In this document: one piece after another, positions 1-57,944 of the stretch
How positions within the stretch are numbered: position 1 is the first letter of the stretch
Layout: each line of letters begins with the position of its first letter
DNA from: an uncultured Methanosarcinales archaeon
GTDB taxonomy: Archaea; Nanobdellota; Nanobdellia; Woesearchaeales; GW2011-AR9
DNA length: 57,944 bases
Assembly (NCBI GenBank): GCA_964542815.1
Contig: CAZIUU010000001.1
Coordinates: 12,206 to 70,149 of the forward strand
Direction: 5' to 3'
Notes under the pieces: generated by a model
What the model saw: the letters and a program-made list of their open reading frames with translations, nothing else
What the model was told of the DNA's origin: nothing
The model's database searches: none
Translations under genes and position numbers: made by a program

Positions 1-21
1 GTCGGACAAAGAAAGATAAAT

Positions 22-1002
22 GTGGAGATTGATACCAATAAGAATCAAATTACATTTAAAGGAGTGACGGCGGTGGAAGCGGCTAAGATGGAATTCAATC
101 CGGAAAAAGATTATTTAGTGGAGCTTCCTGCCAGCAGCCTTCCCGCTGAGAAAAACGTGGTTGAAATCATTGGTGTAGGGAAATTCTACAATTGCGATAC
201 CCCTGCCACTAAAAAGTTTGAAAAATATTTCTTATTGTGCGAAGAAGGAAAAGAAGGAACGATTATTGTAAAATTAAATGAACCGATACTCTTGCCGGAG
301 AAAGATCCTAAAGTGGTGTTATGGTATAAAGGGAAGAGCGGAAATAAGAAAACTATCACGTTCCAGCATTTGATAAGCCCCAGCTCGTCAGGAGAATCTT
401 CTTTTGAATGGGATGCTTTAACTGAGCTGCTTAAACAGGAGAAAAATCCAATATTCGCAGTAGATGGAGAGCTGCTGGAATTAGCCGGCGATGATGCTTT
501 AGAAACATTTAATTTGCGTTCAGTTCCAGATGGGGAGAATTATCTAATCCAGATGCATTCTTTTGAGGAGGGATATAGCAATGGAACTATTGCAGTTGAT
601 GATAAGCTGTTGTTCTTACAGCAGAACTTAAAAGATTTCCTGATTGATTTAAAGATAACTGTTCTTCCTTATAAATTATTAACCGACAAAGAAGTAAATT
701 TAACTTCAGATGTAGGATTTATGTTTGTTCCTTCAGTGGGATCATCTTCATTTAATATAATCGCAACTGCAGATGAAACTATCAATCCGGCCAGCAATAA
801 GAAATTAAATTGGTATGATTTTGAAGTTCACGGCAGTGCGCAGAAAGAGCTGGATGGAGGGACATTATTGTTTAAAGGAATCATTCCGGCAGGCAAAAGC
901 AGAAATATCCTCCTTTCTAATGGCGAGCAGATAACGGTTACAGTGCTCAGCGAAGAAGATGAAGAAGGAAATAAAATATTTACTCCTGTGGTGAAAAAAT
1001 AA
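22..1002 (+). CDS. hypothetical beta-rich protein; first gene of the surface-protein cluster (possibly 5'-truncated by the window edge)
   Basis: ORF track. The frame is open from base 1 to the GTG at 22, so the true start may lie upstream. There is a 2-nt gap to the next ORF. No motif recognised. Confidence 0.45.
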   Translation: MEIDTNKNQITFKGVTAVEAAKMEFNPEKDYLVELPASSLPAEKNVVEIIGVGKFYNCDTPATKKFEKYFLLCEEGKEGTIIVKLNEPILLPEKDPKVVLWYKGKSGNKKTITFQHLISPSSSGESSFEWDALTELLKQEKNPIFAVDGELLELAGDDALETFNLRSVPDGENYLIQMHSFEEGYSNGTIAVDDKLLFLQQNLKDFLIDLKITVLPYKLLTDKEVNLTSDVGFMFVPSVGSSSFNIIATADETINPASNKKLNWYDFEVHGSAQKELDGGTLLFKGIIPAGKSRNILLSNGEQITVTVLSEEDEEGNKIFTPVVKK

Positions 1003-1004
1003 AC

Positions 1005-2342
1005 ATGAAAACGACGCCTTCATCGGTTAAACCGAAATCTTCACCAAGTAAAGCTAATTATACTCCCATAATCGTAGGGGTTATATTATTGGTTGTGTTG
1101 GTAGGCATAAGCGTTTATTTTGGTTTCTCCTCTTATGGCAAAGCTATCGCTCCTTCACCATCTATTAATTTGGATGTTATGGGAACAGACAGTTTTCCGG
1201 TAGAAACTGCACCTACATTTAAAATAGAGTTTACTCCCACAGGTGAGCAAAAAATTCGGATGTTTACAGTGGATCAGATAATGTTATCTTCAGGATTGCT
1301 GCATTATTCTATAAAATCGGGCAACACGGAAAAAGCAGCAGGGCTGCTGGGGACAGCCATGGCTGAATCCGGCAATATTTACTTAAATGAAGATGCAGCT
1401 GCTGATTTGAGCTTAGAGTTAGCCGGGGGAATGTTATATGTTACTAATCTCAATTTCATTGAGCCGGATTATTCCAATATTGCTGTATGGGAACAAAAAG
1501 CTGGAGGAAATTTGGGGCCGGTTTATGAAGATGTATTTTTGGCGGATAAAAATAAATCAAAAGTGTTATACTTTGCAGCTACTAGTTCAAATGCACCAGA
1601 AGTTAGTGCAGAATGGGGTGATGAGACTGCTCTCTCCGAAGAAGAATTCACCTTATTCAATAATTTAACTAACGATACCACTACAGTAATGAAGTTTAAC
1701 TGGACTCCGCAGGAAGAGAAGCCTTATTCTTTGACAGTCACTGCTATCGTAGGAGATAAAGAAACAACCCAAGAATACTGGTTTGGAGTCAATGGGGTTT
1801 TGGTTAAGCTGAATAATAGCGCCTATCCTTCTTTTATCATGAAAAAAGCGGGAAATAATCAGTATGACCTAATGTATGACTTCAAATCAACCACACAATT
1901 ACAGCCTTTTTCATTGCCCTGCGGGCAGATAAATCTGAAAAATAATAATCTGGCCAAGAACATCAGAAGGGTTTACACTTTTAATAAAGTATCTCAACAG
2001 TGGATGGAGAATGTGCCTTCTGAGTTCAGTTTAATGTCTCAAAAGAGAGGCTACCTGGTGGAATTGAAAAATAATTCCCAACTGTCATTTAAAGTTAGTT
2101 GTGATATGACCGGAACTGATATCGAAGAATGGCTATCTTTGCCTAGTTTAAATTCCGGATGGAATATGTTGGGCATTGGGGGATATAAAACCCTTAGCAT
2201 AGATGCGCTGAAAGAGAAACTTGCCATTCAAGGGTTCACTTTATCGGAAATATATGAAGTTAGCACTATTAATCCAGGTATCACCGGTGTTACGGAATTA
2301 TCTCCTGGGAAAGTGTACTGGTTAAACTTGAAGGAGCCATAA
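1005..2342 (+). CDS. membrane-anchored extracellular protein of unknown function
   Basis: N-terminal hydrophobic signal-anchor (YTPIIVGVILLVVLVGISVYFGF) followed by Ser/Thr/Asn-rich sequence. Tightly packed with its neighbours. Confidence 0.55.
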   Translation: MKTTPSSVKPKSSPSKANYTPIIVGVILLVVLVGISVYFGFSSYGKAIAPSPSINLDVMGTDSFPVETAPTFKIEFTPTGEQKIRMFTVDQIMLSSGLLHYSIKSGNTEKAAGLLGTAMAESGNIYLNEDAAADLSLELAGGMLYVTNLNFIEPDYSNIAVWEQKAGGNLGPVYEDVFLADKNKSKVLYFAATSSNAPEVSAEWGDETALSEEEFTLFNNLTNDTTTVMKFNWTPQEEKPYSLTVTAIVGDKETTQEYWFGVNGVLVKLNNSAYPSFIMKKAGNNQYDLMYDFKSTTQLQPFSLPCGQINLKNNNLAKNIRRVYTFNKVSQQWMENVPSEFSLMSQKRGYLVELKNNSQLSFKVSCDMTGTDIEEWLSLPSLNSGWNMLGIGGYKTLSIDALKEKLAIQGFTLSEIYEVSTINPGITGVTELSPGKVYWLNLKEP

Positions 2343-2347
2343 GCAAG

Positions 2348-3373
2348 ATGAGATTTTTAAGGTTAGTTCTGGTGGTTATGGGAATATTAGCTCTTATTGT
2401 ATCTGCTGCGCCACCTTCTTTTGACAATCATCAATTTTATGGAACAGTAACTTGGGATATTGCTGCTGCTGCGCCTGCTAAAGTGTCAGCAGTTTCTGGG
2501 TTGAGCTCTGCTGAATCAGCTATTGAAAATTCAAGTTGTAATACTGAATCATGTATCGGAACTTACGGAACAGATACAGATAATATCTTAAGAATTTCCG
2601 GGGGGAAAGATGGTGATGTGATTATTTTTTCAATCGAAAAGGTTAATGTTATAAATTCCACTTACCAATCCGGAAGCGTTACTGAACTTAATTTTAATCT
2701 TGTTACGGCTAAGCCCGCTCCCAAAGTTGAGGAGACCCCTAAAATTAATGATACTGAAAATGTAACCGTAACTGCGGTTAATGCAACCAATGTTTCGGTT
2801 CAAAATGATACTGCTTCTCTGATTCTTGGAGATTGCACCCAGCAATGGAGTTGCTCTCCGTGGAGTACGTGTTCAAATAATGTGCAGACGAGAAGTTGTA
2901 CTAGGGCGGATGATTGTGATGTTCAGCTGGAACAAGGGTCAGTTGCTTCGATAATTGAAGTTCCTAAGCTTCCTGAATCACAGGGATGTATTTCTCCTGT
3001 AGCGAGTAAGCCTGCTCCTGTGCCGCCTAAGCCTGCTCCTAAAGCAACTCAGCCGGCGGAGAATTGTTCGGACAAGATTAAGAATCAAGATGAAACCGAC
3101 GTAGATTGCGGCGGAAAGTGCAAGGCTTGCGCTAAAGCTGACTCTGCAGTGAGGTGGTATTATGTTGGCGGAGGAGTTGTGGTAGCGATTATTATAGTGT
3201 TGTTGTTGTTCTTACGCCGCGGGCCGAAGCTTGATGAGAATACTTTAGGAAGACTACGTTCAGCTTATTCTGGTGGAGAGAATCGCGGGATGAGTGATGA
3301 GCAAATAACCGAGAAGCTTATTGAAAGCGGCTGGGATGAGAAGAGCTTGAAAGCGTTTCTGAGACGGAAATGA
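2348..3373 (+). CDS. type-I membrane surface protein with a TSP1-like Cys/Trp repeat, a CxxxxxxQDExDxDCGGxC motif, a Pro-rich linker, a C-terminal TM helix and a short cytosolic GW tail
   Basis: Signal peptide MRFLRLVLVVMGILALIVSA. Repeat WSCSPWSTCSNNVQTRSCTRADDC. Motif CSDKIKNQDETDVDCGGKCKAC. TM helix WYYVGGGVVVAIIIVLLLFL. Tail DEQITEKLIESGWDEKSLKAFL. Confidence 0.6.
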   Translation: MRFLRLVLVVMGILALIVSAAPPSFDNHQFYGTVTWDIAAAAPAKVSAVSGLSSAESAIENSSCNTESCIGTYGTDTDNILRISGGKDGDVIIFSIEKVNVINSTYQSGSVTELNFNLVTAKPAPKVEETPKINDTENVTVTAVNATNVSVQNDTASLILGDCTQQWSCSPWSTCSNNVQTRSCTRADDCDVQLEQGSVASIIEVPKLPESQGCISPVASKPAPVPPKPAPKATQPAENCSDKIKNQDETDVDCGGKCKACAKADSAVRWYYVGGGVVVAIIIVLLLFLRRGPKLDENTLGRLRSAYSGGENRGMSDEQITEKLIESGWDEKSLKAFLRRK

Positions 3374-3453
3374 TTTTTTGGGCTTAGTGGTTCATCTTGT
3401 GATTAGAGTTCATCGTAACATTTTTCGTTCTGTGGGTAGAACGAATAGCAATA

Positions 3454-3468
3454 GTTAAATATATAAAC
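3454..3468 (+). promoter_or_regulatory. TATA-like box GTTAAATATATAAAC about 25-35 nt upstream of the HEPN start
   Basis: AT-rich archaeal TATA-like motif at the expected distance from the ATG at 3491. The identical 15-mer recurs at 4146-4160. Confidence 0.4.
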
Positions 3469-3490
3469 AAATATGCTTTTTTAGTGATGT

Positions 3491-3874
3491 ATGAGAGATG
3501 AGATTGAGCGATGGCTTCTGCAGAGTGAGGAAGAGTTAAGCACGGCTGAAGCTAGCTTAAATTCGGGGAAGTGGTTTGCAGTGGCATTCTGGTGCCAGCA
3601 GGCGGTGGAGAAAGCATTAAAAGCATTGTTTTTGTTTAAGAAGAAAGAATCTTCGGGAACGACACATTCATTGACTTATCTCGGTCGCGAATTGGGTATT
3701 CCTACTGAGTTTTGGGATGGATTAAGAGATCTCACTAAAGAGTATTACTTATCGCGTTATCCTGATGCTAGTGAGGACGTTCCTTTTAAGATGTATAATT
3801 CTGAGGATGCCTCTAGATATCTTAAATTTAGTCGATTATTAATAAAATGGGTAAAGTTACAACTAAAAAAATAA
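3491..3874 (+). CDS. HEPN domain protein (toxin half of a HEPN-MNT pair)
   Basis: All-helical, 127 aa. Contains QQAVEKALKALF...THSL and YLSRYPD, typical of the HEPN family. Overlaps the downstream MNT gene by 28 nt. Confidence 0.75.
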   Translation: MRDEIERWLLQSEEELSTAEASLNSGKWFAVAFWCQQAVEKALKALFLFKKKESSGTTHSLTYLGRELGIPTEFWDGLRDLTKEYYLSRYPDASEDVPFKMYNSEDASRYLKFSRLLIKWVKLQLKK

Positions 3875-4158
3875 TTAGTGAACTGAAAAGTTTCAAGAAG
3901 AAATGGAAAGTTTCTCAGATGATATTATTTGGTTCTCGGGCACGGGGAGAGGAAAGGTTGGATAGTGATGTTGACGTGATACTGGTCTCAGGAAAGTTTT
4001 CGGGAATTCCTTTTCGCCAGCGTCCCGATAAATTTTTGGACGCGTGGAAGTTGCCGGTAGATTTTGAAGTATTGTGCTACACGCCTGAGGAGATTGAGCG
4101 GAAGAAAGCTGAATTGGGGCTGGTTAGGCAGGCGTTTAAGGAAGGGTTAAATATATAA
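3847..4158 (+). CDS. minimal nucleotidyltransferase (MNT, Pol-beta superfamily)
   Basis: LFGSRARGEERLDSDVDVILV matches the GSxxRGx(n)SDxDh nucleotidyltransferase signature. 103 aa. Confidence 0.8.
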   Translation: MGKVTTKKIISELKSFKKKWKVSQMILFGSRARGEERLDSDVDVILVSGKFSGIPFRQRPDKFLDAWKLPVDFEVLCYTPEEIERKKAELGLVRQAFKEGLNI

Positions 4159-4160
4159 AC
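4146..4160 (+). promoter_or_regulatory. second copy of the GTTAAATATATAAAC TATA-like 15-mer, upstream of the 989-aa surface protein gene
   Basis: Exact direct repeat of 3454-3468. Lies about 40-55 nt upstream of the 4198/4204 start and is followed by an AAAGGTG Shine-Dalgarno-like site. Confidence 0.4.
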
Positions 4161-4197
4161 TCTGATTATTTACTAAGCTTATTCAACTAATAAAAAG

Positions 4198-7167
4198 GTG
4201 ATAATGATGGTTAAAACTAAATCTAAAGGTCTTTCTAATAGAAATAAAGTTCTGCTGGGTGCAGGGTTCGGGGTTATTGTTATCCTGATTGTGCTGGCAG
4301 TGTTTCTGGTTCCGATGGCAGAGAAGAAGGCAGTGGCGGGGAAGGCGGTTCTATCTCCTGCCCAATTTGAAGATTATTGTCAGCAGAAAACACCAGCAGG
4401 AGCTTTTCATGGAGTTGAAACTGCTTATTTAGATGCTAACGGAAAGGTTACTGGAAAAGATGCAGTTAATGGCTGTTGTTTCACAAAAAAGGACAGTTGT
4501 TATTCACCTTCTAAAGAGATTTGTTTCGACACCGGTAAAGTTCATGATGATTATGCTGGTTACTTCTGTAAAAAAAATGATTGGTATGTTTGTGAAGAAT
4601 CTGGAAAAGGCAAGGTACAACAAGGAGTAATTTATAAAGATGGTACTTATTATAAAGATGATGGTACCAAAGTAATTGCCCTAAAAGATGGAGAGATGGG
4701 ATATCTATGCAATGGCAAAATGTGGGTTGGCTGCGGGGAAGAAAATAAAGGCAAATATTATCTGTTTGGGAATTCAATCTCTTTCTGTGACGGTACGGAT
4801 TGGAATACCAAAACTCTAACTCCAAAACAAGGGTCAACTAAGTTAGTTACTTCTTCGATGCGTGAGGCCACTATCATTCCCGTTGTGAATATACCCTTAT
4901 GGCCAATTACCGAACCATGGTATAAAGCAGATTATCGTGTTGGCTGGTGTAAACCTGCTGAATCATGTATTACCAAAGGAGGGGATTGTTATAATTATGA
5001 TGACATCGTGAATAAAAATTCTCTGTGTCAAGTTGGCGACTGGAGAAAATGTAATAATAATGCAAAAGGATTAACTTCTTTCAGCGGAAAGAATATTTGT
5101 GATGGTGCACAATGGTTAACTTGTACTTCTGCATTAGATACTACTGATGCTGAAGTTAGTGGTTATCAGTGCAAAGATGGATATTGGGTGGATAAACAAA
5201 AATGTTCTAACATCCCTGCGGGCAAGAAATGTGTAGTTAGTGACGTGGTAAGAAAAACAGACAATAATAAAATGGAGTATGAGATTGTTAAGTCGGCTTC
5301 TAACCCTTCCGGTCCCGCTCCGAGTGATAGCTATGTTGGTGGAATTAGTGTCCAAGATCCAAGTTCTTGTGTCTACTATGAGAAAGGCGTAGCAAAAACT
5401 AAGAAATACGATACATTTGAGATTGATGCTGGTCTTTTCGCTGATAAAAATTATTTATGCGGTGATAATAATGATTGGTTATTATGTGATAAAGACTCTG
5501 CTAACATCGTCAGCGATGGCGGGAAATATATTTGTGGTAAAAACGGGAATATTTGGAAGTGGTTAACAATTAGTAGCATGAGTAGCAGTAATACTAAAGG
5601 ATGTAGCGATTGTACCGGTAATAATAAATGTGTGGTTAGTGATATGAAGAGCATTATTGATGGTAAATGGACAGTAGGAGTCGGAAGTGATTTGAGTAAT
5701 TTTGCATACAGTTCTGGTCGTGTTGGATGTGTTTCTGAAGCTGATTCCTGTGTGAATGTAGCTGGTACTGAACAGCACAAAGATAAGGTGGTTAGTGACA
5801 CAAAATTATGCGGCATTAACAATGATTGGTTCCAATGTACTTCCACTGGTGTAGGACAGCTTAGAAATTATAACAGCTTCCTCTGCGCCAAAGATGTAAA
5901 ATGGAAGAAATGTTCTACCCCGGGAGATGTTGTTGATCAATTCCTGTGCAATAATGATAACCAGTGGGAGAAATGCGATTATATTGGTGAGGTTTGTACA
6001 TTTGGTTATTGCGAAACTGTTACGGCTAATGGCGTGAAGTACGAGTGTAAGGGTAGCATGTGGACTCCGAAAACAGAAGCTGTGCCTCAAACCACCACCG
6101 AAACCGACTGCACCAACCAAATAGATGATGACCAGGACGGAGTTTATGATTGTGCAGATGCAGATTGCAAAGGAATAGATATCTCTGGTAAACAATGTGT
6201 GACTAGTACAATTGCAGTGTTGAAAGATTCTAAAGGGGGGTATGATATGGATTTGACTTCGCTAACTCCCGCAAATATGCAGAAGAGAAGTGGGTTGTGT
6301 GATACTAATATAGATTGCATAAGCACAGATAAAACCTGCACTAAAAATGGAGATATATTTGCTAGTATTAATCTATGTAAAAGTAATATTTTTTATAAAT
6401 GTGTAACTACTGGAAAAGATGCAGTTATGAATGGATGGAAGTGCGACGGCAGTAAGTGGATTTTAGATTGGGCTCCTCCTTTATCTGATGATATCGAAAT
6501 TTGCACCAATAAAATAGATGATGACAGTGACGGCGCTATTGATGCCAAAGACAAAGATTGCTTGGGAACGAGTTGCACTCCTATAACAAATAGTGGCAGT
6601 GCAGTAAATCCGCTTTTCATTTGGAGTTATAACCTGCCTTCTGAGCAAGCCCTGAAAGATGCTGGAACTTTACCCGCCAGAGCAGGCTGCTGTGGAAAAG
6701 ATCAGTGCGTTACCTCTGCGGGCTTATGTAAAAATGTGAAAGATTTAGTAAGTGCAGACGCTTACCTTTGCATTGAAAGTAATACTTGGGCCAGATGCGG
6801 CGGAACTGGATATCTGAATGGTAAACACGAGTTGGGTGGAGATTACACCTGCGACGGCACCAAATGGGTAGCGAAAACTGCTCCGCCAGCAACAGAAACC
6901 AACTGCGCTGATGGAATAACCAATGATGCTGATGCTTTGATTGATTGTGCAGATTCAGATTGTGCCAACGATGTTGCTTGTAAAACACCAACCGTTACGC
7001 TGGGAGATGTGAATGGGAATGGTTGTCTGACCGAGGCAGAGTTTAATGACTTCAGTTATGATTGGATTAATAATGTTGGTAGCATCCAAATAACAGTTAC
7101 TGATGCTACTTTCAATGATTATCAATATAATTATATAAATAATATTGAAGCGATTCAATGTAAATAG
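4198..7167 (+). CDS. giant Cys-rich surface protein: N-terminal signal-anchor, about 15 [YFL]xCx(2-5)W..C modules, three Asp-rich CxxxIDDDxDGxxDCxDxDC motifs, and a dockerin/EF-hand-like C-terminus
   Basis: Example modules: YFCKKNDWYVC, LCNGKMWVGC, LCQVGDWRKC, ICDGAQWLTC, LCGDNNDWLLC, LCGINNDWFQC, FLCNNDNQWEKC, YLCIESNTWARC. Asp-rich motifs: CTNQIDDDQDGVYDCADADC, CTNKIDDDSDGAIDAKDKDC, CADGITNDADALIDCADSDC. C-terminus: GDVNGNGCLTEAEF. The start may be the ATG at 4204. Confidence 0.65.
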   Translation: MIMMVKTKSKGLSNRNKVLLGAGFGVIVILIVLAVFLVPMAEKKAVAGKAVLSPAQFEDYCQQKTPAGAFHGVETAYLDANGKVTGKDAVNGCCFTKKDSCYSPSKEICFDTGKVHDDYAGYFCKKNDWYVCEESGKGKVQQGVIYKDGTYYKDDGTKVIALKDGEMGYLCNGKMWVGCGEENKGKYYLFGNSISFCDGTDWNTKTLTPKQGSTKLVTSSMREATIIPVVNIPLWPITEPWYKADYRVGWCKPAESCITKGGDCYNYDDIVNKNSLCQVGDWRKCNNNAKGLTSFSGKNICDGAQWLTCTSALDTTDAEVSGYQCKDGYWVDKQKCSNIPAGKKCVVSDVVRKTDNNKMEYEIVKSASNPSGPAPSDSYVGGISVQDPSSCVYYEKGVAKTKKYDTFEIDAGLFADKNYLCGDNNDWLLCDKDSANIVSDGGKYICGKNGNIWKWLTISSMSSSNTKGCSDCTGNNKCVVSDMKSIIDGKWTVGVGSDLSNFAYSSGRVGCVSEADSCVNVAGTEQHKDKVVSDTKLCGINNDWFQCTSTGVGQLRNYNSFLCAKDVKWKKCSTPGDVVDQFLCNNDNQWEKCDYIGEVCTFGYCETVTANGVKYECKGSMWTPKTEAVPQTTTETDCTNQIDDDQDGVYDCADADCKGIDISGKQCVTSTIAVLKDSKGGYDMDLTSLTPANMQKRSGLCDTNIDCISTDKTCTKNGDIFASINLCKSNIFYKCVTTGKDAVMNGWKCDGSKWILDWAPPLSDDIEICTNKIDDDSDGAIDAKDKDCLGTSCTPITNSGSAVNPLFIWSYNLPSEQALKDAGTLPARAGCCGKDQCVTSAGLCKNVKDLVSADAYLCIESNTWARCGGTGYLNGKHELGGDYTCDGTKWVAKTAPPATETNCADGITNDADALIDCADSDCANDVACKTPTVTLGDVNGNGCLTEAEFNDFSYDWINNVGSIQITVTDATFNDYQYNYINNIEAIQCK

Positions 7168-7179
7168 GGGGAAATAAAA

Positions 7180-8577
7180 ATGAAAAAAATAATTATTTGT
7201 ACTTTAGTCTTTTTGTTATTGGTTTCTACCTTTGCTTTGGCTTTTGAGGCTACGCGAACTATTAATGGAAATACAATTTCAATACAAGTAAATCCACAAT
7301 GGACTGCGGTGACAACTCCCTCTTATGTAATTAAAGAAACAGTAGTTGGTGCTACTATCACTGTTATTCCAGATAATGCTGATTGCGGATTGTCTGGTCA
7401 AGTCCTGACTTGCAATTATAAAAAGAAGGATTCTGTTACTTTAGTTTACACTACTACTGGCTCTGGTTCGGTAAGTGGAACTATTACTGGAAAAAATAAT
7501 CCTGCTACTCCCAGTAGTACGATTCCTATAGCTGGTGATACTGCTATCCCTAAAGCTCCGTCATGCACCCCTAAAACCGCTACCTGTGCAGCAACAGGAA
7601 TAGCTTGTCCTGGGAATACAGTGATTAATAAAATAGATTGCCCAAGTGGACAGACGTGTAAAGACGACGAAACACAAGTCGGTGACCAAAGTGCGTGTGT
7701 TGCTGCCTGCACTCCTAAAACCTGTGCATCCCAAAAGTTCAATTGTGGCACAATAAATGATGGATGTGGTAACACTCTTACTTGTGGAACTTGTACTGCA
7801 GCAGGATACATTTGTACCAACAATTTATGTACTGAATCTTCACCAGCTAAATTAAGTGTAGTAAAAGCTGTTGACACACCTGTTTCCAAAGAAATAACTG
7901 CTGGTTCAAATGCAGACTTACTCAAAGTAAGTGTTACCAGTACGAGCGGAACTTCTACCATTAATGAGATAACTTTAGTTTATGATGGTGCAGTTAATAA
8001 TATTGCTAATGCAGTAGTTTATGACGGGACGAATATTTTAGGAAGTGTACCTGCTTGGAAGGTTAATCCTCAAATGACAATTAAATTAAATGTTCCATTA
8101 TCTTTAGCCGTTGGACAAACCAAAACTTTGTTAGTGAAAGCAGACATTCCTGTTGATGCTAATGATCAAGATTTTGTATCTTTAGGACTAAAAATTGGAA
8201 CTGGTGGAGTAATCTACGGCAATGAAATGACAATTATCAATGTGGAAGAGGCTCCATTACCACCTGCTAAAGAAACCATTTGTGATGATGGTAAAGATAA
8301 TGATTTAGATGGCAATTTTGATTGTACGGATCATGATTGTGATGGTCTATTATGTGGAGATCATGCATTTTGCCAAAGTAACTTACAATGTGGATGTGGT
8401 GAAGGGTATAGTTTGAAACCCGGTGAGACAAGTTGTACTCTAACTTCTGCTACCACCAAAACCATCGGTCAAGTTATCGATGAACAATTAACCGAATCAG
8501 AAAGAACTGCTACAACTCCAACTTTGGGTTTACTGTCTCATATTGCACAAATTCTCAAAGGATGGTTCGGAGGATAA
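7180..8577 (+). CDS. secreted Cys-rich surface protein
   Basis: Signal peptide MKKIIICTLVFLLLVSTFALA. Cys-knot-like TPKTCASQKFNCGTINDGCGNTLTCGTCTAAGYICTNNLC. Asp-rich motif CDDGKDNDLDGNFDCTDHDC. Confidence 0.6.
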   Translation: MKKIIICTLVFLLLVSTFALAFEATRTINGNTISIQVNPQWTAVTTPSYVIKETVVGATITVIPDNADCGLSGQVLTCNYKKKDSVTLVYTTTGSGSVSGTITGKNNPATPSSTIPIAGDTAIPKAPSCTPKTATCAATGIACPGNTVINKIDCPSGQTCKDDETQVGDQSACVAACTPKTCASQKFNCGTINDGCGNTLTCGTCTAAGYICTNNLCTESSPAKLSVVKAVDTPVSKEITAGSNADLLKVSVTSTSGTSTINEITLVYDGAVNNIANAVVYDGTNILGSVPAWKVNPQMTIKLNVPLSLAVGQTKTLLVKADIPVDANDQDFVSLGLKIGTGGVIYGNEMTIINVEEAPLPPAKETICDDGKDNDLDGNFDCTDHDCDGLLCGDHAFCQSNLQCGCGEGYSLKPGETSCTLTSATTKTIGQVIDEQLTESERTATTPTLGLLSHIAQILKGWFGG

Positions 8578-8600
8578 TTATTTAACTGAGAAAAACGAAC

Positions 8601-10142
8601 ATGAAATCCAAACATAAACGATTACCACCCCATTCATGGGAAGCGCATCCTAAAGCTAGTAAGAAAGATGCGCATAAAGAATTAACGATAGTTGTAGTAA
8701 CGATTGGTGCGATAGTCGTACTAGCTCTACTTCTCTTCTTAGGACAAAAACAGTTTGCCGGAAAAGCGTTCTTTTCTCCAGCACAAGTGAATAGCATCGG
8801 AATTAGTCAGCCAGCACCAATTGCTGAGGGTGAAGGTTTCTTTTTGACCGTAGAAACAAACATTGGTGATAAAGACACCGTAGGAATAATGTTTGAATTG
8901 GATTTTCCGGATGGATTAGAATGTACTAAAGTAGAGAGTATGTTGGGGTGGGAAAGCAATGCTGAATTCTCTGCCAATGATGAAATCATCAGCACTTCTT
9001 TATGTGACAATTTTAATAAAGAAGTTGTGTTTAAGCGGGCAACTACAAATTATCTGCGCTCGAGAGGCGGAACTTTTCCGATAGCCAAGATTTATTTCAA
9101 AGGAGTCCCCCGGGGGAATTATAGTTTAAAATTTGATGTAGTGAATGCTCTTAATCTGGCCGACAATACTCCTATCATTCTAACCATTAGTGATCCCACA
9201 ATTGAAGTAATCGCTCCGACAGCTGAGCCGGAGTGCGGGAACGGAGTGCTGGATGCCGATGAAACTTGTGACGACAGTAATATTATTGGTGGAGACGGTT
9301 GTTCAGCTGCTTGTGATGTGGAGAGTGGATGGAGTTGTCCCGAAGTAAATAAGTGTTTGCTCTTGTGTAAGGATGGAGATAATTTTTTTAACATTAAATG
9401 TCTTTGTGAGTCTCCATTAATTAAAGATACCACTTCCGGTTTGTGTCTAGCTGCTTCTCCAGTGGTTGAACCTGAATGTAATAATCAAATCCTCGACGTC
9501 GGTGAAAGTTGTGATGCCGGACTCTTCCGAAATTCATGTGAATCGTATGGCTTTAGAAGCGGAACACCCACCTGTGATGGGTGCCAAGCAAGTTATCGCA
9601 CTTGTGTAAAAGACCAGGAAGGAGAAGCATGTAATACTATCAGCAGCTTAGCAGGAATAGATTCCACCTGTGCAGCTGAATTGAAATGTGAAGAAAATGA
9701 AGAAGGAACTAAAGTGTGTGTAAAGGTCATTCAACCTCAAGATACTCCCGTAGATAATACCACTCAAGATACAACCTTAGACAAACCCATTGACATCAAA
9801 TTAACTTCCACTGGGAGTTCTGGTGTTGCTATCAACAGCGTGGACCAAAGCAAAGGGTATGATATTACTGTAACTTTAACTCCAACTACTGACTTGCCCG
9901 CAGGCTATTTAATGTTAGTGGCAGTTAATTATGGGACTAAGCAGACCACTACTAAACTTACTGACCAAAGCAATCCAGCCTTAGCTAAAGATTCTTCCAA
10001 GACTTTCACCATTCAGCATACTGCAGATGGCTCTGCCGCTAATTTAACGGTTTCAGCGATGGTATGGAATGGATACCTAACCGATGGCTTTGATTGGAAA
10101 GAATTAGTGCCAGCCAAGGAGAAGACTTATGCAATCAAGTAA
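8601..10142 (+). CDS. membrane-anchored surface protein with a cohesin-like beta domain and CGNGxxDxxExCD Cys-rich repeats
   Basis: TM segment TIVVVTIGAIVVLALLLFLG. Cohesin-like segment FFLTVETNIGDKDTVGIMFELDFPDGLECTKVES...GTFPIAKIYFKGVPRGNYSLKFD. CGNGVLDADETCDDSNIIGGDGCSAACD resembles the Myxococcus-type Cys-rich repeat. Confidence 0.55.
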   Translation: MKSKHKRLPPHSWEAHPKASKKDAHKELTIVVVTIGAIVVLALLLFLGQKQFAGKAFFSPAQVNSIGISQPAPIAEGEGFFLTVETNIGDKDTVGIMFELDFPDGLECTKVESMLGWESNAEFSANDEIISTSLCDNFNKEVVFKRATTNYLRSRGGTFPIAKIYFKGVPRGNYSLKFDVVNALNLADNTPIILTISDPTIEVIAPTAEPECGNGVLDADETCDDSNIIGGDGCSAACDVESGWSCPEVNKCLLLCKDGDNFFNIKCLCESPLIKDTTSGLCLAASPVVEPECNNQILDVGESCDAGLFRNSCESYGFRSGTPTCDGCQASYRTCVKDQEGEACNTISSLAGIDSTCAAELKCEENEEGTKVCVKVIQPQDTPVDNTTQDTTLDKPIDIKLTSTGSSGVAINSVDQSKGYDITVTLTPTTDLPAGYLMLVAVNYGTKQTTTKLTDQSNPALAKDSSKTFTIQHTADGSAANLTVSAMVWNGYLTDGFDWKELVPAKEKTYAIK

Positions 10143-11103
10143 ACTTATTTTTTGGTTAGTATTAATTTCTTTACCATTAGCTTTAGCCACTACTGTTGTT
10201 ACTGATAAAACTACTTATGCTTCCGGGGAAACAGTTAAAATTTCCGGAACGTGTGATGGTGCAAGTAAATCAGTAGCGTTACAGGCCGGTATCGGAATGA
10301 ATTCGGTGTGGTTCAAGCAGACTACCGCAGACAGCAATAAAGCTTTCTCCATTGATTTTACTCCCACGCAAGCTGGGAAGTTTACTATGTTAGCGGCATG
10401 CAACGGAGAAACTGCTAAATCAGTTAATTTTGATGTGGGCATAACCACTACTGCAGATGATACTTCCTCTTCTTCCAGCAGCTCCTCTTCCAGCAGTTCT
10501 TCTGGAGGTGGCGGTGGAGGCGGCGGCTCATCCTGCCAAGCTAAATTTGAATGCTCAGCATGGAGTTATTGTAACGCTTCATTAAAACAAACTCAGACTT
10601 GTTCGGATATTAAAGGATGTAAACCAAATTACGTCACTGCTAGAAATTGCACCAAATGTGATGAATCATGGGTATGTTCTAAATGGTCCAGCTGTGATGG
10701 AACTCAAACTAGGACTTGTGCTGATGAACATAAATGTGGAACGTATGCATTGAAGCCAGATTTAGAACGAAGTTGTGATGTTACTTATACTGCTCCACCA
10801 GTGCAGACTTATACCCCTCCCCCAACTAAGCAAACTTCTGTAGAAAAGCCCAAGCTAATCCCAACGCTTAGTTTCTGGGGTAAATATCAATATTACATTA
10901 TCGGCGGAGGAATTTTCCTGCTGTTGGCAATCGCTGCAGTAATCTTTTTAGTACTTCGTAAAAAAAGTGGAGTAGAAAATATCGGTGAATTAAAAGAATG
11001 GGTATCTCAGGAGAAAGCTGCAGGAATTCCCACCGATAAAATTAAAGAAATGCTGGCAGGACAAGGGTGGGAGAGTAAAGATATAAGTAAAGCTTTAAGT
11101 TAA
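10129..11103 (+). CDS. type-I membrane surface protein with two TSP1-like Cys/Trp repeats, a poly-Ser/Gly linker, a C-terminal TM helix and a cytosolic GW tail
   Basis: Signal peptide ...LISLPLALA. Linker SSSSSSSSSSSSSGGGGGGGG. Repeats CSAWSYCNASLKQTQTCSDIKGC and WVCSKWSSCDGTQTRTCADEHKCG. TM helix YYIIGGGIFLLLAIAAVIFLVL. Tail TDKIKEMLAGQGWESKDISKAL. Confidence 0.6.
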   Translation: MQSSKLIFWLVLISLPLALATTVVTDKTTYASGETVKISGTCDGASKSVALQAGIGMNSVWFKQTTADSNKAFSIDFTPTQAGKFTMLAACNGETAKSVNFDVGITTTADDTSSSSSSSSSSSSSGGGGGGGGSSCQAKFECSAWSYCNASLKQTQTCSDIKGCKPNYVTARNCTKCDESWVCSKWSSCDGTQTRTCADEHKCGTYALKPDLERSCDVTYTAPPVQTYTPPPTKQTSVEKPKLIPTLSFWGKYQYYIIGGGIFLLLAIAAVIFLVLRKKSGVENIGELKEWVSQEKAAGIPTDKIKEMLAGQGWESKDISKALS

Positions 11104-11109
11104 TTTTTT

Positions 11110-11454
11110 TTATTTCTTCATCACTTTAGACGCAATCAATTCTTTCTTTCCGTTATATTCTTCCACAATTCCAGTTATTTCTACGGAATCACCTTTCTGC
11201 AAGAACTGCTGTTCTGAATCGAATACTATTACAGTATTTTTCTCCATCTTGCACCCTTCTACCTCTAAGAATATGGCTTTGTCCTGAGTAGTTACTTTAG
11301 TCACCTCTCCCGTAAGCTTTATCAGCTCAGAGTGTTCAACCTCATCAAGATCAGCAACAGCTTTGAAATCAAGCTGGTCCACATAAAACAGCAGGATAAT
11401 TAATCCTACCACGATTAGTACTAAAGATACTTTGTAGATAGTTTTTTCTTCCAT
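11110..11454 (-). CDS. small membrane-anchored protein with an OB-fold-like domain
   Basis: N-terminal TM YKVSLVLIVVGLIILLFYV. Then a beta-rich segment (LTGEVTKVTTQDKAIFLEVEG...GDSVEITGIVEEYNGKKELI) typical of OB-fold anticodon-binding-like domains. Confidence 0.45.
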   Translation of the reverse strand: MEEKTIYKVSLVLIVVGLIILLFYVDQLDFKAVADLDEVEHSELIKLTGEVTKVTTQDKAIFLEVEGCKMEKNTVIVFDSEQQFLQKGDSVEITGIVEEYNGKKELIASKVMKK

Positions 11455-11525
11455 AATCTATTTTTTTCGCCCTACTTTAAAATAGTTCCTAAAGTATTAT
11501 ATAGTATGCCACTTCTAGAGCATAT

Positions 11526-11708
11526 ATGTCTCAAGAACGCATCTCGGAACTGAAAGGATTGCTGTTTAACCTAGAGCAGAGAATGCGCCCGTTGGAATGG
11601 GACTCCAGCAGGCATCAGATAAATGACTTCAAGAAAATACAATTAGGCAAGCTTAAAGAGGAGTTTTCTACCCTGCAAAATGAGCTGCAGCAACTGGAAC
11701 CACAGTAA
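11526..11708 (+). CDS. small coiled-coil protein, unknown function
   Basis: 60-aa ORF with heptad-like helical sequence. A TATA-like TTATATAG lies about 30 nt upstream. Confidence 0.35.
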   Translation: MSQERISELKGLLFNLEQRMRPLEWDSSRHQINDFKKIQLGKLKEEFSTLQNELQQLEPQ

Positions 11709-11791
11709 AATTATAGTCTCTAAATTCTCAACATCTTAACGAAAAGCTTAAATACAAGTAATTACTTATATCCAAGTAAACTAGTTTAACC

Positions 11792-11947
11792 ATGTCCCGC
11801 ATAACTTTATCCATACCTGATGAACTTAAATATAGGTTAGACCAACAGCCAGAGATAAACTGGACTGAGATATTCAGAACTGCACTTCAAGATAAAATAA
11901 AGCAGCTTAAACAATTAGAAAAATTAACTGCGGGAGGGAAGACCTAA
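11792..11947 (+). CDS. small antitoxin-like protein (51 aa, not in the ORF track); paralog of the next gene
   Basis: My own translation: MSRITLSIPDELKYRLDQQPEINWTEIFRTALQDKIKQLKQLEKLTAGGKT. Its TAA overlaps the ATG of the next ORF (TAATG). ITLSIPDELK...INWTEIFR parallels ITLAVDDTLK...VNWSEVAR. Confidence 0.5.
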   Translation: MSRITLSIPDELKYRLDQQPEINWTEIFRTALQDKIKQLKQLEKLTAGGKT

Positions 11948-12189
11948 TGGCATCAATAACTCTAGCTGTAGATGATACACTTAAAGCGGACATGGAACAT
12001 TTTTCGTGGGTGAATTGGTCTGAAGTAGCCCGTGAAGAGGTTACTAAGAGACTGGAGCACAGCGAATCTTTAGAAAAGTTTCTTAAAATAATCTCCAAGT
12101 CTAAATTAACTGACCGAGACGCAGAGTTATTGTCAGCTAAAGTAAAAGAATCCATGCATCGCAGGCTTAAAGAAGATGGGCTTATCTGA
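11947..12189 (+). CDS. antitoxin-like protein (VapB-like), paralog of 11792..11947
   Basis: N-terminal ITLAVDDTLKADMEHFSWVNWSEVAREEV. Stop/start overlap (TGATG) with the downstream PIN gene. Confidence 0.55.
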   Translation: MASITLAVDDTLKADMEHFSWVNWSEVAREEVTKRLEHSESLEKFLKIISKSKLTDRDAELLSAKVKESMHRRLKEDGLI

Positions 12190-12626
12190 TGGAAGTTAAT
12201 CTTGACACCAACATCTTTTTTCGAGCATTAATTTCACATGGCATAGTAGTTCTGCTGTTGTTTGAGGTTAAATTAAAAGTTAATGCTCCGGAGAGAATGA
12301 GAGAAGAGTTCTATGTACATAAAGAAGAGATTATGAAAAAGTCGCAATTGTCTGAAGAGGATTTCAATGCCGCTGCAGCATTGTTGTTTGAGAAATTAAA
12401 TTTTATCCCTTTAGAGAAATATCAGCAATTTCTTCCTGAAGCTAAGAAGTTGCTGGGGGAACATACCAAAGATGCAGAATTTGTAGCTCTCTGTCTGATG
12501 AATGGTGCCAAACTATGGACTCACGAGAAACGCTGTTTGACCTTGGGTTTGGAATATCTACCCGAGAGATTGCACATGAGCTGTATAGCAATTCCGAATG
12601 ATTTCCACTGTAACTTTTATAAATAA
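12189..12626 (+). CDS. PIN-domain protein (VapC-like toxin)
   Basis: N-terminal NLDTNIFFRAL (first acidic PIN residue), then DAEFVALCLMNGAKLWTHEK. Translationally coupled to the upstream antitoxin-like ORFs. Confidence 0.6.
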   Translation: MEVNLDTNIFFRALISHGIVVLLLFEVKLKVNAPERMREEFYVHKEEIMKKSQLSEEDFNAAAALLFEKLNFIPLEKYQQFLPEAKKLLGEHTKDAEFVALCLMNGAKLWTHEKRCLTLGLEYLPERLHMSCIAIPNDFHCNFYK

Positions 12627-12807
12627 CCCCTCTACTTAAAGTAAAAGCTGAGGTATAGATAATCGCGTTAATATTATTGCACTAGCACGCAATTATCTAA
12701 TAGTAAATTGCATGGCATAATGTTCCATTATCTTTGCAATTTACTATACCAATAAGGGTGAGCTAAAAAGCTCTTTAGCCTCGGAATCTAGTATTGGAGG
12801 AATAAAT

Positions 12808-13230
12808 ATGGCAGAATTTAAACTGGTTATCGGAACCAAAGACGGAAAAAGTTATCAGAAAGAAGTTAAAGATGCGCAGGCAGATGCGTTGCACAACCTG
12901 AAGATTGGAGATAAGATTTCTGGAGATGCGTTAGGCTTTCCAGGATATGAATTCTTAATTACTGGTGGAAGCGATAAATGCGGCTTTCCCATGCGCAAAG
13001 GAGTTCAATTTGCTAGAAAAAAGATTCTTACTTTGAAAGGAGTAGGCTTTGCGGGCAAGAATCGCACCGGTACTAAACAAGTTGGACTGTTAAAGAAAAG
13101 GACCGTATGTGGAGACCGAATCAGCAAAATTATGGTACAAGTTAATCTTAAAGTTATCAAAGAAGGTTCAGAGAAGTTTGGCGGAGACGCTCCCGTAGAA
13201 GGGGATAAGAAAGAGAAGAAAGAAGAGTAA
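12808..13230 (+). CDS. rps6e: 30S ribosomal protein S6e
   Basis: MAEFKLVIGTKDGKSYQKEV...ITGGSDKCGFPMRKGV...KKRTVCG is the conserved S6e pattern. A GGAGG site lies 6 nt upstream. Confidence 0.9.
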   Translation: MAEFKLVIGTKDGKSYQKEVKDAQADALHNLKIGDKISGDALGFPGYEFLITGGSDKCGFPMRKGVQFARKKILTLKGVGFAGKNRTGTKQVGLLKKRTVCGDRISKIMVQVNLKVIKEGSEKFGGDAPVEGDKKEKKEE

Positions 13231-13235
13231 AATAA

Positions 13236-13402
13236 GTTTCATCCTGAAAAACGAGGTTGCCATCAATTGCGAGCGGCATGATTAGAGTTTCCGACAATTG
13301 TGGAAGGGGGCTGTCCCTCGGGGAAGGTGCCACAATATGATGGCTGAAGCGAAGAGCGAACCGATGGCAACCTAAGCAGGGCGAAAGTTTTCAGGATGAA
13401 AC
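13236..13402 (-). ncRNA. distant member of the UCCCCG-apex structured element family (strand inferred from the apex motif)
   Basis: Perfect 15-bp closing stem (GTTTCATCCTGAAAA / TTTTCAGGATGAAAC). Nested 10-bp stem (GGTTGCCATC / GATGGCAACC). 7-bp stem ATTGTGG/CCACAAT. On the minus strand the apex reads TTCCCCGAGGGACAGCCCCC, compared with TCCCCGTAAGGGACATCCCC in the 18.7 kb copy. Confidence 0.4.
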
Positions 13403-13460
13403 CGGTAAGAACTAAAGATTTATTAACTTCTTTATTTTTCTATTTAATTCGGGTGATAAG

Positions 13461-13637
13461 ATGAGCTTTCAAGACACTTTAAATGATTTCAGCCAGAAAA
13501 TTGGTGATTTCTTCTCATTCATAGGAGATAAGCTCAGGAATTTTAAGAGTCTAAGTATGGTAGAACAGGTTTCGTTTGGATGCATAGGAGTAGGTATACT
13601 CTTGATTTTAATCTCAGTAGTACTATTCTTATTCTGA
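13461..13637 (+). CDS. small membrane protein (58 aa, below the ORF-track cutoff)
   Basis: My own translation: MSFQDTLNDFSQKIGDFFSFIGDKLRNFKSLSMVEQVSFGCIGVGILLILISVVLFLF, with a C-terminal TM helix. Confidence 0.35.
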   Translation: MSFQDTLNDFSQKIGDFFSFIGDKLRNFKSLSMVEQVSFGCIGVGILLILISVVLFLF

Positions 13638-13681
13638 TTTCTTGTTTGATAAAGCTTATAAAATGCTGGCTTTGAACTGAA

Positions 13682-13990
13682 GTGATGGTAACTACTGGGG
13701 TAACTTTTGGAATCACAAATGGTTCCCCCACAAATCGTGCTAAAGTAATAGAAGATGTAGTTTTAGGACTTATGACCGAAGTTGGCAGTTCGGAAATGAA
13801 AGTTAGCGATGAATGGCTGTTTAATGCTGCTGCTTATCATTTCCATAAACAAACTCAGGAATCCCTCCCGGCTAATGAATATGAACGTGTGCTGGATCAG
13901 ATGAGAATCAGGGGACAGGTAGGGTATCACATGAGAAGTGAGAAAGGTGAAGCCAGATTTCATTATTTTCCTGCAGAAATTATTACTTAA
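13682..13990 (+). CDS. hypothetical protein
   Basis: ORF track only. No motif recognised and the start is uncertain. Confidence 0.3.
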   Translation: MMVTTGVTFGITNGSPTNRAKVIEDVVLGLMTEVGSSEMKVSDEWLFNAAAYHFHKQTQESLPANEYERVLDQMRIRGQVGYHMRSEKGEARFHYFPAEIIT

Positions 13991-14051
13991 TTTTCTCAAT
14001 AACTTTCTCCAGTGGAAATAACACTTCCATCGGAAATGAAGGTTACTTTCC

Positions 14052-14669
14052 TCACTTCAACACCTTCCTTTCCCCAGAATACAGTCCCATTCGAGTCATC
14101 TGGTCATATTGATTCTTAGTAAGGGTCAAAAAGGTTAATTCGAAGCCTTTCTCTTTGAGTTGCTGGCAAACTTCAGTTATCTTACCCGAATCGATGCCTT
14201 CGCCGATGAGCATGACGCTGGCTTTCTCCTTCTTCTGAGTACCATAGGTTACGATACTTTGAATGCTAGAAATACTTCCCACCAAGTTGACAAACTCCCC
14301 CAACCCATCGAATTCTTCATGGAACAGTTCTTTAAGGAAAGTTACTTTTTCGTTGTCTTCCGGGAAGTAAACTTTAGAGTTTTTCCATTCCCGTTTTTTT
14401 ATCAATCCAGAACTTACTAATTCTTGAAGGATACGAAATGTAGAAGTTAGGGAAACGTTACTTTTGGCAGCTACTTCGTTAAGGCATAACTCTTCCTTAG
14501 AATTGAATAATATTCTTAGAACTGCCGCTTTTTTAGAATCTACTAATTTTCCTAACACCTCCCCCCGGTCCATGGAATTGGTAAAAGCAAGGGGGTTTAT
14601 ATGGTTTTCTGTTTTGGAATTAGTTTTAGTTGAGGGAATTTGGTTTCTAAAAATGGAAGCCACCTCCAA
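14052..14669 (-). CDS. winged-helix transcriptional regulator with a C-terminal alpha/beta domain
   Basis: VLRILFNSKEELCLNEVAAKSNVSLTSTFRILQELVSSGLIKKREWKNSKVYF is a typical wHTH (MarR/TrmB-like). The start may be the internal MDRGEV. Confidence 0.6.
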   Translation of the reverse strand: MEVASIFRNQIPSTKTNSKTENHINPLAFTNSMDRGEVLGKLVDSKKAAVLRILFNSKEELCLNEVAAKSNVSLTSTFRILQELVSSGLIKKREWKNSKVYFPEDNEKVTFLKELFHEEFDGLGEFVNLVGSISSIQSIVTYGTQKKEKASVMLIGEGIDSGKITEVCQQLKEKGFELTFLTLTKNQYDQMTRMGLYSGERKVLK

Positions 14670-14949
14670 AGAAGGGCGCCTGTTTTCGGAAGTGGGAAGT
14701 TGAGCTTATATTTGGAAAAAGAGTTTAATCTTATGAGTGAAGCTATAGTCGTCTGGGTCGCTCACTCGGTGGACTTATTGCTTCGTTACTCGCAGTAAAA
14801 TAGTAATAGTAATCGATTAAGTCCAACCTAACTAATCATGCAAGCAAAGGTAACTCCTTCGTTTGCCTCTTGACCCTAACGACGACTATGGCCCTGCCAC
14901 TAAACGCAAACTAAGTTCGACCTACGTCTCTCAAGTTTGCTATCGCAAA

Positions 14950-14959
14950 CTATAAATAC
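14950..14959 (+). promoter_or_regulatory. TATA-like box CTATAAATAC upstream of the nitroreductase gene
   Basis: About 25-34 nt upstream of the ATG at 14984. Confidence 0.35.
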
Positions 14960-14983
14960 TACAAGATAATTCTTCTGCTTAAA

Positions 14984-15703
14984 ATGGGTGATATTTTAGA
15001 GCTGATAACGACGAGAAGGAATATTAAGCATTTCTTGCCTAAATTCGTCTCTTGGGAGAACACAGCCAAGATTATCGACGCTGGACGTCATGCGCCAAGC
15101 TGTGGGAATGTTCAGAATTGGAAGTTTATTGTCATATTTGATCCCTCACAAAAACAGCAGGTAGCCGAAGCTTGTTTTGAGCAGTATGAGATAGCTCAAG
15201 CCGGAGTGCTTATTGTCGTATGCGCCGAGCCGGATAAAGCCGAACGATATTACGGTTTGAGAGGAGAAAGATTATACAGTGTACAGAATTGTGCGGCAGC
15301 GATACAAAATATGCTATTAGAAGCTCATTCTTTAGGCTTAGGAACGAGATGGGTGGGTGCATTTGATGAGGATGCAATTAAGTCGCAATTAGCAATTCCG
15401 GAAGAGATTCGCCCCCAAGCTATTATTGCAGTAGGTTATGCACGTGAAATACCTCCCAAGCCGCCTAAATACCCGCTGGAAGTTATTACTTATTTTCATA
15501 GATGGAGAAGCCGTCTTAGAGATCCAGCTAAATATATGAATGATATAGCAACGATATTGGCGCGAAAAGCAAATGCTGCAAAAGAAACTATGGGCGACAT
15601 ATTTAAGCCAGCAGCTAATCTTATAGTCGGTAAAGTTAAAGGAAAAACCACTTCTGTCGACGACAAAAGAGATGATGACGAAAAGTATTCTGATGCTCCT
15701 TAG
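14984..15703 (+). CDS. nitroreductase-family flavoprotein
   Basis: TRRNIKHFLPKFVSWENTAKIIDAGRHAPSCGNVQNWKFIVI and the NMLLEAHSLGLGTRWVG signatures of the nitroreductase fold. Lys/Asp-rich C-terminal tail. Confidence 0.8.
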   Translation: MGDILELITTRRNIKHFLPKFVSWENTAKIIDAGRHAPSCGNVQNWKFIVIFDPSQKQQVAEACFEQYEIAQAGVLIVVCAEPDKAERYYGLRGERLYSVQNCAAAIQNMLLEAHSLGLGTRWVGAFDEDAIKSQLAIPEEIRPQAIIAVGYAREIPPKPPKYPLEVITYFHRWRSRLRDPAKYMNDIATILARKANAAKETMGDIFKPAANLIVGKVKGKTTSVDDKRDDDEKYSDAP

Positions 15704-16060
15704 ATATTGATTTTTTTGTTAAGTGCAATTAAATGTTGAGCTTAAACATTAGTTTTAGTATATTCTCCAGAATAGAAATCTTTAAATAGTGCATACTTAC
15801 ATCTAAAACCCTAGGTTTGGGTTAATTAATATTAGTTGGTCTCAGAACAGGATAGCTGGTTACTATCTTAGGTTAATTCTGATTAGCTAGGGTAATAAAG
15901 TTGGGTTGGTTAATTCTAAGTAGAAGGAAGTGTGAACTCCTTTATATCCTTTATGGTGGGGGAAAATACATGTTCCAGAATATAGGTGAGCCTATAATAG
16001 GTAAATCTATACTAATAGAATAAAACGAGGGTAGAAAAATAAATTTGAGGTGGTGGCAAA

Positions 16061-17125
16061 ATGGATTTTATAATAGAGAAAGCTTTGGCCAGTGCTCCTG
16101 AGCCAGGATTTGAGAATTTGAACCAAGCTAACATTAAGGTGATTGGCGTGGGCGGAGCAGGCAACAATATGGTTGGCTGGTTATATAAGAAGGGAATAAA
16201 AGGAGCAGAAATAATTGCTACTAATACAGATCAGCAGCATTTAAGCATAACCGGTTCAGACCGCAAGTTCTTGATTGGTAAAGAGTGCACTCGAGGGTTG
16301 GGTTGCGGCGGATTCCCAAACAAGGGAGCTGAAGCAGCACAGGAATCTTTGACTCATATTAAAGATGCGTTAAAAGGATCGGATATGGTGTTTGTGTGCG
16401 CAGGTATGGGAGGAGGTACTGGAACCGGAGCAGCACCAGTAGTAGCTCAAGTTGCTAAAGATACTGGAGCAATTGTAATTGGAACTGTCACTATGCCTTT
16501 CAACATTGAAAGAGCTCGATGCGACAAAGCTGAATTCGGGTTGCAGCAGTTAAGACAAGTTTCCGATACGGTTATTGTTATTGACAACAATCGCTTAGTG
16601 CAGATAGCGGGTAACTTACCGATCCAACAAGCCTTTGCGGTAGCTAATGAGTTAGTTGCAACCATGATTAAAGGTATTGTAGAAACTATCGCTGTGCCTA
16701 GCTTAGTCAACTTAGATTATGCGGATGTTAAAGCCATCATGAGCAACGGCGGAGTAGCTGCGATTGGAGTGGGCAGTTCTGATACTAATAACCGAGTTGA
16801 AGAGGCAGTTAAAGGCGCTTTGAGTAATCCTTTGCTGGATATCAACTACGAAGGTGCTACTGGGGCTTTGATTCATGTAACTGGCGGGCCAGACATGACT
16901 TTGGACGAGGTTAGCAGAATCGGTGAGTTGGTTACTGAATCTTTGGATGATGACGCTAATGTTATCTGGGGAGCAAGAGTTCAGGATGAGATGAAAGGTA
17001 AGTTAACTGTTATGACTATCATAACCGGAGTTAATTCACCTTGGATCCTGGGCAAGTTAGACCAGAGAAAGAGTGCACAGAAAGCTAAAGCAGTTAGTAG
17101 GGAACTAGGCTTAGAGTTAATATAA
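16061..17125 (+). CDS. ftsZ: cell division GTPase FtsZ
   Basis: GVGGAGNNMV, the tubulin signature GMGGGTGTGAAPVVA, and NTDQQHL. Confidence 0.95.
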   Translation: MDFIIEKALASAPEPGFENLNQANIKVIGVGGAGNNMVGWLYKKGIKGAEIIATNTDQQHLSITGSDRKFLIGKECTRGLGCGGFPNKGAEAAQESLTHIKDALKGSDMVFVCAGMGGGTGTGAAPVVAQVAKDTGAIVIGTVTMPFNIERARCDKAEFGLQQLRQVSDTVIVIDNNRLVQIAGNLPIQQAFAVANELVATMIKGIVETIAVPSLVNLDYADVKAIMSNGGVAAIGVGSSDTNNRVEEAVKGALSNPLLDINYEGATGALIHVTGGPDMTLDEVSRIGELVTESLDDDANVIWGARVQDEMKGKLTVMTIITGVNSPWILGKLDQRKSAQKAKAVSRELGLELI

Positions 17126-17148
17126 GCCAGAACAGTTAAGGCAAAGAG

Positions 17149-17171
17149 AGGTGCTTAGGCACCTTTTTTTT
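17149..17171 (+). terminator. hairpin plus T8 tract downstream of ftsZ
   Basis: AGGTGC-TTAG-GCACCT followed by TTTTTTTT, 24 nt after the ftsZ stop. Confidence 0.55.
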
Positions 17172-17281
17172 GATTCATATTCAAATCTTGCCTTTTCTCG
17201 TTCTTTCGCAACCCACCACCCCTTTGGTTCAAAAGAAAAAGAGGCAAGATTTACTTTTTTATTTTTTTCTTTAAAAACAAA

Positions 17282-17292
17282 CATTTAAATAG
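17282..17292 (+). promoter_or_regulatory. TATA-like box CATTTAAATAG upstream of the AbrB-like gene
   Basis: 25-35 nt upstream of the ATG at 17317. The same 12-mer ACATTTAAATAG recurs at 23976-23987. Confidence 0.4.
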
Positions 17293-17316
17293 TTCTTACA
17301 TTTCTTACAAGTAACC

Positions 17317-17565
17317 ATGGTACTACTTGAAATTAAAACCGCCACCATAACTGGAAAAGGTCAAATTGCTATTCCCAGAGATATTCGTGAGTTAGAAGGA
17401 TTCGAAGAGGGAGGGAAAATTGCAATTTTAGCTTTTGAAAATAGAGTAGAATTACGTCCGCTTAAACAGTTCAATGAGAAGATGTCAACTGCATTTGCGA
17501 GTGAGAAATCTTTAGCTGTTGATTGGTTGAGTAAAGAGGATGAAATAGCATGGAAGAATTTGTAA
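17317..17565 (+). CDS. AbrB/SpoVT-family DNA-binding protein (antitoxin-like, no adjacent toxin)
   Basis: TGKGQIAIPRDIRELEGFEEGGKIAILAFENRVELRPL is a swapped-hairpin AbrB/MazE-type motif. Confidence 0.7.
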   Translation: MVLLEIKTATITGKGQIAIPRDIRELEGFEEGGKIAILAFENRVELRPLKQFNEKMSTAFASEKSLAVDWLSKEDEIAWKNL

Positions 17566-17676
17566 AGGGCTTATTTTTAAAAGTTAATTCCCAGTGGTTT
17601 AAGCTTATTTTACGATTTTAGTTCTTTAAAAGAATATAATGTATATGCTTTACCGAAAGTCTTATAAAGAAGCCCC

Positions 17677-18084
17677 TTGCTGAATAGGATTATGACAATT
17701 ATTGCACCAGACTCATCAGAACGGATCTTATTAGTAGAAGATGAACCCGCTATTTCCGAGCTATTGGAAATTCGCTTAACCAAGTTGGGTTTTAAAGTTC
17801 ATACCGCTTCTGGTGAAGGGGAAGCTCTTCAAGCAGCTAGAGCGTATGTTCCTAATCTCATCCTTTCAGACACCCATCTAGGGGGCGATTTTGGGCCAAA
17901 GATAGTTCCGGTTCTGAGGGCAGAGGGCTATCAAGGCTTGGTTTATGGAATGTCTACGGATAAAGAAGTAGAAGATCTTTGGATTCAGGCTGGTGCACAG
18001 CGTTTCTTCCCTAAGCGTAATCTTACCATCGATCCTACAGCAGCAGTTCAATTGATGCGGGGAGATTTAAAGAGGAAATATTAA
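17677..18084 (+). CDS. stand-alone response-regulator receiver (CheY-like) domain protein
   Basis: ILLVEDEP (acidic pocket), LILSD (phospho-acceptor Asp), GMSTD, FFPK. No output domain. Confidence 0.8.
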   Translation: MLNRIMTIIAPDSSERILLVEDEPAISELLEIRLTKLGFKVHTASGEGEALQAARAYVPNLILSDTHLGGDFGPKIVPVLRAEGYQGLVYGMSTDKEVEDLWIQAGAQRFFPKRNLTIDPTAAVQLMRGDLKRKY

Positions 18085-18145
18085 CTTTTTTTGATTGCAT
18101 TTCACCCCACGATTGCAGGTGGAGATATAAGCGGTATTTTAAGGC

Positions 18146-18619
18146 TTAACGGTTCTTTTCTATCCCTAATAATTCTTGAACTTTCTGATATACTTGATTC
18201 GGGTTTTCAATGTATTGCATTACTAAGCCACCATACCCATAATGGCCGTGGACTTCCTGATGTCCTGCAGTTAGTAAGCGAATAGTTCCCGTGTTGAACA
18301 TCCTATCCCAAACCGTCTTAATTAAGATGCAATCAGTTACTTTCTTGTAATCTACGGTTCTTTGAGTGATATTAAGGAAGCCTTCATAGAATTCTGCTTT
18401 GTTCTGATAGAAAATATAACGTTTAGAATTAAGGTTCATAAAATGAAGGATAAGAAAGATGATCGCAAGTAAAAAGCCGATAACCACTCCTACCCCAATT
18501 GATCGGAGTGGAATACCGATTATTGTTCCTATGAACCCTCCGATAAATAAAGCTAAGATTAAAGAGGGTATAATTGCCACAACTAATTGCGGCCTTAGAG
18601 TAAATAGTGTTTTTTCCAT
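18146..18619 (-). CDS. membrane protein with a bacterial PH (YdbS/YdbT-like, bPH_2) domain
   Basis: Two N-terminal TM helices. Then KRYIFYQNKAEFYEGFLNITQRTVDYKKVTDCILIKTVWDRMFNTGTIRLLTAG. Confidence 0.7.
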   Translation of the reverse strand: MEKTLFTLRPQLVVAIIPSLILALFIGGFIGTIIGIPLRSIGVGVVIGFLLAIIFLILHFMNLNSKRYIFYQNKAEFYEGFLNITQRTVDYKKVTDCILIKTVWDRMFNTGTIRLLTAGHQEVHGHYGYGGLVMQYIENPNQVYQKVQELLGIEKNR

Positions 18620-18668
18620 GGTATCTCTGTGGTTATTGCTTCAGTTTATATTATTTTCTAGTAAATTT

Positions 18669-18837
18669 GTATTTGTTTAGCATCATCAGGTCAAAATCCA
18701 ATTGATTATGACATAGAGAATGACAAGGGGATGTCCCTTACGGGGATGTCGTTTTAACAATATTTGAAGAGGGGATTTTGAAGTGTGAGCGCACTCACAT
18801 TACGAGACCGAAGTCGAGTCTAATGCCAAACAAATAC
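18669..18837 (-). ncRNA. UCCCCG-apex structured element, copy D (minus orientation)
   Basis: On the minus strand the closing stem GUAUUUGUUUGGCAU/AUGCUAAACAAAUAC has one G-U pair, which would be an A-C mismatch on the plus strand. P2 is UCAAAAUCC/GGAUUUUGA. The apex is GACA-UCCCCGUAAGGGACAUCCCC-UUGUC. Confidence 0.5.
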
Positions 18838-19425
18838 GTAAATTTTAAAAATAAGCCCTTTTATGACATAGATATGTTTGAACATAATTCCTCGGAAAGA
18901 AGCTTAGAAAAGGTTGGTATTGCTTTAGAAAGATTAGTTAAGGATAAACACTTACAGCTTCCTTTAACTGGTGAGAATAACAAGTATCTAATTTTGAACT
19001 GGATTGATCCTATGTTTAATGGAGTTGCCCCTAATTATACTTTACGTGCTTTTTTCGATAGAAAGCAGAGGGGCTACACCTCTGATGTATGCGATAAAGT
19101 GTTTTCAGGCTTGTATGGAATGACCGAGCAAGCATATCTAATCCGTTTCTTTGAGAAGTATTGGCAAAGAGACCGAGAGGAAATATTTAGCTTCCAGGAA
19201 GATTTTCAGGAATTGAATGAAGGATTAAAAGAGGAATTAAGAGAGGTTGTTTATCAAGTACGACAGAGGGAAAATGTCAGCAAGGAAGAGTATTCAATTA
19301 TGATTGGAATTTTTTTTCTGGATAAAGCCCATAAGTTAGGATTGGTTCAGCCATATGGCTGTTTTCTAAAGCATGCTTTGGTTGAGGTTGATGAGGCTCT
19401 CGGATGGGGTATGAAAGAAGGATGA
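18823..19425 (+). CDS. hypothetical protein (start moved to the internal ATG)
   Basis: The first 15 codons of the ORF-track model (18778) lie inside the repeat element. MPNKYVNFKN begins at 18823. Confidence 0.5.
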   Translation: MPNKYVNFKNKPFYDIDMFEHNSSERSLEKVGIALERLVKDKHLQLPLTGENNKYLILNWIDPMFNGVAPNYTLRAFFDRKQRGYTSDVCDKVFSGLYGMTEQAYLIRFFEKYWQRDREEIFSFQEDFQELNEGLKEELREVVYQVRQRENVSKEEYSIMIGIFFLDKAHKLGLVQPYGCFLKHALVEVDEALGWGMKEG

Positions 19426-19490
19426 AATTTTTTCATTTTACTCTTTGAAAAACGCAGATTTTAAAAACAACCTCATTTTACTAACTAATT

Positions 19491-21041
19491 ATGGAAAAAA
19501 ATAACCACAAAGAAACTCATTCGAAGCCGATTAAAGTAGAAGCTAACGTTAAATCAGCTAATGCTAAATCAAATACTTCTAAACCAAATGCGGCTAAACA
19601 AGATACTAAATGCATCTCAGTAAAGAAAGCTGATGATTTCAGCGAGTGGTATACACAAGTTATTCAGAAAGCTGAACTTATAGAATATAGCCCTGTCTCT
19701 GGATGTTATATCTTAAGACCTAATGCTTACTTTGTGTGGGAACAGGTGCAGAAATATTTTGATGGGCTGATAAAGAAAGATGGAGTAAAAAACGCTTATT
19801 TCCCCCTATTTATTCCTGAGAGCCTATTATCTAAAGAATCATCGCATGTTAAAGGCTTTGCTCCGGAAGTAGCGTGGGTAGATTATGGGGGAGACACTAA
19901 ATTAGGAGAACGTTTGGCAGTACGTCCTACTTCAGAGACTATAATGTACGATACTTATTCTAAGTGGATTCGTTCGTATAAAGATCTTCCGTTGCGGATA
20001 AACCAGTGGTGCAATGTGGTAAGATGGGAATTCAAGCATTGTACACCATTTTTGCGAAGCAGGGAATTCTTATGGCAGGAAGGGCATACCGTTTTTGCAA
20101 CCAAAGAAGAAGCGGTAACTGAATCTCTAAAAATATTAAACTTTTATGAGATGGTGTTTAAAGAGCTGTATGCTTTGCCTGTGCTGAAAGGGCAGAAATC
20201 AGAATCAGAGAAATTTGCTGGTGCTGATAAGACTTTGTCGGTGGAAGCATTCCTGCCTAACGGAAAAGCTATTCAAGGGGCAACTTCACATAACTTGGGA
20301 CAAAACTTTTCTAAAGCCTTTAATATTACTTTCCTAGATGAAACTGGCAAATCGCAGTTTGGCTGGCAAAATTCATGGGGAATATCTACTCGAAGTATTG
20401 GAGTAATGATTTTAATGCATTCCGACGACAAAGGTTTAGTGCTGCCCCCTAAAGTAGCTCCTACTCAAGTTGTTATCGTGCCGATCGTATTTGAAGACAG
20501 TAAAAATGCAGTTTTGTTTAAAGCTAATGAAATTTTAAAGAAACTTACCGAGAAAGGCTTACGAGTTGAGTTGGATGCCCGCGAAGGCTATACTCCCGGC
20601 TGGAAATTCAACGAATGGGAAATTAAAGGCGTTCCTATCCGCTTAGAATTTGGTCCAAAAGATATGGAAAAGCATCAGGTTATGTTAGTGCGCAGAGATA
20701 CGGGAGAGAAACAGGCGTTGCCTCTGGCTGCTTTGGCTGATGAAGTGGAATTGGTGCTGACTCAAATTCAAGAGAATTTATTTAAGAAAGCTAAGACGCA
20801 TTTAGATACAAGTATAGTTACAATTGATAATATTTCCGAAGCAAAGAAGCAATTGGAGAAGCAGAAATTATTATTTGCTCCTTGGTGTAATGAAGCCGAA
20901 TGCGAAGAGAAGTTTAAAGCGGATACCGGAGCGAAGTCATTGAATTCTCCGTTAGAACAGCCTTCATTGAAGAAAGGTCAGAAATGTTTCGCTTGTGGTA
21001 AGCTGGCTAAGGAGTGGTTTTACTTTGGACGGAGTTATTAG
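19491..21041 (+). CDS. proS: prolyl-tRNA synthetase, archaeal/eukaryal type, with a Lys/Asn-rich N-terminal extension
   Basis: Class II motifs RPTSETIMYDTYSKWIRSYKDLPLRINQWCNVVRWE, FLRSREFLWQEGHT, QGATSHNLGQNF. C-terminal Cys cluster ending ...FGRSY. Confidence 0.93.
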   Translation: MEKNNHKETHSKPIKVEANVKSANAKSNTSKPNAAKQDTKCISVKKADDFSEWYTQVIQKAELIEYSPVSGCYILRPNAYFVWEQVQKYFDGLIKKDGVKNAYFPLFIPESLLSKESSHVKGFAPEVAWVDYGGDTKLGERLAVRPTSETIMYDTYSKWIRSYKDLPLRINQWCNVVRWEFKHCTPFLRSREFLWQEGHTVFATKEEAVTESLKILNFYEMVFKELYALPVLKGQKSESEKFAGADKTLSVEAFLPNGKAIQGATSHNLGQNFSKAFNITFLDETGKSQFGWQNSWGISTRSIGVMILMHSDDKGLVLPPKVAPTQVVIVPIVFEDSKNAVLFKANEILKKLTEKGLRVELDAREGYTPGWKFNEWEIKGVPIRLEFGPKDMEKHQVMLVRRDTGEKQALPLAALADEVELVLTQIQENLFKKAKTHLDTSIVTIDNISEAKKQLEKQKLLFAPWCNEAECEEKFKADTGAKSLNSPLEQPSLKKGQKCFACGKLAKEWFYFGRSY

Positions 21042-21042
21042 C

Positions 21043-21170
21043 TAGGCTTTATGCCTACTTTGTTTTGATGCAACTTTTGTAAAAGTTGCTTTGGGAGAAG
21101 TTATTAGGCGAGTGCCTCTCTTTTGATGCAACTTTTGTAAAAGTTGCAGGCGGTTCTATTTTGGGAGAAG
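21043..21170. repeat. tandem ~58-bp duplication containing the 27-bp palindromic unit TTTTGATGCAACTTTTGTAAAAGTTGC (21063-21089 and 21121-21147)
   Basis: Exact 27-mer repeated with a 58-bp period. Each copy is preceded by a short GC hairpin (TAGGC..GCCTA / AGGC..GCCT) and followed by TTTGGGAGAAG. Lies between the convergent genes proS and 21182..21526. Confidence 0.7.
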
Positions 21171-21181
21171 CTACTAAAATT

Positions 21182-21526
21182 TTAATCGCTGCGGAGAGTG
21201 GCGATATATTTCCCAGTTGAATTTTTCATAACTTGATATTTTGCGATTACCTCATCAAGTATTCCATCAGATTTAATTCTTTCTACATTAACTCTATAAC
21301 CCTCTTCCGGTATCTTTTCCGTCCCAAGCTTCGGGAAAAGTCCTCCCTCGTTGCTCAAAACAATTAAATTACCAATTAAATGTCCTTCTAGTCCACAACA
21401 TTCACTGGGATGAATTTTAGCGAATTCAGGTTTTTTATCCAAAACCCAAAAAGTATCTGTTTTGTATCCAAGAAGATTTCCACCATTATCATATACTGCC
21501 ATTCGGCAACTGTCTGTTTGAGTCAT
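21182..21526 (-). CDS. hypothetical protein
   Basis: ORF track only. No motif recognised. Confidence 0.4.
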   Translation of the reverse strand: MTQTDSCRMAVYDNGGNLLGYKTDTFWVLDKKPEFAKIHPSECCGLEGHLIGNLIVLSNEGGLFPKLGTEKIPEEGYRVNVERIKSDGILDEVIAKYQVMKNSTGKYIATLRSD

Positions 21527-21605
21527 GATTTTTAGGATTAATTCGTCTGCTTTAAAAGATTATTGTTGTTGTAGTATATGAATCATTTTACTGACATTTC
21601 CTCTC

Positions 21606-22238
21606 CTATCCTTTCCTATCTTCTTCTCTTCTATAATCCCACTTGCTATGCTTTAAAGAAGCTTCTAAAGAACCAATGAAATTTTGTGCTGCATCAAGAA
21701 TGGTTACTTTCCCGTCTGTGTTGGTGTATCTGCACCAGGCATGCGCCCCTAATGCCCAAGAATTTCTATCCACACTTACTTTACCTTTAAGATAACCATC
21801 TTTGATAAATCTCTCTAACAAGAATGCCGTAAGTAAAGCCTGTTGTCGGCATACGCCATATTGTTCGTCTAAAAATGCACCTAAAGAAATCTTGCGGTCA
21901 TCAACAGCTCCTCTTTCTTTAATTATTTTCTCAGTTTCTTCTTCAGAATAACGTAATCTTACTTTTACGGTGTTGAATACGATTCCTAAGACAATAACCG
22001 GGTGAGCAGAGTTATAATCCTTCCCAAAACATAACGCTTTTACCTCGTCGTAAACTTGTCCAATCAATGGATACTTTACTGAATCAACTACAATCGCTTC
22101 TCGTTCATGTCCACCTAAATATACTCCTCCTTCGATAGGGCTGTCTCTTTTGATAATATGACGACCTTCGTAAATCTCTTGGCTGATTTTATCTTCCAAG
22201 CGTTGTAATGCCACTTTCGTCCTTAACCAATTCATCAT
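21606..22238 (-). CDS. transglutaminase-like cysteine protease-fold protein
   Basis: YGVCRQQALLTAFLL...GAHAWCRY...VTILDAAQ fits the Cys-His-Asp transglutaminase-core spacing. Confidence 0.5.
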   Translation of the reverse strand: MMNWLRTKVALQRLEDKISQEIYEGRHIIKRDSPIEGGVYLGGHEREAIVVDSVKYPLIGQVYDEVKALCFGKDYNSAHPVIVLGIVFNTVKVRLRYSEEETEKIIKERGAVDDRKISLGAFLDEQYGVCRQQALLTAFLLERFIKDGYLKGKVSVDRNSWALGAHAWCRYTNTDGKVTILDAAQNFIGSLEASLKHSKWDYRREEDRKG

Positions 22239-22357
22239 CTCTACAGAAATAAGCTGGAGATTTAAATACTTTACTACTCCAAAATAGTTCTAACCGCAAA
22301 GCTTTTAAATGGGCTTCCAACTTAGGGTGAAATATAACAATAGCGAGGGAATTTAAC

Positions 22358-22546
22358 ATGACATATAGCGGAATTTATTTTATAGGAGAGGCCGATAAAG
22401 CTTCTGATGAGTCTTTGTATCGAGAGATTGGATATAGCGATGCTCATTTAATTCAACAGAGAAAAGCATTTGAAGCATTAGGAGCGGGTACAGTTTCGGA
22501 CGAGGAGCATGATTTGTGGATTAAAACAGATGTAGAAGAACTGTAA
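22358..22546 (+). CDS. small acidic hypothetical protein
   Basis: ORF track only. Confidence 0.3.
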   Translation: MTYSGIYFIGEADKASDESLYREIGYSDAHLIQQRKAFEALGAGTVSDEEHDLWIKTDVEEL

Positions 22547-22569
22547 CTGTTTTTTCTCATATTTGTTTA

Positions 22570-22777
22570 GCATTAGACTCGACTTCGGTCTCGTAATGTG
22601 AGTGCGCTCACACTTCAAAATCCTAACTCATAAGTATCGCTGGAGCCACATCCCCGTAGGGGGCACGTCCCCCTGTGGCTCTCGAAGTGATATCGCAGGG
22701 ATTTTGACCTACACTCGACAGCGGTCTCTTTATGTTGCTGAGGCAACATTATGATGCTAAACAAATACTTTCCCTCA
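22570..22777 (+). ncRNA. UCCCCG-apex structured element, copy C (longest copy, with extra hairpins)
   Basis: P1 UAUUUGUUUAGCAU/AUGCUAAACAAAUA. P2 UCAAAAUCC/GGAUUUUGA. P3 GAGCCACA/UGUGGCUC. Apex UCCCCGUAGGGGGCACGUCCCC. Extra hairpins: GAC-UUCG-GUC, GUGAG-UGCG-CUCAC, AUGUUGC-UGAG-GCAACAU. Confidence 0.5.
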
Positions 22778-22814
22778 TCACCTTTATTAACCACTTCTAT
22801 ATCTCTCTTAAACA

Positions 22815-23921
22815 ATGGCTTTAAATCGCGAGATAATTGTTCTGGGAGACATCGAAATGGGTGGAGGAACGCTTACCGATGATTTCATCAGCGATAATGC
22901 TCTCTCAGAATTAATCTCAGAACTCAATCGGCGTCCGCATCCGGTTGATTTAATCTTAAATGGAGATACATTTGACTTTCTGAAATGCCCTTATTCAAAA
23001 GGAGGAAAATTAGTTTACACCAGGCATATTACTGCAGAGGTTTCTTTGAATAAATTGGACTTGATTTGTTCTGCCCATAAAAAAGTGTTTGATGTGCTCA
23101 CTAAATTTATACGTTCACCTCATCACAACTTATTTTTTGTATTTGGTAATCATGATTTAGACTTAGTTTTTCCTCAAGTGCAAGAAAAGCTTAGAAAAAT
23201 GCTGCGGGCAAAATCAAATGTTCATTTTATAATCCGATATAATGCTGATGGAGTATACGTAGAGCACGGGATGCAGTACGATTATCTCAATAAAATTGAT
23301 TTCCAGAATATGTTTCTTAAACACAAAGGAAAAACACTGCTTAACCTAGCTTGGGTTTCATTTGGATTAATTGGAAAGATGCTTCCATTGAAAGAGGATC
23401 ACCCTTTCTTAGAAAGAATTATGGACCGACCCAGATTATTTACTATAAACAAATTCTTGAGAAAAAGGATGGCATGGAAAGTTACCGAATATTTCTTTAA
23501 GAGCATGATATATTATCCATGGAGATATATTACTGATCCCACTTATGCTTTTCCCAGAGGATTATACCGTGAATTCCTGCGTAGGATGAAGCATGCGCAT
23601 TGGGAAGTTGACACCATTGTGAGCGTATTCAAAAGAAACAAACGCCGCAGCCTGCACAAGAATAAGATTTATGTTTTAGGCCACGTACATCATCATTACC
23701 TGGAAGAGAAAGAAGGCAGCGTAATTATTCATCCCGGCAGCTGGAGAGATGAATATGATTTGGATGAAAACGATTATTTAATTCATCGGGTGAAGAAGTA
23801 TGTGCAAGTCATCCCTTATCCCATTAAGCGAAGCAAGTTTAAGCTGGAAGACGCGCTGAAGAACGAGAAGAAGTGTCTGAAGACGGCGGCGAAAGAAGAA
23901 AGGTATAATATTGCAGTATGA
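22815..23921 (+). CDS. calcineurin-like metallophosphoesterase
   Basis: VLGDIEMGGG, NGDTFDF, FGNHD, EHGMQYD and LGHVHH motifs occur in canonical order. Confidence 0.75.
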   Translation: MALNREIIVLGDIEMGGGTLTDDFISDNALSELISELNRRPHPVDLILNGDTFDFLKCPYSKGGKLVYTRHITAEVSLNKLDLICSAHKKVFDVLTKFIRSPHHNLFFVFGNHDLDLVFPQVQEKLRKMLRAKSNVHFIIRYNADGVYVEHGMQYDYLNKIDFQNMFLKHKGKTLLNLAWVSFGLIGKMLPLKEDHPFLERIMDRPRLFTINKFLRKRMAWKVTEYFFKSMIYYPWRYITDPTYAFPRGLYREFLRRMKHAHWEVDTIVSVFKRNKRRSLHKNKIYVLGHVHHHYLEEKEGSVIIHPGSWRDEYDLDENDYLIHRVKKYVQVIPYPIKRSKFKLEDALKNEKKCLKTAAKEERYNIAV

Positions 23922-23975
23922 TTTTAACTTTATGATGTATGCATATTACTTTTCACCACTGACTTACACTCAACA

Positions 23976-23987
23976 ACATTTAAATAG
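23976..23987 (+). promoter_or_regulatory. TATA-like box ACATTTAAATAG upstream of 24024..24548
   Basis: Same 12-mer as at 17281-17292. About 37-48 nt upstream of the GTG at 24024. Confidence 0.35.
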
Positions 23988-24023
23988 AAGTTTAGTTCTC
24001 AGCTTTAAGTTCTAATTATCGGG

Positions 24024-24548
24024 GTGGAAAATATCTTAGAAGAAAAATTAAACGAAGTGAGTAACCGCTCATCAATCAAAGATGCGGTAACGGCCGTAGC
24101 TAAGCTAGATTATACTACTTTGAAAGAAGCTTCTACTACTAAAGGTCTAGTAGATGTAGATTTAGAAAAAGATGTTAGTGAAATTGAAAAGTTAACCTCT
24201 GACGATGATTTTGTAGATTACGCTTTATTGCATCAACAACCTCCCGTTAATTATGCTTTGAATTCAGATTATCTTTCCGAGTTAGCTGGAACAAAATCTT
24301 CTTCAGCAGCGTATGAAGATGATGAGAAAGAGAAGAAATATAATGATACACAATCAGAAACTTTTACCACGGAAGAAGCTGAAGAAACCATGGGAGACGT
24401 ATGCTGGTCATCTATGATGGGAAATAAAAGTGAGGTGAGTTATATTGAGCGAAGAAGGCTATCTAATTGGATAATGTTCAATCCGGCTTTGTTTAAGCTG
24501 TTTGAGGCGCAGGCGATGACCAGAGAAGTTAATTATACCGAGTTTTAG
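24024..24548 (+). CDS. acidic hypothetical protein
   Basis: ORF track only. GTG start. No motif recognised. Confidence 0.4.
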   Translation: MENILEEKLNEVSNRSSIKDAVTAVAKLDYTTLKEASTTKGLVDVDLEKDVSEIEKLTSDDDFVDYALLHQQPPVNYALNSDYLSELAGTKSSSAAYEDDEKEKKYNDTQSETFTTEEAEETMGDVCWSSMMGNKSEVSYIERRRLSNWIMFNPALFKLFEAQAMTREVNYTEF

Positions 24549-24618
24549 AATCGTAGTTCCTAAATACTTATAAGTTAGTTTCAGACTGTAATTGTTAAAT
24601 GAATCGGGAGGTAATAAA

Positions 24619-24924
24619 ATGGTAAATGATAATCAAGATGATGCTGAAGTTGGGGGTAGTGGAGAATATAAATCATTTAGAGATTTGATGTATAATTCTG
24701 ATGCAGGTAGATTTCTGATAATGATTAGTCTTTATGTAGGAATAGGAGTAGGAATTTGTGTGGGTTATCAACTCATAGATAATTACTTCCTTAAACCTTC
24801 AAATCCAATAATCCAACAACAAGTAATTGGTGGAGAAAAGCCAGAGGTTTATATCGAAAAAGATGGAGTAAAATACTATTCTCATGTTGATGGCAAAGAA
24901 ATTAGTGATTTATTCAAAAATTAA
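24619..24924 (+). CDS. small single-pass membrane protein (start moved to the ATG preceded by GGGAGG)
   Basis: MVNDNQDD... with TM helix FLIMISLYVGIGVGICVGYQLI. A GGGAGG site lies 7 nt upstream of the ATG at 24619. Confidence 0.45.
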   Translation: MVNDNQDDAEVGGSGEYKSFRDLMYNSDAGRFLIMISLYVGIGVGICVGYQLIDNYFLKPSNPIIQQQVIGGEKPEVYIEKDGVKYYSHVDGKEISDLFKN

Positions 24925-24936
24925 TCTTTGTTTTTT

Positions 24937-25057
24937 GGTTTAGCATCTTCGAAATTCTGAATGTGAATTCGCAAGCGCTGCGTCCCCGTAGGAGGCATCT
25001 CCCCGCGACGCGCTAGCTTCGGTAATCGTTGGAATTTCGACTTTATGATGCTAAACC
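24937..25057 (+). ncRNA. UCCCCG-apex structured element, copy A (minimal 121-nt form)
   Basis: P1 GGUUUAGCAUC/GAUGCUAAACC. P2 UCGAAAUUC/GAAUUUCGA. GC-rich P3 AGCGC../..GCGCU. Apex UCCCCGUAGGAGGCAUCUCCCC. Confidence 0.5.
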
Positions 25058-25068
25058 ATTAGTTGTAT

Positions 25069-26217
25069 TTAACAACACTTCTCTTTCTTTTCTTCTTCTA
25101 CTGGCTTCGGCGGTATTTCTATCCTGATATGCATATGATCGCCGTGTCTTTTGTCGGGATAAAAAGCTTTGCCGTATTTCTGCCATTCTTCTTTCCCATA
25201 TTTTTCTGTTACATACTTTTTTAATGGATAAACATATCTTTGGCTCCAGAAAATGTATTCTATCTCTGAATTAGGAGCATCTTGCAATGACTTGACAAAT
25301 CTCCAATTTACTTCCAAAGTTTCTGGAGTGAGCATCTTCATACTTAATCCCCTGAACCCGCTTTTGTACTCGCCGTTTTCGAACCAATAATGACCTACAT
25401 CTATATCTATTCCATGACGATGGCTTATGTGTGGAGGAAGCCTACCTCCTCGAGCACTGCTTAAATCGCCAACCGTAAGCACCGGATAATTCCCTGAATA
25501 GGAATAATAAACATTAGTTGCACAGGCAGCTAGAGCCACGCTGTTAATCAATTCTGTCGCTCCAAATTTGGTCCCGTTTTTTCGGGTGCGGATATAATCT
25601 GTATCTGGCATCTCTGCCCACTTTAAATGGTTGAAATTTCTTGAATTCGACAATGGATTTGGAACTTCAGTAGGCGTTACCGAATAACAACTGGCAGTTT
25701 TTTCTGCTGCCTCTTCTACCGCTAGCTCTAGTCCGGAAAAATCGGGCAAATTTAATTGCGATGATTCTAGTTCTGAAGCAAACTCATGTAATTCATCTTG
25801 GGTAAGTAATCCTAACGTGGCTCTTTCTATATTATTTTTTGATTTTGGTTTGTAAGTGCTGGCAGCAGCGGTTCTTTCACCAAGTTTTACTGAAGGTTGA
25901 TGATTGGTATAATAAGCAGTAACACACATGCCTCCGGTGATACCCATTGCTATTACTGTAGCAATAGAAAAAGCTGTTTTCGCCCAGGATGGAAACGAAG
26001 GAGATGGAAATGAGAAAGATGTTTTTATTTTAGGAGCTAAGGTCGGTGGGGGTTCATTCTCAATGCATGCCATTTCCCACAAACGGGATTCATACGACGG
26101 AATTAACTTTCTTAATTTATCATATCCCTCTTTAACACATACTACTATATCGTTTTTAGATATTCTTTCAGCTAGTGAGGGGGGTTCTTGTTTGTAATTG
26201 AGGTTTATCCTAATCAT
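25069..26217 (-). CDS. membrane-anchored LAS-family metallopeptidase resembling penicillin-insensitive murein endopeptidase MepA (peptidase M74)
   Basis: PHISHRHGIDIDVGH resembles the MepA H-x-SHQ-x-GLDVD site, and GDHMHIRIE resembles its DH-x-H site. TM helix AFSIATVIAMGITGGMCVTAYY lies upstream of the catalytic domain. Confidence 0.6.
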   Translation of the reverse strand: MIRINLNYKQEPPSLAERISKNDIVVCVKEGYDKLRKLIPSYESRLWEMACIENEPPPTLAPKIKTSFSFPSPSFPSWAKTAFSIATVIAMGITGGMCVTAYYTNHQPSVKLGERTAAASTYKPKSKNNIERATLGLLTQDELHEFASELESSQLNLPDFSGLELAVEEAAEKTASCYSVTPTEVPNPLSNSRNFNHLKWAEMPDTDYIRTRKNGTKFGATELINSVALAACATNVYYSYSGNYPVLTVGDLSSARGGRLPPHISHRHGIDIDVGHYWFENGEYKSGFRGLSMKMLTPETLEVNWRFVKSLQDAPNSEIEYIFWSQRYVYPLKKYVTEKYGKEEWQKYGKAFYPDKRHGDHMHIRIEIPPKPVEEEKKEKCC

Positions 26218-26336
26218 CGCCCAGAAAAACTCTTTCGTATAGAAAAAGTTCCTTAGAAATAGGCTTTTAATATTCTTTTATAAGTTTTTTGTATTTGTTG
26301 TATATGCATTAGATAGCTAAACAATTACTTGAGTAT

Positions 26337-27095
26337 TTACTTCCACCCTTCCAACATCTCCTCTTCCGCAAAGTGCAGTTTCCCTGGAATAATTAAACAA
26401 TGGGGTGGCTTCCCAAAATCAATTTTCTTCAATTCGGAAATTCTACCATATTTAATCATAACCTCTTCGCTGCCTAAACGCGCACAGCCGACTACTAATA
26501 AGTCTGGTGTTATAAGCTTGCTTTTCTTTCTCAATTCAATATCTTCCAGCACTTCTAACGCTTTATTGATGCTCAAATATTTGTTCTCAGCAGGCCTAAG
26601 ATCAAGAAGCATAAGAGTGTGCAACCCTAATTTCAGGTTGTCTTTAAGAACGGTATAAGGTGTTTCTAAGTTGGGATGCTCTTCAGGGAAAGGAATAGAG
26701 GTCGTCTTTCCGAATTTGTACAATTGCAATCCGGTTATTCCAATAGCAGTTAGAACCGAAGCATTGTGGATTACTTTTACCGAAACTTTCTTCTCTTTAG
26801 CCAGCCGGAACAGCTCGGTATGGGTGGTAGCTGAAAAAGGGTCGCCGATGATTAAAAATGCTACATCTTTGCTCTTAGCTTCATCTACTATTTTTTCTGC
26901 CCCTTGTTCAGACATCTCTCTATTAGCCAGAATAATTTTCTGTTCATAGAATTTCTCTAATTCTTGGATTGAACATTGCAAGAATGAAGTGTAATTTTCT
27001 AAATAGATCTTATCACACCTCCTAATTGCCTCTAGCCCTTTGAGGGTGATATCTTTTTCGTCATTCAAACCCAGGCCTATTAGGTATAAAACCAT
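26337..27095 (-). CDS. dph5: diphthine synthase
   Basis: MVLYLIGLGLNDEKDITLKGLEAIRRCDKIYLENYTS...LIIGDPFSATTH. Tetrapyrrole-methylase fold, Dph5 pattern. Confidence 0.9.
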   Translation of the reverse strand: MVLYLIGLGLNDEKDITLKGLEAIRRCDKIYLENYTSFLQCSIQELEKFYEQKIILANREMSEQGAEKIVDEAKSKDVAFLIIGDPFSATTHTELFRLAKEKKVSVKVIHNASVLTAIGITGLQLYKFGKTTSIPFPEEHPNLETPYTVLKDNLKLGLHTLMLLDLRPAENKYLSINKALEVLEDIELRKKSKLITPDLLVVGCARLGSEEVMIKYGRISELKKIDFGKPPHCLIIPGKLHFAEEEMLEGWK

Positions 27096-27107
27096 AAGAA
27101 TAAAACA

Positions 27108-27248
27108 TTACTTTGCTTTTTGAGTTGCTTTTACACTTTGCTGTAGTCTGGAGTTAGCTTTTCGTTGGATCTCTCGAAGGGCTTTAGTTCCGCTGACTAC
27201 TGCTCCTAACCTGAATTTTCTCTTGGTACGGCTATGCATTTTTTTCAT
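27108..27248 (-). CDS. small basic protein (46 aa, not in the ORF track)
   Basis: My own translation: MKKMHSRTKRKFRLGAVVSGTKALREIQRKANSRLQQSVKATQKAK. Fills the gap between elp3 and dph5 on the same strand. Family not recognised. Confidence 0.3.
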   Translation of the reverse strand: MKKMHSRTKRKFRLGAVVSGTKALREIQRKANSRLQQSVKATQKAK

Positions 27249-27270
27249 GGTGAGATAAGTGTTTCAACGA

Positions 27271-28977
27271 TTATTTATAAAGCTTTTTGGTCATATACAC
27301 CCTTTCCAACTTATATCCTAAGTTACGATAATACTCCCTTGCTCCTACTCCGGAGATAATCACCATTTTATCTTTCCCTGCTTTCTTAGCAATTTCTTCC
27401 GCTTTCTGTAGTAATTTCTTCCCCCAGCCGCGATGCTGCACGTTTCCCTCGTCACCAATACCAGTAGCCGTGCCATAAACATGCAGTTCTCGAATCAAAG
27501 CACTCTTAGAAGTAATCTCGGAGCGCAGAACCTGCGATGGAAAACGCATCCTGATAAATCCAATGAGCAAATCTTTTTCTGTATCTTCTGCTGAAATAAA
27601 GAATTCTTTTCCTCCAGATGCAATATAATTCATAACTTTAATCTTTACTTTATTCCAATTTATTTTCTCATTTTTTGGCTCTCGGCAGCGGATGCATCTG
27701 CACTTCACTTCATGATTCTGAGCCATATACTGCCGTAAATTAGTCATCTCTACTCCGGCGGTCATTTGAGTAGTAGGAATATCTCGCTGGATGCGCATTA
27801 TGCGGCAATATTCTGGCACGCTTTTCTTAAATTTCACCAATAATTTGGCTGCTTCATCAGCATTTAAAGGAATAAATTTCTTTTTCTGGTAATGAGAATA
27901 TAATTTAGTTCCGCGAGATACCATGCATGGATAAATTTTCAGCATATCTGGTTTGTAATCAGAATCAGAAAATAACTGTTTCATTCCGGCTAAATCTTTG
28001 CGGTAATTTGTCCTCTTAAAATCTTTATCCGGAAGTCCAGGCATGTAATGTGCTGCTACTTTAAATCCCAAATCGCGCAGGATTCGAATTGAATTTTTAG
28101 TATCAATTGTAGTATGTCCGCGTTCTATTTTTTTTAAAACTTTATCGTAAACGCTTTGTATTCCCAATTCTACTCTGGTGCAGCCTAATCTTAGCATTTC
28201 ATTTCCTTCTTTCAAAGTTCCATAATCTGGACGAGTTTCGATGCACAAAGCGACGCATCTAATCTTAGCGGTTTCGTTTAGGTGCTGGGCTTGCTCTAAA
28301 GTGCATTTCCATTTGAGTTTGAGCAGCTTTTCCTGTATTCTTTTCACCCGTAAATCATCTTCAATATCTGCCGGAAGCTCAAAAAAGCGTTTGAATTTTA
28401 GCAAGTTAAATCTTCCATCATGCTCTCTACTCTTGCCATAAAATAACCCCGAAAAATCATTCATCGCTTTGAATGCATACTTAATGAATTCTTCTTGATA
28501 CTCCTGCGGAAAACTGGGAAAAGTTCCTCCCATAATAATTAATTCCACTTTATCGCAATTATGTCCTTGTAAGATATACTGCTCTAAGCGGTTGAATACT
28601 TGCAGATATGGATCAAAGTTGTTTCTTATCCCCCGCATCGTAGCCGGCTCTCTGCCGGTGTAAGATTGAGGCACATCACCAAACTCGCTGTTAATTCCGC
28701 CGGGGCACATGATACATTTTCCATGCGGACAGGGAAACGGCTTAGTCATAATCGCTACCGGAGCAACTCCTGAAATAGTGCGCTGGGGCTTGCTAAGCAG
28801 CTTAGTTTTTAATTTAGGAAAATCTTTAGGAGTACAATGCAGTAAAACATCTATATTGGTTGGGACTTGATTTAATTTATATTTTTGAACTAATTCTAAC
28901 TTTAATTTGTCGTATTGCTTAGATGAAAGTCGCTGATGTTTAAGTGCAGAGATAAACTCGGAGTAAAACGTCGTCAT
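27271..28977 (-). CDS. elp3: Elp3-family radical-SAM/GNAT tRNA-modification enzyme
   Basis: Radical-SAM region ...KPFPCPHGKCIMCPGG...LIIMGGTFPS. C-terminal GNAT motif QHRGWGKKLLQKAEEIA. Confidence 0.9.
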   Translation of the reverse strand: MTTFYSEFISALKHQRLSSKQYDKLKLELVQKYKLNQVPTNIDVLLHCTPKDFPKLKTKLLSKPQRTISGVAPVAIMTKPFPCPHGKCIMCPGGINSEFGDVPQSYTGREPATMRGIRNNFDPYLQVFNRLEQYILQGHNCDKVELIIMGGTFPSFPQEYQEEFIKYAFKAMNDFSGLFYGKSREHDGRFNLLKFKRFFELPADIEDDLRVKRIQEKLLKLKWKCTLEQAQHLNETAKIRCVALCIETRPDYGTLKEGNEMLRLGCTRVELGIQSVYDKVLKKIERGHTTIDTKNSIRILRDLGFKVAAHYMPGLPDKDFKRTNYRKDLAGMKQLFSDSDYKPDMLKIYPCMVSRGTKLYSHYQKKKFIPLNADEAAKLLVKFKKSVPEYCRIMRIQRDIPTTQMTAGVEMTNLRQYMAQNHEVKCRCIRCREPKNEKINWNKVKIKVMNYIASGGKEFFISAEDTEKDLLIGFIRMRFPSQVLRSEITSKSALIRELHVYGTATGIGDEGNVQHRGWGKKLLQKAEEIAKKAGKDKMVIISGVGAREYYRNLGYKLERVYMTKKLYK

Positions 28978-29329
28978 ATTGAGATAGCACTTAATATTTA
29001 GTTATAAACCTATAGGAAATATTTTTAATATTTAGATAAATAAGTGAAATTATTTCCTAATAATCAAATCGCTTTATTTTAGTAAACATTTCCGATTATT
29101 AACGCGATTTGATATATCGTCGTTTAAACTAGATACCCATCAGGCTCTGTAGAAAATCTCGCTCGGTTGCTCGAATCAAAGTAAATCGTAATCGAGCACT
29201 GAGTGTTAGTCGCCATTGTTAGAATTGAAATGCACGAATAATATGGCTACCTCGCTGGTCAAGTTGACGATTTTCTACAGAACCTACTCATCAGTAAGAT
29301 TTATAACCTCTTTTGTTTTACTTGGGCTT

Positions 29330-29866
29330 ATGGTTGGGAATGAAGAGCCGTTGCCGCGCATAACCTTACAGTACACCGGACTGTTTGACTTTGATGGCCT
29401 ATTTGCGGCTATAATCGATTGGGCCAAGAACTATGGCTTTATGTGGCATGAATGGGAATATAAGCATAAAGTGCCTTCTCCTAAAGGAGCTGAAACTGAG
29501 CATAAGTGGGTGTTGAATAAATCAATAAATGAATATGTTCGTTATGAAATCTTGATTACGGTTCATGTATGGGATTTATTAGAAGTAGAAGTCGAAGTAG
29601 ATGGAAAGAAAAAGAGCCTTTCTAATGCTCGGATATATATTTGGTTAGAACCTAAAGTAATTTATGATTGGCAGAAGAAGTTCCAGAAAAGCGGGAAGAT
29701 TGGACAGAGATTGGGAGAATGGTACAACCAGTGGATGGATCGTGATTTATCTGCTTACTTAGACCAAGCCTATTACCGCAGCTGGGACTTGCAGGCTATC
29801 ATCAAGACTTACTTCGATATGCAGGGCAAGAAGTATGCGTATAAAGGATATCTGGGTGAAAGGTAG
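29330..29866 (+). CDS. hypothetical Trp/Tyr-rich protein (start moved to the internal ATG)
   Basis: The N-terminal 38 codons of the ORF-track model overlap a strongly paired region. MVGNEEPLPRITLQ starts at 29330. Confidence 0.45.
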   Translation: MVGNEEPLPRITLQYTGLFDFDGLFAAIIDWAKNYGFMWHEWEYKHKVPSPKGAETEHKWVLNKSINEYVRYEILITVHVWDLLEVEVEVDGKKKSLSNARIYIWLEPKVIYDWQKKFQKSGKIGQRLGEWYNQWMDRDLSAYLDQAYYRSWDLQAIIKTYFDMQGKKYAYKGYLGER

Positions 29867-29885
29867 TTTTTAATATTACTTTTTT

Positions 29886-30683
29886 TTACGGCTTTTTGGC
29901 TTTTTCCCATAAGACTTGGAAATGATTGATGTAAGCGTCGGCAACCTGTTTGTTTTTAATCATGATAATCATTGGTTTTTTCTCTTCATTATTGTAAAAG
30001 ACGCATAAAGCTACTTCGTCATTGCAGATGATGTTAGTTACATTATAATCTTCTTGTTCAAGATATTTTGCCTCAGTATAAGGGAGCGTATTAAGATACT
30101 TTATCCGCTCAATAGCTTCTTTACTATAAATGTGATACATCATCTGCTTTTGTTCCGCTCTACGTTTGTGAATCACTTCTTGGAAATATTTTCCAACTTT
30201 ATCTATCACAAATTTGGGTACGCTAAAAGCATAAATATTTCCTTTTAATTCTAAAAAATGAAGAAACATATTTCTAATAAAATCATATCCCTCATAGATT
30301 TGTACATCCTGTTTTTGGCTTAATTGCGTGCACAGGTTTAGCTCATGAATGATTTTATTAAGTTGAATTTCTTTTTCTTTTAAGATATTTTGTAATGCTG
30401 ATGGTGGTGCAGCCACATAGCACTTTTTCCCTTCATGAGTAACTTCTCCAACCAGCCCTTTCTCTTTTAACTTATTTACTGCATCATAAACGTTTACGCG
30501 ATGAATCCCGCTATGATCGGCAATCTTAGTTGCGGTGGCTAATCCTGTTTCGGTAAGAGAAAGATAGACACGTGCCTCATTTAGGGACATCCCCAATTCG
30601 ATAAGAATTTCCTCTTTCATGGCATTCATGATACCTCTTTTCTGCTCAAGTTTATATTTTTTGTGTATCTTTTGTGTATACAA
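29886..30683 (-). CDS. TrmB-family transcriptional regulator
   Basis: LGMSLNEARVYLSLTETGLATATKIADHSGIHRVNVYDAVNKLKEKGLV, plus a TrmB-type C-terminal domain. The start is probably MNAMKEE at 30629. Confidence 0.8.
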   Translation of the reverse strand: MYTQKIHKKYKLEQKRGIMNAMKEEILIELGMSLNEARVYLSLTETGLATATKIADHSGIHRVNVYDAVNKLKEKGLVGEVTHEGKKCYVAAPPSALQNILKEKEIQLNKIIHELNLCTQLSQKQDVQIYEGYDFIRNMFLHFLELKGNIYAFSVPKFVIDKVGKYFQEVIHKRRAEQKQMMYHIYSKEAIERIKYLNTLPYTEAKYLEQEDYNVTNIICNDEVALCVFYNNEEKKPMIIMIKNKQVADAYINHFQVLWEKAKKP

Positions 30684-30717
30684 ATAACCCTTGCCTCATT
30701 AATTAATGTTGTATACA
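30675..30717. promoter_or_regulatory. two TGTATACA palindromes 35 bp apart, in the divergent TrmB / kinase-operon control region
   Basis: TGTATACA occurs at 30675-30682 and 30710-30717. Candidate operator pair. Confidence 0.3.
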
Positions 30718-30870
30718 TTACTACTACACTGATTTTAGTAGGAGTTTGCTCGTTGGGTAAATAATTGCTTCCCTAGTCGTTCACTTTATGATAGTCAAAG
30801 CATTTAATTACTCTGTTAAGATAACAAGCTTTAAATATAAGTATCAGTTAACAGTTGATATTGGTGGGGT

Positions 30871-32136
30871 ATGGGTAGAAAAACTTTAGGGATACTGGGA
30901 AAAGGTCGTTTAATCGACAAATTCTGCGATTATCTTACAGATAGCCATTTCCTTTCTAAAAAAGAGACTTTTTTAGCTTGTGTTGATGAAGTCTGCTTTT
31001 ATAATTATGGGTATGTTAATGAAGAAATGTTTAGGAAAAGCAGATATTTTTCAGAAATTTGTCAAAAGTTTAAGTCTTTAAATGTTAATGTATCAGTGGA
31101 ACCCGACTTTAAGACGTTTATGGCTTCTGATGTGGTGGTAGATGCTTCTATGCCTGCGATTCCACCCACTTTGGGAGAGTTGGCAAATAGCCTGTTTGAG
31201 ATTCAGCAGTCTAAATCTGAGGGAAGAAGAATGCAGCCTTGGGCTGAAGGGGAGTACGAATCAATTAGAAGAAAGTCAGCACGAGAGTTAAAGGACTTTT
31301 GTTTAAAGAAAGAAAAAAATTGCGAAGTTGATTATACTTCATATTCTTCTGGTTTATCTGAGGGAAGAGTTGTTTCCAATCAAGAGGATTATAATCGAGA
31401 TTGGAATAAATCTTTAGAGATATTAAGAATTGTTGCTGAAACCGATATTAATTATCCTCTGGGGCTCCGATGCTTGAAACTTCTTCCTTTTGCTGTGCCC
31501 ATGATGCTAAATCGGGGGGAACAAATTCAAGAGATGGTGAAACAAGGCAAACCTTTGCCGGTGTATCTAAATCTCGTCAATGAACCATGCATGTCTTCCA
31601 CTTTGTTGACCGCAGTATGTCCAGAAATAATTCCTAAATTAGTTGCAGTGGTGTCTTATGATTTGGACCGTATCGAAACGGTTATGAATCAGAAGTATCA
31701 GGATATTAAGTTGAAAGAAGGTCTGGAGGGAATTAAACTTTCAGTATCAATGACAGGGTTTCATGATGATGATATTAATGTACCGATAATACATTCAGAA
31801 CGAAAAGAAGATGAAGCTAGTTTTATGAAATTATTTTCTAAGTTGGATTTCTCAACAGTATATCATTTTTTAATAGGAGAAGTAAATCGTTATATCAAAG
31901 CTTATGCAGTAGATGGCTTAGGTGATATCAATACTGAGGTTAGCCGTTCACTTCTATCAGCGATAGTTAATTCCTATGAAAGCTTAGGTAAAGTTTATAC
32001 AGTATACCCTTCTATAAATAATCGGCCGTTGTATAATGGCTATTTTCAGCAGTTAAATCCAAAGCAGGGGTTATTCATGATTGGGCCGCACCGCTTCAGA
32101 AACGGCGAAGTATTGCCAGTGGAGGTGGGGATATGA
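30871..32136 (+). CDS. uncharacterised protein with a Rossmann-like N-terminus; first gene of the kinase/phosphatase operon
   Basis: KTLGILGKGRLI (Gly-rich beta-alpha turn) ...ASDVVVDAS ...YLNLVNEPCMSS. The order loosely recalls LDH/MDH or GH4-type NAD folds, but this is not verified. Confidence 0.45.
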   Translation: MGRKTLGILGKGRLIDKFCDYLTDSHFLSKKETFLACVDEVCFYNYGYVNEEMFRKSRYFSEICQKFKSLNVNVSVEPDFKTFMASDVVVDASMPAIPPTLGELANSLFEIQQSKSEGRRMQPWAEGEYESIRRKSARELKDFCLKKEKNCEVDYTSYSSGLSEGRVVSNQEDYNRDWNKSLEILRIVAETDINYPLGLRCLKLLPFAVPMMLNRGEQIQEMVKQGKPLPVYLNLVNEPCMSSTLLTAVCPEIIPKLVAVVSYDLDRIETVMNQKYQDIKLKEGLEGIKLSVSMTGFHDDDINVPIIHSERKEDEASFMKLFSKLDFSTVYHFLIGEVNRYIKAYAVDGLGDINTEVSRSLLSAIVNSYESLGKVYTVYPSINNRPLYNGYFQQLNPKQGLFMIGPHRFRNGEVLPVEVGI

Positions 32137-33263
32137 ATACTACTGAATTTATGCAGATGGAAAAATTTAAAGCAATAACTTCAGTAATTACTTTAATAAG
32201 CAAGCTATCTGAACATGACTCCAGGATGACTTTTCCGGTTAAGCAAGAAAAGAGAGTTAGAGTGGACTTAAATTTATGGAATGATCTCTTTCTCCTATCC
32301 GATAAATCAATCTATCATATATCTCAAAATGTGAGAGATAGCAGTTGGAAACTTAAAGAAAAACCTCTGTTTAATGGGAAGCATTATTCTTGCCTTACTT
32401 CGTTTATCGTCGATGGAATTAAGTATACCGCAGCAGGGTATGGGAAGAACAGGTATAGGAGTGCAAGTTTCGGGATTGATATCACCAATCTGGCTGATGA
32501 TGAAACTGGTCAGGAAAGAAAAAACGTAACGTTTAATTTAGATTCAAATCGCGGATTTGATGGAGTTGGTATACTGCGTGGAGACACCGTTTATGATGTA
32601 TCAATTGTTGGTTCTCACCCAGAAGCAGGCATAATTAAAGTTCCATTGGAAGAGCTGGTGGAGAAAGATACATTGGCCATTGATCCTACTAATATCGGAA
32701 AGTATACTTTGTATGAAAACCCAAATAAGCAACAGCATGCTCCGTTAAAAGTGCATAAAAATAAGCTTTATCTAGGGCAGGATAAGACAGTGGTAGTCTT
32801 AGGTGCTACTGGGACAGTGGAAGCAGAGATGGAAGTTCCAATAATGGGGAATATTAAAGTGATTGAAGTAGATGATGAAGGAAATATCTTTTCAGGAACG
32901 GATAATGGGATTATTTATCGCAATCAAAGCAGTTTTTATGTCGGAAAGGAATTGCGCAGTATAACTAAAGTGTGTTGGGGAAAGCTTGGTAGCCACGAAG
33001 GACTTTTTTTCACGGGGGAGATGGAGCATGGCGGAGTTGGCCCGGTCTTATTTAAAGAAGGAACTGGCGGAAAGCCAGAAGAGGCTTGTTTCATACCCGG
33101 ATTAATTGACTTTGGGTATCGTGGCAGTATAAGCAGCAGAGATATGAGAGAAAATATAATTATTTTAACGTCCGGGGAGCTGATTGTTGGTGCTAAAAGA
33201 GTAACTATTTCGGGGTTTGATGCTAATTTAAGATTTAAAACAATTTATGTGGGGGGGAGTTAA
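32133..33263 (+). CDS. beta-rich (propeller-like) protein, unknown function
   Basis: 4-nt ATGA overlap with the upstream gene. Repeated short beta-strand/Gly-Asp turn patterns (IKVIEVDDEGNIFSGTDNGIIY). Confidence 0.45.
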   Translation: MNTTEFMQMEKFKAITSVITLISKLSEHDSRMTFPVKQEKRVRVDLNLWNDLFLLSDKSIYHISQNVRDSSWKLKEKPLFNGKHYSCLTSFIVDGIKYTAAGYGKNRYRSASFGIDITNLADDETGQERKNVTFNLDSNRGFDGVGILRGDTVYDVSIVGSHPEAGIIKVPLEELVEKDTLAIDPTNIGKYTLYENPNKQQHAPLKVHKNKLYLGQDKTVVVLGATGTVEAEMEVPIMGNIKVIEVDDEGNIFSGTDNGIIYRNQSSFYVGKELRSITKVCWGKLGSHEGLFFTGEMEHGGVGPVLFKEGTGGKPEEACFIPGLIDFGYRGSISSRDMRENIIILTSGELIVGAKRVTISGFDANLRFKTIYVGGS

Positions 33264-33264
33264 A

Positions 33265-34902
33265 ATGGTCGGTACAATAAGATTAACTAATGCATTAGAT
33301 AACAACGTAGAAGAGTATGAAATCGTAAGGGAAATTGGTTCCGGCACTACTGGAGTAGCTTACGAAGTTAGGCGTGAGGGTAGGATTTATGCGGCGAAAG
33401 AATGTACTTCTGATAGTAGAGATGATTTCATGCGTGATGCTGAAAAAATTTATCGTCATCCACCTTTGCATTTTGTAAAAATTTTAAGTTATGGCTCAGC
33501 AGATGTTTCTTATGAAGACCAAACTCGTAATAATCCGCTTTCGGTAATGGAATATGGAGGAAGCAACTTGCAGCAGGTGGGTGAGTTCATACGCACCAAT
33601 GCCGAAGCTTTAGTGGGAAGCCAAAACGCGGTGAAAGCCTTTGGGTATAAAGTATTGTACACGGTTCTGGAAAGTGTGTCTAAGCTTCATCAGGATAGTG
33701 GATGGCATGGTGACTTAGTGCCTACTAATATCCTGTGCGGATTTGATTTATCTGATTTTAAAGAAGTAACTGATGTTGCGCAGTTAGAGGACAGATTAAT
33801 TTATGAGCCGGTAAAATTGTGTGATAGCAGCCCTAGCGGAAGGGTAGGTTCATTGCGGTCAATGAAAGTAAAAGATTTTACTAAATTACATCCTCGAGAT
33901 AGTGCACTTTACCGGCATCTGTTAAGGCCGGAAGATGATTCTCAGAAACAGGATGTTAATGATTTGGCCGGTTACCTGTGGTGGTTTTTAGGTGGAAATA
34001 CCAAAAGCCCAAGTTTTTTTACTGGAATTGTTAAAGCATATGATGATGAAGGAAATTTGACAGTTTCAGTAGAGGATATGCTTGCTGGGGTTAAAGCTAA
34101 ATTATCCACGGAGAAAACTTTAATCGAACACAGAGCCAGAATCAAAGATGGCGAAAATTTTCCGTTAGTTTTAAGGCCGGGAGATGCATTTAGGTTGTCA
34201 TTTACTTCTAAAGTTCCACTTTCTACTGGCTCCGCGTTTAACGCGATGTACGTTGATGCTAAAAATTCCTATGACAAGATGCTTAAGCTGGGAGCGGGGG
34301 TAGTGCCTGCTGACGAAGAGAGAAGAATGCAGGACAGCCTTAAAGAGTTTGTGCTGGTTTCGGTTATAGATATACACAATAAATATCAACAGAAGCTTGA
34401 TGCTGGTCTGGAGCCATCAAAGAAGAAGGATACTTTGACCAAGAAGTTGAACACAAAAGGTAACAAACTGAAAACATTAGAGGCTGAGCTCAGTTCAGCT
34501 AAAACGAAAGCCACAGAGGCTGGAAGTACTTCTGTCAGTGATATTATTGATAAAGATAAATTTGCAGCTTATTCTCATGCGCGCGAGGTAGTTGAAGGGT
34601 TATCTAGCCAGCTTAGTAGTGTTCGTGATGGAATTAATGATATAAATGCAGAGCTGAAAGAAGTTGAGGGTAGGCTTAGTGTATATAACTATGAGGAAGA
34701 GTTGAATGCACTGAAAGAGGCTTCTGAGAAATGCCCTCCTGCGGTTTTTGCAGGAGAATTTAAAGAAATGATGGATTACTTCAACCCAAATTTATCTCCT
34801 TCCCCCCAACCACTGCCAGCAGCAGAAGTGGCTCAGCGCTGCCGCAAGATTATCATTACCAATAATTTATGGGAAAAAGTTGAATCATTATTGCCAAGAT
34901 AG
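33265..34902 (+). CDS. divergent Ser/Thr protein kinase-like protein with a C-terminal coiled coil
   Basis: G-loop IGSGTTGVAY, Lys RIYAAKE, catalytic loop HGDLVPTNIL (HRD to HGD), VKLCDSS in place of DFG. Long heptad region at 34380-34700. The ATG at 33265 is preceded by GGGGGGAG. Confidence 0.65.
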   Translation: MVGTIRLTNALDNNVEEYEIVREIGSGTTGVAYEVRREGRIYAAKECTSDSRDDFMRDAEKIYRHPPLHFVKILSYGSADVSYEDQTRNNPLSVMEYGGSNLQQVGEFIRTNAEALVGSQNAVKAFGYKVLYTVLESVSKLHQDSGWHGDLVPTNILCGFDLSDFKEVTDVAQLEDRLIYEPVKLCDSSPSGRVGSLRSMKVKDFTKLHPRDSALYRHLLRPEDDSQKQDVNDLAGYLWWFLGGNTKSPSFFTGIVKAYDDEGNLTVSVEDMLAGVKAKLSTEKTLIEHRARIKDGENFPLVLRPGDAFRLSFTSKVPLSTGSAFNAMYVDAKNSYDKMLKLGAGVVPADEERRMQDSLKEFVLVSVIDIHNKYQQKLDAGLEPSKKKDTLTKKLNTKGNKLKTLEAELSSAKTKATEAGSTSVSDIIDKDKFAAYSHAREVVEGLSSQLSSVRDGINDINAELKEVEGRLSVYNYEEELNALKEASEKCPPAVFAGEFKEMMDYFNPNLSPSPQPLPAAEVAQRCRKIIITNNLWEKVESLLPR

Positions 34903-34975
34903 GGGGCGATAACCTTAAACATTAATATTTAAACCTTAACACCCAAACATTAACATTAAGTCTGGAGATAAAATA

Positions 34976-36874
34976 ATGACGGAATCTACCCGGGATCTGG
35001 TTGTGCGAAGAATTAATAGAATAGGCACTCCAGCAAGTGAGAGAATAATTGACTGTTTGGACTATTTGGTAGAAGACGATGGGAATGATGAGGATGATGG
35101 GAATGATAAGAGCCGCAGGCTTCAGTTAAAAGACGATCCTGAATTGGTGTTCCATTTAGGGATCTCCCTGTTAGAGACAGCAGTTGAGCCTATCCCAGAT
35201 AAACGGTTCTATCAAAAAGTAAGTGGTAAATTAAACCGCTGCTTTGACAAAAGCGAAGGGTTTAAGCTGGATAACTATGGCTTAAAATGCCTTCCTGATT
35301 CTGTGCAGGCTGCAAAGAACACTTCAGTTGATGTTAGATTCATGGCTCAAAGTAGTTGGGTGTTAGGTCTACTGAGGGAGAAGCAGGGGTATTCCTACCA
35401 AGTGCGTGAGGCGTTAAGTAAAATTAATGTTTTCTATGTCCAACACGGCGCAGCAGAAAAACCAGAAACCAGAATTAAGTGCTTATTGGAAATTTCTGAC
35501 GAGCTTAACGAGCCTAATGCATTAGTCTGGCTAACTTGGTTATATCTCAACAAAAGCGATTGGAACAACACGTTAAAGTATGCGCAGAAAGGTATTGCTA
35601 ATGCTAAGCTGACCGACGATGAAATTACCAAGTCATTCCTGTTGCAATCTTTAGTTAAGAGTGTGTATGAGCTAAAATGTAATGAAGAGGGAAAATGGAA
35701 AGGTGGGATTGTAGATCTTTTAGGAGATAATCTTGAGGCTTATACTTTACTAGAGAGGTGGTGCGGTGATAATCTCGGTAAGATTAGTGGTTTTTATTCT
35801 AATGCCTTGTCCGAGATAGAAAGAAAGAAAGATAAGAGTCCAGAATATCAAGTTCTAGAGGGAATATTACATTCACGAAGAGGTAGAGTATACCGAAAAA
35901 TGGCTCGCAAGGCAGTTGGTTTTAGTTTACCGACTGCTGGAGCTTGGTATCAGTTGGTTTTAAGAGATGTTCCAGATGATGCAGAAGCAAACCTAATGCT
36001 GGCGCGCCTGGATGCTGAACTGAATAAACTAGAAGGGGCCTCTGCTAAATACCAAAAAGTGCTTAGCTTGGAGAGTTGCCCAATTGAATTTAAAGTTGAG
36101 GCATACTTATTCCTCGCGAGGAAAACGTCCGGTTTAACTTCGAACAATGAGCAATATTATGCTAAAGTGCTGGAGCTGCAGCCAGACAATCTTGAAGCAC
36201 AATTGTTTATGGGCGCTTTAAAGCTGTGGGGGAGTGTTGTTCTGGGTGGAATTAATGCTTCCAACCTAAGAATGGCAGAAGGATATTATACTTCTGTCTT
36301 GAGTAAAGACGCCGATAACTTTAGTGCTTGGCGGGGGTTAGGCCGATGTTATTTTTACCAGAAGCAATGGGAGCAGGCTTTTGGCTGTTTTGAGAAGTGT
36401 TTTGATGCACTGCCAAATGATAGTACAGCAGAACAATCTGGCGAGCACCGCTCTTTCTTCGTCCAGGGGGATTTTGCAGCAATGCTGTTTAGCCGGTATA
36501 AGTATTCTTGTTATACTGATGATTTGCCGAGTGCGGCTTTGGACGCGGAAAGGATGATTAAATCTTCAAAGGCAACCCGCATGCTAGATCAGCATACCTT
36601 TGCTTATCTTGCATCTGATTTAACTTTAAAATTATCTCAAGCCTCGGTTAATAATGTTAACCTCCGTTCATCACATGACCGTAAACATTATTTCGGGTTG
36701 GATCCCTTAGGGTTGGAGGTTAGCGACAACCCGGTTGAGGTTCTTAACCGAATTAAGGAAGAGGTTAAAGTTATTTCTAAATTGGGATACAATTATAGCT
36801 CGGTTACTGCCAAGCCGCCGCTTCTGGCACGAGCATATTTAGCTTTAGTGGGCAAGCGAGGTGATTCCAGATGA
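34976..36874 (+). CDS. TPR-repeat protein
   Basis: Multiple 34-residue repeats, e.g. AEGYYTSVLSKDADNFSAWRGLGRCYFYQKQWEQAFGCFEKCFDALPND and YYAKVLELQPDNLEAQLF. Confidence 0.75.
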   Translation: MTESTRDLVVRRINRIGTPASERIIDCLDYLVEDDGNDEDDGNDKSRRLQLKDDPELVFHLGISLLETAVEPIPDKRFYQKVSGKLNRCFDKSEGFKLDNYGLKCLPDSVQAAKNTSVDVRFMAQSSWVLGLLREKQGYSYQVREALSKINVFYVQHGAAEKPETRIKCLLEISDELNEPNALVWLTWLYLNKSDWNNTLKYAQKGIANAKLTDDEITKSFLLQSLVKSVYELKCNEEGKWKGGIVDLLGDNLEAYTLLERWCGDNLGKISGFYSNALSEIERKKDKSPEYQVLEGILHSRRGRVYRKMARKAVGFSLPTAGAWYQLVLRDVPDDAEANLMLARLDAELNKLEGASAKYQKVLSLESCPIEFKVEAYLFLARKTSGLTSNNEQYYAKVLELQPDNLEAQLFMGALKLWGSVVLGGINASNLRMAEGYYTSVLSKDADNFSAWRGLGRCYFYQKQWEQAFGCFEKCFDALPNDSTAEQSGEHRSFFVQGDFAAMLFSRYKYSCYTDDLPSAALDAERMIKSSKATRMLDQHTFAYLASDLTLKLSQASVNNVNLRSSHDRKHYFGLDPLGLEVSDNPVEVLNRIKEEVKVISKLGYNYSSVTAKPPLLARAYLALVGKRGDSR

Positions 36875-38154
36875 GTGAAAATATAAATTTGGTGTTTGGT
36901 GTCGGCGCAGACGATAATAACTTGGAGAAAGGGATATATACTTGCTCCTGGAATCAGGAAGATAGAACAGCTAAGTTGTGGAAACGATTGGGGCTGGATG
37001 GGAAGGAAGATGTAGAAGGCGGTCAAACTCCTCGGGTGATTAAGTGCGTAGGTGATAAAATATGTGCTGCAACCAGGGGAGGAATTTTTGTGGTAAATCG
37101 GGCTGGAGTAACCGTTGAGCAAAGGAAACTTGAAGACTTATTCCCACCAGAAGACGAGGACGAGGCTAAGAAACTCACGGACAAACCTACCGCCAAAGTT
37201 GGAATGCTTTTCACCGAAAGCAAAAGCTTGTTTGTATCCCTCTCCCTCCCTTCCAAAGATAAAGCTGGAAAGCCAATTTATCTTGGCCGCTTACTGTACT
37301 CCCCGAATGGGAACTTGGATCAGCTTAAGCCATTGCCCAACAAATCTGTTTCATCTTCAGTTGTTCCATCTTCGGCTCCAGTTTATTATAATCATAGAGG
37401 GATAGAAAAAGTACTGATTCCGAGCCAGAACCATCTGGAAACCATAATCCTGAATAAAGGCCTGGTGCAGGGCAGTGGCCCTCACTATCCCACTAAAGAT
37501 GGTCCTTTAGATGGCAACATACTTTCAGTATCAACTGCAGGCGGCATTATAGTGTGCACTGATGATAAAGATGGTTATTTAATTGTTGATGAGAGAGGGG
37601 ATAGGAAGAGAGAGAGATATTATCGCCGCGAGGCTGAATCTGACTTTCTCTTGGATGATAATTGCGGGGAGTATCTCCCGTCTGAAGCAACGGCTTCATT
37701 AGTAACTTTCATTGATAACAAGGCGTATGTATTGATGGGCATGAATGATGGGATTTTGGGTGCTTATGAAATTTACTCTGGTGCTGGCTATCCCAAACTG
37801 CTTCTTAGAAATATGATACAATTGATATCTGACTGGAAATCACTGGAAGTATCACGTGGAGGCGGCCCGATTTATGGGCTTAAAGAGCATATCGGGTATT
37901 TGCAGTTTACCATGCGTAATTTGTATTTTAGAATGTCTTGCAGGGATGTACTTAACCCCCAAAAGTCTATAATTACTGAGGAAGAAGAGAATCAAAAGCC
38001 AGTAATAAAAGTAGATGAAGCCACCGGGAAAAAGGAAGAAGACTTTAACACTGGTTACTTATCGATTTTGGAACAAAAATTCGAGCCAAGATTAGCGATT
38101 TGTGGAACCCCGCACCGGATATCTTGTTGGGATAATTATAATGGTGGTGATTAA
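36871..38154 (+). CDS. beta-rich (propeller-like) protein, unknown function
   Basis: ATGA overlap with the TPR gene. Repeated strand/turn motifs: ICAATRGGIFVVNRAG, VSTAGGIIVCTDDKDGYLIV, LMGMNDGILGAYEI. Confidence 0.45.
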   Translation: MSENINLVFGVGADDNNLEKGIYTCSWNQEDRTAKLWKRLGLDGKEDVEGGQTPRVIKCVGDKICAATRGGIFVVNRAGVTVEQRKLEDLFPPEDEDEAKKLTDKPTAKVGMLFTESKSLFVSLSLPSKDKAGKPIYLGRLLYSPNGNLDQLKPLPNKSVSSSVVPSSAPVYYNHRGIEKVLIPSQNHLETIILNKGLVQGSGPHYPTKDGPLDGNILSVSTAGGIIVCTDDKDGYLIVDERGDRKRERYYRREAESDFLLDDNCGEYLPSEATASLVTFIDNKAYVLMGMNDGILGAYEIYSGAGYPKLLLRNMIQLISDWKSLEVSRGGGPIYGLKEHIGYLQFTMRNLYFRMSCRDVLNPQKSIITEEEENQKPVIKVDEATGKKEEDFNTGYLSILEQKFEPRLAICGTPHRISCWDNYNGGD

Positions 38155-38162
38155 GCGCAAAC

Positions 38163-39587
38163 ATGAAAATATACGTAAGAGACGAAATAAACCGGCTGCA
38201 TGACCGGCGGGAGGATGCTCATTGTACTTCCAGCTTTAAAGATAAGGTGGGGAATAAATGGGAAATAGTTATAATTGCTGATGGGTTGAGCGGCTATCAT
38301 GGTGCAGTTGCCAGTGGAAAAAGTGTTAATGCGGTTAGGAACTATTTAACGGAGATTTTATCGCGAGATAAAGAATATTCTCCCGAAAACGCATTAAAGG
38401 GAGCTGTGCTCCATGCGAATGAGGAGTTGGAAAAAATCGGCACTACTTACACCACTATAGACACGGTTCTACTCTCTGAAGACAAATTGTATCTTGCCCA
38501 TCTGGGAGATAGCAGAGTGTATCTTGGTTTTGGGAGCACTTTAGAACTGGTGACTGAAGACCAGGGTGATTCTAATGGCCCTAAAAATTATATTGGATGC
38601 ACCTATATCGAAGGTAACTCTAAAAATATTGCTGCCAGAGTGGAATTGGCCGTAACCGAACTCCTCTCTAAAGGATATGCTAGGCCCTCTGAAATCTTGC
38701 TGGCTACTGATGGATTAATGAGTCGAGTAACCGATGCTGAGATCACTGAAATATGGGCCGATGCCCACAAAGTAAATTACGATCCCTCGGCAGTACTGGA
38801 GAAGTTCGTAGAACGTATTCGCCGTCCGGTTGGCAAGTTGAGTGAGCTGACAGAAAATCAAATACGGCGTATCGTGGGAGGGATACCAGATTTTAATCTT
38901 GGTCCTGGTGATTCTAAAGAGCAGATGATTGAGAAGATTTTAGATGCATATGTCCGAAGAGAAAGCGGGGAGTTGGTGAAAAGGATTGATGGAAATCTGA
39001 AGTATGACGATGCAACTCTGATTCTGGTCGACTTAAAAGATTCTGTTGGCAACAGTTTTGACGAATTAACAAAAGTTAAGATAAAACTTCCTGAAGTAGA
39101 GGGTGAGCGAGATGTATTTCGGGCTGATGCAATTGCAAAAGGAGAAAGAATCTCTCAGCTCACCGAAGAGAAAAGCAGCTTAGACGATACAATAAGAACA
39201 GAGAGGGAAGAAAGAAGAATTGAAGTAGAGAGATCGTTGGCGGAAATACAAGGATTAAACCAAACCATTTCTTCTCAACAGTTAACTATTGGTGATTATG
39301 TTCATAAGCTGGTTGAGATGATGGACAACACCTATTCCCTCGTTGAAAGGTACTTTACCCATCTAAAATCAGACGGCTTACCAAGACCACCTGTTGAAGA
39401 TGTAAACTTAATACAAATATTGCCTCCTGGGGAGAGAGGTAAACTACTACAAATATTTACAGAAGGGGTTAAATTAAAGGGAGAGTTGCCCACGACCTCT
39501 GGGCCGTCCTTAACTAAAAAAGTTGTTGGGGGCATTGGAAAAAGTGTTGTTGGGGTTTTAAAGTGGGGGGAGGAGAAAGATGAGTGA
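38163..39587 (+). CDS. PP2C-family Ser/Thr phosphatase with a C-terminal coiled coil
   Basis: IIADGLSGYHGAVAS, LAHLGDSRVYL, LATDGLMSRV and DDATLILVDL match the PP2C metal-binding motifs in order. Confidence 0.8.
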   Translation: MKIYVRDEINRLHDRREDAHCTSSFKDKVGNKWEIVIIADGLSGYHGAVASGKSVNAVRNYLTEILSRDKEYSPENALKGAVLHANEELEKIGTTYTTIDTVLLSEDKLYLAHLGDSRVYLGFGSTLELVTEDQGDSNGPKNYIGCTYIEGNSKNIAARVELAVTELLSKGYARPSEILLATDGLMSRVTDAEITEIWADAHKVNYDPSAVLEKFVERIRRPVGKLSELTENQIRRIVGGIPDFNLGPGDSKEQMIEKILDAYVRRESGELVKRIDGNLKYDDATLILVDLKDSVGNSFDELTKVKIKLPEVEGERDVFRADAIAKGERISQLTEEKSSLDDTIRTEREERRIEVERSLAEIQGLNQTISSQQLTIGDYVHKLVEMMDNTYSLVERYFTHLKSDGLPRPPVEDVNLIQILPPGERGKLLQIFTEGVKLKGELPTTSGPSLTKKVVGGIGKSVVGVLKWGEEKDE

Positions 39588-40932
39588 AGCAGATAATCTC
39601 TCCAGTGAGAAGCGCGGCATTAGTCAAGTTGTTGATCCGGAATTTATTCAAAAGTACAACAAACTCTCCAACTTAGTTAGTAGGCTGGTAGAAGAGTGTG
39701 AAGTACGAGATGAATATATCGCTAGCCAAAAAAGGCAGATATTGTCACTAAATGATTGCTTGAGCAATCCCGGTGGTGTAATTACTCTTGAAAGTGTTAT
39801 TGAGCGGGTGAAGACCGAGTTTAGAGCTGAACGAAGTAGGGTTAAAGATTCTGAAGATTTTTATCATTCCCTTACTGCGGTTCTGGGGTTAAGAAAGGAT
39901 GTGCCTTACGCGAGTGTAATCGATTCAGTTCAAAAGCTTAAAGAAGCTCCTAAGGAATTTGGCTTGGAGGGAAGTGGGAATACTGTTGTTGTAAATAATA
40001 ATCCCGGAAAATTACTCTATGCAACTATACTTGGGTCTAGCGTGGTTAGCGGATTAGTCTGTGCAACAGTGTTGCTATTAATGGGATATAAAGCACCAAG
40101 TCCTGATGGGCATCTAATTCGAGCGGCAGAATCAGAAATTGCATCTACCCGCCGTCCTCTGGAGATATCAGCTGATGAAAGGATAGGTAGGTGTGTTAGA
40201 GAAGTTAAAGGTTACGTCTCAAACAAATTATCCTACTTACCAGAGATTGCTAAACTGATATCACCAAGTCCGTCGTCAGTAGCAGCTGAGGCAACAAGTG
40301 TCCCAGAAACAGCATTAGTATCTGATGCAGCTAAAGTAGCTGTGGGCGGTATGTCTACACCACCTGATTCATCTAAGAAAGACATTACTTCTCCTAAAGT
40401 ATCACTAAGTAGAGTGGGGAGAGTAACTAAAGCCGAGATCAATTCAAAGTATTATACTCTCATAATTAGTGGAGAAATGGAACCAGTTACTTGTAGTGTG
40501 TCTTGTCCAAATACTCCAACAGTTACTAAACATTTAGATAATGTAGTGAATGATTATAAACTGCCGTTAAGCACATGTCCATTATACCACAATGAAATTT
40601 ATACTCGGGTGGTGTGTATAGACAAGCTTGGAAATATTTCAAAGCAGGCCGAAACTAGAACTAAAGTAAGTCTTAAGCTAGGAAAGAGCCCATCTAAGTC
40701 AGGTACGAAAACTGAGGTGGTTCCTGAGTCAGCAGTTGTGTCGCCGGAGGCAAGCACCACTAAAACTGATACCGTTTCTAATCCTGCAATCACAGCACCA
40801 GACAAACCCTCAGCTCCACCTGGGCCAACTGACATCAAAACCGAAGTAACTCCGCCCCCGGAAGTTCCAGCATCGGATAAACCCTCTGCTAAACCATCTG
40901 AAAGTGGACCAAACCAAGAACTAACTAAATAA
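39580..40932 (+). CDS. coiled-coil / single-pass membrane protein with an extracellular beta domain and a Pro/Thr/Ser-rich tail
   Basis: 8-nt overlap with the PP2C gene. TM helix LLYATILGSSVVSGLVCATVLLLMGY. PT-rich C-terminus. Confidence 0.55.
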   Translation: MSEADNLSSEKRGISQVVDPEFIQKYNKLSNLVSRLVEECEVRDEYIASQKRQILSLNDCLSNPGGVITLESVIERVKTEFRAERSRVKDSEDFYHSLTAVLGLRKDVPYASVIDSVQKLKEAPKEFGLEGSGNTVVVNNNPGKLLYATILGSSVVSGLVCATVLLLMGYKAPSPDGHLIRAAESEIASTRRPLEISADERIGRCVREVKGYVSNKLSYLPEIAKLISPSPSSVAAEATSVPETALVSDAAKVAVGGMSTPPDSSKKDITSPKVSLSRVGRVTKAEINSKYYTLIISGEMEPVTCSVSCPNTPTVTKHLDNVVNDYKLPLSTCPLYHNEIYTRVVCIDKLGNISKQAETRTKVSLKLGKSPSKSGTKTEVVPESAVVSPEASTTKTDTVSNPAITAPDKPSAPPGPTDIKTEVTPPPEVPASDKPSAKPSESGPNQELTK

Positions 40933-40954
40933 AGATTAACCAATTTAAAAAACC

Positions 40955-43048
40955 ATGACCAACCAAGATAGAACTTACAAATTGAACAATGGCGGCGTGC
41001 TTAGCAATATTGTTAAGCATAGCAATGGCACCATGAGCTCCAGATACACCGGTGATTATTCTGTTGATGGCGAATCCGCACACAGAGTCTTTTTTAAGTT
41101 GTTTAGGGGTGACTCAGATAGCTGTACCAGCCCAGCCAGCAGGGAAATACAGAAAAATGAGATATTGGTTTTAGAATTCATCAAGTTACATTTCCCCCAA
41201 TTAACTTTGTACGAGGGGTACAGCAGAGTTAATGGGGCATTATGTATACTTTCTAAGTTCATCCCAGGGCTGGGTAAAACTACTGCAAATACTCTTTGGG
41301 ACTTAATGGGAGTTGATGATGATTTCAAAGATATCACTGCAGGAATGGAAACTGCTGATTCCCTAATTCGCAAGAGGAGAGTGGTAGCCGAGAATAAATT
41401 AAATTCGTTGGAGGAAGCGGTTTATCTCTCTACAGAGATGTGTGAGCAGGCCGACTTATTCCATGGTGCCCAGCAGAAAAATGCTGATGGCCAGCTTCTA
41501 AAAGACGGGATGGTCTTAGTCGACATTTCACCAAGCAATGTCTTGATTTATCAGGATAATGAAGGAAGAAAAAAAGTTTTACTAAATGATTTCGGTTTAG
41601 CTCGGGAGAGAGGTATAAAAGCAGAAAAGTTGTACAGCCGAGCGTCAGTTAGCGGAGTCGGGGGAAGTTATTATACCACCAAGTCAGGGATAACGGTTAA
41701 TCGGGTATATCATCCACCTAACTTTGATAAGGATTATGAGAATAGCATTGAGCCATCATACGATACTTATAATCTGGTGAATATCTTGTGCCTGATGCTT
41801 ACCGGTAAGTTGGTAGAACCGCTAAAAGAGGAATCCAAAGAAGATCAGACTATACTGACCCAGCATATAATTGATAAGGTTAAAGAGAGATACCCTTTTG
41901 TTAAGGATGAAACCTGCCAAGATTTAGCTAAGATGATTGTTAAAGGGACTTCCACCAAAGATGAGCGTTATTCTTCTGCCGGAAAAATTGCTGAAGAGCT
42001 TAAAGCATTAAGGTTATCTATGCCTGTAGGGTACCAAGCCAACCATCCCACTATAAATCTAATAGCATTGCCTGGCTACCTGAAAGAGTGTCAATTAGAT
42101 TTGCCTCCGAATGAAGAGATGAAAGCTGCACATGATATTTTTATTCCCCCAGCAGCGCCTCCTACAACAGTTTCAGACGAGGCTTTTCTCGCTTCGGTGA
42201 GAGATTACTGCTCTAAGCCCAAAGAGCTGTACTTACTTATTCCGATTGCTGGTGAAGCTAAAATGTCCGATGGAAAAAAAAAACAGACTTTTCGGAAAGC
42301 GCTGAAAATCGGGATTGCTGCGGTTTCAGCCGCCGCCATAGCTGCTGCGGGATATTTTATCTCGACCAGTGACGGCTGCGAATATAAATTGCATGCATAT
42401 GCACCCCCTACCGTAAACCTTCACGAAAAGCGTGGAGATAATGGGAAAATATATGAGTTGAATGGAATTATTAAAAATAGTCCTTATGGGTTATCTAACG
42501 TTAAATTGTACGAAGATAATACTTTAATTCAGGAATGGAGTGATAACTTGGGAACAAGATTAGATGTTAATCGAGAGGTAAGCTGCCCTTATGGCAGGAC
42601 TTATACTTTAGAAGCGAGGGATAAGTTTGGGGGGGTTGGTACTGATAGCATAGAAATAAAGCCACAGGAATTCGGCGGGAAGATGGTCGATTGCCGGGAA
42701 AAAGTTGCTTCACTTTTAGGAATAGAAAATCTAGGCGAATCAACCATAACTGCCTCTGAGCAGGAAGCTTTAGGAAGTAAGTATTCCTATTATTATGGGA
42801 GGTTAAAAGCTAATCCTTTGCTCTCCGAAAAAATAGTAGTTGCTTATGTTGAAGATAATGGGGGCTCAGTGATTGCATGTGGAAGCAGCTGTGAAAAAAA
42901 ACTTATTTCTCTCTATGAACAAATAGCTCCTGCCGGAATTGATGATGTTGCTGCTTTAGATGATTTTATCTTGGGCATGGAGTCGTCTTGTGGAAGGATG
43001 GGTCCAACAGAACTTTACTGTGTGCCACTATCTGTAGTGAAAGAGTAA
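40955..43048 (+). CDS. transmembrane receptor-type Ser/Thr kinase (cytoplasmic kinase, TM helix, extracellular beta domains)
   Basis: LVDISPSNVLIY (catalytic Asp/Asn), LLNDFGLARE (DFG), DTYNLVNILCLMLTG (subdomain IX). TM helix IGIAAVSAAAIAAAGYFI. About 240-aa C-terminal ectodomain. Confidence 0.75.
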   Translation: MTNQDRTYKLNNGGVLSNIVKHSNGTMSSRYTGDYSVDGESAHRVFFKLFRGDSDSCTSPASREIQKNEILVLEFIKLHFPQLTLYEGYSRVNGALCILSKFIPGLGKTTANTLWDLMGVDDDFKDITAGMETADSLIRKRRVVAENKLNSLEEAVYLSTEMCEQADLFHGAQQKNADGQLLKDGMVLVDISPSNVLIYQDNEGRKKVLLNDFGLARERGIKAEKLYSRASVSGVGGSYYTTKSGITVNRVYHPPNFDKDYENSIEPSYDTYNLVNILCLMLTGKLVEPLKEESKEDQTILTQHIIDKVKERYPFVKDETCQDLAKMIVKGTSTKDERYSSAGKIAEELKALRLSMPVGYQANHPTINLIALPGYLKECQLDLPPNEEMKAAHDIFIPPAAPPTTVSDEAFLASVRDYCSKPKELYLLIPIAGEAKMSDGKKKQTFRKALKIGIAAVSAAAIAAAGYFISTSDGCEYKLHAYAPPTVNLHEKRGDNGKIYELNGIIKNSPYGLSNVKLYEDNTLIQEWSDNLGTRLDVNREVSCPYGRTYTLEARDKFGGVGTDSIEIKPQEFGGKMVDCREKVASLLGIENLGESTITASEQEALGSKYSYYYGRLKANPLLSEKIVVAYVEDNGGSVIACGSSCEKKLISLYEQIAPAGIDDVAALDDFILGMESSCGRMGPTELYCVPLSVVKE

Positions 43049-43052
43049 TGGC

Positions 43053-44624
43053 TCATTTGTAATTAACTTTGCTTTTACTTATCCCTTCTCTCAGCGCAAT
43101 GTAAATTATGGCATCATCACCTAATAATTTTTCCCCTACTTTACCAAACTTTTGTTTATCTATACTGCCTACTCTGTCTTTAAGTGTAGTACAAGAATAT
43201 TCCCCTTTCTCATTTATTCCAGCTATCTGCAGGCATAATTGTTTCAGCGAAGAGTCTTGAGTATATCGTGAATATCTAGCTCCGGCTATGGCTAGATCCT
43301 GCTCTTTGACGATGGACATCCACGGAATATCTTTATTGGGAATAGCATCTATTGGTTTTTGGTTTGGGTTTGGTGCAACATCCTTAATTTGTGGCTTGAG
43401 TTCGTATTCCCCCACTGTTATATTTAATTCTCTTTTTTTGGTGAGCTGAGTCGCAGTAACATACTTACTTATCCTATCAATCCAATCGAACTGATCTTGC
43501 AGTAATTTAACTGTGTTTGATTCACCCAAGCGTTCACAATATTCTTTTAACTCCATTGCTCTGTCAGCATAATTGCTTAATCTGGTATAATTATGCGAAT
43601 TGATATTCGCAGTTATGGTTTTGGTTAATTCAGAACATTCAGTTTTAGCTAATTCGGTAAGTTCTTTTTTTCTATCTTCCTTTAGTTTTTTCAGATCATG
43701 AGCTAGTTGGTGAAAATCGGCTAGATCTTTTTTTAGAAGCAGATAATCAGTTGCAGGTGCTGTAACATTATTCGGTATTACCACTTTGTCAACATAAGTT
43801 TGGTTTAGTGCCGGGCTATTATTACTGAGATATACAAAGTCATCACGAAGTGTAATAATTTCCTGCCATAGTTCTCTCTTTACTTTCTGAAACCCTGCCG
43901 AATTTTCGGTTACTTTTTCGATATCATCTTTAATCTGTGTGAATGCTTCTAATGGCGATGCGTCTAATATTGTTAGCTCTTCATTGCTTAATCTATTTTC
44001 AGGTCTTTGTTTAAGTTTGTGTTTTATTCCATCGGCTTTCTGCCAGAAATCATGTTCAAATTCATGTTTAAATTTGATAACCTCATCAACACTAGTTAAT
44101 TGGGCATACTGCTTAAGATATTTTTCTGCCATTTGAGGCGAAGCTATGAATGCTAATTCTGACATATCAGCATAGAACTGATTTAATTGTGTTTTTCCGG
44201 GGAATAATTCTGGGTCGAGATCAGCAGCGCAACGGTACTTGGAACAAAGCTCCATGACCGAGGTTAGTTCTCCTTCTTTATTTGCTTCTGTAGAATTGTG
44301 CCATCTTTTAAAGCCAACTTTTATTTGTGGGGCTAATGATAAATATTCTTTTCGTCTTTGTGATAAAACTTCTACAATCTCTTCAAAAGCGTGATTAGCT
44401 TCTTTAATCTCCCGATAGCTGGAAGGCGGCAAATCTCCTCCGCAGGTTTTTTGTAGATGGATAATCTCGTCTTGTAATCTTCTTAATCCTGATTGAGCTC
44501 GGATTAAATTATCTGCGGTTAGTTGTTCTGGATTAGTTAATGCTTTTCTTCTGTTAATAATCTCTTCCAAACATTTCTTGTTATCAATCCAATACATATA
44601 TGCATCCGTTTGTGTACTCATCAT
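43053..44624 (-). CDS. large alpha-helical protein, unknown function; last gene of the minus-strand cluster
   Basis: ORF track. Helical and coiled-coil composition. No motif recognised. Confidence 0.45.
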   Translation of the reverse strand: MMSTQTDAYMYWIDNKKCLEEIINRRKALTNPEQLTADNLIRAQSGLRRLQDEIIHLQKTCGGDLPPSSYREIKEANHAFEEIVEVLSQRRKEYLSLAPQIKVGFKRWHNSTEANKEGELTSVMELCSKYRCAADLDPELFPGKTQLNQFYADMSELAFIASPQMAEKYLKQYAQLTSVDEVIKFKHEFEHDFWQKADGIKHKLKQRPENRLSNEELTILDASPLEAFTQIKDDIEKVTENSAGFQKVKRELWQEIITLRDDFVYLSNNSPALNQTYVDKVVIPNNVTAPATDYLLLKKDLADFHQLAHDLKKLKEDRKKELTELAKTECSELTKTITANINSHNYTRLSNYADRAMELKEYCERLGESNTVKLLQDQFDWIDRISKYVTATQLTKKRELNITVGEYELKPQIKDVAPNPNQKPIDAIPNKDIPWMSIVKEQDLAIAGARYSRYTQDSSLKQLCLQIAGINEKGEYSCTTLKDRVGSIDKQKFGKVGEKLLGDDAIIYIALREGISKSKVNYK

Positions 44625-44658
44625 GATTAATACCTCCGATGTTTTTATTATTGTTGTA

Positions 44659-44791
44659 GTATGTGCATAGCATCTTCAAAATTCTGGTGAGGGTTATCGT
44701 TGGGGTGACATCCCCGTAGGGGGCAAGTTCCCCTGTCACCATCGCAGGAATATTCTGAATTAATTTTGACCTTATGATGCTATGCACATAC
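44659..44791 (+). ncRNA. UCCCCG-apex structured element, copy B
   Basis: Perfect 16-bp P1 GUAUGUGCAUAGCAUC/GAUGCUAUGCACAUAC. P2 UCAAAAUU/AAUUUUGA. P3 GGUGACA/UGUCACC. Apex UCCCCGUAGGGGGCAAGUUCCCC. Confidence 0.5.
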
Positions 44792-44798
44792 CTTTAGT

Positions 44799-46382
44799 TT
44801 ATGTTTCCATCTGCTTTAAACATAGCTCATACCATTGGTCACGGTATTTGGGGTAGTGCAGCTGCATGAATTTATCGGCTGCGTCCAAAGCCCGCTCAGG
44901 GTTGAGGGTTATCTTTGGAGCAATTCTTAACCGATATGCGTCGCCCTCTTTTCCTACCAGACCACTGGCGGTGAGCTTAGATAGTGAATCTTCAATTGGA
45001 ATTGCAGTAGCATATACATCTCCAAACTTTTGAGTGGTTGAATGATGATTAGTTGGTTCAGTATCAAGAAGGTTTAGCAAAGCTCGGTCTATAACACTTA
45101 ACCCATATAAATTATCTACTAATACCTGTTCGTATAGTTCTATCACTTTGAGATTATCAGAAATCCCGGAGAAAATATATTTTTGATTGTTTTTATCTAC
45201 ACCTGAATTAAATAAAGTTGCTCCGCAAATTAATTGATGCAGATATTTTACTGATGACCTGAATCTAACTTGTTCCGATATCTCTGGTGGAAGAGATTCA
45301 ATTATGTGTGGTAGGAAAGGATTCTTAATTTCTGCAGTTGAGTCCAAGCAATTTGAGATATGGCTTTGCCAGGCAGAATAGTTCTCTGTCGTTGCTTCTG
45401 GCTGCAGTTCTCTTTCGGCAAAGCTTAAAGCCACTTTTTTATTCTGTTCTCGACTGATATCGGTATGGAAGATGATAAACCTACGGTAAAATTCATCATC
45501 GCGTTCTTTTAGATGTTTGTTAGTTATGGCGAATGAATATAATATTGGCTTTTTGTTTATCTTGAATGTATCTACGCCATTTCGCTTGGAATTTGTCCTG
45601 GTATAAGTAGAATCTACTCCCTCGGTTAAGTTCTTAATAATTTCTTCAATATCTTTGCTGAATATTTTTTGCAGTTCTGGAATTACGATATAATTGCTGG
45701 AATTTATCTTTGGATTGTGATATAAGCTGCGGTCGGTGGCTTGATGGATAGTTAAGTATCGTTCAGATGGAAGTGCTTTTAGTAACGCGTATAATAATGC
45801 TGATTTTCCGCTGCCGGAAAGGCTTTCTATACCTATATTAGCTCGAGAAACTAAACCATACATCATCAATTCCCGATTCTTCTCTTCTCCGACGATGCCC
45901 TGAGATGCGAAGAAATAGTGGATTGATTGAGGAGTGATGGTCAATGGTGTGATAATTTGTTTGGTGGTTTGGGATGGTTGACTAGATGATGTGGTTTGGA
46001 GTGGCGATGGTTGTGGTTCTGATTTTGGTGATGAAGAAAGTACTTGGGGTTGGGTTGATGTAATTAGGGTTACGTCGCTTTGATGGGGAGTAGTATCTTC
46101 AACGTATTCTGCATCTATTATTACTGTTTTAGCTCTAAACGTATTTGATGGGTTATGTTTTGAATTAAACCCGGCTTGTAATCTTTTTAATTCTGCCAAG
46201 CTTGGCTCTAAAGAGTGATATAAAGTCGGATTATGAGAATATTTCTCTCCATTATCTAAAAATGAATTGATTGTTTCGAGTTCTGGAGATTCTCCTTTAT
46301 TTATTCTTCTAAGATATCCCTCCATCTCGTTCTTATCTACAAAGAAATTGTACACTTTATCGATTATGGCGTAATCATTCAT
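44799..46382 (-). CDS. P-loop NTPase with SF3-helicase-like motifs, an N-terminal helical domain and a Ser/Pro/Gln-rich linker
   Basis: Walker A SLSGSGKSALL, Walker B YIVIPELQ, motif-C-like ILYSFAITNKHL, then DDEFYRRFIIFHTD. This order and spacing match D5/P4-type SF3 helicases. Confidence 0.5.
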   Translation of the reverse strand: MNDYAIIDKVYNFFVDKNEMEGYLRRINKGESPELETINSFLDNGEKYSHNPTLYHSLEPSLAELKRLQAGFNSKHNPSNTFRAKTVIIDAEYVEDTTPHQSDVTLITSTQPQVLSSSPKSEPQPSPLQTTSSSQPSQTTKQIITPLTITPQSIHYFFASQGIVGEEKNRELMMYGLVSRANIGIESLSGSGKSALLYALLKALPSERYLTIHQATDRSLYHNPKINSSNYIVIPELQKIFSKDIEEIIKNLTEGVDSTYTRTNSKRNGVDTFKINKKPILYSFAITNKHLKERDDEFYRRFIIFHTDISREQNKKVALSFAERELQPEATTENYSAWQSHISNCLDSTAEIKNPFLPHIIESLPPEISEQVRFRSSVKYLHQLICGATLFNSGVDKNNQKYIFSGISDNLKVIELYEQVLVDNLYGLSVIDRALLNLLDTEPTNHHSTTQKFGDVYATAIPIEDSLSKLTASGLVGKEGDAYRLRIAPKITLNPERALDAADKFMQLHYPKYRDQWYELCLKQMET

Positions 46383-46384
46383 GG

Positions 46385-47896
46385 TTAGATAGTCTTAGTA
46401 ATAGTCTTAGTGGCATTTCCAACAGTAAAACCCATGCGCCCAGGCTTTTCATCCTCTTCATCTAAGTTATAATTACCATAAGCTTCGGTTAGGTCTTCAG
46501 TTTTTACTAGAGTAATTTTATCTTTAGATGGTCTTTCTTTTCGTTGTTCTTTGCTAATAACATATCCATCGGTTACATTGGTAACACATTTGTATAAAAT
46601 TGAATTAATCACCCTTCCCGACTTAAATCGCTCATCTTTGCGCGAGAAAGACAGTATTCTATCAAAGTCGATAAGTTCAAATTGTTTTTTACCAGAGTAA
46701 TCTTCTATCTTTTGAATAACTTTTTTATGTATACCAATAATTCCTTCATCAGTTTTAGGATATCCTACATATAACTTCTCTCCAAACCTACTCCAGATGG
46801 CTTCATCAATTAATCCTAGCACGTTGGTTGCACCAATGGTTATTAATCCTGCTTTAGTGCTGTTTCCATCAAGTAAGTCATTTAAAGTCGTAACTAACGT
46901 ATTCTGTTCTTTTGAGTCGGTGTCTCTCCTGAGAGCGATGTGATCAATCTCGTCTAAGAAAATAATAACCCCTTTGTTCTTCCCTTTATCGATAGTACTG
47001 CTGGCGTCTTTGTAATGTCCTCGAAGAATGTTGGCGCTCTCGCCAAAGTATTTGCTGCACAATTCGGCGCAGGGGATAGGTCGGTATTCAAAACCACACT
47101 TTGCAGCCAGGCTTCTAATCAGAGTGGTCTTTCCTGTTCCGGGAGGACCGTGTAATAAGATGTTCGGAAAAAGATTTTTTGGATTAAATAATCCAGTGTA
47201 AAATTCCCAGTTTCTTACTCTTAATTCTGTTTTTTGGAATACTTCTTTTACTGCTTCGTGACCATAGATGTAATCTGCTTCATTAGTACTTTTTTGGTCT
47301 GGTTTTACGATATAAGAGGAGAAGTCAACATCTACTTTTCTCTTGGGAGCAGTCTTGTCAGGGTTTATTTCTACTTGATATCTTTTCCCAGCAATGATAA
47401 CTTCCCAATTGTATTCTTTGAACTTTGGATCTTTGCATACTTCTGCCGCTGCGGTTCGGGAAAGCCAGCTGAAAAAAGATTCAGTTAACGCTTCTAGTTT
47501 CGGGCGAGGTCTGGATTCTTCTAGTGATAGTTTGTATATTTCTAAAGCGTCATTTAATGGGAAAGGCCATTCTTGGCCATAGTTAAGTGTTTTATTATCA
47601 AAATAACTAACCCCTTCTACCCCAGAATATCCAAACTCAGCTGAGGCAGCAGTAGCCGCCAAAGCAGTAATTAATGGCATTGCTAATGATTTGTATTCTG
47701 CTTTTAATTTATCCACTCCCTGGCGCTGCATGGAAGCAAAGTCTTTAATTGTTTCATAAGTTCTCTTTCCATTGGTCTTATTAGGGTATTGCCCAATTAT
47801 TTCGTCTAAAGAATATCTTACTCCATTAAGCTTGGAAACAATAGTATATTCAATACTGTTAAGTTCTGCTCTGGTGAATTCAATTGTTTTTACCAT
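46385..47896 (-). CDS. classical-clade AAA+ ATPase, Vps4/katanin-like ATPase core with a novel ~250-aa N-terminal region
   Basis: ILLHGPPGTGKTTL, SKYFGESANIL, VIIFLDEIDHI, GATNVLGLIDEAIWSRFGEKLYVGYP. Compare yeast Vps4: [26 protein letters not shown]. Confidence 0.88.
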   Translation of the reverse strand: MVKTIEFTRAELNSIEYTIVSKLNGVRYSLDEIIGQYPNKTNGKRTYETIKDFASMQRQGVDKLKAEYKSLAMPLITALAATAASAEFGYSGVEGVSYFDNKTLNYGQEWPFPLNDALEIYKLSLEESRPRPKLEALTESFFSWLSRTAAAEVCKDPKFKEYNWEVIIAGKRYQVEINPDKTAPKRKVDVDFSSYIVKPDQKSTNEADYIYGHEAVKEVFQKTELRVRNWEFYTGLFNPKNLFPNILLHGPPGTGKTTLIRSLAAKCGFEYRPIPCAELCSKYFGESANILRGHYKDASSTIDKGKNKGVIIFLDEIDHIALRRDTDSKEQNTLVTTLNDLLDGNSTKAGLITIGATNVLGLIDEAIWSRFGEKLYVGYPKTDEGIIGIHKKVIQKIEDYSGKKQFELIDFDRILSFSRKDERFKSGRVINSILYKCVTNVTDGYVISKEQRKERPSKDKITLVKTEDLTEAYGNYNLDEEDEKPGRMGFTVGNATKTITKTI

Positions 47897-47933
47897 GGTC
47901 TAAAAAAATAAAATAAATAAAAAATAAAACAAA

Positions 47934-49028
47934 TTAAACTTTATACATCTCTGCGTAAGGGTTATCTAAGATTTGGTCTACTCTTCTTTCCATCTCGTCG
48001 TTCTGAATCTCGGTACTGGTTTTTAATCCATTTACAAATCCGGGCAAAGTGTATCCTTTAGGCACGTCAAGCTTGGATTCAGTCATTCTGACTGCGGCAG
48101 TCATCCGGTCACCCATTGCTTTGTAAAAGTCTTTGACCATTCCGTCCAGAACCTTTATCTTATCTTGAAACCGTGGGACAATATCTCCAATCTTGGTCAG
48201 GGCTTCCAACTCTCTTATATTAATATCGGTGCCTTCCATATACGCTTCTACATTCATGCGATGCTGTTGTACGAAGTTATAAACGGCAGTAGCCACCTCT
48301 ATTCCTTTCTGGTAATTCTCAACTTTCTGATCCAATGCTTCAATCCGGGTAAGGAACTTCTGCTTTAGGCCTTTGTAACCGGTTATGCTCTGGCTATACA
48401 TCACAATATTGCTGTGCAGCCGCTTAATTTCCCTAGTGTCTGGCTCCTGCCCTTTTTGTTTGAGGGTTGCTTCTACCGTTTTTCGCTTATCATAAGCTGC
48501 ACAAATCTCCTTTTCCAGCTCTTTTACTGCTTTGGCACATTTTCTACGGGTAGCCATTGTTTCTATAAACTTCCCCTGAAGCCCGTCCATTTTGGTGTGG
48601 TCGCGGCTATACTCTGAGCCATAAAGTATTTCACTAATTTCTTCTTCAACTGCATGGGCTTCTTCTACTAATTCAGCCAAGTCTTCTTTTCTTCCGGCGA
48701 GCCTTTGATGTGGAGTTCTGAATAAGTTATATGCTTTGATGTACAAGGGCTTAACTAATTCGGGTACATGATCTAATCTTATTCCTGATTTTCCCAAGGT
48801 TTCAGTACTTCTGGTCATAGCTCTGCTGGCAGCTCCTGGTGAGGAATATTCTTCACTGGACTCCTGCACTAACGTATCAATGTATTCCATCCCTTTAACG
48901 TGTTCACTCCAAAGGGTTTTCGGATCTGGGTCTGGCTGTTGTGATATTGCTGGTGCCATTTGGGGCCCCTCAGTGATTATTGGCCCGCTTTCTCCAGTTA
49001 TGCTTTCTTCGCTAGTTGCGTCTTCCAT
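47934..49028 (-). CDS. long alpha-helical / coiled-coil protein, unknown function
   Basis: Acidic disordered N-terminus, then about 280 aa of helical heptad-like sequence. The C-terminus is NDEMERRVDQILDNPYAEMYKV. Confidence 0.5.
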   Translation of the reverse strand: MEDATSEESITGESGPIITEGPQMAPAISQQPDPDPKTLWSEHVKGMEYIDTLVQESSEEYSSPGAASRAMTRSTETLGKSGIRLDHVPELVKPLYIKAYNLFRTPHQRLAGRKEDLAELVEEAHAVEEEISEILYGSEYSRDHTKMDGLQGKFIETMATRRKCAKAVKELEKEICAAYDKRKTVEATLKQKGQEPDTREIKRLHSNIVMYSQSITGYKGLKQKFLTRIEALDQKVENYQKGIEVATAVYNFVQQHRMNVEAYMEGTDINIRELEALTKIGDIVPRFQDKIKVLDGMVKDFYKAMGDRMTAAVRMTESKLDVPKGYTLPGFVNGLKTSTEIQNDEMERRVDQILDNPYAEMYKV

Positions 49029-49054
49029 GTTAGTTCACCTCTAGTGATTAAATT

Positions 49055-49453
49055 TTATTTCTGTCCGTATACTTTGATCTCAGGCTGGGCGGCAACTTTA
49101 GGCTCGCTTCCATCTACAATTCCGTCTAATGGGACGTACTCAAAAAAATATTTTCTATTCCCTAATACATTGCTCTTAGCAATTACTCCCTGTTTTCCGC
49201 TGGCATTGTCAGTAAACACAAAGCCTTTGAATCCGCCTTTCTCAGATACTACATAATCCAAGCTAAAGTCTTTAGATGCAGCCACGCCTTCTGGAATTGG
49301 AACACTTTTATACTTCTCTTCCAGCTCACTCATCTGCTTCTGATATACGCTTTTACAATCTTCTGCGTCGGCTTTAAACGTGAAATAGCCGATGCCTAAT
49401 CCTATTGCTGCCCCTACTCCTACTTTTATCAATCCCGGAATGTATCCTCTCAT
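49055..49453 (-). CDS. small N-terminally anchored membrane protein, paralog of 49543..49998
   Basis: TM helix IKVGVGAAIGLGIGYFTF. DCKSVYQKQMSELEEKYKSVP and DFSLDYVVSEKGGFKGFVFTDNASGKQ align with the neighbouring gene. Confidence 0.55.
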   Translation of the reverse strand: MRGYIPGLIKVGVGAAIGLGIGYFTFKADAEDCKSVYQKQMSELEEKYKSVPIPEGVAASKDFSLDYVVSEKGGFKGFVFTDNASGKQGVIAKSNVLGNRKYFFEYVPLDGIVDGSEPKVAAQPEIKVYGQK

Positions 49454-49542
49454 TTTATTTCCCTCCTGTTTGGTTTTTGTTTATACTTTTGTTTTTTGTT
49501 CTAGTTGTTTTTGGTTGAGCTTTTGTTTAATTAACAAATAAC

Positions 49543-49998
49543 TCACTTTACCGCTTTAGCGGCATAGTCTTTGAGCTTGTCTACGAATCGGTTAGTTATC
49601 TGGCTGTAATCATTTGCATTGTCTTCTGTAGGTAAAGAAAAATTACTTCCGACTAACGGAATCATCTCATCTGGGTTGAGTGATTTATCCAATGGCTCTA
49701 AATCCAATCGATAATTATCTTGAAACAATAGTTGTCTTTCAACCAGCATCTCTTGTTTTCCGCTGCGATTATGGGTTATTACTACACCATTGATGCCTTC
49801 GTCTTCAGCAACAACATAATCTATGCTGATGTCTCTGGGCCCGACGAGACCTTGACGTGGTACTGAAGCATACTTCTCCTCAACTACAGAGATTTTCCGA
49901 TTATACATCTCTTTGCAATTATCGGTGGTAGGATGCCATAACACATACCCGACACCAAGGCCGATTCCTAACATTAACGTATTAGAGATTAATCCCAT
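49543..49998 (-). CDS. small N-terminally anchored membrane protein, paralog of 49055..49453 (start moved to MGLISN)
   Basis: A GGAGG site lies 8 nt upstream of the ATG at 49998. TM helix LMLGIGLGVGYVLW. NCKEMYNRKISVVEEKYASVP and DISIDYVVAEDEGINGVVITHNRSGKQ align with the neighbouring gene. Confidence 0.55.
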   Translation of the reverse strand: MGLISNTLMLGIGLGVGYVLWHPTTDNCKEMYNRKISVVEEKYASVPRQGLVGPRDISIDYVVAEDEGINGVVITHNRSGKQEMLVERQLLFQDNYRLDLEPLDKSLNPDEMIPLVGSNFSLPTEDNANDYSQITNRFVDKLKDYAAKAVK

Positions 49999-49999
49999 T

Positions 50000-50683
50000 T
50001 TAGTTTCCTCCAATTGGTTTATCTTCTGGTTTATCTGGTTCTGATTTGGTCGAAGCTTCAGGATAGATTGCATCACTTAGCCTTCTGCGATAATCGTTTG
50101 CTTTATCACCTAAGAAAGAAGTGGTAGAATCAATCATCTGATCGATACTTTCATGAGTCTCTCGAATTTTTCGGTCTAATTCTTTCTTTCCTTCTTCAAA
50201 TGTTTTTTCCACACAGAATTCTTTTATTTTATCGGTAAACGAGCGGTAGCTGCTGGTTCCTGGCTGGTAATCTTTGCCTAAGCGGGCGAGTAGCGCATCT
50301 ATGGGTACGGCAATTATAATCATCTCTGGCTTAGTTGACTTTGTTGCTTGTGGCTGTTGATATAACTGTGAGAACACATCAACTTGTGGAGCGTCGACAT
50401 TTTGTAATTTCTGCTGTAATGCTTTTACTTCCTGCTGAAGCTGGCTGACTTTAGCAGCATAGTTCGGCTCAGCCATGATTAATGTTGTCGTGGTTGAAGT
50501 GGTCGGTGTAGTTTCTATTTTATCCTGCTTTGGGCAGTTTTCGGCAGAATACAGGCAAGATACTGATTCTTGCACTTTTTGGTAAGTCTTGTTTACTTCG
50601 CCACTGGAATACACTCCGACGCCAAAGGCTCCGGCAGCGAGGGCTCCAATCCCAACGATGTAAAGTGGTGTTTTCCATTTCAT
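50000..50683 (-). CDS. N-terminally anchored membrane protein with a Thr-rich linker and coiled coil (start moved to MKWKTP)
   Basis: TM helix LYIVGIGALAAGAFGVGVY. Linker TTPTTSTTTT. Coiled coil AAKVSQLQQEVKALQQKLQN. Confidence 0.5.
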   Translation of the reverse strand: MKWKTPLYIVGIGALAAGAFGVGVYSSGEVNKTYQKVQESVSCLYSAENCPKQDKIETTPTTSTTTTLIMAEPNYAAKVSQLQQEVKALQQKLQNVDAPQVDVFSQLYQQPQATKSTKPEMIIIAVPIDALLARLGKDYQPGTSSYRSFTDKIKEFCVEKTFEEGKKELDRKIRETHESIDQMIDSTTSFLGDKANDYRRRLSDAIYPEASTKSEPDKPEDKPIGGN

Positions 50684-50771
50684 ACCACACTCAGAGAGAG
50701 AAGTATATTTATGGTTGTGTAGTAGCAGGAGAGACACTTAATGGAAAATTTTAGTCAGGCTCTAGAATCAC

Positions 50772-52274
50772 TTACTTCCCAAAAACAATACAAGTAACTG
50801 AGCCATTACAAAAATTAGCGTTGCTTTCGTAAGGTCCAATTTCTCCGTTAACATAAGCTCCGACAATGGGGATGTCTGCTATTTCAGGAATTTGTTTCAG
50901 TGCTTTTATTTCGTTGTCATAATTAGCGATTATAATATTAAAAATGGCACAAGGAAGCATCAAAACGCATTGTGGTTTTGAATGAAGGTTGATTAACGCT
51001 TCTTTCAATGTCAAAATTGCCGATTGATGGAGTTTATTACTATTTGTGTCCATCATTATATATGGTTCATTCTCTTCATAAGTGCCTGTAAATATCATCT
51101 TATCATTACAGATATCAAAAGGATAACTGAGGGTGTGGGAATTAGACCTTCTTGCAAATGCAGTTAACTTAATCCACTCTTTAAAATTTCCTTTTGGTCC
51201 GGAAAAGAAAGGCATGGTCTTAATAAAGTCCGCTTTGCTTAACCCTATTTCAGAGGCATAAGTTTCTACTGCTGGGGTGAACGAACCTTGCTTTCCCAGT
51301 TTAGAGATGGCAATTTTGTCGATGAAACCGTTAGATAACCTGAAATAATATTCTTTTGAAGGGTTAAACCGGTTGTATCCATGCTTAGCACAAATGGAAA
51401 ATTTTGCAGTGGTTTTTATTCCAATTATTAAAGCCTCATCAGTGTGAACCTTTTGATTAGAAAAGAGATAAGTCTTAGCTAACCGTCCTTCATCTGCAGC
51501 AACTCCACCAATAATGGGTAGCTCTTTTGGAGCTATGATCTTTATTTTAGCTAATATCTCTGGAGTGGGATTACTCATGTTATTATATTTTGATGGCCCT
51601 GGCACAAATAACACTGCCAAATCACTGTCTTTAAGATTAATCTTGTTTAATTCTTCTTTAGTTGGATTGGTGCTAATACTCCACATTTTTGCGTTGAAAT
51701 CTTCATTTTCTCCGGCAAAAAGCATTAGGTTTATTGATCCATTTATGCGCGTATCAAATATCTCTCCAAAAGTGCTGATGCCGGCTAGCGGAACATCTCC
51801 TATAACCGTCTTTATTCCTTCTAACAGAGAATCAAAGCTATCTTCATAGCTTATGCTAACAAACAATAACGCTAATTTAACTTTATCTTTGAATGTCTTT
51901 ATTTGGCTAATGACTTTGCTGGCAACTTCTCTACCAGCGATAAATGCATTCTTCTCTGAGGTTGATGCGGCAGATATTTCTACTCTTGACCTTTCTGAAG
52001 AGCTTTCACTATATATTTTATCTAAATTAGACCCGAACTGAGATAAATCTTTAATCCATTGGTGGTTTAACTTATATCCTCGGTTTGCTTTGTCAATTAC
52101 TTTGTCCCTAATTAATTCTTGTAGTGATTTAAATGTTGCCTGATAGGTTATTTCTTTGTGTTTGCTGATTCGATGGTGTATCTGCTTGGCGGAAAGCGGC
52201 CAGTCTGTACCTAACAGTTGAATGATTTCCTGCTTGGTCTTACTATTAGCTCTAATCTCCGGTAATTCCATCAT
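50772..52274 (-). CDS. wHTH-FIST fusion protein (sensor/regulator)
   Basis: N-terminal wHTH KQEIIQLLGTDWPLSAKQIHHRISKHKEITYQATFKSLQELIRDKVI. FIST_N-like LALLFVSISYEDSFDSLLEGIKTVIGDVPLAGISTFGEI. FIST_C-like IPIVGAYVNGEIGPY. Confidence 0.65.
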   Translation of the reverse strand: MMELPEIRANSKTKQEIIQLLGTDWPLSAKQIHHRISKHKEITYQATFKSLQELIRDKVIDKANRGYKLNHQWIKDLSQFGSNLDKIYSESSSERSRVEISAASTSEKNAFIAGREVASKVISQIKTFKDKVKLALLFVSISYEDSFDSLLEGIKTVIGDVPLAGISTFGEIFDTRINGSINLMLFAGENEDFNAKMWSISTNPTKEELNKINLKDSDLAVLFVPGPSKYNNMSNPTPEILAKIKIIAPKELPIIGGVAADEGRLAKTYLFSNQKVHTDEALIIGIKTTAKFSICAKHGYNRFNPSKEYYFRLSNGFIDKIAISKLGKQGSFTPAVETYASEIGLSKADFIKTMPFFSGPKGNFKEWIKLTAFARRSNSHTLSYPFDICNDKMIFTGTYEENEPYIMMDTNSNKLHQSAILTLKEALINLHSKPQCVLMLPCAIFNIIIANYDNEIKALKQIPEIADIPIVGAYVNGEIGPYESNANFCNGSVTCIVFGK

Positions 52275-53080
52275 TTAACCCCAAATCTTTCCATTACATC
52301 ATGCCTGATTCTATCTGCGATGCTTTTATCTTCGGTTATCAAGAAGATTATCTCTGTTTTTTTGTAGACGAGTTCGCTTTGCATTTTCTTTAAGTTTATT
52401 TCAGCGAGAGTTGCAGCAGAATTAGCTAATTCATCCATGACTTTCTGGAAGTCTTTGGGATAGAGAATCTGAATGAATACGTCACCGATGATTATAGTTC
52501 CATGTTCTACTGATAAATTTTCTTCAGTTTTGACATGCATCCCATAACTTTTCCAGAAATTCATAAAGATGATATCTAAAGGTCCGCCACACTTTGCTAT
52601 GCAATAATATTCATTATTTTTAGTAATCTCCTCTAATTTATGCACTTGTTCTTTTGTTAGGATAGTGGTGTTCCACCAGTGCCGGTCGATAAAACACACC
52701 GGTTTGCCTAATGTGGGGATAACCTTGTTAAATAATGCCTCTTCAACAAAAGAGTACATTTCATAATAGGAGTTAAAGACTATCTTTTGAGGCAGTTGTT
52801 GGGAAAATTGGTGTTTAGTATAATTTTTTTCCAAATGAGAAAATCTCGCACTGGAATTTTTGATCCAATCTAATTCTAAAGAATATTTTTTTTCATTATT
52901 ACTAACAATTTTTTCTTCAACTAAATTGTGGAGATGCTTATGTGCAGCTTGATAAGTTACACTTACTCCATATTTGTTCTTTAATCTGGAGTAAATCTCT
53001 TTGAGAGAAAGGGACCAATCTGTACTTAAGATATCTATTATTGCTTCTTTGACAATTACTTTGTTTCTGGGTGCTTTCAT
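52271..53080 (-). CDS. wHTH protein with a ~180-aa C-terminal domain, paralog of 53077..53928
   Basis: KEAIIDILSTDWSLSLKEIYSRLKNKYGVSVTYQAAHKHLHNLVEEKIV. 4-nt overlaps with both neighbouring genes. Confidence 0.6.
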   Translation of the reverse strand: MKAPRNKVIVKEAIIDILSTDWSLSLKEIYSRLKNKYGVSVTYQAAHKHLHNLVEEKIVSNNEKKYSLELDWIKNSSARFSHLEKNYTKHQFSQQLPQKIVFNSYYEMYSFVEEALFNKVIPTLGKPVCFIDRHWWNTTILTKEQVHKLEEITKNNEYYCIAKCGGPLDIIFMNFWKSYGMHVKTEENLSVEHGTIIIGDVFIQILYPKDFQKVMDELANSAATLAEINLKKMQSELVYKKTEIIFLITEDKSIADRIRHDVMERFGVK

Positions 53081-53928
53081 TTTTTAGTTTGAATAAATTG
53101 CCTCTCGGTTTGGTCTCTTATCCGCTTAGCCACTTCTTTATTCTTCTGAGTTAGTACTTGAATATTTTCGGGGTAATGGTGATAAAAATAATCCTGAAGA
53201 TCTTTCATATTTAATTGGTTAATATTTTTAACTTGTGCATACAATTTTTCAGTACGCTTCACAAATTCTTCGGGATAATAAATTTGTATAATGACCTCTC
53301 CTACAATGAATACATCCATCATGAGTTTTCCGGTTTCGGTAGTAGTTCCCAATTTATATCTCATGCCTAAACTTTCCCAGCTGGGTCTCATTATTTTATC
53401 TAAAGCGGTATTAGACTTTATCAACACATACATCTTTCTATTCTGGAGAGATTCTTTGAGAAGATTCCATTCTTTTTCGGTGCCCACTGGGCTGATCCAA
53501 ACATGTTCGCTCTGCACACAAATGCTTTTGTCTTTGCTTTCAAGAGTATCACTGGAGAGATAATTTAAGATATACATATACAAATCCCACAGACAACTTA
53601 AACTTACGGTGGAAATTGAACTATTTTCTGCAATTGCTTGTTTTAGATAAGCTATTTCTAAAGAAGAGCCTAACTGTTTTACTTTCTTAATCCATTCATA
53701 ATTCAATTTGTAGCCTTCTTTATCGCGAGTTATCACCTCAAGTTTAACTAGTTCTTGAAGAGATTTGTGCACGGCTTGATAAGTCAATCCTAAAGAATAC
53801 TTGTTGTTTAAAGAATAAAAGATTTGGCGGAGAGTTAGAGGGCACCCTTTACTCACTAGTTCAATTATGGCACTTTTGGTGTTTTTTCCTTCAGTCGGGA
53901 ACATGATGCCATTAAGAGCTTTCATCAA
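53077..53928 (-). CDS. wHTH protein with a ~180-aa C-terminal domain; first gene of the minus-strand cluster
   Basis: KSAIIELVSKGCPLTLRQIFYSLNNKYSLGLTYQAVHKSLQELVKLEVI. The C-terminal domain aligns with that of 52271..53080. Confidence 0.6.
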   Translation of the reverse strand: MMKALNGIMFPTEGKNTKSAIIELVSKGCPLTLRQIFYSLNNKYSLGLTYQAVHKSLQELVKLEVITRDKEGYKLNYEWIKKVKQLGSSLEIAYLKQAIAENSSISTVSLSCLWDLYMYILNYLSSDTLESKDKSICVQSEHVWISPVGTEKEWNLLKESLQNRKMYVLIKSNTALDKIMRPSWESLGMRYKLGTTTETGKLMMDVFIVGEVIIQIYYPEEFVKRTEKLYAQVKNINQLNMKDLQDYFYHHYPENIQVLTQKNKEVAKRIRDQTERQFIQTKK

Positions 53929-54034
53929 TTGAACTTATTTTTTGCTACATTTAAACTTTTTGGTTGATTTTTAAGTTATCATTTCAACCGTACTTATATA
54001 ACAACCATTCGATTATACCTTCGTAAATCTTCCA

Positions 54035-54469
54035 ATGGAACCGAAAAACCTCCAGTTCCTCTCCTGCCTGCGTGAAAACTCGCGAGAGAAACTAACTGAA
54101 ATCAGCAAAAAGACCAATATTCCTATCTCTACGTTGTTTGATATGCTTAAAGAGATGCAGGGAAGTGTTATTACTAAATATACAGTGCTGCTTAATTTCC
54201 ATCAATTGGGCTATCAGGCACATGCGCAGGTGTTTCTGAAAGTAAATCCAGAGTGTAAAGAGAAGCTCAGAAACCATCTCCAATTAAATCAAAATGTAAA
54301 TGGTTTGTATAAAATCAACAACGATTGGGATTTCATGATTGAAACTTTGCATAAAAATATTCGGGAATTAGACGGCTTCATGGACTCGCTCAGTTCAAAG
54401 TTTAAGATAGAAAAGCATCAGATACACTATTTGGTGGATGAGATTAAAAGGGAAGGGTTTGTGGTTTGA
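54035..54469 (+). CDS. Lrp/AsnC-family transcriptional regulator
   Basis: HTH LSCLRENSREKLTEISKKTNIPISTLFDMLKEM, followed by a RAM-like domain (QAHAQVFLKV...DFMIETLH). Confidence 0.6.
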   Translation: MEPKNLQFLSCLRENSREKLTEISKKTNIPISTLFDMLKEMQGSVITKYTVLLNFHQLGYQAHAQVFLKVNPECKEKLRNHLQLNQNVNGLYKINNDWDFMIETLHKNIRELDGFMDSLSSKFKIEKHQIHYLVDEIKREGFVV

Positions 54470-54490
54470 TTGGAAGAATATTTAATATTA

Positions 54491-55294
54491 TTATTCATTT
54501 TGCGTATTACCCCCATTTTGTATATTTTGTTGGTTAGGTATTCCAATTATAATCCTATTTTTTGGTGTGATGCTTTTCGGAAGGTACTCTAACAAAATTT
54601 TGTAACCTTGTTCTCTGGCGTATTGTGCTCTAATCAAATCCTGATAGACATCAAATTTATTCAAATCATAGTCTTTACCAGAAGGATATTCTTTTGGAAC
54701 CAGGATTATACTATCCAAATCATGGCAGCAAGGCGAAACGGCAAATTTCAAACGCTGTTCTAGACAATTTTTTATGAAAAAATCAGTCAGATTTCCACAC
54801 GCATGAATAGCTATCACCAAATAATCTTCTCTCTTTTTTCTTCTATCCCTCCTTTCTTCCTCACCTCTTTTCACAGACAGTTTCAATTCTCGATAAAAAT
54901 CGGGTCTAGTTAAATCACCTTGGATAAATTTATTTCTCTCTTTAAGGTTGGGAAATAGAGAAATGACTTTTTCTTCTACGTTATCATATTTAGTGGTTTT
55001 ATGAATATCTACGGAAATAGTTTCCGAAGTTTCAGCTTTTGGTTCAACTTTTGTTTTAACAGCTAATCCTCCATTTCTCAATAACCAACACCAACTGGCT
55101 AAGCCATTGCCACAAAATAGATTAGCTATTCTATTATAATGCACGCTTTCACGATGTAATGTTTCCTCAACAATTTTTCTGAAATAAATTACTTTGTAAG
55201 CATGTTTAATACCTAAACCGCTTTCTCGTGCAATTTCTAAGAAAGAAGCAATTCCTTTACTTGATAAATTGATATTTTGGCTGGTCATATTCAA
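54491..55294 (-). CDS. putative SAM-dependent methyltransferase (Methyltransf_32-like)
   Basis: LFCGNGLAS (Gly-rich), IAIHACGNLTD and VSPCCH resemble the hACGdLtd...CCY signature as I remember it for PF13679-type enzymes. Low certainty. Confidence 0.4.
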   Translation of the reverse strand: MNMTSQNINLSSKGIASFLEIARESGLGIKHAYKVIYFRKIVEETLHRESVHYNRIANLFCGNGLASWCWLLRNGGLAVKTKVEPKAETSETISVDIHKTTKYDNVEEKVISLFPNLKERNKFIQGDLTRPDFYRELKLSVKRGEEERRDRRKKREDYLVIAIHACGNLTDFFIKNCLEQRLKFAVSPCCHDLDSIILVPKEYPSGKDYDLNKFDVYQDLIRAQYAREQGYKILLEYLPKSITPKNRIIIGIPNQQNIQNGGNTQNE

Positions 55295-56114
55295 TTTTAT
55301 TGTATCTTTTGAACAGTTCTTCAGAAGAGAAATCTTCTTTGCCCAATTCTGAGGATACTTTTACCGTAATTGTCTCAATACCCGTCGTGTTTCTGATAGC
55401 TGGAGTTCCTTCAATGAGGCGTTCTTTCTCTTCTTTAGAGCTAACATAAAGAATAACTTCACGATAATTAGTTAATTGGCCTTTCCGATCTCTTTTTTGA
55501 ATTCTACCGTTTAATTGTTGTCGGGTTTCTCTTAAGATTTGTTCCAAAGACTCATTTTTTGAGTCTATCTTGTTTTCTTCATAGTTAGGCCAATTTCCGT
55601 TGCTGGTTAGATTTTCTTCTGGCCAATAATGAGTTGCTAATTCTTCAATAGTTTGAGGAATAAAAGGATAAAGCATGATTAATTGCTTTTTGACAAAATC
55701 TTTTATTAACTCCTGATTATTTCCCTCTCTTTGCAAATACCATTTTAAGTCATTTTGCATTTCAAAAAAAGCATCATTTATGGCCCAGCGCACTTCAGCA
55801 TCTTCCAAATAATGTCCCACTTTTTTAGTGAAATTATGTGTTCTGGAAACCAACCATTGGTCAATTGTGGAATATTGTTTGCCTGTAATTACCGAAGTAC
55901 TCTCTTTACTGACTTCTTTATTCTCTCCCAGCATTCTTTCTATGTATAATCTAAATTTATGCAGATGCTGAGAATACTTTTTGGCTAACTCTGCTTTCCA
56001 GTCAAAATTATCAAAAGGACCCTGTCCATGAGCAATATATAATCTGGCTCCATCAACCCCATATTCCTGAAGAGCATCATTCCAAAAAACAACGTGGCCC
56101 TCTGATTTAGACAT
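55257..56114 (-). CDS. leuS: leucyl-tRNA synthetase, C-terminal fragment (begins at the MSKS of KMSKS)
   Basis: MSKSEGHVVFWNDALQEYGVDGARLYI is the class I KMSKS region, followed by the anticodon-binding helical domain. It is out of frame with the upstream fragment. Confidence 0.85.
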   Translation of the reverse strand: MSKSEGHVVFWNDALQEYGVDGARLYIAHGQGPFDNFDWKAELAKKYSQHLHKFRLYIERMLGENKEVSKESTSVITGKQYSTIDQWLVSRTHNFTKKVGHYLEDAEVRWAINDAFFEMQNDLKWYLQREGNNQELIKDFVKKQLIMLYPFIPQTIEELATHYWPEENLTSNGNWPNYEENKIDSKNESLEQILRETRQQLNGRIQKRDRKGQLTNYREVILYVSSKEEKERLIEGTPAIRNTTGIETITVKVSSELGKEDFSSEELFKRYNKIEYDQPKYQFIK

Positions 56115-57943
56115 TTTTTTCCTTCTAAAATAACGTGCCAGTTAACTACGATTCCCTGAGGCCATTTCTCTTCCGGAAATATTGCTGTGTGATGAAAGAT
56201 AGAAAACGGAAAATGGACTTGTTTATGCTCCATCCCACCCATATTCAAATCTAAAGGATAAATCTGGTCAAACTCTTCTTTTATTTCTTGGAGAAGGTGC
56301 GGTTCTACTCCTGTCTTTCTGCTTGCTTCATTCAATTCCCCTTTTCCCAGCATGACATAATCAAAAAAAATAGGATTAAGATTAGCAGCAGAGATTTCTC
56401 CCTGATTGATTCTTCTGGCGATGGGGAAAAAAGCCATATAAACATTACTATCAGCTAAAGCTTCAATCATCAAGCCAGGATCATAAGGAAAAACAGTTCC
56501 TAACCCCGTTGCTCTGGTCAAAGGCCTTTCTTTCAGCCAGGAGATGATTGTTCCGCTTAATTCGTCTTTATACTCTTTTGGGAAAATATTCATTTTCTGA
56601 ACACATCTCCGGGCTAATTCTTTCCATTGTGTGTTAGAGTAATCTACAAACCATTGGTTAGGAATGGATTTAATGATAATTCGATCGCCGCAGCGGCAGT
56701 GTACTTCTGTGGATAATTCAGAAATCACTTCTAAATGCCCGGCCATTTCTAAATCTTGCCTAATCTGTGTCCGGGCTTCTTCAGTATTCATTCCGGCATA
56801 TTTCCCGGTGGAAGAATTCATTGAGCCTCTGTTTTCCATGCGGTATAATCTTTTTTTTACTTGTTCTAAATCCGCATGCTCCGGACCACCCATTTGATTG
56901 ATAATTACTTTGGCTGGAATGAGTATTCCTTGCGCTAATGAATCTTGCTCCATCTCAATCACAGGAAAAATCCTACTTTCTAAATCCGGCCGTTCTTTCA
57001 TCAAATATAAATAATCATGAGGATCGTGCGCAGGTACACTCATTACTACGCCCGTCCCATCTTTTGGAGAGACAAAATCCCCTTTAACTAAAGGTACTTT
57101 CTCTCCATTAATTGGATTAGTAACCAATAAATTCTCTAAAGTACTTTTTTCGACACGATTTTTAACTAAAATTTTCTTGCCTAAATCTATAATTTGTTGG
57201 ACAGAATCTTTCGCTAAAACCCACGTTTCTTCTCCAAAATTACCCTCAACAGCGCATTCAACATACTCAGCATTGGAATTAAACCAAAGATTAGTTACGC
57301 CAAAAATAGTTTCCGGTCTTAAAGTGGCGATAGGAAATATTTTTTCTCTGGGTATTTGTTCTTCTGTTATTATTTCTCCCGTTCTAAACTTAATCAGATT
57401 ATAATCAATAATTCTAATTTCAGAGACATTTTCCGGCACTCTGATATCAGCACCAGCAGCATCTATGGCTACAGGATTATCACAACTGGGGCACCACGGC
57501 AGGCGATAGGGTTTTTTGAGAATGTAGCCCTTTTCCAATAACTTTTCCATCTGCCATTCAATGAAGCGGTTATAATGGGGGTCAATAGTAGATACGGCTG
57601 TATCATAATCTAAAGAAAGATTGGCTTTCATCATGGATGTAGTAATTTTCCTCTCGAGAAGTTTCTCTAGCTGAAAAACATTTCGAATCCCCTTGATTTC
57701 TTCAAGAGGTATTTTGTAATCTTCAACTATATGTAGATTTTCTTTAATCTTATCAAATAAAACCAAGCAATCTATGCCAGTAGCATGAAAACCTAAAGGA
57801 AAAAAAACATTTTCTCCTTTTAATCGATGGTATCGAGCTTGAATATCCGGAGGGACATAGGAACGGAGATGTCCAACATGAAGTGCTCCCGAAACAGTCG
57901 GATAGGCAAACTGGATGAAAAATTGTTTGTTTGTTGGGTTCTT
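55985..57943 (-). CDS. leuS: leucyl-tRNA synthetase, N-terminal fragment (5'-partial; the frame is open to the window edge)
   Basis: Translating beyond the ORF-track TTG gives KNPTNKQFFIQFAYPTVSGALHVGHLRSYVPPDIQARYHRLKGENVFFPLGFHATG, which includes the HVGH (HIGH) motif. CP1/editing region TLRPETIFGVTNLW. Reads ...WHVILEGKK and then goes out of frame. Confidence 0.9.
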   Translation of the reverse strand, partial: KNPTNKQFFIQFAYPTVSGALHVGHLRSYVPPDIQARYHRLKGENVFFPLGFHATGIDCLVLFDKIKENLHIVEDYKIPLEEIKGIRNVFQLEKLLERKITTSMMKANLSLDYDTAVSTIDPHYNRFIEWQMEKLLEKGYILKKPYRLPWCPSCDNPVAIDAAGADIRVPENVSEIRIIDYNLIKFRTGEIITEEQIPREKIFPIATLRPETIFGVTNLWFNSNAEYVECAVEGNFGEETWVLAKDSVQQIIDLGKKILVKNRVEKSTLENLLVTNPINGEKVPLVKGDFVSPKDGTGVVMSVPAHDPHDYLYLMKERPDLESRIFPVIEMEQDSLAQGILIPAKVIINQMGGPEHADLEQVKKRLYRMENRGSMNSSTGKYAGMNTEEARTQIRQDLEMAGHLEVISELSTEVHCRCGDRIIIKSIPNQWFVDYSNTQWKELARRCVQKMNIFPKEYKDELSGTIISWLKERPLTRATGLGTVFPYDPGLMIEALADSNVYMAFFPIARRINQGEISAANLNPIFFDYVMLGKGELNEASRKTGVEPHLLQEIKEEFDQIYPLDLNMGGMEHKQVHFPFSIFHHTAIFPEEKWPQGIVVNWHVILEGKKCLNQRATLFFGMMLFRNMGLMEPDYILLMDRVLLIILTGKQS

Positions 57944-57944
57944 T

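Follow-up and report, generated by a model that had tools for sequence, protein, structure and literature searches.

The question raised by this locus is whether five similar hairpin-forming sequences, dispersed over 57.9 kb of archaeal DNA (57,944 nucleotides, the whole stretch analysed, hereafter the window), represent a structured RNA, as the first-pass annotation had proposed in preference to MITEs, or a family of small mobile elements whose palindromic DNA resembles one.

Five hairpin elements among housekeeping genes

The five related hairpin elements are real: all are present in the sequence, all fold significantly and a covariance model recovers the same five places. The elements and the direct repeats associated with one of them are as follows:

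24937-25057, + strand: compact single-module element (25.0 kb copy), outer stem GGTTTAGCATC/GATGCTAAACC
44659-44791, + strand: single-module element of class c (44.7 kb copy), terminal inverted repeat GTATGTGCATAGCATC
22559-22768, + strand: class b element (22.6 kb copy), terminal repeat (G/A)TATTTGTTTAGCAT
18669-18837, - strand: class b element (18.7 kb copy), terminal repeat GTATTTGTTT(A/G)GCAT, with a perfect 8-bp target-site duplication at both ends
18661-18668, unstranded: left target-site duplication of the 18.7 kb element, GTAAATTT on the + strand
18838-18845, unstranded: right target-site duplication of the 18.7 kb element, GTAAATTT
13236-13402, - strand: distant relative (13.3 kb copy), long outer stem GTTTCATCCTGAAAA.., inner stem ATTGTGG/CCACAAT

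The window copies are 121-210 nt in length, each forms one long hairpin (z -4.7 to -5.9 against dinucleotide shuffles), and their orientations in order along the 58 kb are -, -, +, + and +, among housekeeping genes that include those for S6e, FtsZ, ProRS and Elp3. The 25.0 kb copy lies between the convergent genes 24592-24924 (+) and 25069-26217 (-), with a fold of -47.6 kcal/mol (z = -5.3), a model score of 119 bits and no recognisable target-site duplication left in its flanks. The 44.7 kb element follows the stop of the gene 44799-46382 (-) by 7 nt and precedes the start of the gene 43053-44624 (-) by about 35 nt. The 22.6 kb element, for which the bounds were revised from 22570-22777 to 22559-22768 (terminal repeat to terminal repeat), sits in a divergent intergenic region and has additional small hairpins flanking the core module on both sides; over the first 64 nt at its 5' end it shares 98% identity with the 18.7 kb copy (repeat I1) and the cores of the two are different, so that the elements are mosaics. 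The 13.3 kb copy, which begins 5 nt past the stop codon of S6e, a ribosomal protein gene, and folds with z = -5.9, is a borderline, distant member of the family. An apparent overlap of the 18.7 kb copy with the open reading frame 18778-19425 is removed by an in-frame ATG at 18874, and therefore all five copies are intergenic, as originally described.

Module architecture and apex

The covariance model (R1), which was built from 11 compact copies and searched over the 57.9-kb window, matched only the five copies below E = 0.05, besides their opposite strands, and discriminated strongly between strands (119 vs 24 bits):

24937-25057, + strand: model match, 119 bits
44664-44786, + strand: model match, 109 bits
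22615-22710, + strand: model match to the core, 61 bits
18684-18783, - strand: model match, 52 bits
13254-13373, - strand: model match, 20 bits, E = 0.006

The palindromic module of about 120 nt has P1 and P2 as its outer stems and P3 as its inner stem, and its apex, CCCC-GNA-GGGG, precedes CA and a C-run; each element comprises short terminal inverted repeats around one or two copies of this module. Several classes of terminal repeat were distinguished (GTATTTGTTTAGC, GTATGTGCATAGC, GTAATACTTCA, GTAAGTAAAAA and an nGC... class); the first two are those of the window, and relatives carry these and other classes. The same core, with its CCCC-GNA-GGGG apex and C-run, recurs in at least five terminal-repeat classes at 36-69% G+C and also in mixed inverted doublets, in which two different module types are joined (L005, L053, L089 and L094). 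This occurrence across classes is unusual.

The apex had been called near-invariant, which is accurate for only two window copies, where it is exact; the others deviate, with GGAGG at 25.0 kb, GTAAGGGAC at 18.7 kb and CCCCGAGGGAC at 13.3 kb:

24983-25004, + strand: apex of the 25.0 kb copy, TCCCC-GTA-GGAGG-CATC-TCCCC
44711-44733, + strand: apex of the 44.7 kb copy, TCCCC-GTA-GGGGG-CAAGT-TCCCC
22651-22673, + strand: apex of the 22.6 kb copy, TCCCC-GTA-GGGGG-CACG-TCCCCC
18727-18746, - strand: apex of the 18.7 kb copy, TCCCC-GTAA-GGGA-CAT-CCCC
13306-13325, - strand: apex of the 13.3 kb copy, TTCCCCGAGGGACAGCCCCC

With up to three mismatches allowed, the apex 15-mer occurs four times, against 0.41 occurrences expected by chance. 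Its invariance in the relatives is partly an artefact, because these were fetched with that motif. Among the loci so fetched, C-G is exchanged for U-A a few times in the hairpin between the 5' C-run and the G-run, the alternative with the 3' C-run is mostly G-U, and covariation gives no discrimination between the two pairings of the possible switch or pseudoknot suggested earlier for the G-run.

Target-site duplications and an empty orthologous site

Approximately 125 relatives, identified as model matches in DPANN archaeal genomes and in groundwater and sediment metagenomes, were tested for duplications. Terminal inverted repeats together with a perfect 8-bp duplication were found in 18 of 125 model matches, corresponding to 16 listed elements that include the window 18.7 kb copy (two of the 16, L156 and L199, are apparently one locus on opposite strands), whereas control comparisons with the right flank moved by 3, 5, 9 and 13 nt gave 4, 2, 0 and 0 duplications, respectively. 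Elements bounded in this way are 131-134 bp long. Examples with both features are L005, L042, L051, L058 and L089, and the terminal repeat of the 44.7 kb copy is accompanied by perfect 8-bp duplications in L143, L149, L156, L158 and L193. A perfect duplication is kept in only about one-eighth of elements. Within the window, target-site duplications, which the first-pass annotation had itself named as a sign of MITEs, are present at two copies, perfect at 18.7 kb and with 6/8 positions identical at 22.6 kb (flanks TTTTTCTC and TTTCCCTC); the 25.0, 44.7 and 13.3 kb copies have no 8-bp duplication in their flanks, and since only 4/8 flanking positions match at 44.7 kb, that copy is probably an old insertion.

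Comparison with a syntenic genome (L003, about 84% identical, with 83-89% identity to window 25.8-29.9 kb) revealed an orthologous site that is empty in one genome and filled in the other:

27607-27613, unstranded: empty target site in the window Elp3 gene (27271-28977, - strand), filled in L003 at exactly this point

In L003, a 130-bp class-c element at 2087-2216 lies inside the Elp3 gene and is read through in frame, adding 46 codons, with Pfam domains on either side of the insertion. By blastn, window 27281-27613 corresponds to L003 2549-2217 and window 27607-29143 to L003 2084-561, with an overlap of 7 nt. The core of the L003 element is 93% identical to that of the window 25.0 kb copy and the termini of the two are different. 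A candidate remnant pair of terminal repeats was noted in the window at 26290-26328; its left half is ancestral flank common to L003, and it is therefore a solo right end at best.

A second in-frame insertion (+47 codons) lies within a radical-SAM gene in L110, in the same element frame as in L003 Elp3, and both in-frame gene insertions belong to the MAG DeMMO3_35. Across the family, stop-free frames are as frequent as in shuffled sequences, with no selection to keep the element open to translation, and the in-frame cases therefore resemble survivors more than a designed feature. Insertion of the elements is accompanied by an 8-bp target-site duplication, orthologous sites can be filled or empty, and copies lie in intergenic DNA, oriented either way, and occasionally within genes in frame. 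The 16 elements with duplications and the orthologous empty site contradict the earlier preference for a structured RNA over MITEs.

Covariation at the DNA or RNA level

The description of variable yet complementary stems with conserved unpaired parts was borne out by 39 aligned copies, in which 91.6% of cells pair (42-50% with partners slid by 1-3 columns) and changes on both sides were observed in 28 of 33 pairs. The outer stems are nearly free of wobble, with P1 cells comprising 316 Watson-Crick, 4 G.T and 3 A.C pairs and P2 cells 273, 5 and 7, respectively. G.T exceeds A.C in P3 (21 vs 5) and in the apex helix (20 vs 6), an excess that would still allow the inner part to function as a single strand or as RNA. 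The mean fold energy of -47.3 kcal/mol is equal for both strands, GNRA and UNCG loops show no sense-strand enrichment, and orientation in tandem gene pairs is without bias (21 sense, 15 antisense). The elements do not behave as cis-leaders, in agreement with the earlier view. The near-pure Watson-Crick outer stems, equal folding of the two strands and unbiased orientation indicate palindromic DNA in preference to an RNA.

The elements also match no Rfam family, in line with the earlier remark that they fit no familiar RNA class: an Rfam scan of the whole window gave no match at gathering thresholds, and for the copies at E <= 10 only generic hairpin matches were returned (e.g. MIR172, at 22.7 bits where the threshold is 70). 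Neither tRNA nor tmRNA was detected. Type II hammerhead ribozymes have CUGANGA and GAAA cores and three helices, with the cleavage site at helix I. A hammerhead reading of the elements (GAAA...CUGAUGA) was rejected, CUGAUGA being present only in some copies and replaced by CUUAUGA or CCUUAGGA in others, with GAAA fully paired in P2, no helix I and no Rfam hammerhead match at E <= 10. Inspection of the sequence likewise led to rejection of UGAUG as a K-turn or C/D box, the opposite strand having no tandem G.A partner.

Distribution and candidate transposase

The elements are non-coding, multicopy and dispersed, with lengths of 121-306 bp, and the model yielded 39 matches across 22 loci from archaeal genomes and 88 across 100 loci from metagenomes (0.36-0.69 G+C). 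Their density in the window is about 86 per Mb; a published MITE census gives 105 MITEs per Mb for one Woesearchaea genome (PMC11602168). Neither a transposase (Y1 transposases included) nor an integrase was detected among the window ORFs scanned. Viral contigs gave 0 apex-pattern matches, and the 14-mer termini had only single, unpaired matches there at chance level.

The fetched loci were searched for autonomous elements as 8-bp duplications with 12-bp inverted termini 400-6000 bp apart, which yielded one true IS, a 1200-bp element at L138 373-1572 whose duplication is 8 bp long (ACAAAACC) and whose termini are TGCTCTGTTGCG; gyrase and permease genes, as chance matches, made up the remaining candidates. 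The L138 transposase is of the IS5 family (NF033579, 196 bits, and DDE_Tnp_1). The IS, present on a single contig, adjoins a module element and itself contains no module, and 8 of the first 10 positions of its termini agree with the ends of the L205 element (AGCTTTGTTG, nGC class). For the GTA-type termini of the window copies, the search of the fetched loci gave no autonomous element, and tblastn of the L138 transposase against all fetched DNA returned only the self-match.

Interpretation and alternative explanations

On this evidence the elements probably constitute an undescribed MITE family, common in the tiny (DPANN) archaea of groundwater, and not a new class of RNA gene. Movement in trans would be effected by DDE transposases that cut with an 8-bp stagger, most likely of the IS5 family, although the suggested IS5 link is extrapolated from one contig and a different terminal class. 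The hairpin potential would be a property of the DNA, with the arms kept complementary at that level either through selection for a foldable element or through arm-to-arm correction when the palindrome is extruded or single-stranded; stems maintained in this manner would therefore drift and yet stay Watson-Crick, imitating RNA covariation. The constrained parts would then be the unpaired apex and the P1/P2 junction, which are probably recognised in the folded state by the mobilising or host machinery, this being the weakest step of the scheme.

Plain neutral decay of MITEs does not explain the retention of one core in at least five unrelated terminal-repeat classes at 36-69% G+C. It is conceivable, if rather unlikely, that the conserved asymmetric core (apex hairpin, free C-run and fixed P1/P2 junction) is itself the functional unit and the terminal repeats its interchangeable carriers, serving either as a mobilisation handle recognised as a folded, cruciform or single-stranded DNA hairpin, or as a punctuation element or RNA adopted by DPANN hosts in the manner of bacterial REP sequences; the near-perfect Watson-Crick stems would then reflect arm-to-arm correction in the folded state. 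We attach similarly low probability to the core module being a functional structured RNA (an sncRNA, or a signal for regulation or processing at the RNA level) that mobile elements would have spread or captured, with an apex and junction that would bind an RNA-binding protein. The architecture maintained across terminal-repeat classes and G+C contents, the compensatory changes in 28/33 pairs, the hairpins inserted at fixed junctions, the strand-specific model, the excess of G.T over A.C in P3 and the apex helix, and the UUCG, UGCG or GUGA loops on some side hairpins would all accord with such an RNA. However, the 131-134 bp elements bounded by duplications leave no room for a promoter, copies are tolerated within coding sequence and oriented without regard to genes, outer stems have almost no G-U, both strands have equal fold energy with no RNA-type tetraloop enrichment in the sense strand, and no Rfam family matches.

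It is very improbable that these are REP- or REPIN-like elements moved as single-stranded hairpins by an HUH transposase (Y1, RAYT or IS200/IS605-type), with the doublets as REPINs or BIMEs. The inverted doublets of two module types in L005, L053, L089 and L094, the GTAG motif at the apex and the hairpins with conserved loops are in keeping with this, and the d(cGNAg) hairpin is a very stable DNA triloop which the CCCC-GNA-GGGG apex fits. Transposition of the IS200/IS605 and RAYT types produces no target duplication, whereas the present elements have regular 8-bp target-site duplications and terminal inverted repeats, which already disfavours the REP reading, as do modules of about 120 nt instead of 20-40 nt and the lack of a Y1 transposase among the window ORFs scanned. 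Least credible is that the elements are attC sites, at which the cassettes of archaeal integrons recombine. Such integrons are known from genomes of the Nanoarchaeota type; archaeal integrons and integrase-free attC clusters have been reported in DPANN (PMC9668308), and imperfect intergenic palindromes of 120-170 nt with structure more conserved than sequence would resemble such sites. Against this, the ends are variable and without R''/R' boxes (RYYYAAC...GTTRRRY), any GTT being on the wrong side, the elements lie in mixed orientations among large housekeeping genes and not in a one-directional cassette array, 8-bp duplications flank them, and the ORFs scanned included no integrase.

Under the preferred MITE reading, the family has practical consequences. 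DPANN genomes are among the smallest cellular ones, yet the window carries one element per ~12 kb among core genes. Once the family has a name, a covariance model and defined termini, annotators could mask its repeats and would no longer mistake them for RNA genes, attC sites or CRISPR-like repeats, and the elements could serve as markers of strain-level insertion polymorphism in groundwater populations. As a lesson of method, a DNA palindrome can yield strong 'covariation' with conserved loops, and the G.T:A.C mismatch ratio, a comparison of fold energy between strands, and target-site duplications serve to separate the two readings. Both the core shared by several terminal classes and the insertions that lie in frame in Elp3 and the radical-SAM gene merit specialist attention.

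Comparison with known systems

The closest parallels are with prokaryotic MITEs that derive from IS5-family insertion sequences or are moved by them, archaeal ones such as Halobacterium MITEHsal (PMC7002104) among them, which are likewise 120-300 bp, non-coding and multicopy, with terminal inverted repeats, a duplication of fixed length and presence or absence at orthologous sites; in addition, one class here has termini similar to those of an adjacent IS5-family element of equal duplication length. Unlike these MITEs, the body of the present elements is not a deletion derivative of the IS (the L138 IS is without the module), one structured core extends across at least five terminal-repeat classes, and the search gave no partner for the classes present in the window. 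Rickettsia palindromic elements (RPE) are likewise palindromic, about 100-150 bp long and repeated in small genomes, and can lie in frame within genes with the ORF open, as do the insertions in L003 Elp3 and the L110 radical-SAM gene, a resemblance that is behavioural only, with no relationship in sequence to be expected; in contrast to RPE, most copies here are intergenic, and the family shows clear terminal repeats and 8-bp duplications.

Integron attC sites share the palindromic form, conserved structure and location between genes, and are active as folded single strands, but the present elements have no R and L boxes, cassette array or fixed orientation, and do have duplications. The structured repeats of bacteria (REP/BIME/REPIN, Correia, ERIC, BOX and RUP) are similarly dispersed, stable intergenic hairpins of modular or mosaic build, with possible side effects on transcripts, and BIMEs and REPINs share the inverted doublets of two module types; the elements have no sequence relation to these families (no Rfam match). 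REPs differ in being 20-40 nt long, RAYT-dependent and free of duplications, whereas the modules described here are about 120 nt and are accompanied by terminal repeats and 8-bp duplications.

The five copies in the window

All five copies named in the first-pass annotation are present in the window, a stretch of archaeal chromosome of ~39% G+C with housekeeping genes (ribosomal protein S6e, FtsZ, prolyl-tRNA synthetase, Elp3), and each forms a single long hairpin (z = -4.7 to -5.9 against dinucleotide shuffles). The covariance model of the family (R1), built from 11 compact copies and searched against the window without filters, matched exactly these places:

24937-25057, + strand, 25.0 kb copy, R1 119 bits
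44664-44786, + strand, 44.7 kb copy, R1 109 bits
22615-22710, + strand, 22.6 kb copy, R1 61 bits
18684-18783, - strand, 18.7 kb copy, R1 52 bits
13254-13373, - strand, 13 kb copy, R1 20 bits (E = 0.006); borderline, a distant family member

The element is asymmetric, since the opposite strand of the best copy scored only 24 bits, and the 15-mer apex occurs four times in the window at ≤3 mismatches (0.41 expected). The intergenic position claimed for all copies holds for 5/5, the ORF seemingly overlapping the 18.7 kb copy having an in-frame ATG at 18874. The absence of a known RNA class was likewise upheld by Rfam 15, which gave no match at gathering thresholds or at E ≤ 10; no tRNA or tmRNA was found in the window, and hammerhead, K-turn and C/D-box readings were rejected as the short motifs fail on inspection.

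Elsewhere, a gene cluster at 33247-39587 includes a protein-kinase-like protein, a TPR protein and a PP2C phosphatase, and toxin-antitoxin-type genes are found at 12189-12626 (PIN) and 17317-17565 (MazE-like).

Relatives in other genomes

When one genome per species was scanned with the exact pattern, copies of the same architecture occurred almost only in DPANN archaeal MAGs (several Candidatus Woesearchaeota, one Nanoarchaeota MAG and the 'archaeon' MAGs DeMMO3_27, DeMMO3_35, nzgw58 and nzgw59); the bacterial matches were chance occurrences within genes, plus an unrelated repeat in Syntrophomonadaceae. A stricter pattern matched at least 120 metagenome stretches, mostly from groundwater and sediment, and no viral contigs. 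R1 gave 39 matches in the window and 22 genome loci taken together, and another 88 across 100 metagenome loci, the G+C of these relatives ranging from 0.36 to 0.69. Because loci were fetched by the apex motif, its invariance among relatives is partly built in; secondarily found copies carry the variants CCCC-GAA-GGGG, CCCC-GTAA-GGG, CCCC-GGAT-GGGG and TTCCC-GTAT-GGAG.

A high-G+C variant of the module (fetched loci L002, L040, L050, L084 and L111; Woesearchaeota A_NAN_12, ~66% G+C) has an extra hairpin (GGTTCCTCGGAGCCTCGGAACC) between apex hairpin and C-run, and several copies lie at contig ends, which suggests that they break assemblies. The Syntrophomonadaceae repeat is a multicopy TTCCCGAAGGGAA hairpin paired with the same TCCCCGTAGGGGGCA hairpin (L008, L017, L029, L033, L035, L037, L038, L056, L063, L070, L087, L090, L112 and L114), some copies directly following tRNA genes.

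Terminal repeats and target-site duplications

The elements end in terminal inverted repeats of several classes:

GTATGTGCAT, seen in the 44.7 kb copy (class c)
GTATTTGTTT, seen in the 18.7 and 22.6 kb copies
GTAATACTTC
GTAAGTAAAA
nGC...

The inverted termini of the 18.7 kb copy are GTATTTGTTT(A/G)GCAT, and a perfect 8-bp duplication, GTAAATTT, flanks it at 18661-18668 and 18838-18845; the 22.6 kb copy has the same termini and flanks (TTTTTCTC / TTTCCCTC) that agree at 6/8 positions. Around 125 model hits, a scan for 10-bp inverted termini with an 8-bp direct repeat directly adjoining them on the outside gave 18 positives (16 listed elements, of which L156 and L199 are apparently a single locus read from either strand), against 4, 2, 0 and 0 with the right flank shifted by 3, 5, 9 and 13 nt. 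In other genomes the GTAATACTTCA class encloses two inverted modules of different subtypes, forming ~300-bp doublets, with perfect duplications in L005 (TGTTTTCA) and L089 (GCACTTTC).

The 18.7 and 22.6 kb copies have a 64-nt 5' part in common (98% identity) and different cores, and the 25.0 kb core is 93% identical to that of an element in L003 (MAG DeMMO3_35) with different termini; the elements are thus mosaics. Within tandem gene pairs 21 are sense and 15 antisense; 20 lie in divergent and 7 in convergent settings.

The arms of a 23-nt inverted repeat (AAAGGGCTTATTTTTAAAAGTTA; 96% complementarity), at 17564-17586 and 18839-18861, enclose 1.25 kb, and the repeat directly adjoins the end of the 18.7 kb element; it resembles a common AT-rich promoter-type motif.

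An empty site in Elp3

L003 and window 25.8-29.9 kb are collinear, with nucleotide identities of 83-89%. The 130-bp class-c element of L003 (2087-2216, within ORF 673-2556) splits the alignment precisely at a point where the window runs on without a gap: the two blastn blocks share 7 nt, window 27607-27613, which is where the target was duplicated. This point falls within Elp3, of which the window gene, 27271-28977 (-), is the uninterrupted form (..NYIASGGKEFFISAEDTEK.. in the window, ..EYTASQDK[SMCIASSSRNTTIIEAGASRGDAPYGDAALANSHPEFRRCYAHT]GKEFFISAEDTEN.. in L003). The L003 Elp3 stays open across the element, with Radical_SAM and GNAT domains on either side. A second DeMMO3_35 element (L110 7119-7251) lies within another radical-SAM ORF (6413-7687), where 133 + 8 bp make 47 codons. 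Both insertions are in frame, adding 46 and 47 codons on the same element strand and frame, and encode peptides of the form ..MCIA...RRCYAHT. Stop-free frames are not enriched across the family, so these cases look like survivors of selection and not a design feature.

Other differences were seen along L003. A stretch of some 3.2 kb (2549-5789, between methylase and Elp3), in which ORFs of 258 and 791 aa lie, is absent at window 27251-27281, and two small ORFs (76 and 145 aa; 6712-7449) face ~30 bp at window 26290-26336 that include AGCTAAACAATTAC, which resembles the right end of the GTATTTGTTTAGC class; this two-gene indel may include a solo terminal repeat. Downstream of the prolyl-tRNA synthetase gene lie two copies of another, smaller palindromic repeat, TTTTGATGCAACTTTTGTAAAAGTTGC (window 21058-21089 and 21116-21147), of which L003 has a single copy (7522-7573); its position there is not orthologous, the window having just 7 bp at that point. 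The repeat may represent either a further small mobile hairpin or a repeat of terminator type.

Structure and covariation

The nested, covarying stems described at first pass are real. Among 39 aligned copies of the ~120-nt module (outer stems P1 and P2, inner stem P3, apex), standard pairs fill 91.6% of cells, against 42-50% with the 3' partners slid by 1-3 columns, and changes occur on both sides in 28 of 33 pairs; an 88-copy alignment shows the same pattern for P1 and P2. Wobble is almost absent from the outer stems (P1, 316 Watson-Crick, 4 G.T and 3 A.C cells; P2, 273, 5 and 7), and the little present has no strand preference. The mean predicted fold energy (-47.3 kcal/mol) is identical on both strands, and the model's strand shows no enrichment of RNA-type GNRA or UNCG loops. 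G.T exceeds A.C only in P3 (21 vs 5) and the apex helix (20 vs 6), an excess that comes largely from single columns and a pairing that is possibly not real.

Covariation fits both candidate apex pairings alike, in which the G-run pairs with either the 5' or the 3' C-run; the joint change of 5' run and G-run in a few copies (TTCC/GGAG), with a constant 3' C-run, is slightly in favour of a CCCC-GNA-GGGG hairpin with the C-run after it left unpaired. This apex presumably fits the very stable d(cGNAg) DNA triloop. The P1/P2 junction is 1 x 6 nt (C-U-UC... / ...GAC-CUKAKG) in the main subtype and different in a second.

A candidate transposase partner

No transposase was found among the window ORFs scanned. 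Among the fetched loci, only L138 carries a 1200-bp element (373-1572) with an 8-bp duplication (ACAAAACC) and inverted termini TGCTCTGTTGC(G/A), lying ~80 bp from a module element and encoding a 302-aa IS5-family DDE transposase (NF033579, 196 bits, cut-off 140; Pfam DDE_Tnp_1 and DDE_Tnp_1_5). Of the first 10 positions of its termini, 8 agree with those of an nGC-class element in L205 (AGCTTTGTTG). Within IS5, the ISH1 subgroup (ISfinder classification) is characterised by 8-bp duplications and -GC ends. No partner was found in the fetched loci for the GTA-type terminal classes of the window.

Interpretation

The elements are best read as a MITE family of DPANN archaea: they are dispersed in multiple copies, randomly oriented and of mosaic build, and they show inverted termini, 8-bp duplications and an orthologous site that is filled in L003 and empty in the window. 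The duplications and the empty site overturn the first-pass preference for a structured RNA or protein-recognised hairpin over recently copied MITEs. Mobilisation would be in trans, by IS5-type DDE transposases. The stem covariation probably reflects a DNA palindrome whose arms are kept complementary, perhaps by selection for foldability or by correction between the arms of the extruded or single-stranded palindrome, which would explain hypervariable stems that are almost purely Watson-Crick on both strands. Most tentatively, the conserved unpaired parts (apex, C-run and P1/P2 junction) might be a recognition feature in the folded state.

That MITEs spread a functional RNA core is unlikely; in its favour, conservation runs deep across the classes of termini and the range of G+C, the model is strand-specific and G.T is in excess in the inner helices, but none of the tests able to favour RNA came out that way. 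As a MITE family, the elements would offer a clear case of RNA-like covariation arising from a DNA palindrome.

The literature searched contained no description of the elements or the apex motif; a general MITE census lists one Woesearchaea genome at 105 MITEs per Mb, without characterisation (PMC11602168). For specialists, the structured core common to several terminal-repeat classes, the heterotypic inverted doublets and the in-frame insertions in essential-type genes are notable. Among known systems, attC sites were rejected, as their defining boxes and array organisation are absent, and REPIN/RAYT-type mobilisation is contradicted by the target-site duplications, whereas the in-frame insertion of the L003 and L110 elements recalls the Rickettsia palindromic elements.

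Follow-up and report, generated by a model that had tools for sequence, protein, structure and literature searches.

The stretch of DNA analysed here (57,944 nucleotides, hereafter the window) carries eight co-directional genes on the plus strand between positions 30871 and 43048 (Table 1). The genes overlap or are closely spaced, and occur in the order P1-P2-K1-TPR-P5-PP2C-P7-K2 beside a divergent gene for a TrmB-family regulator. A check of the open reading frames recovers the tight packing noted in the original prediction: the P1/P2 and TPR/P5 junctions are ATGA overlaps of 4 bp (32133/32136 and 36871/36874), PP2C and P7 overlap by 8 bp (39580/39587), and the remaining gaps are 8, 22 and 73 bp. 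K1 has two candidate start codons, both conserved, of which the gene caller chose the ATG at 33265; a start at 33247 would create a 17-bp overlap with P2. A murein endopeptidase gene lies near the operon.

Table 1. Genes and control elements of the kinase operon in the window
Feature	Coordinates	Strand	Basis or remark
TrmB-family winged-helix regulator, 247 aa from the ATG at 30629	29886..30629	-	Pfam TrmB 1.4e-15; divergent from the operon
First TGTATACA palindrome (original prediction)	30675..30682	.	Also in L001 and L002 only
21-bp imperfect inverted repeat GTTGTAT-N7-TACTACA, candidate TrmB operator	30708..30728	.	Single exact match in the window
Putative archaeal BRE/TATA-type promoter GATAACAAGCTTTAAATA	30820..30837	+	Single exact match in the window, 33 nt before the start of P1
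P1, LDH/MDH-fold protein, 421 aa	30871..32136	+	AF2 model and Foldseek; no Pfam or NCBIfam match
P2, beta-propeller protein, 376 aa	32133..33263	+	Family profile against solved propellers
K1, cytoplasmic Hanks-type kinase, non-RD (HGD/CDS), long helical C-terminal half	33247 or 33265..34902	+	Pfam Pkinase 6e-6
TPR protein, 632 aa	34976..36874	+	Several TPR Pfam families; TPR_2 and TPR_19 above gathering threshold
P5, beta-rich protein, probably propeller-like, 427 aa	36871..38154	+	Orthologs in 7 loci
PP2C/PPM phosphatase, C-terminal coiled coil, 474 aa	38163..39587	+	PP2C_2 1.6e-8, PP2C 1.3e-7
P7, single-pass membrane protein, 450 aa	39580..40932	+	TM and coiled-coil scan
K2, receptor-type Hanks kinase, 697 aa	40955..43048	+	Pfam Pkinase 1.2e-5

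Family profiles and catalytic residues place both K1 and K2 among predicted Hanks-type kinases. The two profiles match hundreds of solved kinases; that of K1 recovers StkP at 9.4e-12 and matches 938 PDB kinase sequences, and that of K2 recovers Stk1 (4eqm) at 1.7e-7 and PknB at 4e-6. The window proteins fall below the Pfam gathering threshold (26.3 bits against 31.7 for K1), while orthologs of both exceed it (32.8 and 38.8 bits for those of K1). The possibility, raised beforehand, that these proteins lack the catalytic fold is contradicted by the presence of fold and residues in both.

K1 carries GSGTTG, AAK, HGD..N and CDS in the window, in agreement with the glycine loop, AxK lysine, catalytic D..N and altered HRD and DFG motifs described previously. 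All full-length orthologs keep GxGxxG, AxK and H[GRNK]D..N, and all but one, whose alignment is unclear, have (C/A)D in place of DFG. Because neither the Arg of HRD, which appears in one ortholog, nor the Phe/Gly of DFG is conserved in the family, K1 is classed as a non-RD, atypical kinase. SMC-like coiled-coil matches cover its residues 372-493. K2 has the receptor-type layout that had been proposed, with an N-terminal kinase domain, one TM helix at residues 449-471 and an outer domain of ∼225 aa. Its conserved features are a Lys (FFK), the NE of helix C, D..N, DFG, DTY and DERY, and the glycine loop is degenerate (GxxSxRY), as claimed. Orthologs of K2 end the operon in four other loci (L001, L009, L013 and L018), and in L002 the locus stops within the last gene (806 aa).

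The phosphatase scores above the gathering thresholds of both PP2C_2 (34.8 bits, cut-off 24) and PP2C (32.0 bits, cut-off 20.3). Its best NCBIfam match is the Stp1/IreP model at 3.6e-18, far below the curated cut-off. The motifs ED, DG, GDS, DG and DD are conserved in all lineages, and the metal-binding residues D18, D40-G41, G115-D116, D183-G184 and D282-D283 are conserved in seven of seven orthologs, as expected for a member of the PP2C family. The TPR protein has a positional ortholog in seven loci, as found by iterated HMM searches. P7, with an N-terminal coiled coil, a TM helix at about residues 145-170 and an S/T/P-rich outer part, occupies the most variable slot of the operon. Two separate genes take its place in L001 and L002, and in distant loci, where no sequence homologs of P7 were found, the same slot is held by a coiled-coil and/or single-TM protein. 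The long coiled coils originally attributed to PP2C, K1 and P7 are suggested by crude composition and SMC-like profile matches, and we retain them tentatively.

The first protein of the operon had been described as Rossmann-like, a description that can now be refined. An AF2 model of P1 (37 sequences; pLDDT 89.6, pTM 0.90) was compared with the PDB using Foldseek, and all of the 50 matches listed are L-LDH or MDH structures (probability 1.00; best E 8.6e-10; TM 0.57-0.69 normalised to target), with sequence identities of 8-14%. Model and structural matches therefore assign P1 to the two-domain LDH/MDH fold. The Pfam, NCBIfam and PDB sequence profiles do not recognise P1 as LDH/MDH: Ldh_1_N, Ldh_1_C and GH4 match none of the 37 family members, and a PDB profile search with unfused members returned nothing.

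Several P1 residues are candidate counterparts of the catalytic set of these enzymes. No variation is seen at R200, N237, R267, G296 and H298, and very little at D264, among the 37 sequences, which share 23-37% identity. In the model, the order, spacing and secondary-structure context of R200/N237/D264/R267/H298 resemble those of LDH R109/N140/D168/R171/H195. A local hhalign comparison with LDH and MDH sequences aligns D264/R267/H298 with LDtaR...GEH at E 0.05. The dinucleotide motif does not conform to GxGxxG; it reads G7-x-x-G10-x-G12, with a bulky residue at the third-Gly position. In addition, a helical insertion of ∼100 residues (about residues 99-194) replaces the region of the mobile active-site loop. 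As judged from the model, P1 is an L-lactate/malate dehydrogenase-fold protein with conserved candidate counterparts of the R/N/D/R/H catalytic set, but because of the atypical Gly motif and the replaced loop it may be a pseudoenzyme.

P2 can be assigned to the beta-propellers with greater certainty than P5, although both had been predicted to be propeller-like. The P2 family profile matches the propeller sensor domains 3ott/3va6 at 1.1e-10 and 3v9f at 1.9e-7, the PQQ-propeller kinase 7dxn at about 4e-5 (4.3e-5), and designed ‘Cake’ propellers, and WD40_like Pfam matches occur at 1e-5 in fused P1-P2 members. Such fusions, 719-818 aa long and spanning both proteins, make up about 13 of the 38 family representatives (∼1/3). 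For P5 the evidence is suggestive: a WD-like blade motif is present, and similarity is weak both to WDR36 (E 0.25) and to the P2 family (hhalign E 0.0017, probability 15%), such that P5 is probably propeller-like. It has an invariant C-terminal HRI motif, a TM scan revealed neither a signal peptide nor a TM helix, and the ortholog in L009 contains a PG_binding_1 insertion.

The divergent gene on the minus strand beside P1 clearly encodes a TrmB-type winged-helix domain (PF01978, 57.3 bits against a cut-off of 25.6), as had been proposed. Regulators of this family govern sugar metabolism and central carbon metabolism. The window protein shows no equivalog-level match to TrmB, TrmBL1 or TrmBL2 (best NCBIfam score 36.9 bits against a cut-off of 600). 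The NCBIfam match is confined to the N-terminal half, residues 7-127, with no recognisable C-terminal sugar-binding domain. Orthologs of 246-251 aa lie divergently beside P1 or beside a gene for an LhgO-like FAD oxidase (DAO) in 10 loci. Their identity to the window protein, 96-98% for the closest relatives and 57-64% for distant lineages, is far above that of the operon proteins.

Two TGTATACA palindromes had been singled out in the control region. Both exist, with the second copy at 30710, but TGTATACA is not the conserved word. Distant loci lack the first copy, and only the second overlaps the phylogenetically conserved element, so we rejected TGTATACA as a conserved control element. The conserved word is instead GTTGTAT-N7-TACTACA, which has exactly one exact match in 9 of the 16 fetched loci, always within the intergenic region between TrmB and DAO or P1, and occurs with one mismatch in three further lineages (L007, L009 and L014). 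This candidate operator is an inverted repeat with a TACT core, like characterised TrmB sites. Where DAO is present, the repeat stops 35-39 nt short of the start codon of DAO. In loci without DAO, among them the window, ∼110 bp separate the repeat from the P1 TATA downstream of it, which indicates that TrmB may regulate only itself or DAO and may share no more than synteny with the kinase operon. The GATAACAAGCTTTAAATA element is also found directly upstream of P1 in seven other loci (L001, L002, L007, L009, L010, L012 and L014) and in degenerate form in L013 and L015, and would serve as a promoter.

The gene order is conserved far beyond close relatives. A divergent TrmB gene, followed where present by the LhgO-like FAD oxidase and then by P1-P2-K1-TPR-P5-PP2C-X-K2, is found in about 13 lineages whose proteins share 21-32% identity (conserved in L001, L002, L009, L010, L012, L013, L015/16 and L018; partial in L006, L007, L011, L014, L017 and the P0015 contig). 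The operon proteins diverge far faster than the flanking genes, with the greatest divergence in K1, TPR, P5 and the P7 slot, and P1 shows 26-32% identity in distant lineages where TrmB holds 57-64%. Upstream neighbours vary by lineage (ELP3, aEF-2, permease/RTC), thereby marking the boundaries of the module. The original prediction also pointed to an adjacent AAA cluster. This adjacency does not extend to other loci: none of those fetched contains a homologue of the cluster, and the only other locus that reaches past K2 has a different convergent gene.

DAO is a conserved upstream partner in six contigs, with L-2-hydroxyglutarate oxidase or type-2 glycerol-3-phosphate oxidase as its best matches. 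It is gone from half of the lineages, including that of the window, and probably belonged to the ancestral operon as a ninth gene before its loss here. In every lineage the operon occupies one fixed locus beside the same regulator, indicative of vertical inheritance with no sign of mobility. The best reading of these data is a vertically inherited, fast-evolving operon specific to Woesearchaeota (DPANN archaea); the archaeon that carries it here is tiny and of symbiotic type.

Retention of the same order by no fewer than twelve highly diverged relatives argues that the operon is a real signalling machine, and one that is undescribed, as the original prediction had suspected: no published account of this gene combination was found, as far as literature searches reach. 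The checks of fold, residues and synteny uphold the proposal of a self-contained module in which kinases, one of them of receptor type, and a phosphatase are accompanied by TPR and propeller scaffolds and by a coiled-coil protein of the membrane. Moreover, the conservation data across about 13 lineages rule out a fortuitous juxtaposition of unrelated genes, whose chance we consider negligible given that order is kept at 21-32% identity while the flanks change, that P1-P2 gene fusions exist, and that neighbouring genes have overlapping stop and start codons.

We favour, at somewhat better than even chances, the view that this Woesearchaeota operon encodes a multi-protein Ser/Thr phospho-signalling complex in which a receptor kinase is linked to a 2-hydroxyacid-dehydrogenase-like sensor or effector. 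An extracellular cue would be sensed by K2, probably jointly with P7, the variable membrane protein, K1 and PP2C would set the phosphorylation state of the complex, and coiled coils, the TPR protein and the propellers would hold it together. P1-P2 could be the output under regulation, carrying out a 2-hydroxyacid/2-oxoacid redox step in a cell that lives by fermentation, or could instead be an input that senses a metabolite or NADH. TrmB would govern the locus through the conserved 21-bp repeat and, in many relatives, also the adjacent L-2-hydroxyglutarate-oxidase-like flavoenzyme that is lost here. Both the formation of a complex and the direction of signalling among its components are inferred. 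Evolution of the operon proteins at a much faster rate than their neighbours is unusual for a core metabolic regulator, and counts against this view. A more specific version, which we offer tentatively and consider rather unlikely, is that an LDH/MDH-derived, propeller-coupled protein was recruited as the metabolite/redox-sensing (or regulated) core of a two-kinase/one-phosphatase machine, coupling the fermentative metabolism of Woesearchaeota to signals from the host or surroundings that arrive via the receptor kinase and a membrane partner undergoing rapid diversification. If true, the operon would be a lineage-defining symbiosis-signalling apparatus without described counterpart.

The rapid divergence might instead reflect sensing of contact with a host or envelope. 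P1-P2 would then be a structural pseudoenzyme scaffold, K2 and P7 would read a surface cue (host cell or wall fragments), and the target would lie elsewhere in the genome rather than in 2-hydroxyacid metabolism. Two single-pass membrane proteins with variable outer domains, gene fission and fusion at P7, the concentration of divergence in K1, TPR, P5 and the P7 slot, the PG_binding_1 insertion in one P5 ortholog, the nearby murein endopeptidase gene, and the unusual nucleotide motif and replaced loop of P1 are all consistent with this proposal. The near-invariance of the R/N/D/R/H set across 37 such divergent sequences is hard to square with a pure scaffold, however, and the recurrence of a 2-hydroxyacid oxidase upstream and the lack of a signal peptide or TM helix in P5 also argue against it, and we regard it as possible but improbable. 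Conversely, these same conserved residues and the LDH/MDH fold would be explained if the operon were primarily metabolic, with P1, alongside the LhgO-like oxidase in loci that have one, acting as a true 2-hydroxyacid dehydrogenase under TrmB control and the kinases and phosphatase as its dedicated post-translational regulators, without notable extracellular sensing. The enzymes that DAO resembles, the role of the TrmB family in carbon control, and the position of the repeat just before DAO fit as well. Nonetheless, seven accessory signalling genes for one enzyme would be extravagant, P1 is far less conserved than TrmB, both K2 and P7 sit in the membrane with domains outside it, and half of the lineages, that of the window among them, have lost DAO, all of which make a primarily metabolic role quite unlikely.

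Rapid evolution relative to neighbours is also compatible with a conflict system, anti-virus or anti-competitor, in which defence is set off by kinase signalling. Such systems commonly contain sensor-like modules of TPR and propeller type (PMC7159879), and PADLOC gives weak matches to the kinase-containing candidates PD-T4-6 and mad6. These cover the generic kinase domain only; overall, PADLOC returned generic kinase-domain and coiled-coil matches, none for 6 of the 10 proteins scanned, and no assignment to a known system. Pfam and PADLOC reveal no nuclease, toxin, NTPase or other effector among the operon proteins, the fixed locus shows no sign of mobility, and the adjacent AAA cluster is without homologue in any other fetched locus. 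A conflict role is thus very doubtful.

Among known systems, the favoured signalling complex is close to the bacterial pairs PknB-PstP (Mycobacterium), PrkC-PrpC (Bacillus), StkP-PhpP and Stk1-Stp1, in which a single-pass receptor Ser/Thr kinase and its cognate PP2C share an operon. The K1 and K2 profiles match StkP, Stk1 and PknB best among solved structures, and the phosphatase matches the Stp1/IreP model best. Unlike these pairs, the archaeal operon has a second, cytoplasmic non-RD kinase and dedicated TPR, propeller and LDH-like partners. FHA, vWA and PASTA domains are absent from all eight proteins according to Pfam, and the operon does not belong to the PknB/PASTA-FHA cell-wall signalling clusters (PknB_PASTA_kin matches at 19 bits against a cut-off of 450, over the kinase domain only). 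The best-studied archaeal Hanks-kinase system, the archaellum regulatory network of Sulfolobus (ArnA/B/C/D, PP2A), likewise combines such kinases with a phosphatase and non-catalytic adaptors, but its adaptors are of FHA/vWA type, its phosphatase is of PPP type, and its components are scattered around the archaellum operon (PMC5007285), whereas TPR/propeller adaptors and a PPM-type phosphatase are here gathered in a single operon.

Individual components also depart from their closest relatives. P1 shares its whole-chain fold with the L-LDH/MDH superfamily (Ldh_1_N/Ldh_1_C) and has candidate counterparts of the catalytic residues, but differs by its helical insertion, atypical Gly motif, coupling or fusion to a propeller, and place in a kinase operon. 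The regulator resembles TrmB, TrmBL1, TrmBL2 and Halobacterium TrmB in its N-terminal winged helix, and differs from sugar-sensing members in being only 247 aa long and in its lack of a recognisable sugar-binding domain. Finally, the pairing of kinase and propeller recalls kinases fused to propeller/TPR sensors, such as the PQQ-propeller membrane kinase 7dxn and LRRK2 with its WD40 domain, whose propellers are matched by the P2 profile; in this operon, the propeller either has a gene of its own or forms one chain with the LDH-like protein, not with a kinase.

All eight plus-strand ORFs that the original prediction assigned to a phospho-signaling operon are present where it placed them, and they constitute a real, vertically inherited operon. 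The archaeal window (GC ∼0.39) also encodes FtsZ, a ProRS of the archaeal type, ELP3 and the divergent TrmB regulator. At 90% identity, this FtsZ clusters with entries that, where named, are ‘Candidatus Woesearchaeota archaeon’ or ‘Nanoarchaeota archaeon’, which places the source genome among the Woesearchaeal DPANN archaea. Within the operon, ATGA overlaps join P1 to P2 and TPR to P5, the overlap between PP2C and P7 is 8 bp, and the remaining junctions are 8, 22 and 73 bp, with the stop of the convergent gene only 4 bp from the end of K2. A Pfam scan of the operon and regulator confirmed the TPR, PP2C and TrmB assignments and gave sub-threshold Pkinase matches for both kinases (K1 and K2), with no match of any kind for P1, P2, P5 or P7. 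The GC content at window positions 32001-42000 is 0.40-0.44, slightly above the 0.35-0.39 of the flanks. The only sizeable intergenic gap within the operon, between K1 and TPR, measures 20-42 bp in relatives; in the window it includes AACATTAATATTTAAAC. This sequence is similar to the P1 promoter's BRE/TATA and may be an internal promoter.

A word-seeded search of 5.8 billion sequences recovered three copies each of P1 and P5, namely those of the window and two relatives, whose contigs retain the entire operon together with TrmB and ELP3. When repeated with a 37-sequence P1 profile, the word-seeded search returned one further homolog only. The count of three is a sensitivity artefact for P1, because a complete HMMER search with the P1 profile through 1.84 billion representatives revealed 38 family members at 23-37% identity, about one-third of which are 719-818 aa long and span P1 plus P2. 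Among genome contigs, only the window's own contig was matched. Relative loci were obtained by a metagenome scan and exact look-ups, and were compared by BLAST and iterated HMMs. All sufficiently long contigs (L009, L010, L012, L013, L015/16 and L018) share one gene order: divergent TrmB, an FAD oxidase in some, P1, P2, K1, a TPR-like gene, P5, PP2C, a variable slot for one or more coiled-coil or membrane proteins, and K2. Each short contig (L006, L007, L011, L014, L017 and the P0015 contig) shows the start of this order. The gene set is therefore conserved as a neighborhood in distant relatives and is not a fortuitous juxtaposition.

The module is bounded by TrmB and K2, because the upstream neighbors depend on lineage (ELP3; aEF-2; a permease and RTC) and K2 of L013 is followed by a gene with no relation to its counterpart in the window. 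Adjacency to the AAA ATPase cluster finds no support elsewhere: the convergent AAA/DUF5906 genes of the window have no homolog in the other fetched loci, only one of which reaches past K2. In L015 (19162-22445), a protein of 1409 aa, rich in repeats and hydrophobic in a C-terminal segment, occupies the K2 position. It has no kinase signature and no K2 HMM match in a scan that covered all but the C-terminal ∼315 residues, which lie beyond the locus; the contig itself continues past this protein.

Identities to the two closest relatives, L001 and L002, are listed in the table. In distant lineages, TrmB is 57-64% identical, P1, P2, K1, P5, PP2C and K2 are only 21-32% identical, and the TPR slot is recognized only via an iterated HMM. 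These figures describe a module that is fixed in architecture and position and fast in sequence, beside an unusually constrained regulator. Two flanking genes, ELP3 and a diphthine-synthase-like methylase, are 82-89% identical to L001/L002 as against the higher values for TrmB, whose constraint is unusually strong despite the lack of a recognizable ligand domain.

Features of the window, with protein identity to the two closest relatives
Feature	Position (strand)	Identity	Remark
Flanking housekeeping proteins		79-90%	
Seven large ORFs	22-11103 (+)		up to 989 aa
Peptidase_M74 homolog	25069-26217 (-)		
TrmB	29886-30629 (-)	96-98%	247 aa
GTTGTAT-N7-TACTACA	30708-30728		21-bp repeat, TrmB/P1 intergenic region
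GATAACAAnnTTTAAATA	30820-30837		∼33-40 nt upstream of P1 start codon
Operon	30871-43048 (+)		eight genes
P1	start 30871	73-76%	
P2	start 32133	63-64%	
K1	start 33247 or 33265	49-58%	two conserved in-frame ATGs
K1-TPR gap	34903-34975		73 bp
TPR	start 34976	50-57%	
P5	start 36871	53-54%	
PP2C	start 38163	55-56%	
P7	39580-40932 (+)		450 aa
K2	start 40955		
Convergent cluster	43053-49028 (-)		
FIST protein	50772-52274 (-)		
Two-mismatch repeat copy	51372-51392		
Unassigned genes	52271-53928 (-)		

Both kinases keep the hallmarks of catalysis. Across K1 orthologs GxGxxG, the AxK lysine and H[G/R/N/K]D....N are maintained, with HRD present in one close ortholog, and (C/A)-D replaces DFG except in one sequence whose alignment is unclear. 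A nine-sequence K1 profile searched against the PDB matched StkP at 9.4e-12, along with 938 distinct kinase sequences. K2 retains the lysine, the helix-C glutamate, D....N, DFG, DTY and DERY; its GxxSxRY loop is degenerate, a TM helix spans residues 449-471, and its profile matches Stk1 (1.7e-7) and PknB (4e-6). PP2C exceeds the Pfam threshold and keeps every metal-binding Asp motif in 7/7 orthologs examined. Given these motifs and profile matches, the objection that the proteins lack the catalytic fold fails. Judged from sequence, K1 and K2 are catalytically plausible Hanks kinases, with K2 of the receptor type, and PP2C is likewise catalytically plausible.

P1, for which the original prediction called for structural analysis, proved to have an LDH/MDH fold, and fusions to the propeller P2 recur in its family. 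An AF2 model built from the 37-sequence alignment reached a pLDDT of 89.6 and a pTM of 0.90; with three close orthologs only, the pLDDT was 40, such that the 34 distant relatives from the full HMMER scan were needed. All 50 matches listed by Foldseek against the PDB are L-lactate or malate dehydrogenases, and among them the best E is 8.6e-10, TM values normalized to target are 0.57-0.69, and identity is 8-14%. Residues R200, N237, R267, G296 and H298 are invariant in the family, and E238, P239, D264 and D299 are nearly so. In order, spacing and predicted secondary-structure context these residues parallel LDH R109, N140, D168-x-x-R171 and G-x-H195-(G)D. Local hhalign aligns this candidate catalytic stretch weakly with LDH and MDH sequences (E 0.05), and global hhalign of P1 against LDH/MDH gives no match. 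P1 differs from LDH by a helical insertion of ∼100 residues (about 99-194) at the place of the mobile active-site loop, and from LDH/MDH generally by an atypical glycine motif, G-x-x-G-x-G, and by its lack of sequence-profile membership. A Pfam scan of all 37 family members gave zero LDH or GH4 matches, and PDB profile searches with two P1 alignments (A1 and A9) returned nothing significant.

The operon also contains a TPR protein and a beta-propeller. A twelve-sequence P2 profile matched sensor domains with a beta-propeller fold from hybrid two-component systems of Bacteroides (1.1e-10) and a PQQ-propeller membrane kinase (4e-5). P5 gives weak propeller signals only; it shows a WD-like blade motif and, at the C-terminal end, an HRI motif that never varies and lies within a PHRI[S/T]-like strand. 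PDB profile searches with two P5 alignments (A3 and A8) found nothing significant, and paralogy between P2 and P5 is undetectable among close orthologs. One distant P5 ortholog (L009 11088-12971) has a PG_binding_1 peptidoglycan-binding domain (residues 444-502, 4.6e-13) inserted right before the invariant PHRI strand, an odd feature in a protein without a signal peptide. P7 crosses the membrane once and has a coiled coil at its N-terminal end, and distant loci hold non-homologous coiled-coil or single-TM proteins in its slot. Two genes take its place in the closest relatives (L001 18632-20579; L002 18711-21154), and the slot of L002 holds a third, extra gene. Genes in this membrane-protein slot have thus been fused, split or turned over recently.

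Six contigs (L006, L009, L013, L015/16, L018 and the P0015 contig) carry a DAO-family flavoenzyme gene between TrmB and P1. In NCBIfam the enzyme best matches L-2-hydroxyglutarate oxidase (1e-53 to 1e-65) and type-2 glycerol-3-phosphate oxidase, in both cases below curated cut-offs. Pairwise identity among four compared DAO sequences is 33-45%, and the gene is therefore probably ancestral. No DAO gene occurs in the window, whose lineage has probably lost it as a ninth gene of the module. A 2-hydroxyacid oxidase adjoining the LDH/MDH-fold P1 would support a role for P1 in acting on 2-hydroxy or 2-oxoacids.

Two control elements persist across lineages in which protein identity is ∼25-30%. One, GATAACAAnnTTTAAATA, looks like a strong BRE/TATA promoter, and it immediately precedes P1 in DAO-bearing loci too. 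The combination GATAACAA-TTTAAATA was set aside as a special regulator site, since an A-rich BRE followed by TTTAAATA is common to other window promoters. The other element is the 21-bp repeat GTTGTAT-N7-TACTACA, with GTTGTATACATTACTACTACA as a candidate target sequence for TrmB. The exact pattern, with 14 specified bases, occurs once per locus in 9/16 fetched loci and always in the intergenic region between TrmB and DAO or P1; one-mismatch versions are found in three more lineages (L007, L009 and L014), and L014 and L015 each have two copies. In DAO-bearing loci, 35-39 nt separate the end of the repeat from the DAO start codon downstream, and the repeat abuts the core promoter. Where DAO is absent, the repeat is found 163-177 nt upstream of the P1 start codon, at a distance of ∼80 nt from the TrmB start. 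The two TGTATACA palindromes previously noted in the control region were rejected as operators, because conservation of the word stops at the genus: the first copy is genus-specific, and the second overlaps the left arm of the repeat. The two-mismatch copy of the repeat inside the minus-strand run headed by the FIST protein is probably due to chance.

We lean, by a modest degree, toward a general picture in which the operon products would form one complex, assembled through coiled coils on K1, PP2C and P7 and scaffolded by the TPR and propeller proteins. K2 and P7 would supply input from outside, the P1-P2 unit would serve either as a regulated output or as a metabolite or redox sensor, and TrmB would act via the 21-bp repeat. 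Less probable, in our estimation, are a module devoted purely to contact sensing, with a pseudoenzyme as its scaffold, and a mainly metabolic operon. The conflict (defense) reading, also weighted below the single-complex picture, was rejected: PADLOC does return matches, but these are generic to kinase domains and include no non-kinase component, and the operon shows neither an effector nor signs of mobility.

The closest described systems are the bacterial receptor-kinase/PP2C pairs PknB-PstP, PrkC-PrpC, StkP-PhpP and Stk1-Stp1. Unlike these, the Woesearchaeal module lacks PASTA and FHA domains and encodes, besides a second kinase, proteins of the TPR, propeller and LDH-like types. Among archaea, the Arn network of Sulfolobus relies on adaptors with FHA and vWA domains and on a PPP phosphatase. 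Archaeal PPM-type phosphatases have received very little study, with a single enzyme examined as of a 2016 review (PMC5007285). A full-text literature search, incomplete in its journal coverage, found no description of this gene set. The operon belongs with Hanks-kinase/PP2C signaling operons, with an unusual LDH/MDH-derived core that is invisible at the sequence level. The genomes of DPANN archaea are small, host dependence is presumed for the group, and to our knowledge almost nothing is known of how they sense hosts or control their limited metabolism. Because its order is kept throughout a Woesearchaeal radiation while its proteins far outpace their neighbors in divergence, this 12-kb module of eight to nine genes is a concrete, testable candidate for a DPANN control system. 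P1 provides a clear case of an LDH/MDH fold that escapes sequence methods, is fused to a propeller and has been recruited to a signaling context, and the 21-bp repeat is a sharply delimited candidate operator for a regulator of the TrmB family that is itself unusually conserved.

Several other genes of the window deserve mention. The convergent cluster encodes two coiled-coil proteins (523 and 364 aa), a weakly matched DUF5906-like P-loop protein (1.1e-3) and a classical AAA ATPase (1.4e-29), and could represent a module in its own right, lineage-specific or mobile. A protein with FIST N and C domains, a putative small-molecule sensor, heads a minus-strand run that is continued by unassigned genes. 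The seven large ORFs at the start of the window yield one weak Pfam match, to a DUF4215 Cys-rich repeat, and otherwise none; they may be surface or lineage-specific proteins. Finally, the window encodes a homolog of Peptidase_M74, a penicillin-insensitive murein endopeptidase (Pfam 2.6e-9), with a counterpart of 79% identity in a close relative (L001 187-1362 (-)). The cell is expected to be without murein, and the presence of this enzyme therefore suggests action on bacterial cell walls.

Follow-up and report, generated by a model that had tools for sequence, protein, structure and literature searches.

Although abundant, DPANN archaea have mostly not been cultured, and much of their cell biology is obscure; their cells live attached to hosts. 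Among the described systems closest to the locus reported here are the Cdc48/VAT/p97 unfoldases, the Vps4/CdvC ATPases with ESCRT-III, and the D5/NrS-1/P4-type SF3 NTPases. Cdc48/p97 unloads the CMG replicative helicase from DNA. Vps4 has an SRH that lacks the PGR insert. Vaccinia D5 and NrS-1 have DUF5906 as their helicase domain (PMC9611036).

The window analysed here, that is the whole stretch of DNA under study, comprises 57,944 nt (GCA_964542815.1, contig CAZIUU010000001.1, positions 12,206-70,149, forward strand). We show that it carries a chromosomal cassette specific to the lineage of Woesearchaeota-type DPANN archaea, the evolutionary core of which is a translationally coupled pair of an AAA gene and an SF3-like gene. 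The two-ATPase cassette has no counterpart among described systems, in agreement with the original prediction, which could match the combination to none. Its standout features are the unmatched predicted fold of the AAA N-domain, the virus-related type of the putative helicase and the linked eukaryote-like kinase and phosphatase genes. The cassette recurs in many tiny DPANN archaea; being deeply conserved, it would give a concrete handle on their lineage-specific biology, for instance on how they control replication, handle DNA or respond to contact with a host.

Gene content and conservation of the cassette

The ORF listing of the window shows seven co-directional genes on the minus strand at 43053-50737. 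Read 5' to 3', the first three specify N-anchored proteins; a helical protein, an AAA ATPase and an SF3-like NTPase follow, and a 523-aa protein comes last. The features of the cassette and its surroundings are as follows.

50000-50683 (ORF to 50737), minus: N-anchored protein 1, about 227 aa from M19 (TM prediction)
49543-49998, minus: N-anchored protein 2, about 151 aa from M27, paralogue of protein 3
49055-49453, minus: N-anchored protein 3, 132 aa, an anchor and a domain of ~100 aa
47934-49028, minus: helical protein, 364 aa (family alignment, structure prediction)
46385-47896, minus: AAA ATPase, 503 aa (PF00004, profile and structure comparisons)
47351-47896, minus: AAA N-domain, residues 1-182, predicted fold unmatched
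46697-47260, minus: AAA core of the classical clade, residues about 213-400
44799-46382, minus: SF3-like (D5/NrS-1-type) AAA+ NTPase, 527 aa (motifs, DUF5906 and phrog_12057 matches)
45393-45905, minus: core of the SF3-like NTPase, residues 160-330
44660-44790, no strand assigned: structured repeat, ~130 nt, one copy, in the intergenic gap before the 523-aa gene
43053-44624, minus: 523-aa protein, last gene of the cassette, family of 11 members
30871-43048, plus: linked convergent cluster
40955-43048, plus: receptor-like Ser/Thr kinase, TM at residues 452-470
39580-40932, plus: P/S/T-rich TM protein
38163-39587, plus: PP2C
36871-38154, plus: conserved 427-aa protein
34976-36874, plus: TPR protein
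33247-34902, plus: kinase-like protein
30871-32136 and 32133-33263, plus: 421-aa and 376-aa proteins, no family match
29886-30683, minus: TrmB-family regulator, border of the supermodule
16061-17125: FtsZ gene

The original prediction had been made from the letters and their open reading frames, and its inventory holds up: all seven ORFs lie on the minus strand at the positions it gave, the three upstream proteins each have one N-terminal TM helix by TM prediction, one copy of the structured element is present (44695-44753), and FtsZ is encoded in the same DNA. The window also carries genes for ProRS and ELP3. Its GC content is even, and no tRNA, integrase or capsid genes were found in it.

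The start codon of the SF3-like gene lies 2 nt past the AAA stop codon. Among the long-form loci that could be checked (Woesearchaeota and one Aenigmatarchaeota), the AAA gene is immediately 5' of the SF3-like gene in 15/15, the intergenic gap being -11 to +25 nt in 14 of these 15. This order is kept in L005, L007, L008, L011, L013 and L014; L015-L020, which are less similar, keep it too. Since it recurs in the former six where AAA identity is only 33-41%, the clustering goes beyond chance, and the conserved neighbourhood that had been expected does exist among divergent loci. Upstream of the pair lies a gene for a coiled-coil protein, downstream one for a large protein; in distant loci the flanking helical proteins are conserved by position only (hhalign probability at most 1%). 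Usual neighbours are N-anchored proteins, TrmB, PP2C and a Ser/Thr kinase, the last two of eukaryote-like type. Some of the loci have PIN, Mrr or KilA-N genes close by.

The AAA and SF3-like ATPases

The AAA ATPase has a PF00004 match at residues 246-379 (E 1.4e-29). Its N-domain is followed by a variable linker, the classical-clade core, a divergent lid and a conserved T-x-T tail. Walker A (GPPGTGKT), Walker B (DExD), the sensor-1 Asn and the SRH arginine show conservation of 90% or more across 22 members of the family; the SRH, as read from the sequence, has one conserved Arg and no PGR insert. The protein had originally been taken for a Vps4/katanin-like ATPase on the basis of the strings SKYFGESANIL and GATNVLGLIDEAIWSRFGEKLYVGYP. 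Both strings are present; the whole protein and both quoted segments nevertheless score higher with Cdc48/VAT than with CdvC/Vps4. NCBIfam profiles give 82.3 bits for CDC48, 72.6 for PAN, 60.3 for FtsH and 59.2 for CdvC, the 82 bits of TIGR01243 being set against a cutoff of 803, and VAT matches at ~69 bits per domain. The SRH segment scores 22-27 bits with Rix7/VAT/p97 and 15.5-17.3 bits with Vps4/SKD1. On the segment from Walker A to Walker B, Cdc48-type D1 domains reach 75-91 bits; Vps4 is absent among the best 60 matches of this segment and therefore scores below 56 bits. Profile and pairwise scores, as far as they can replace a phylogeny, put the AAA on the Cdc48 side, a placement with which, in the terms of the original prediction itself, an ESCRT-like reading fails.

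The AAA and its relatives, about 24 of them full-length, stand apart as a group: scores drop from 164 to 145 bits before the first two-domain Cdc48 protein appears. In precomputed Pfam lists, members of the family have PF00004 and otherwise just generic P-loop families; PF09336 (Vps4_C) and PF17862 (AAA_lid_3) are missing from them, whereas Cdc48 entries in the same table have both. Judged by sequence, the protein is a classical AAA ATPase of Cdc48/VAT-like type with a single ring. An AF2 model covering residues 1-237 (pLDDT 80.2, pTM 0.70) shows a mixed alpha/beta fold with a 46-residue helix and a three-stranded sheet. In Foldseek this N-domain matched no PDB or viral fold (best PDB match E 0.49, TM 0.21), so that it is not MIT, as had been suspected from its sequence. 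An HMM of the N-domain recovers the AAA protein at almost every locus, the weakest match having E 1e-5, and misses that of L020. The C-termini of the family read G..T(K/R)T(I/R), for example ...TKTITKTI; they have no HbYX docking motif and lack the penultimate Tyr. Among the seven cassette proteins the AAA alone matches PADLOC-DB, namely IetA (3.5e-22) and TRIP13; the other six give nothing significant and no full PADLOC-DB system was found. NCBIfam IteA scores 62.7 bits against the AAA, and EccA 22 bits.

The SF3-like protein consists of an N-terminal extension with an S/T/P/Q-rich linker, the NTPase core and a C-terminal region with weak winged-helix matches; a TM segment is not predicted. 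Walker A (GSGKS, with G190, G192 and K193), E236, the motif C residue N288 and R300/R301 are invariant in 28 family sequences, and K/E/N/R/R are intact in 152/159 members, which bears out the SF3-like motifs noticed at the outset. With DUF5906 the window protein scores E 1.1e-3 and 20.1 bits, short of the Pfam gathering threshold of 27.6; 12 of the 28 sequences match it at E up to 0.1, the best at 2.6e-5. The phrog_12057 profile matches the window protein at 1.8e-5, and the short-form relatives at up to 5.8e-20. Five of the 28 show weak matches to nSTAND_NTPase4, and the family profile found no match in PDB sequences. Because Walker A, Walker B, sensor-1 and the arginine finger are intact and the C-terminal region weakly matches winged helices, we infer that the protein is a ring translocase or helicase on nucleic acid.

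The family comprises 864 cluster representatives. Its N-terminal extension (~120 residues) is confined to the cellular form. Short-form relatives, without the extension, occur on virus-like contigs beside PolB, primase-like, RNR and exonuclease genes, and the AAA partner is missing from them; a plasmid- or virus-derived module had been among the roles first considered, and the link to viruses is borne out. Neither 72,556 plasmid records nor 50,697 phage records gave a tblastn match to the window protein, and no relatives were found in IMG/VR.

Flanking proteins and linked signalling genes

The 364-aa protein is a fast-evolving coiled-coil protein on the upstream flank of the ATPase pair, predicted with low confidence to be all-helical. 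Its features include conserved YG(S/P) and GLxGK motifs, a disordered N-terminus and a predicted long helical hairpin; the model has helix 144-191, a loop, a helix from 199 onward and a short C-terminal helix (pLDDT 50 overall, 65-84 at the tip). The original prediction had raised an ESCRT-like reading, with a C-terminus loosely of MIM1 type. Snf7 and PspA_IM30 profiles matched 0/8 homologues, even at E up to 5. Foldseek of the low-confidence model returned nothing at E <=1e-3; its best matches were ClyA-type toxins, F-BAR domains and SMC coiled coils, and ESCRT-III, PspA and Vipp1 were absent among the best 50. The family profile gave coiled-coil noise only against PDB sequences. The protein ends in ...NDEMERRVDQILDNPYAEMYKV, of which NDEMERRVDQIL loosely fits the MIM1 pattern (D/E)xxLxxRLxxL(K/R). 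This register is not kept in the family, the upstream hydrophobic residue being one position off in the L007 and L011 homologues; what is conserved, in 7/8 homologues, is the motif RVxxI..DPxxD(I/M)(F/Y).

Each N-anchored protein begins with a single glycine-rich hydrophobic helix, and in none of the seven cassette proteins is a second TM segment predicted. Translation probably begins at M19 (50683) in protein 1 and at M27 (49998) in protein 2, and all three proteins are probably extracytoplasmic. In protein 1, which has homologues in two close genomes only, the helix is followed by a T/P-rich linker and a coiled-coil segment. Proteins 2 and 3 belong to one family (11 aligned members, 7 loci) with neither Pfam nor PDB match. 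Protein 3, whose domain has a conserved Cys and the motif DYVV...G.V.TD..SGKQ, is 93-98% identical in close genomes and 38-42% in distant ones. The N-anchored families were not detected in distant loci that retain the ATPase pair.

At the other end, the 523-aa protein has neither a TM segment nor a Pfam match; distant loci have a gene of similar size at its position. The structured repeat before it is optional, being absent from L002, a relative at 86% identity. In the convergent cluster, the kinase family retains the K, E, HxD..N and DFG residues. Its relatives adjoin the cassette in 10 loci, on the same strand in L017 and L020, and no kinase lies within 10 kb of the cassette in L015 and L019. 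A TrmB gene also adjoins it in L002, L014, L019 and L020.

Possible roles and comparison with known systems

Our leading and still tentative explanation is a machine with two motors under phospho-regulation: a helicase of viral type, domesticated by the cell, and a Cdc48-like unfoldase acting together with it. In its favour are the conserved order and close spacing of the ATPase pair, the intact catalytic residues of both ATPases and of the kinase family, the viral relatives of the SF3-like protein, the chromosomal setting, and the conservation of the C-terminal motif of the helical protein and of the AAA tail. The SF3-like protein would translocate on or unwind nucleic acid as a ring, while the AAA ring would thread or remodel a protein partner, so that a complex is assembled, unloaded or recycled. 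One candidate for this partner is the coiled-coil protein, whose conserved C-terminal peptide would be recognised; the other is the helicase ring, for which the closest analogy would be the removal of CMG from DNA by Cdc48/p97. The T-x-T tail may dock the AAA onto the partner ring, and kinase and PP2C may switch the machine via the S/T-rich linkers. Candidate processes are replication or segregation control, DNA exchange and virus interference. It counts against a DNA-directed role that the three N-anchored proteins are left unexplained. Further points against the proposal are the DUF5906 score below threshold, the missing PDB match of the SF3-like family, the purely positional conservation of the flanking helical proteins in distant loci and the lack of kinase linkage in L015 and L019. 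We regard as doubtful, and put forward as speculation, the more specific proposal that Woesearchaeota-type DPANN archaea domesticated a viral SF3 helicase and joined it to an unfoldase of Cdc48-like type whose substrate-recognition domain is new, giving a new kinase/phosphatase-regulated machine that might license or terminate chromosome replication or move DNA on surface signals from the host. The cassette would then clearly exemplify how a replication protein of viruses is taken into a cellular role.

Other explanations account for parts of the evidence. The viral close relatives of the SF3-like NTPase would also fit an anti-virus or conflict system, in which a host copy of a viral-type helicase serves as sensor or decoy and the AAA, kinase, PP2C and TPR proteins as transducers or effectors, like IetAS or STAND/kinase-rich systems. 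The IetA and IteA matches, the weak nSTAND_NTPase4 matches, the adjoining kinase, PP2C and TPR genes and the PIN, Mrr or KilA-N genes near some loci agree with it. We consider it unlikely, as the IetA match extends over the generic AAA core only and is outscored by Cdc48, IetS protease, nuclease and toxin domains are absent, the rest of the cassette has no PADLOC match, and the position beside the same genes is stable over deep divergence in a housekeeping setting. This stable position, with the same chromosomal neighbours in divergent genomes, also makes improbable a relic or resident mobile element, namely a plasmid or virus integrated long ago, with the SF3-like protein as its replication helicase and with accessory or egress genes that encode the AAA and the small membrane proteins. 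Viruses and plasmids have SF3 helicases among their hallmark genes, and the DUF5906 and phrog_12057 matches, the relatives on virus-like contigs and weak precomputed matches to PF27228, a family named for a Methanothermobacter locus tag with a plasmid-style 'p', point that way. However, integrase, capsid, terminase, primase and polymerase (Pfam, PHROG) are absent from the cassette and its relatives, a tRNA/att-like flank is missing, GC is even, the plasmid, phage and IMG/VR collections gave no match to the SF3-like protein, and the viral forms lack both the N-terminal extension and the obligate AAA of the cellular form.

An envelope, secretion or host-contact machine, in which the AAA extracts or chaperones helical-hairpin substrates bearing a signal at the C-terminus, the N-anchored proteins make up the envelope portion and the receptor kinase senses host contact, is less probable still. 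The three probably extracytoplasmic proteins heading the operon, the conserved C-terminal motif of the 364-aa protein, the linked receptor-like kinase and P/S/T-rich TM protein, and the host-attached lifestyle of DPANN cells would suit it. A polytopic channel and an FtsK/VirB4/PilT-type ATPase are absent, EccA reaches only 22 bits, the SF3-like NTPase is helicase-type without a TM segment, and the N-anchored families are undetected in distant loci with the ATPase pair. Highly improbable, finally, is membrane remodelling of the ESCRT/Cdv type, with the 364-aa protein polymerising like ESCRT-III/PspA and a Vps4-like AAA recycling it via a MIM-like tail. The long hairpin and short C-terminal helix of the low-confidence model, the conserved C-terminal peptide and the Vps4-like SRH speak for it; the AAA scores (CdvC 59 bits against 82 for CDC48, and Cdc48, Rix7 and VAT above Vps4 on both quoted segments), the missing Vps4_C and AAA_lid_3, the non-MIT N-domain, the absent Snf7/PspA signal, the Foldseek results and the unconserved MIM1 register weigh against such a membrane-cutting system, which has no place for the obligate SF3-like partner. 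A single-ring AAA gene beside a helical-protein gene thus needs tests before it is read as ESCRT.

In sequence, the AAA core comes closest to Cdc48/VAT/p97 and AFG2-type unfoldases, which share its Walker A, Walker B, sensor-1 and one arginine finger. Unlike Cdc48/VAT, the AAA has one AAA domain instead of tandem D1-D2, an N-domain of unmatched fold instead of a double-psi barrel, an SRH with a single conserved Arg and without PGR insert, and no AAA_lid_3 match; unlike Cdc48, PAN and Mpa, it ends in T-x-T instead of HbYX. With Vps4/CdvC and ESCRT-III the cassette shares a single-ring AAA gene beside a helical protein with a C-terminal amphipathic helix, and an SRH without PGR insert; it differs in having neither MIT nor Vps4_C, in a CdvC profile score below those of Cdc48 and PAN, in lacking Snf7/PspA homology and a CdvA-like protein, and in the obligate SF3-like partner of its AAA. 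IetAS is similar in its IetA profiles, matched by the generic AAA core only, and differs in its IetS-like protease and in the conserved chromosomal position of the cassette. From type VII-like secretion the cassette is set apart by the absence of an EccC-type FtsK ATPase and polytopic membrane components.

The SF3-like protein shares with D5/NrS-1/P4-type SF3 proteins (DUF5906) and phrog_12057 the layout of Walker A, Walker B Glu, motif C Asn and RR finger, and its short-form relatives lie in virus-like replication modules; unlike the D5/NrS-1/P4-type proteins, it is chromosomal, has no D5_N, primase or Pox_D5 domain, is extended at the N-terminus in a way found only in the cellular form, and is bound to an AAA partner gene. 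Although its helicase is SF3-type and not MCM, no ubiquitin-like tagging system was seen and the link is gene coupling only, the cassette resembles CMG unloading by Cdc48/p97, as a functional analogy only, in that a Cdc48-type unfoldase is paired with an AAA+-class ring helicase.

Cassette layout and chromosomal setting

The ORF reading of the window gives seven co-directional ORFs at 43053-50737, all on the minus strand and listed here in transcription order. The gene inventory of the original prediction for 43053-50683 is borne out by ORFs, coordinates and N-terminal helices.

50000-50683, minus strand, N-anchored protein 1 (start taken as M19)
49543-49998, minus strand, N-anchored protein 2 (start taken as M27)
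49055-49453, minus strand, N-anchored protein 3
47934-49028, minus strand, 364-aa protein (predicted helical)
46385-47896, minus strand, AAA ATPase, 503 aa
44799-46382, minus strand, P-loop NTPase (SF3-like), 527 aa
43053-44624, minus strand, 523-aa protein (putatively helical)

Intergenic gaps are mostly short, and the NTPase gene starts 2 nt past the AAA stop. The three small N-anchored proteins carry one Gly-rich hydrophobic helix apiece at the N-terminus, and two of them are paralogues. A PepSY-like identity receives no support from Pfam, and a type IV pilin identity was rejected as well, the N-termini being without a class III signal motif and a PilT-/FlaI-type ATPase being absent. Pfam scans of the whole families of the 364-aa, 523-aa and small membrane proteins revealed no recurrent domain, and PDB-sequence profile searches with these, the SF3-like and the 427-aa families returned nothing usable.

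The single long gap (174 nt), ahead of the 523-aa protein gene, contains one of three copies of a structured repeat (22635-22693, 24967-25025 and 44695-44753). The full element measures ~130 nt (e.g. 44660-44790) and has the conserved core TCCCCGTAGGGGGCA.GT.CCCC. It also occurs in L004/L010, a related locus from other genomes (8213-8235); it is found at the same site in one close relative and is missing from another. The stems covary between copies, with compensatory changes on both sides in 14 of 42 predicted pairs, and the outer CUGA / UGAUG-like strands could form a K-turn. Rfam has no match for the repeat.

The window is ordinary chromosome: it carries FtsZ (16061-17125, a gene that had been predicted for this genome), ProRS, ELP3 and TrmB, holds no tRNA genes and has an even GC content throughout the region. 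Three further features were observed. The stop codons of the last cassette gene and a convergent kinase gene are 4 nt apart (43046-43055), which leaves no space for separate terminators. Two minus-strand ORFs overlap at 55257-57766, one of 285 aa that carries an anticodon-binding domain and one of 593 aa; together they resemble a single class I aminoacyl-tRNA synthetase interrupted by a frameshift or sequencing error. A 67-nt direct repeat (6109-6175 and 6502-6568; 70% identity, 393 nt spacing) inside a 989-aa ORF (4198-7167) suggests a repeated module in the encoded protein, which has no Pfam match.

The two core ATPases

The AAA ATPase belongs to the classical clade (PF00004, E 1.4e-29). Against NCBIfam models it scored 82.3 bits for CDC48, 72.6 for PAN, 62.7 for IteA, 60.3 for FtsH and 59.2 for CdvC, and its top PDB-sequence matches were VAT, Cdc48, AFG2 and p97 (~69 bits per domain). 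Two segments, on which the original prediction had based a placement in the Vps4 branch, were searched separately. For the SRH segment, Rix7, VAT and p97 were best at 22-27 bits and Vps4/SKD1 reached 15.5-17.3 bits; for the Walker A-pore loop-Walker B segment, Cdc48-type D1 domains were best (75-91 bits) and Vps4 lay outside the best 60 matches, i.e. below 56 bits. Neither Vps4_C nor AAA_lid_3 appears in the precomputed Pfam lists of the family. With CDC48 ahead of CdvC and both segments scoring lower for Vps4, the placement is not supported by these scores; the SRH does lack a PGR insert, a feature that does not single out Vps4. Some 24 full-length relatives, at 33-41% identity, make up a group of their own that ranks ahead of Cdc48 proteins. 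Walker A, Walker B and sensor-1, together with a single SRH arginine, hardly vary among them, and the C-terminal tail G..T(K/R)T(I/R) is conserved, without an HbYX motif. In the lid (residues about 425-435, KSGRVIN), a conserved K-S-G-R stands where classical AAA proteins show S-G-A-D; from the alignment, the lid may keep a sensor-2-like arginine that is normally absent from classical AAA proteins.

The AAA N-domain (residues 1-237) was modelled with AlphaFold2 from 22 family sequences with confidence (pLDDT 80.2, pTM 0.70). The predicted structure comprises a short strand, a 46-residue helix, two more long helices, a beta-hairpin and a disordered linker. Foldseek searches of the PDB (best E 0.49, TM 0.21) and of predicted viral structures (best E 0.15) brought up no similar fold, so that the modelled domain is not a MIT domain, in line with the original prediction, and neither a Cdc48 N-domain nor an OB fold. 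An HMM of the N-domain alone picks up the AAA in almost all related loci, including an Aenigmatarchaeota genome (E 4e-22); the most distant Woesearchaeota loci within its reach score E 1e-5 to 1e-8, and the AAA of locus L020 was not detected.

In the family of the 527-aa NTPase, GIESLSGSGKS (Walker A), IPELQK (Walker B Glu), KNLTEG, YSFAITN (motif C) and RDDEFYRRF (arginine finger) are invariant, which confirms the SF3-like motif layout first read from the window. DUF5906, which corresponds to the AAA+ helicase domain in vaccinia D5 and in phage NrS-1 (PMC9611036), is matched by 12/28 family members, at best with E 2.6e-5; the score of the window protein lies below the gathering threshold. Several members show weak winged-helix matches (FUR, F-93 WHD, Mnd1 HTH), two of them C-terminally placed. 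An exhaustive profile search yielded 864 cluster representatives with E no higher than 1e-3, of which 176 reach 1e-30 or better; those with names are all Candidatus Woesearchaeota. All five catalytic residues are kept in 152 of the 159 best relatives. A long N-terminal extension is present in 118 of these 159 (long forms) and absent in 39 (short forms), and in a rough NJ tree the short forms fall mainly into one clade (28/31).

Long and short forms differ in context. The AAA gene lies directly 5' of the long form in 15/15 loci with upstream DNA (the window, L002, L004/L010, L005, L007, L008, L011 and L013-L020), with a gap of -11 to +25 nt in 14 of them. Short-form genes reside on virus-like contigs and have no AAA neighbour. 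L021 (ENA ERZ27316532 k141_17405) encodes PolB with an intein, RNA ligase, a PDDEXK nuclease, YopX, RecU and a primase-like gene; L022 (Logan ERR14790934_322259) encodes RNR, PolB, HNH, PNKP and an exonuclease, its NTPase being fused to a PhoH-like domain; L023 encodes DUF5131 and a protein with a virion-structural match. All three are presumably contigs of DPANN-infecting viruses. Short forms match phrog_12057 at up to 5.8e-20, the window protein at 1.8e-5. Plasmid and phage records contained no match to the SF3-like protein, and IMG/VR contained neither a relative of it (profile scan) nor a close relative of the L021 protein. The cellular gene is thus related to viral replication helicases and has acquired an N-terminal extension together with a constant AAA partner.

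The 364-aa protein and the conserved neighbourhood

A word-indexed search with the 364-aa protein retrieved three proteins only. Its positional equivalents elsewhere are true homologues: BLASTP against the one in L007 gave 2e-20 (22% identity) and a family HMM recovered 8 members. Conserved in the family are YG(S/P), GLxGK and a C-terminal RVxxI..DPxxD(I/M)(F/Y). An ESCRT-III/PspA/Vipp1-type relationship found no profile support, with Snf7 and PspA_IM30 matching 0/8 homologues even at E up to 5, and the family profile returned only coiled-coil noise from PDB sequences. The structural model, from three sequences only, was poor (pLDDT 50): all-helical, with a hairpin at about residues 144-250 and a short C-terminal helix. 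Foldseek gave nothing at E up to 1e-3 and no ESCRT-III/PspA in the top 50, but at this pLDDT such matches weigh little. The loose MIM1 fit proposed for the C-terminus was lost on comparison, since L007 and L011 have the register one residue off; the C-terminus is thus a conserved peptide, but not MIM1. Iterative HMMs had seemed to connect the PP2C protein with the 364-aa protein, but this was an artefact; direct BLASTP shows no similarity.

Iterative HMM mapping, a check of neighbourhood conservation such as the original prediction had asked for, showed that the same gene order recurs across loci: 1-3 small N-anchored proteins, a ~350-aa helical protein, AAA, SF3-like NTPase and a ~500-aa protein, followed convergently by a large Ser/Thr kinase, a variable gene, PP2C, a conserved ~420-aa protein and a TPR protein. 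In L017 and L020 the kinase genes share the strand of the cassette, and the linkage is therefore more than frozen local synteny. The kinase family retains the catalytic K, E, HxD..N and DFG residues, and the window kinase has a TM segment at residues 452-470. A TrmB regulator flanks the module in the window, L002, L014, L019 and L020, and 5' flanks vary by locus: wHTH-FIST genes (window), TrmB (L002), PUA/DUF192 (L004, L008). In the most distant loci detectable homology is limited to the AAA and SF3-like pair; their flanking genes keep size and position without profile signal, and hhalign of near against far families gave none. Immediately 5' of the window cassette lie three paralogous winged-helix regulators (50772-52274, 52271-53080 and 53077-53928, minus strand), the first with fused FIST_N and FIST_C sensor domains; they were not found at the equivalent position in related loci.

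Proposed function and comparison with known systems

The cassette is chromosomal and apparently vertically inherited. Two coupled ring-type ATPases make up its core, one of unfoldase and the other of viral-helicase type, and both keep their catalytic residues. We infer that the two would form one machine working on a nucleoprotein substrate, in which the new AAA N-domain would bind a protein client. Candidate clients are the C-terminal peptide conserved in the 364-aa (coiled-coil) protein and the N-terminal extension or ring of the SF3-like protein. Cdc48/p97 removes the CMG helicase from DNA, and this may be the nearest functional analogy. The kinase/PP2C pair and S/T-rich linkers suggest phosphorylation control; the N-anchored proteins and the receptor-like kinase suggest cell-surface input. 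A phospho-regulated two-ATPase machine of this kind is the picture we tentatively prefer.

Among the alternatives, a defence or conflict system is unlikely, and membership in a PADLOC defence system failed on testing. That the cassette is the relic of a resident mobile element is improbable: kinship of one ATPase with viral helicases would fit it, and tests for a provirus or plasmid failed. An envelope or secretion machine, to which anchored proteins would be suited, is quite improbable, with the test for type VII-like secretion failing likewise. The ESCRT-like system of the original prediction is very improbable indeed; profile, PDB-segment and fold tests led to its rejection, and tests for membership in ESCRT/Cdv systems failed, as did those for Cdc48-proteasome systems.

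Because all multi-gene membership tests failed and no account of the cassette turned up in the literature searches, it is, judged by the absence of matches, outside any described kind of system, in agreement with the earlier impression that the combination matches none. Its parts come from known superfamilies: classical AAA, SF3-like AAA+, Hanks-type kinase, PP2C and TrmB.
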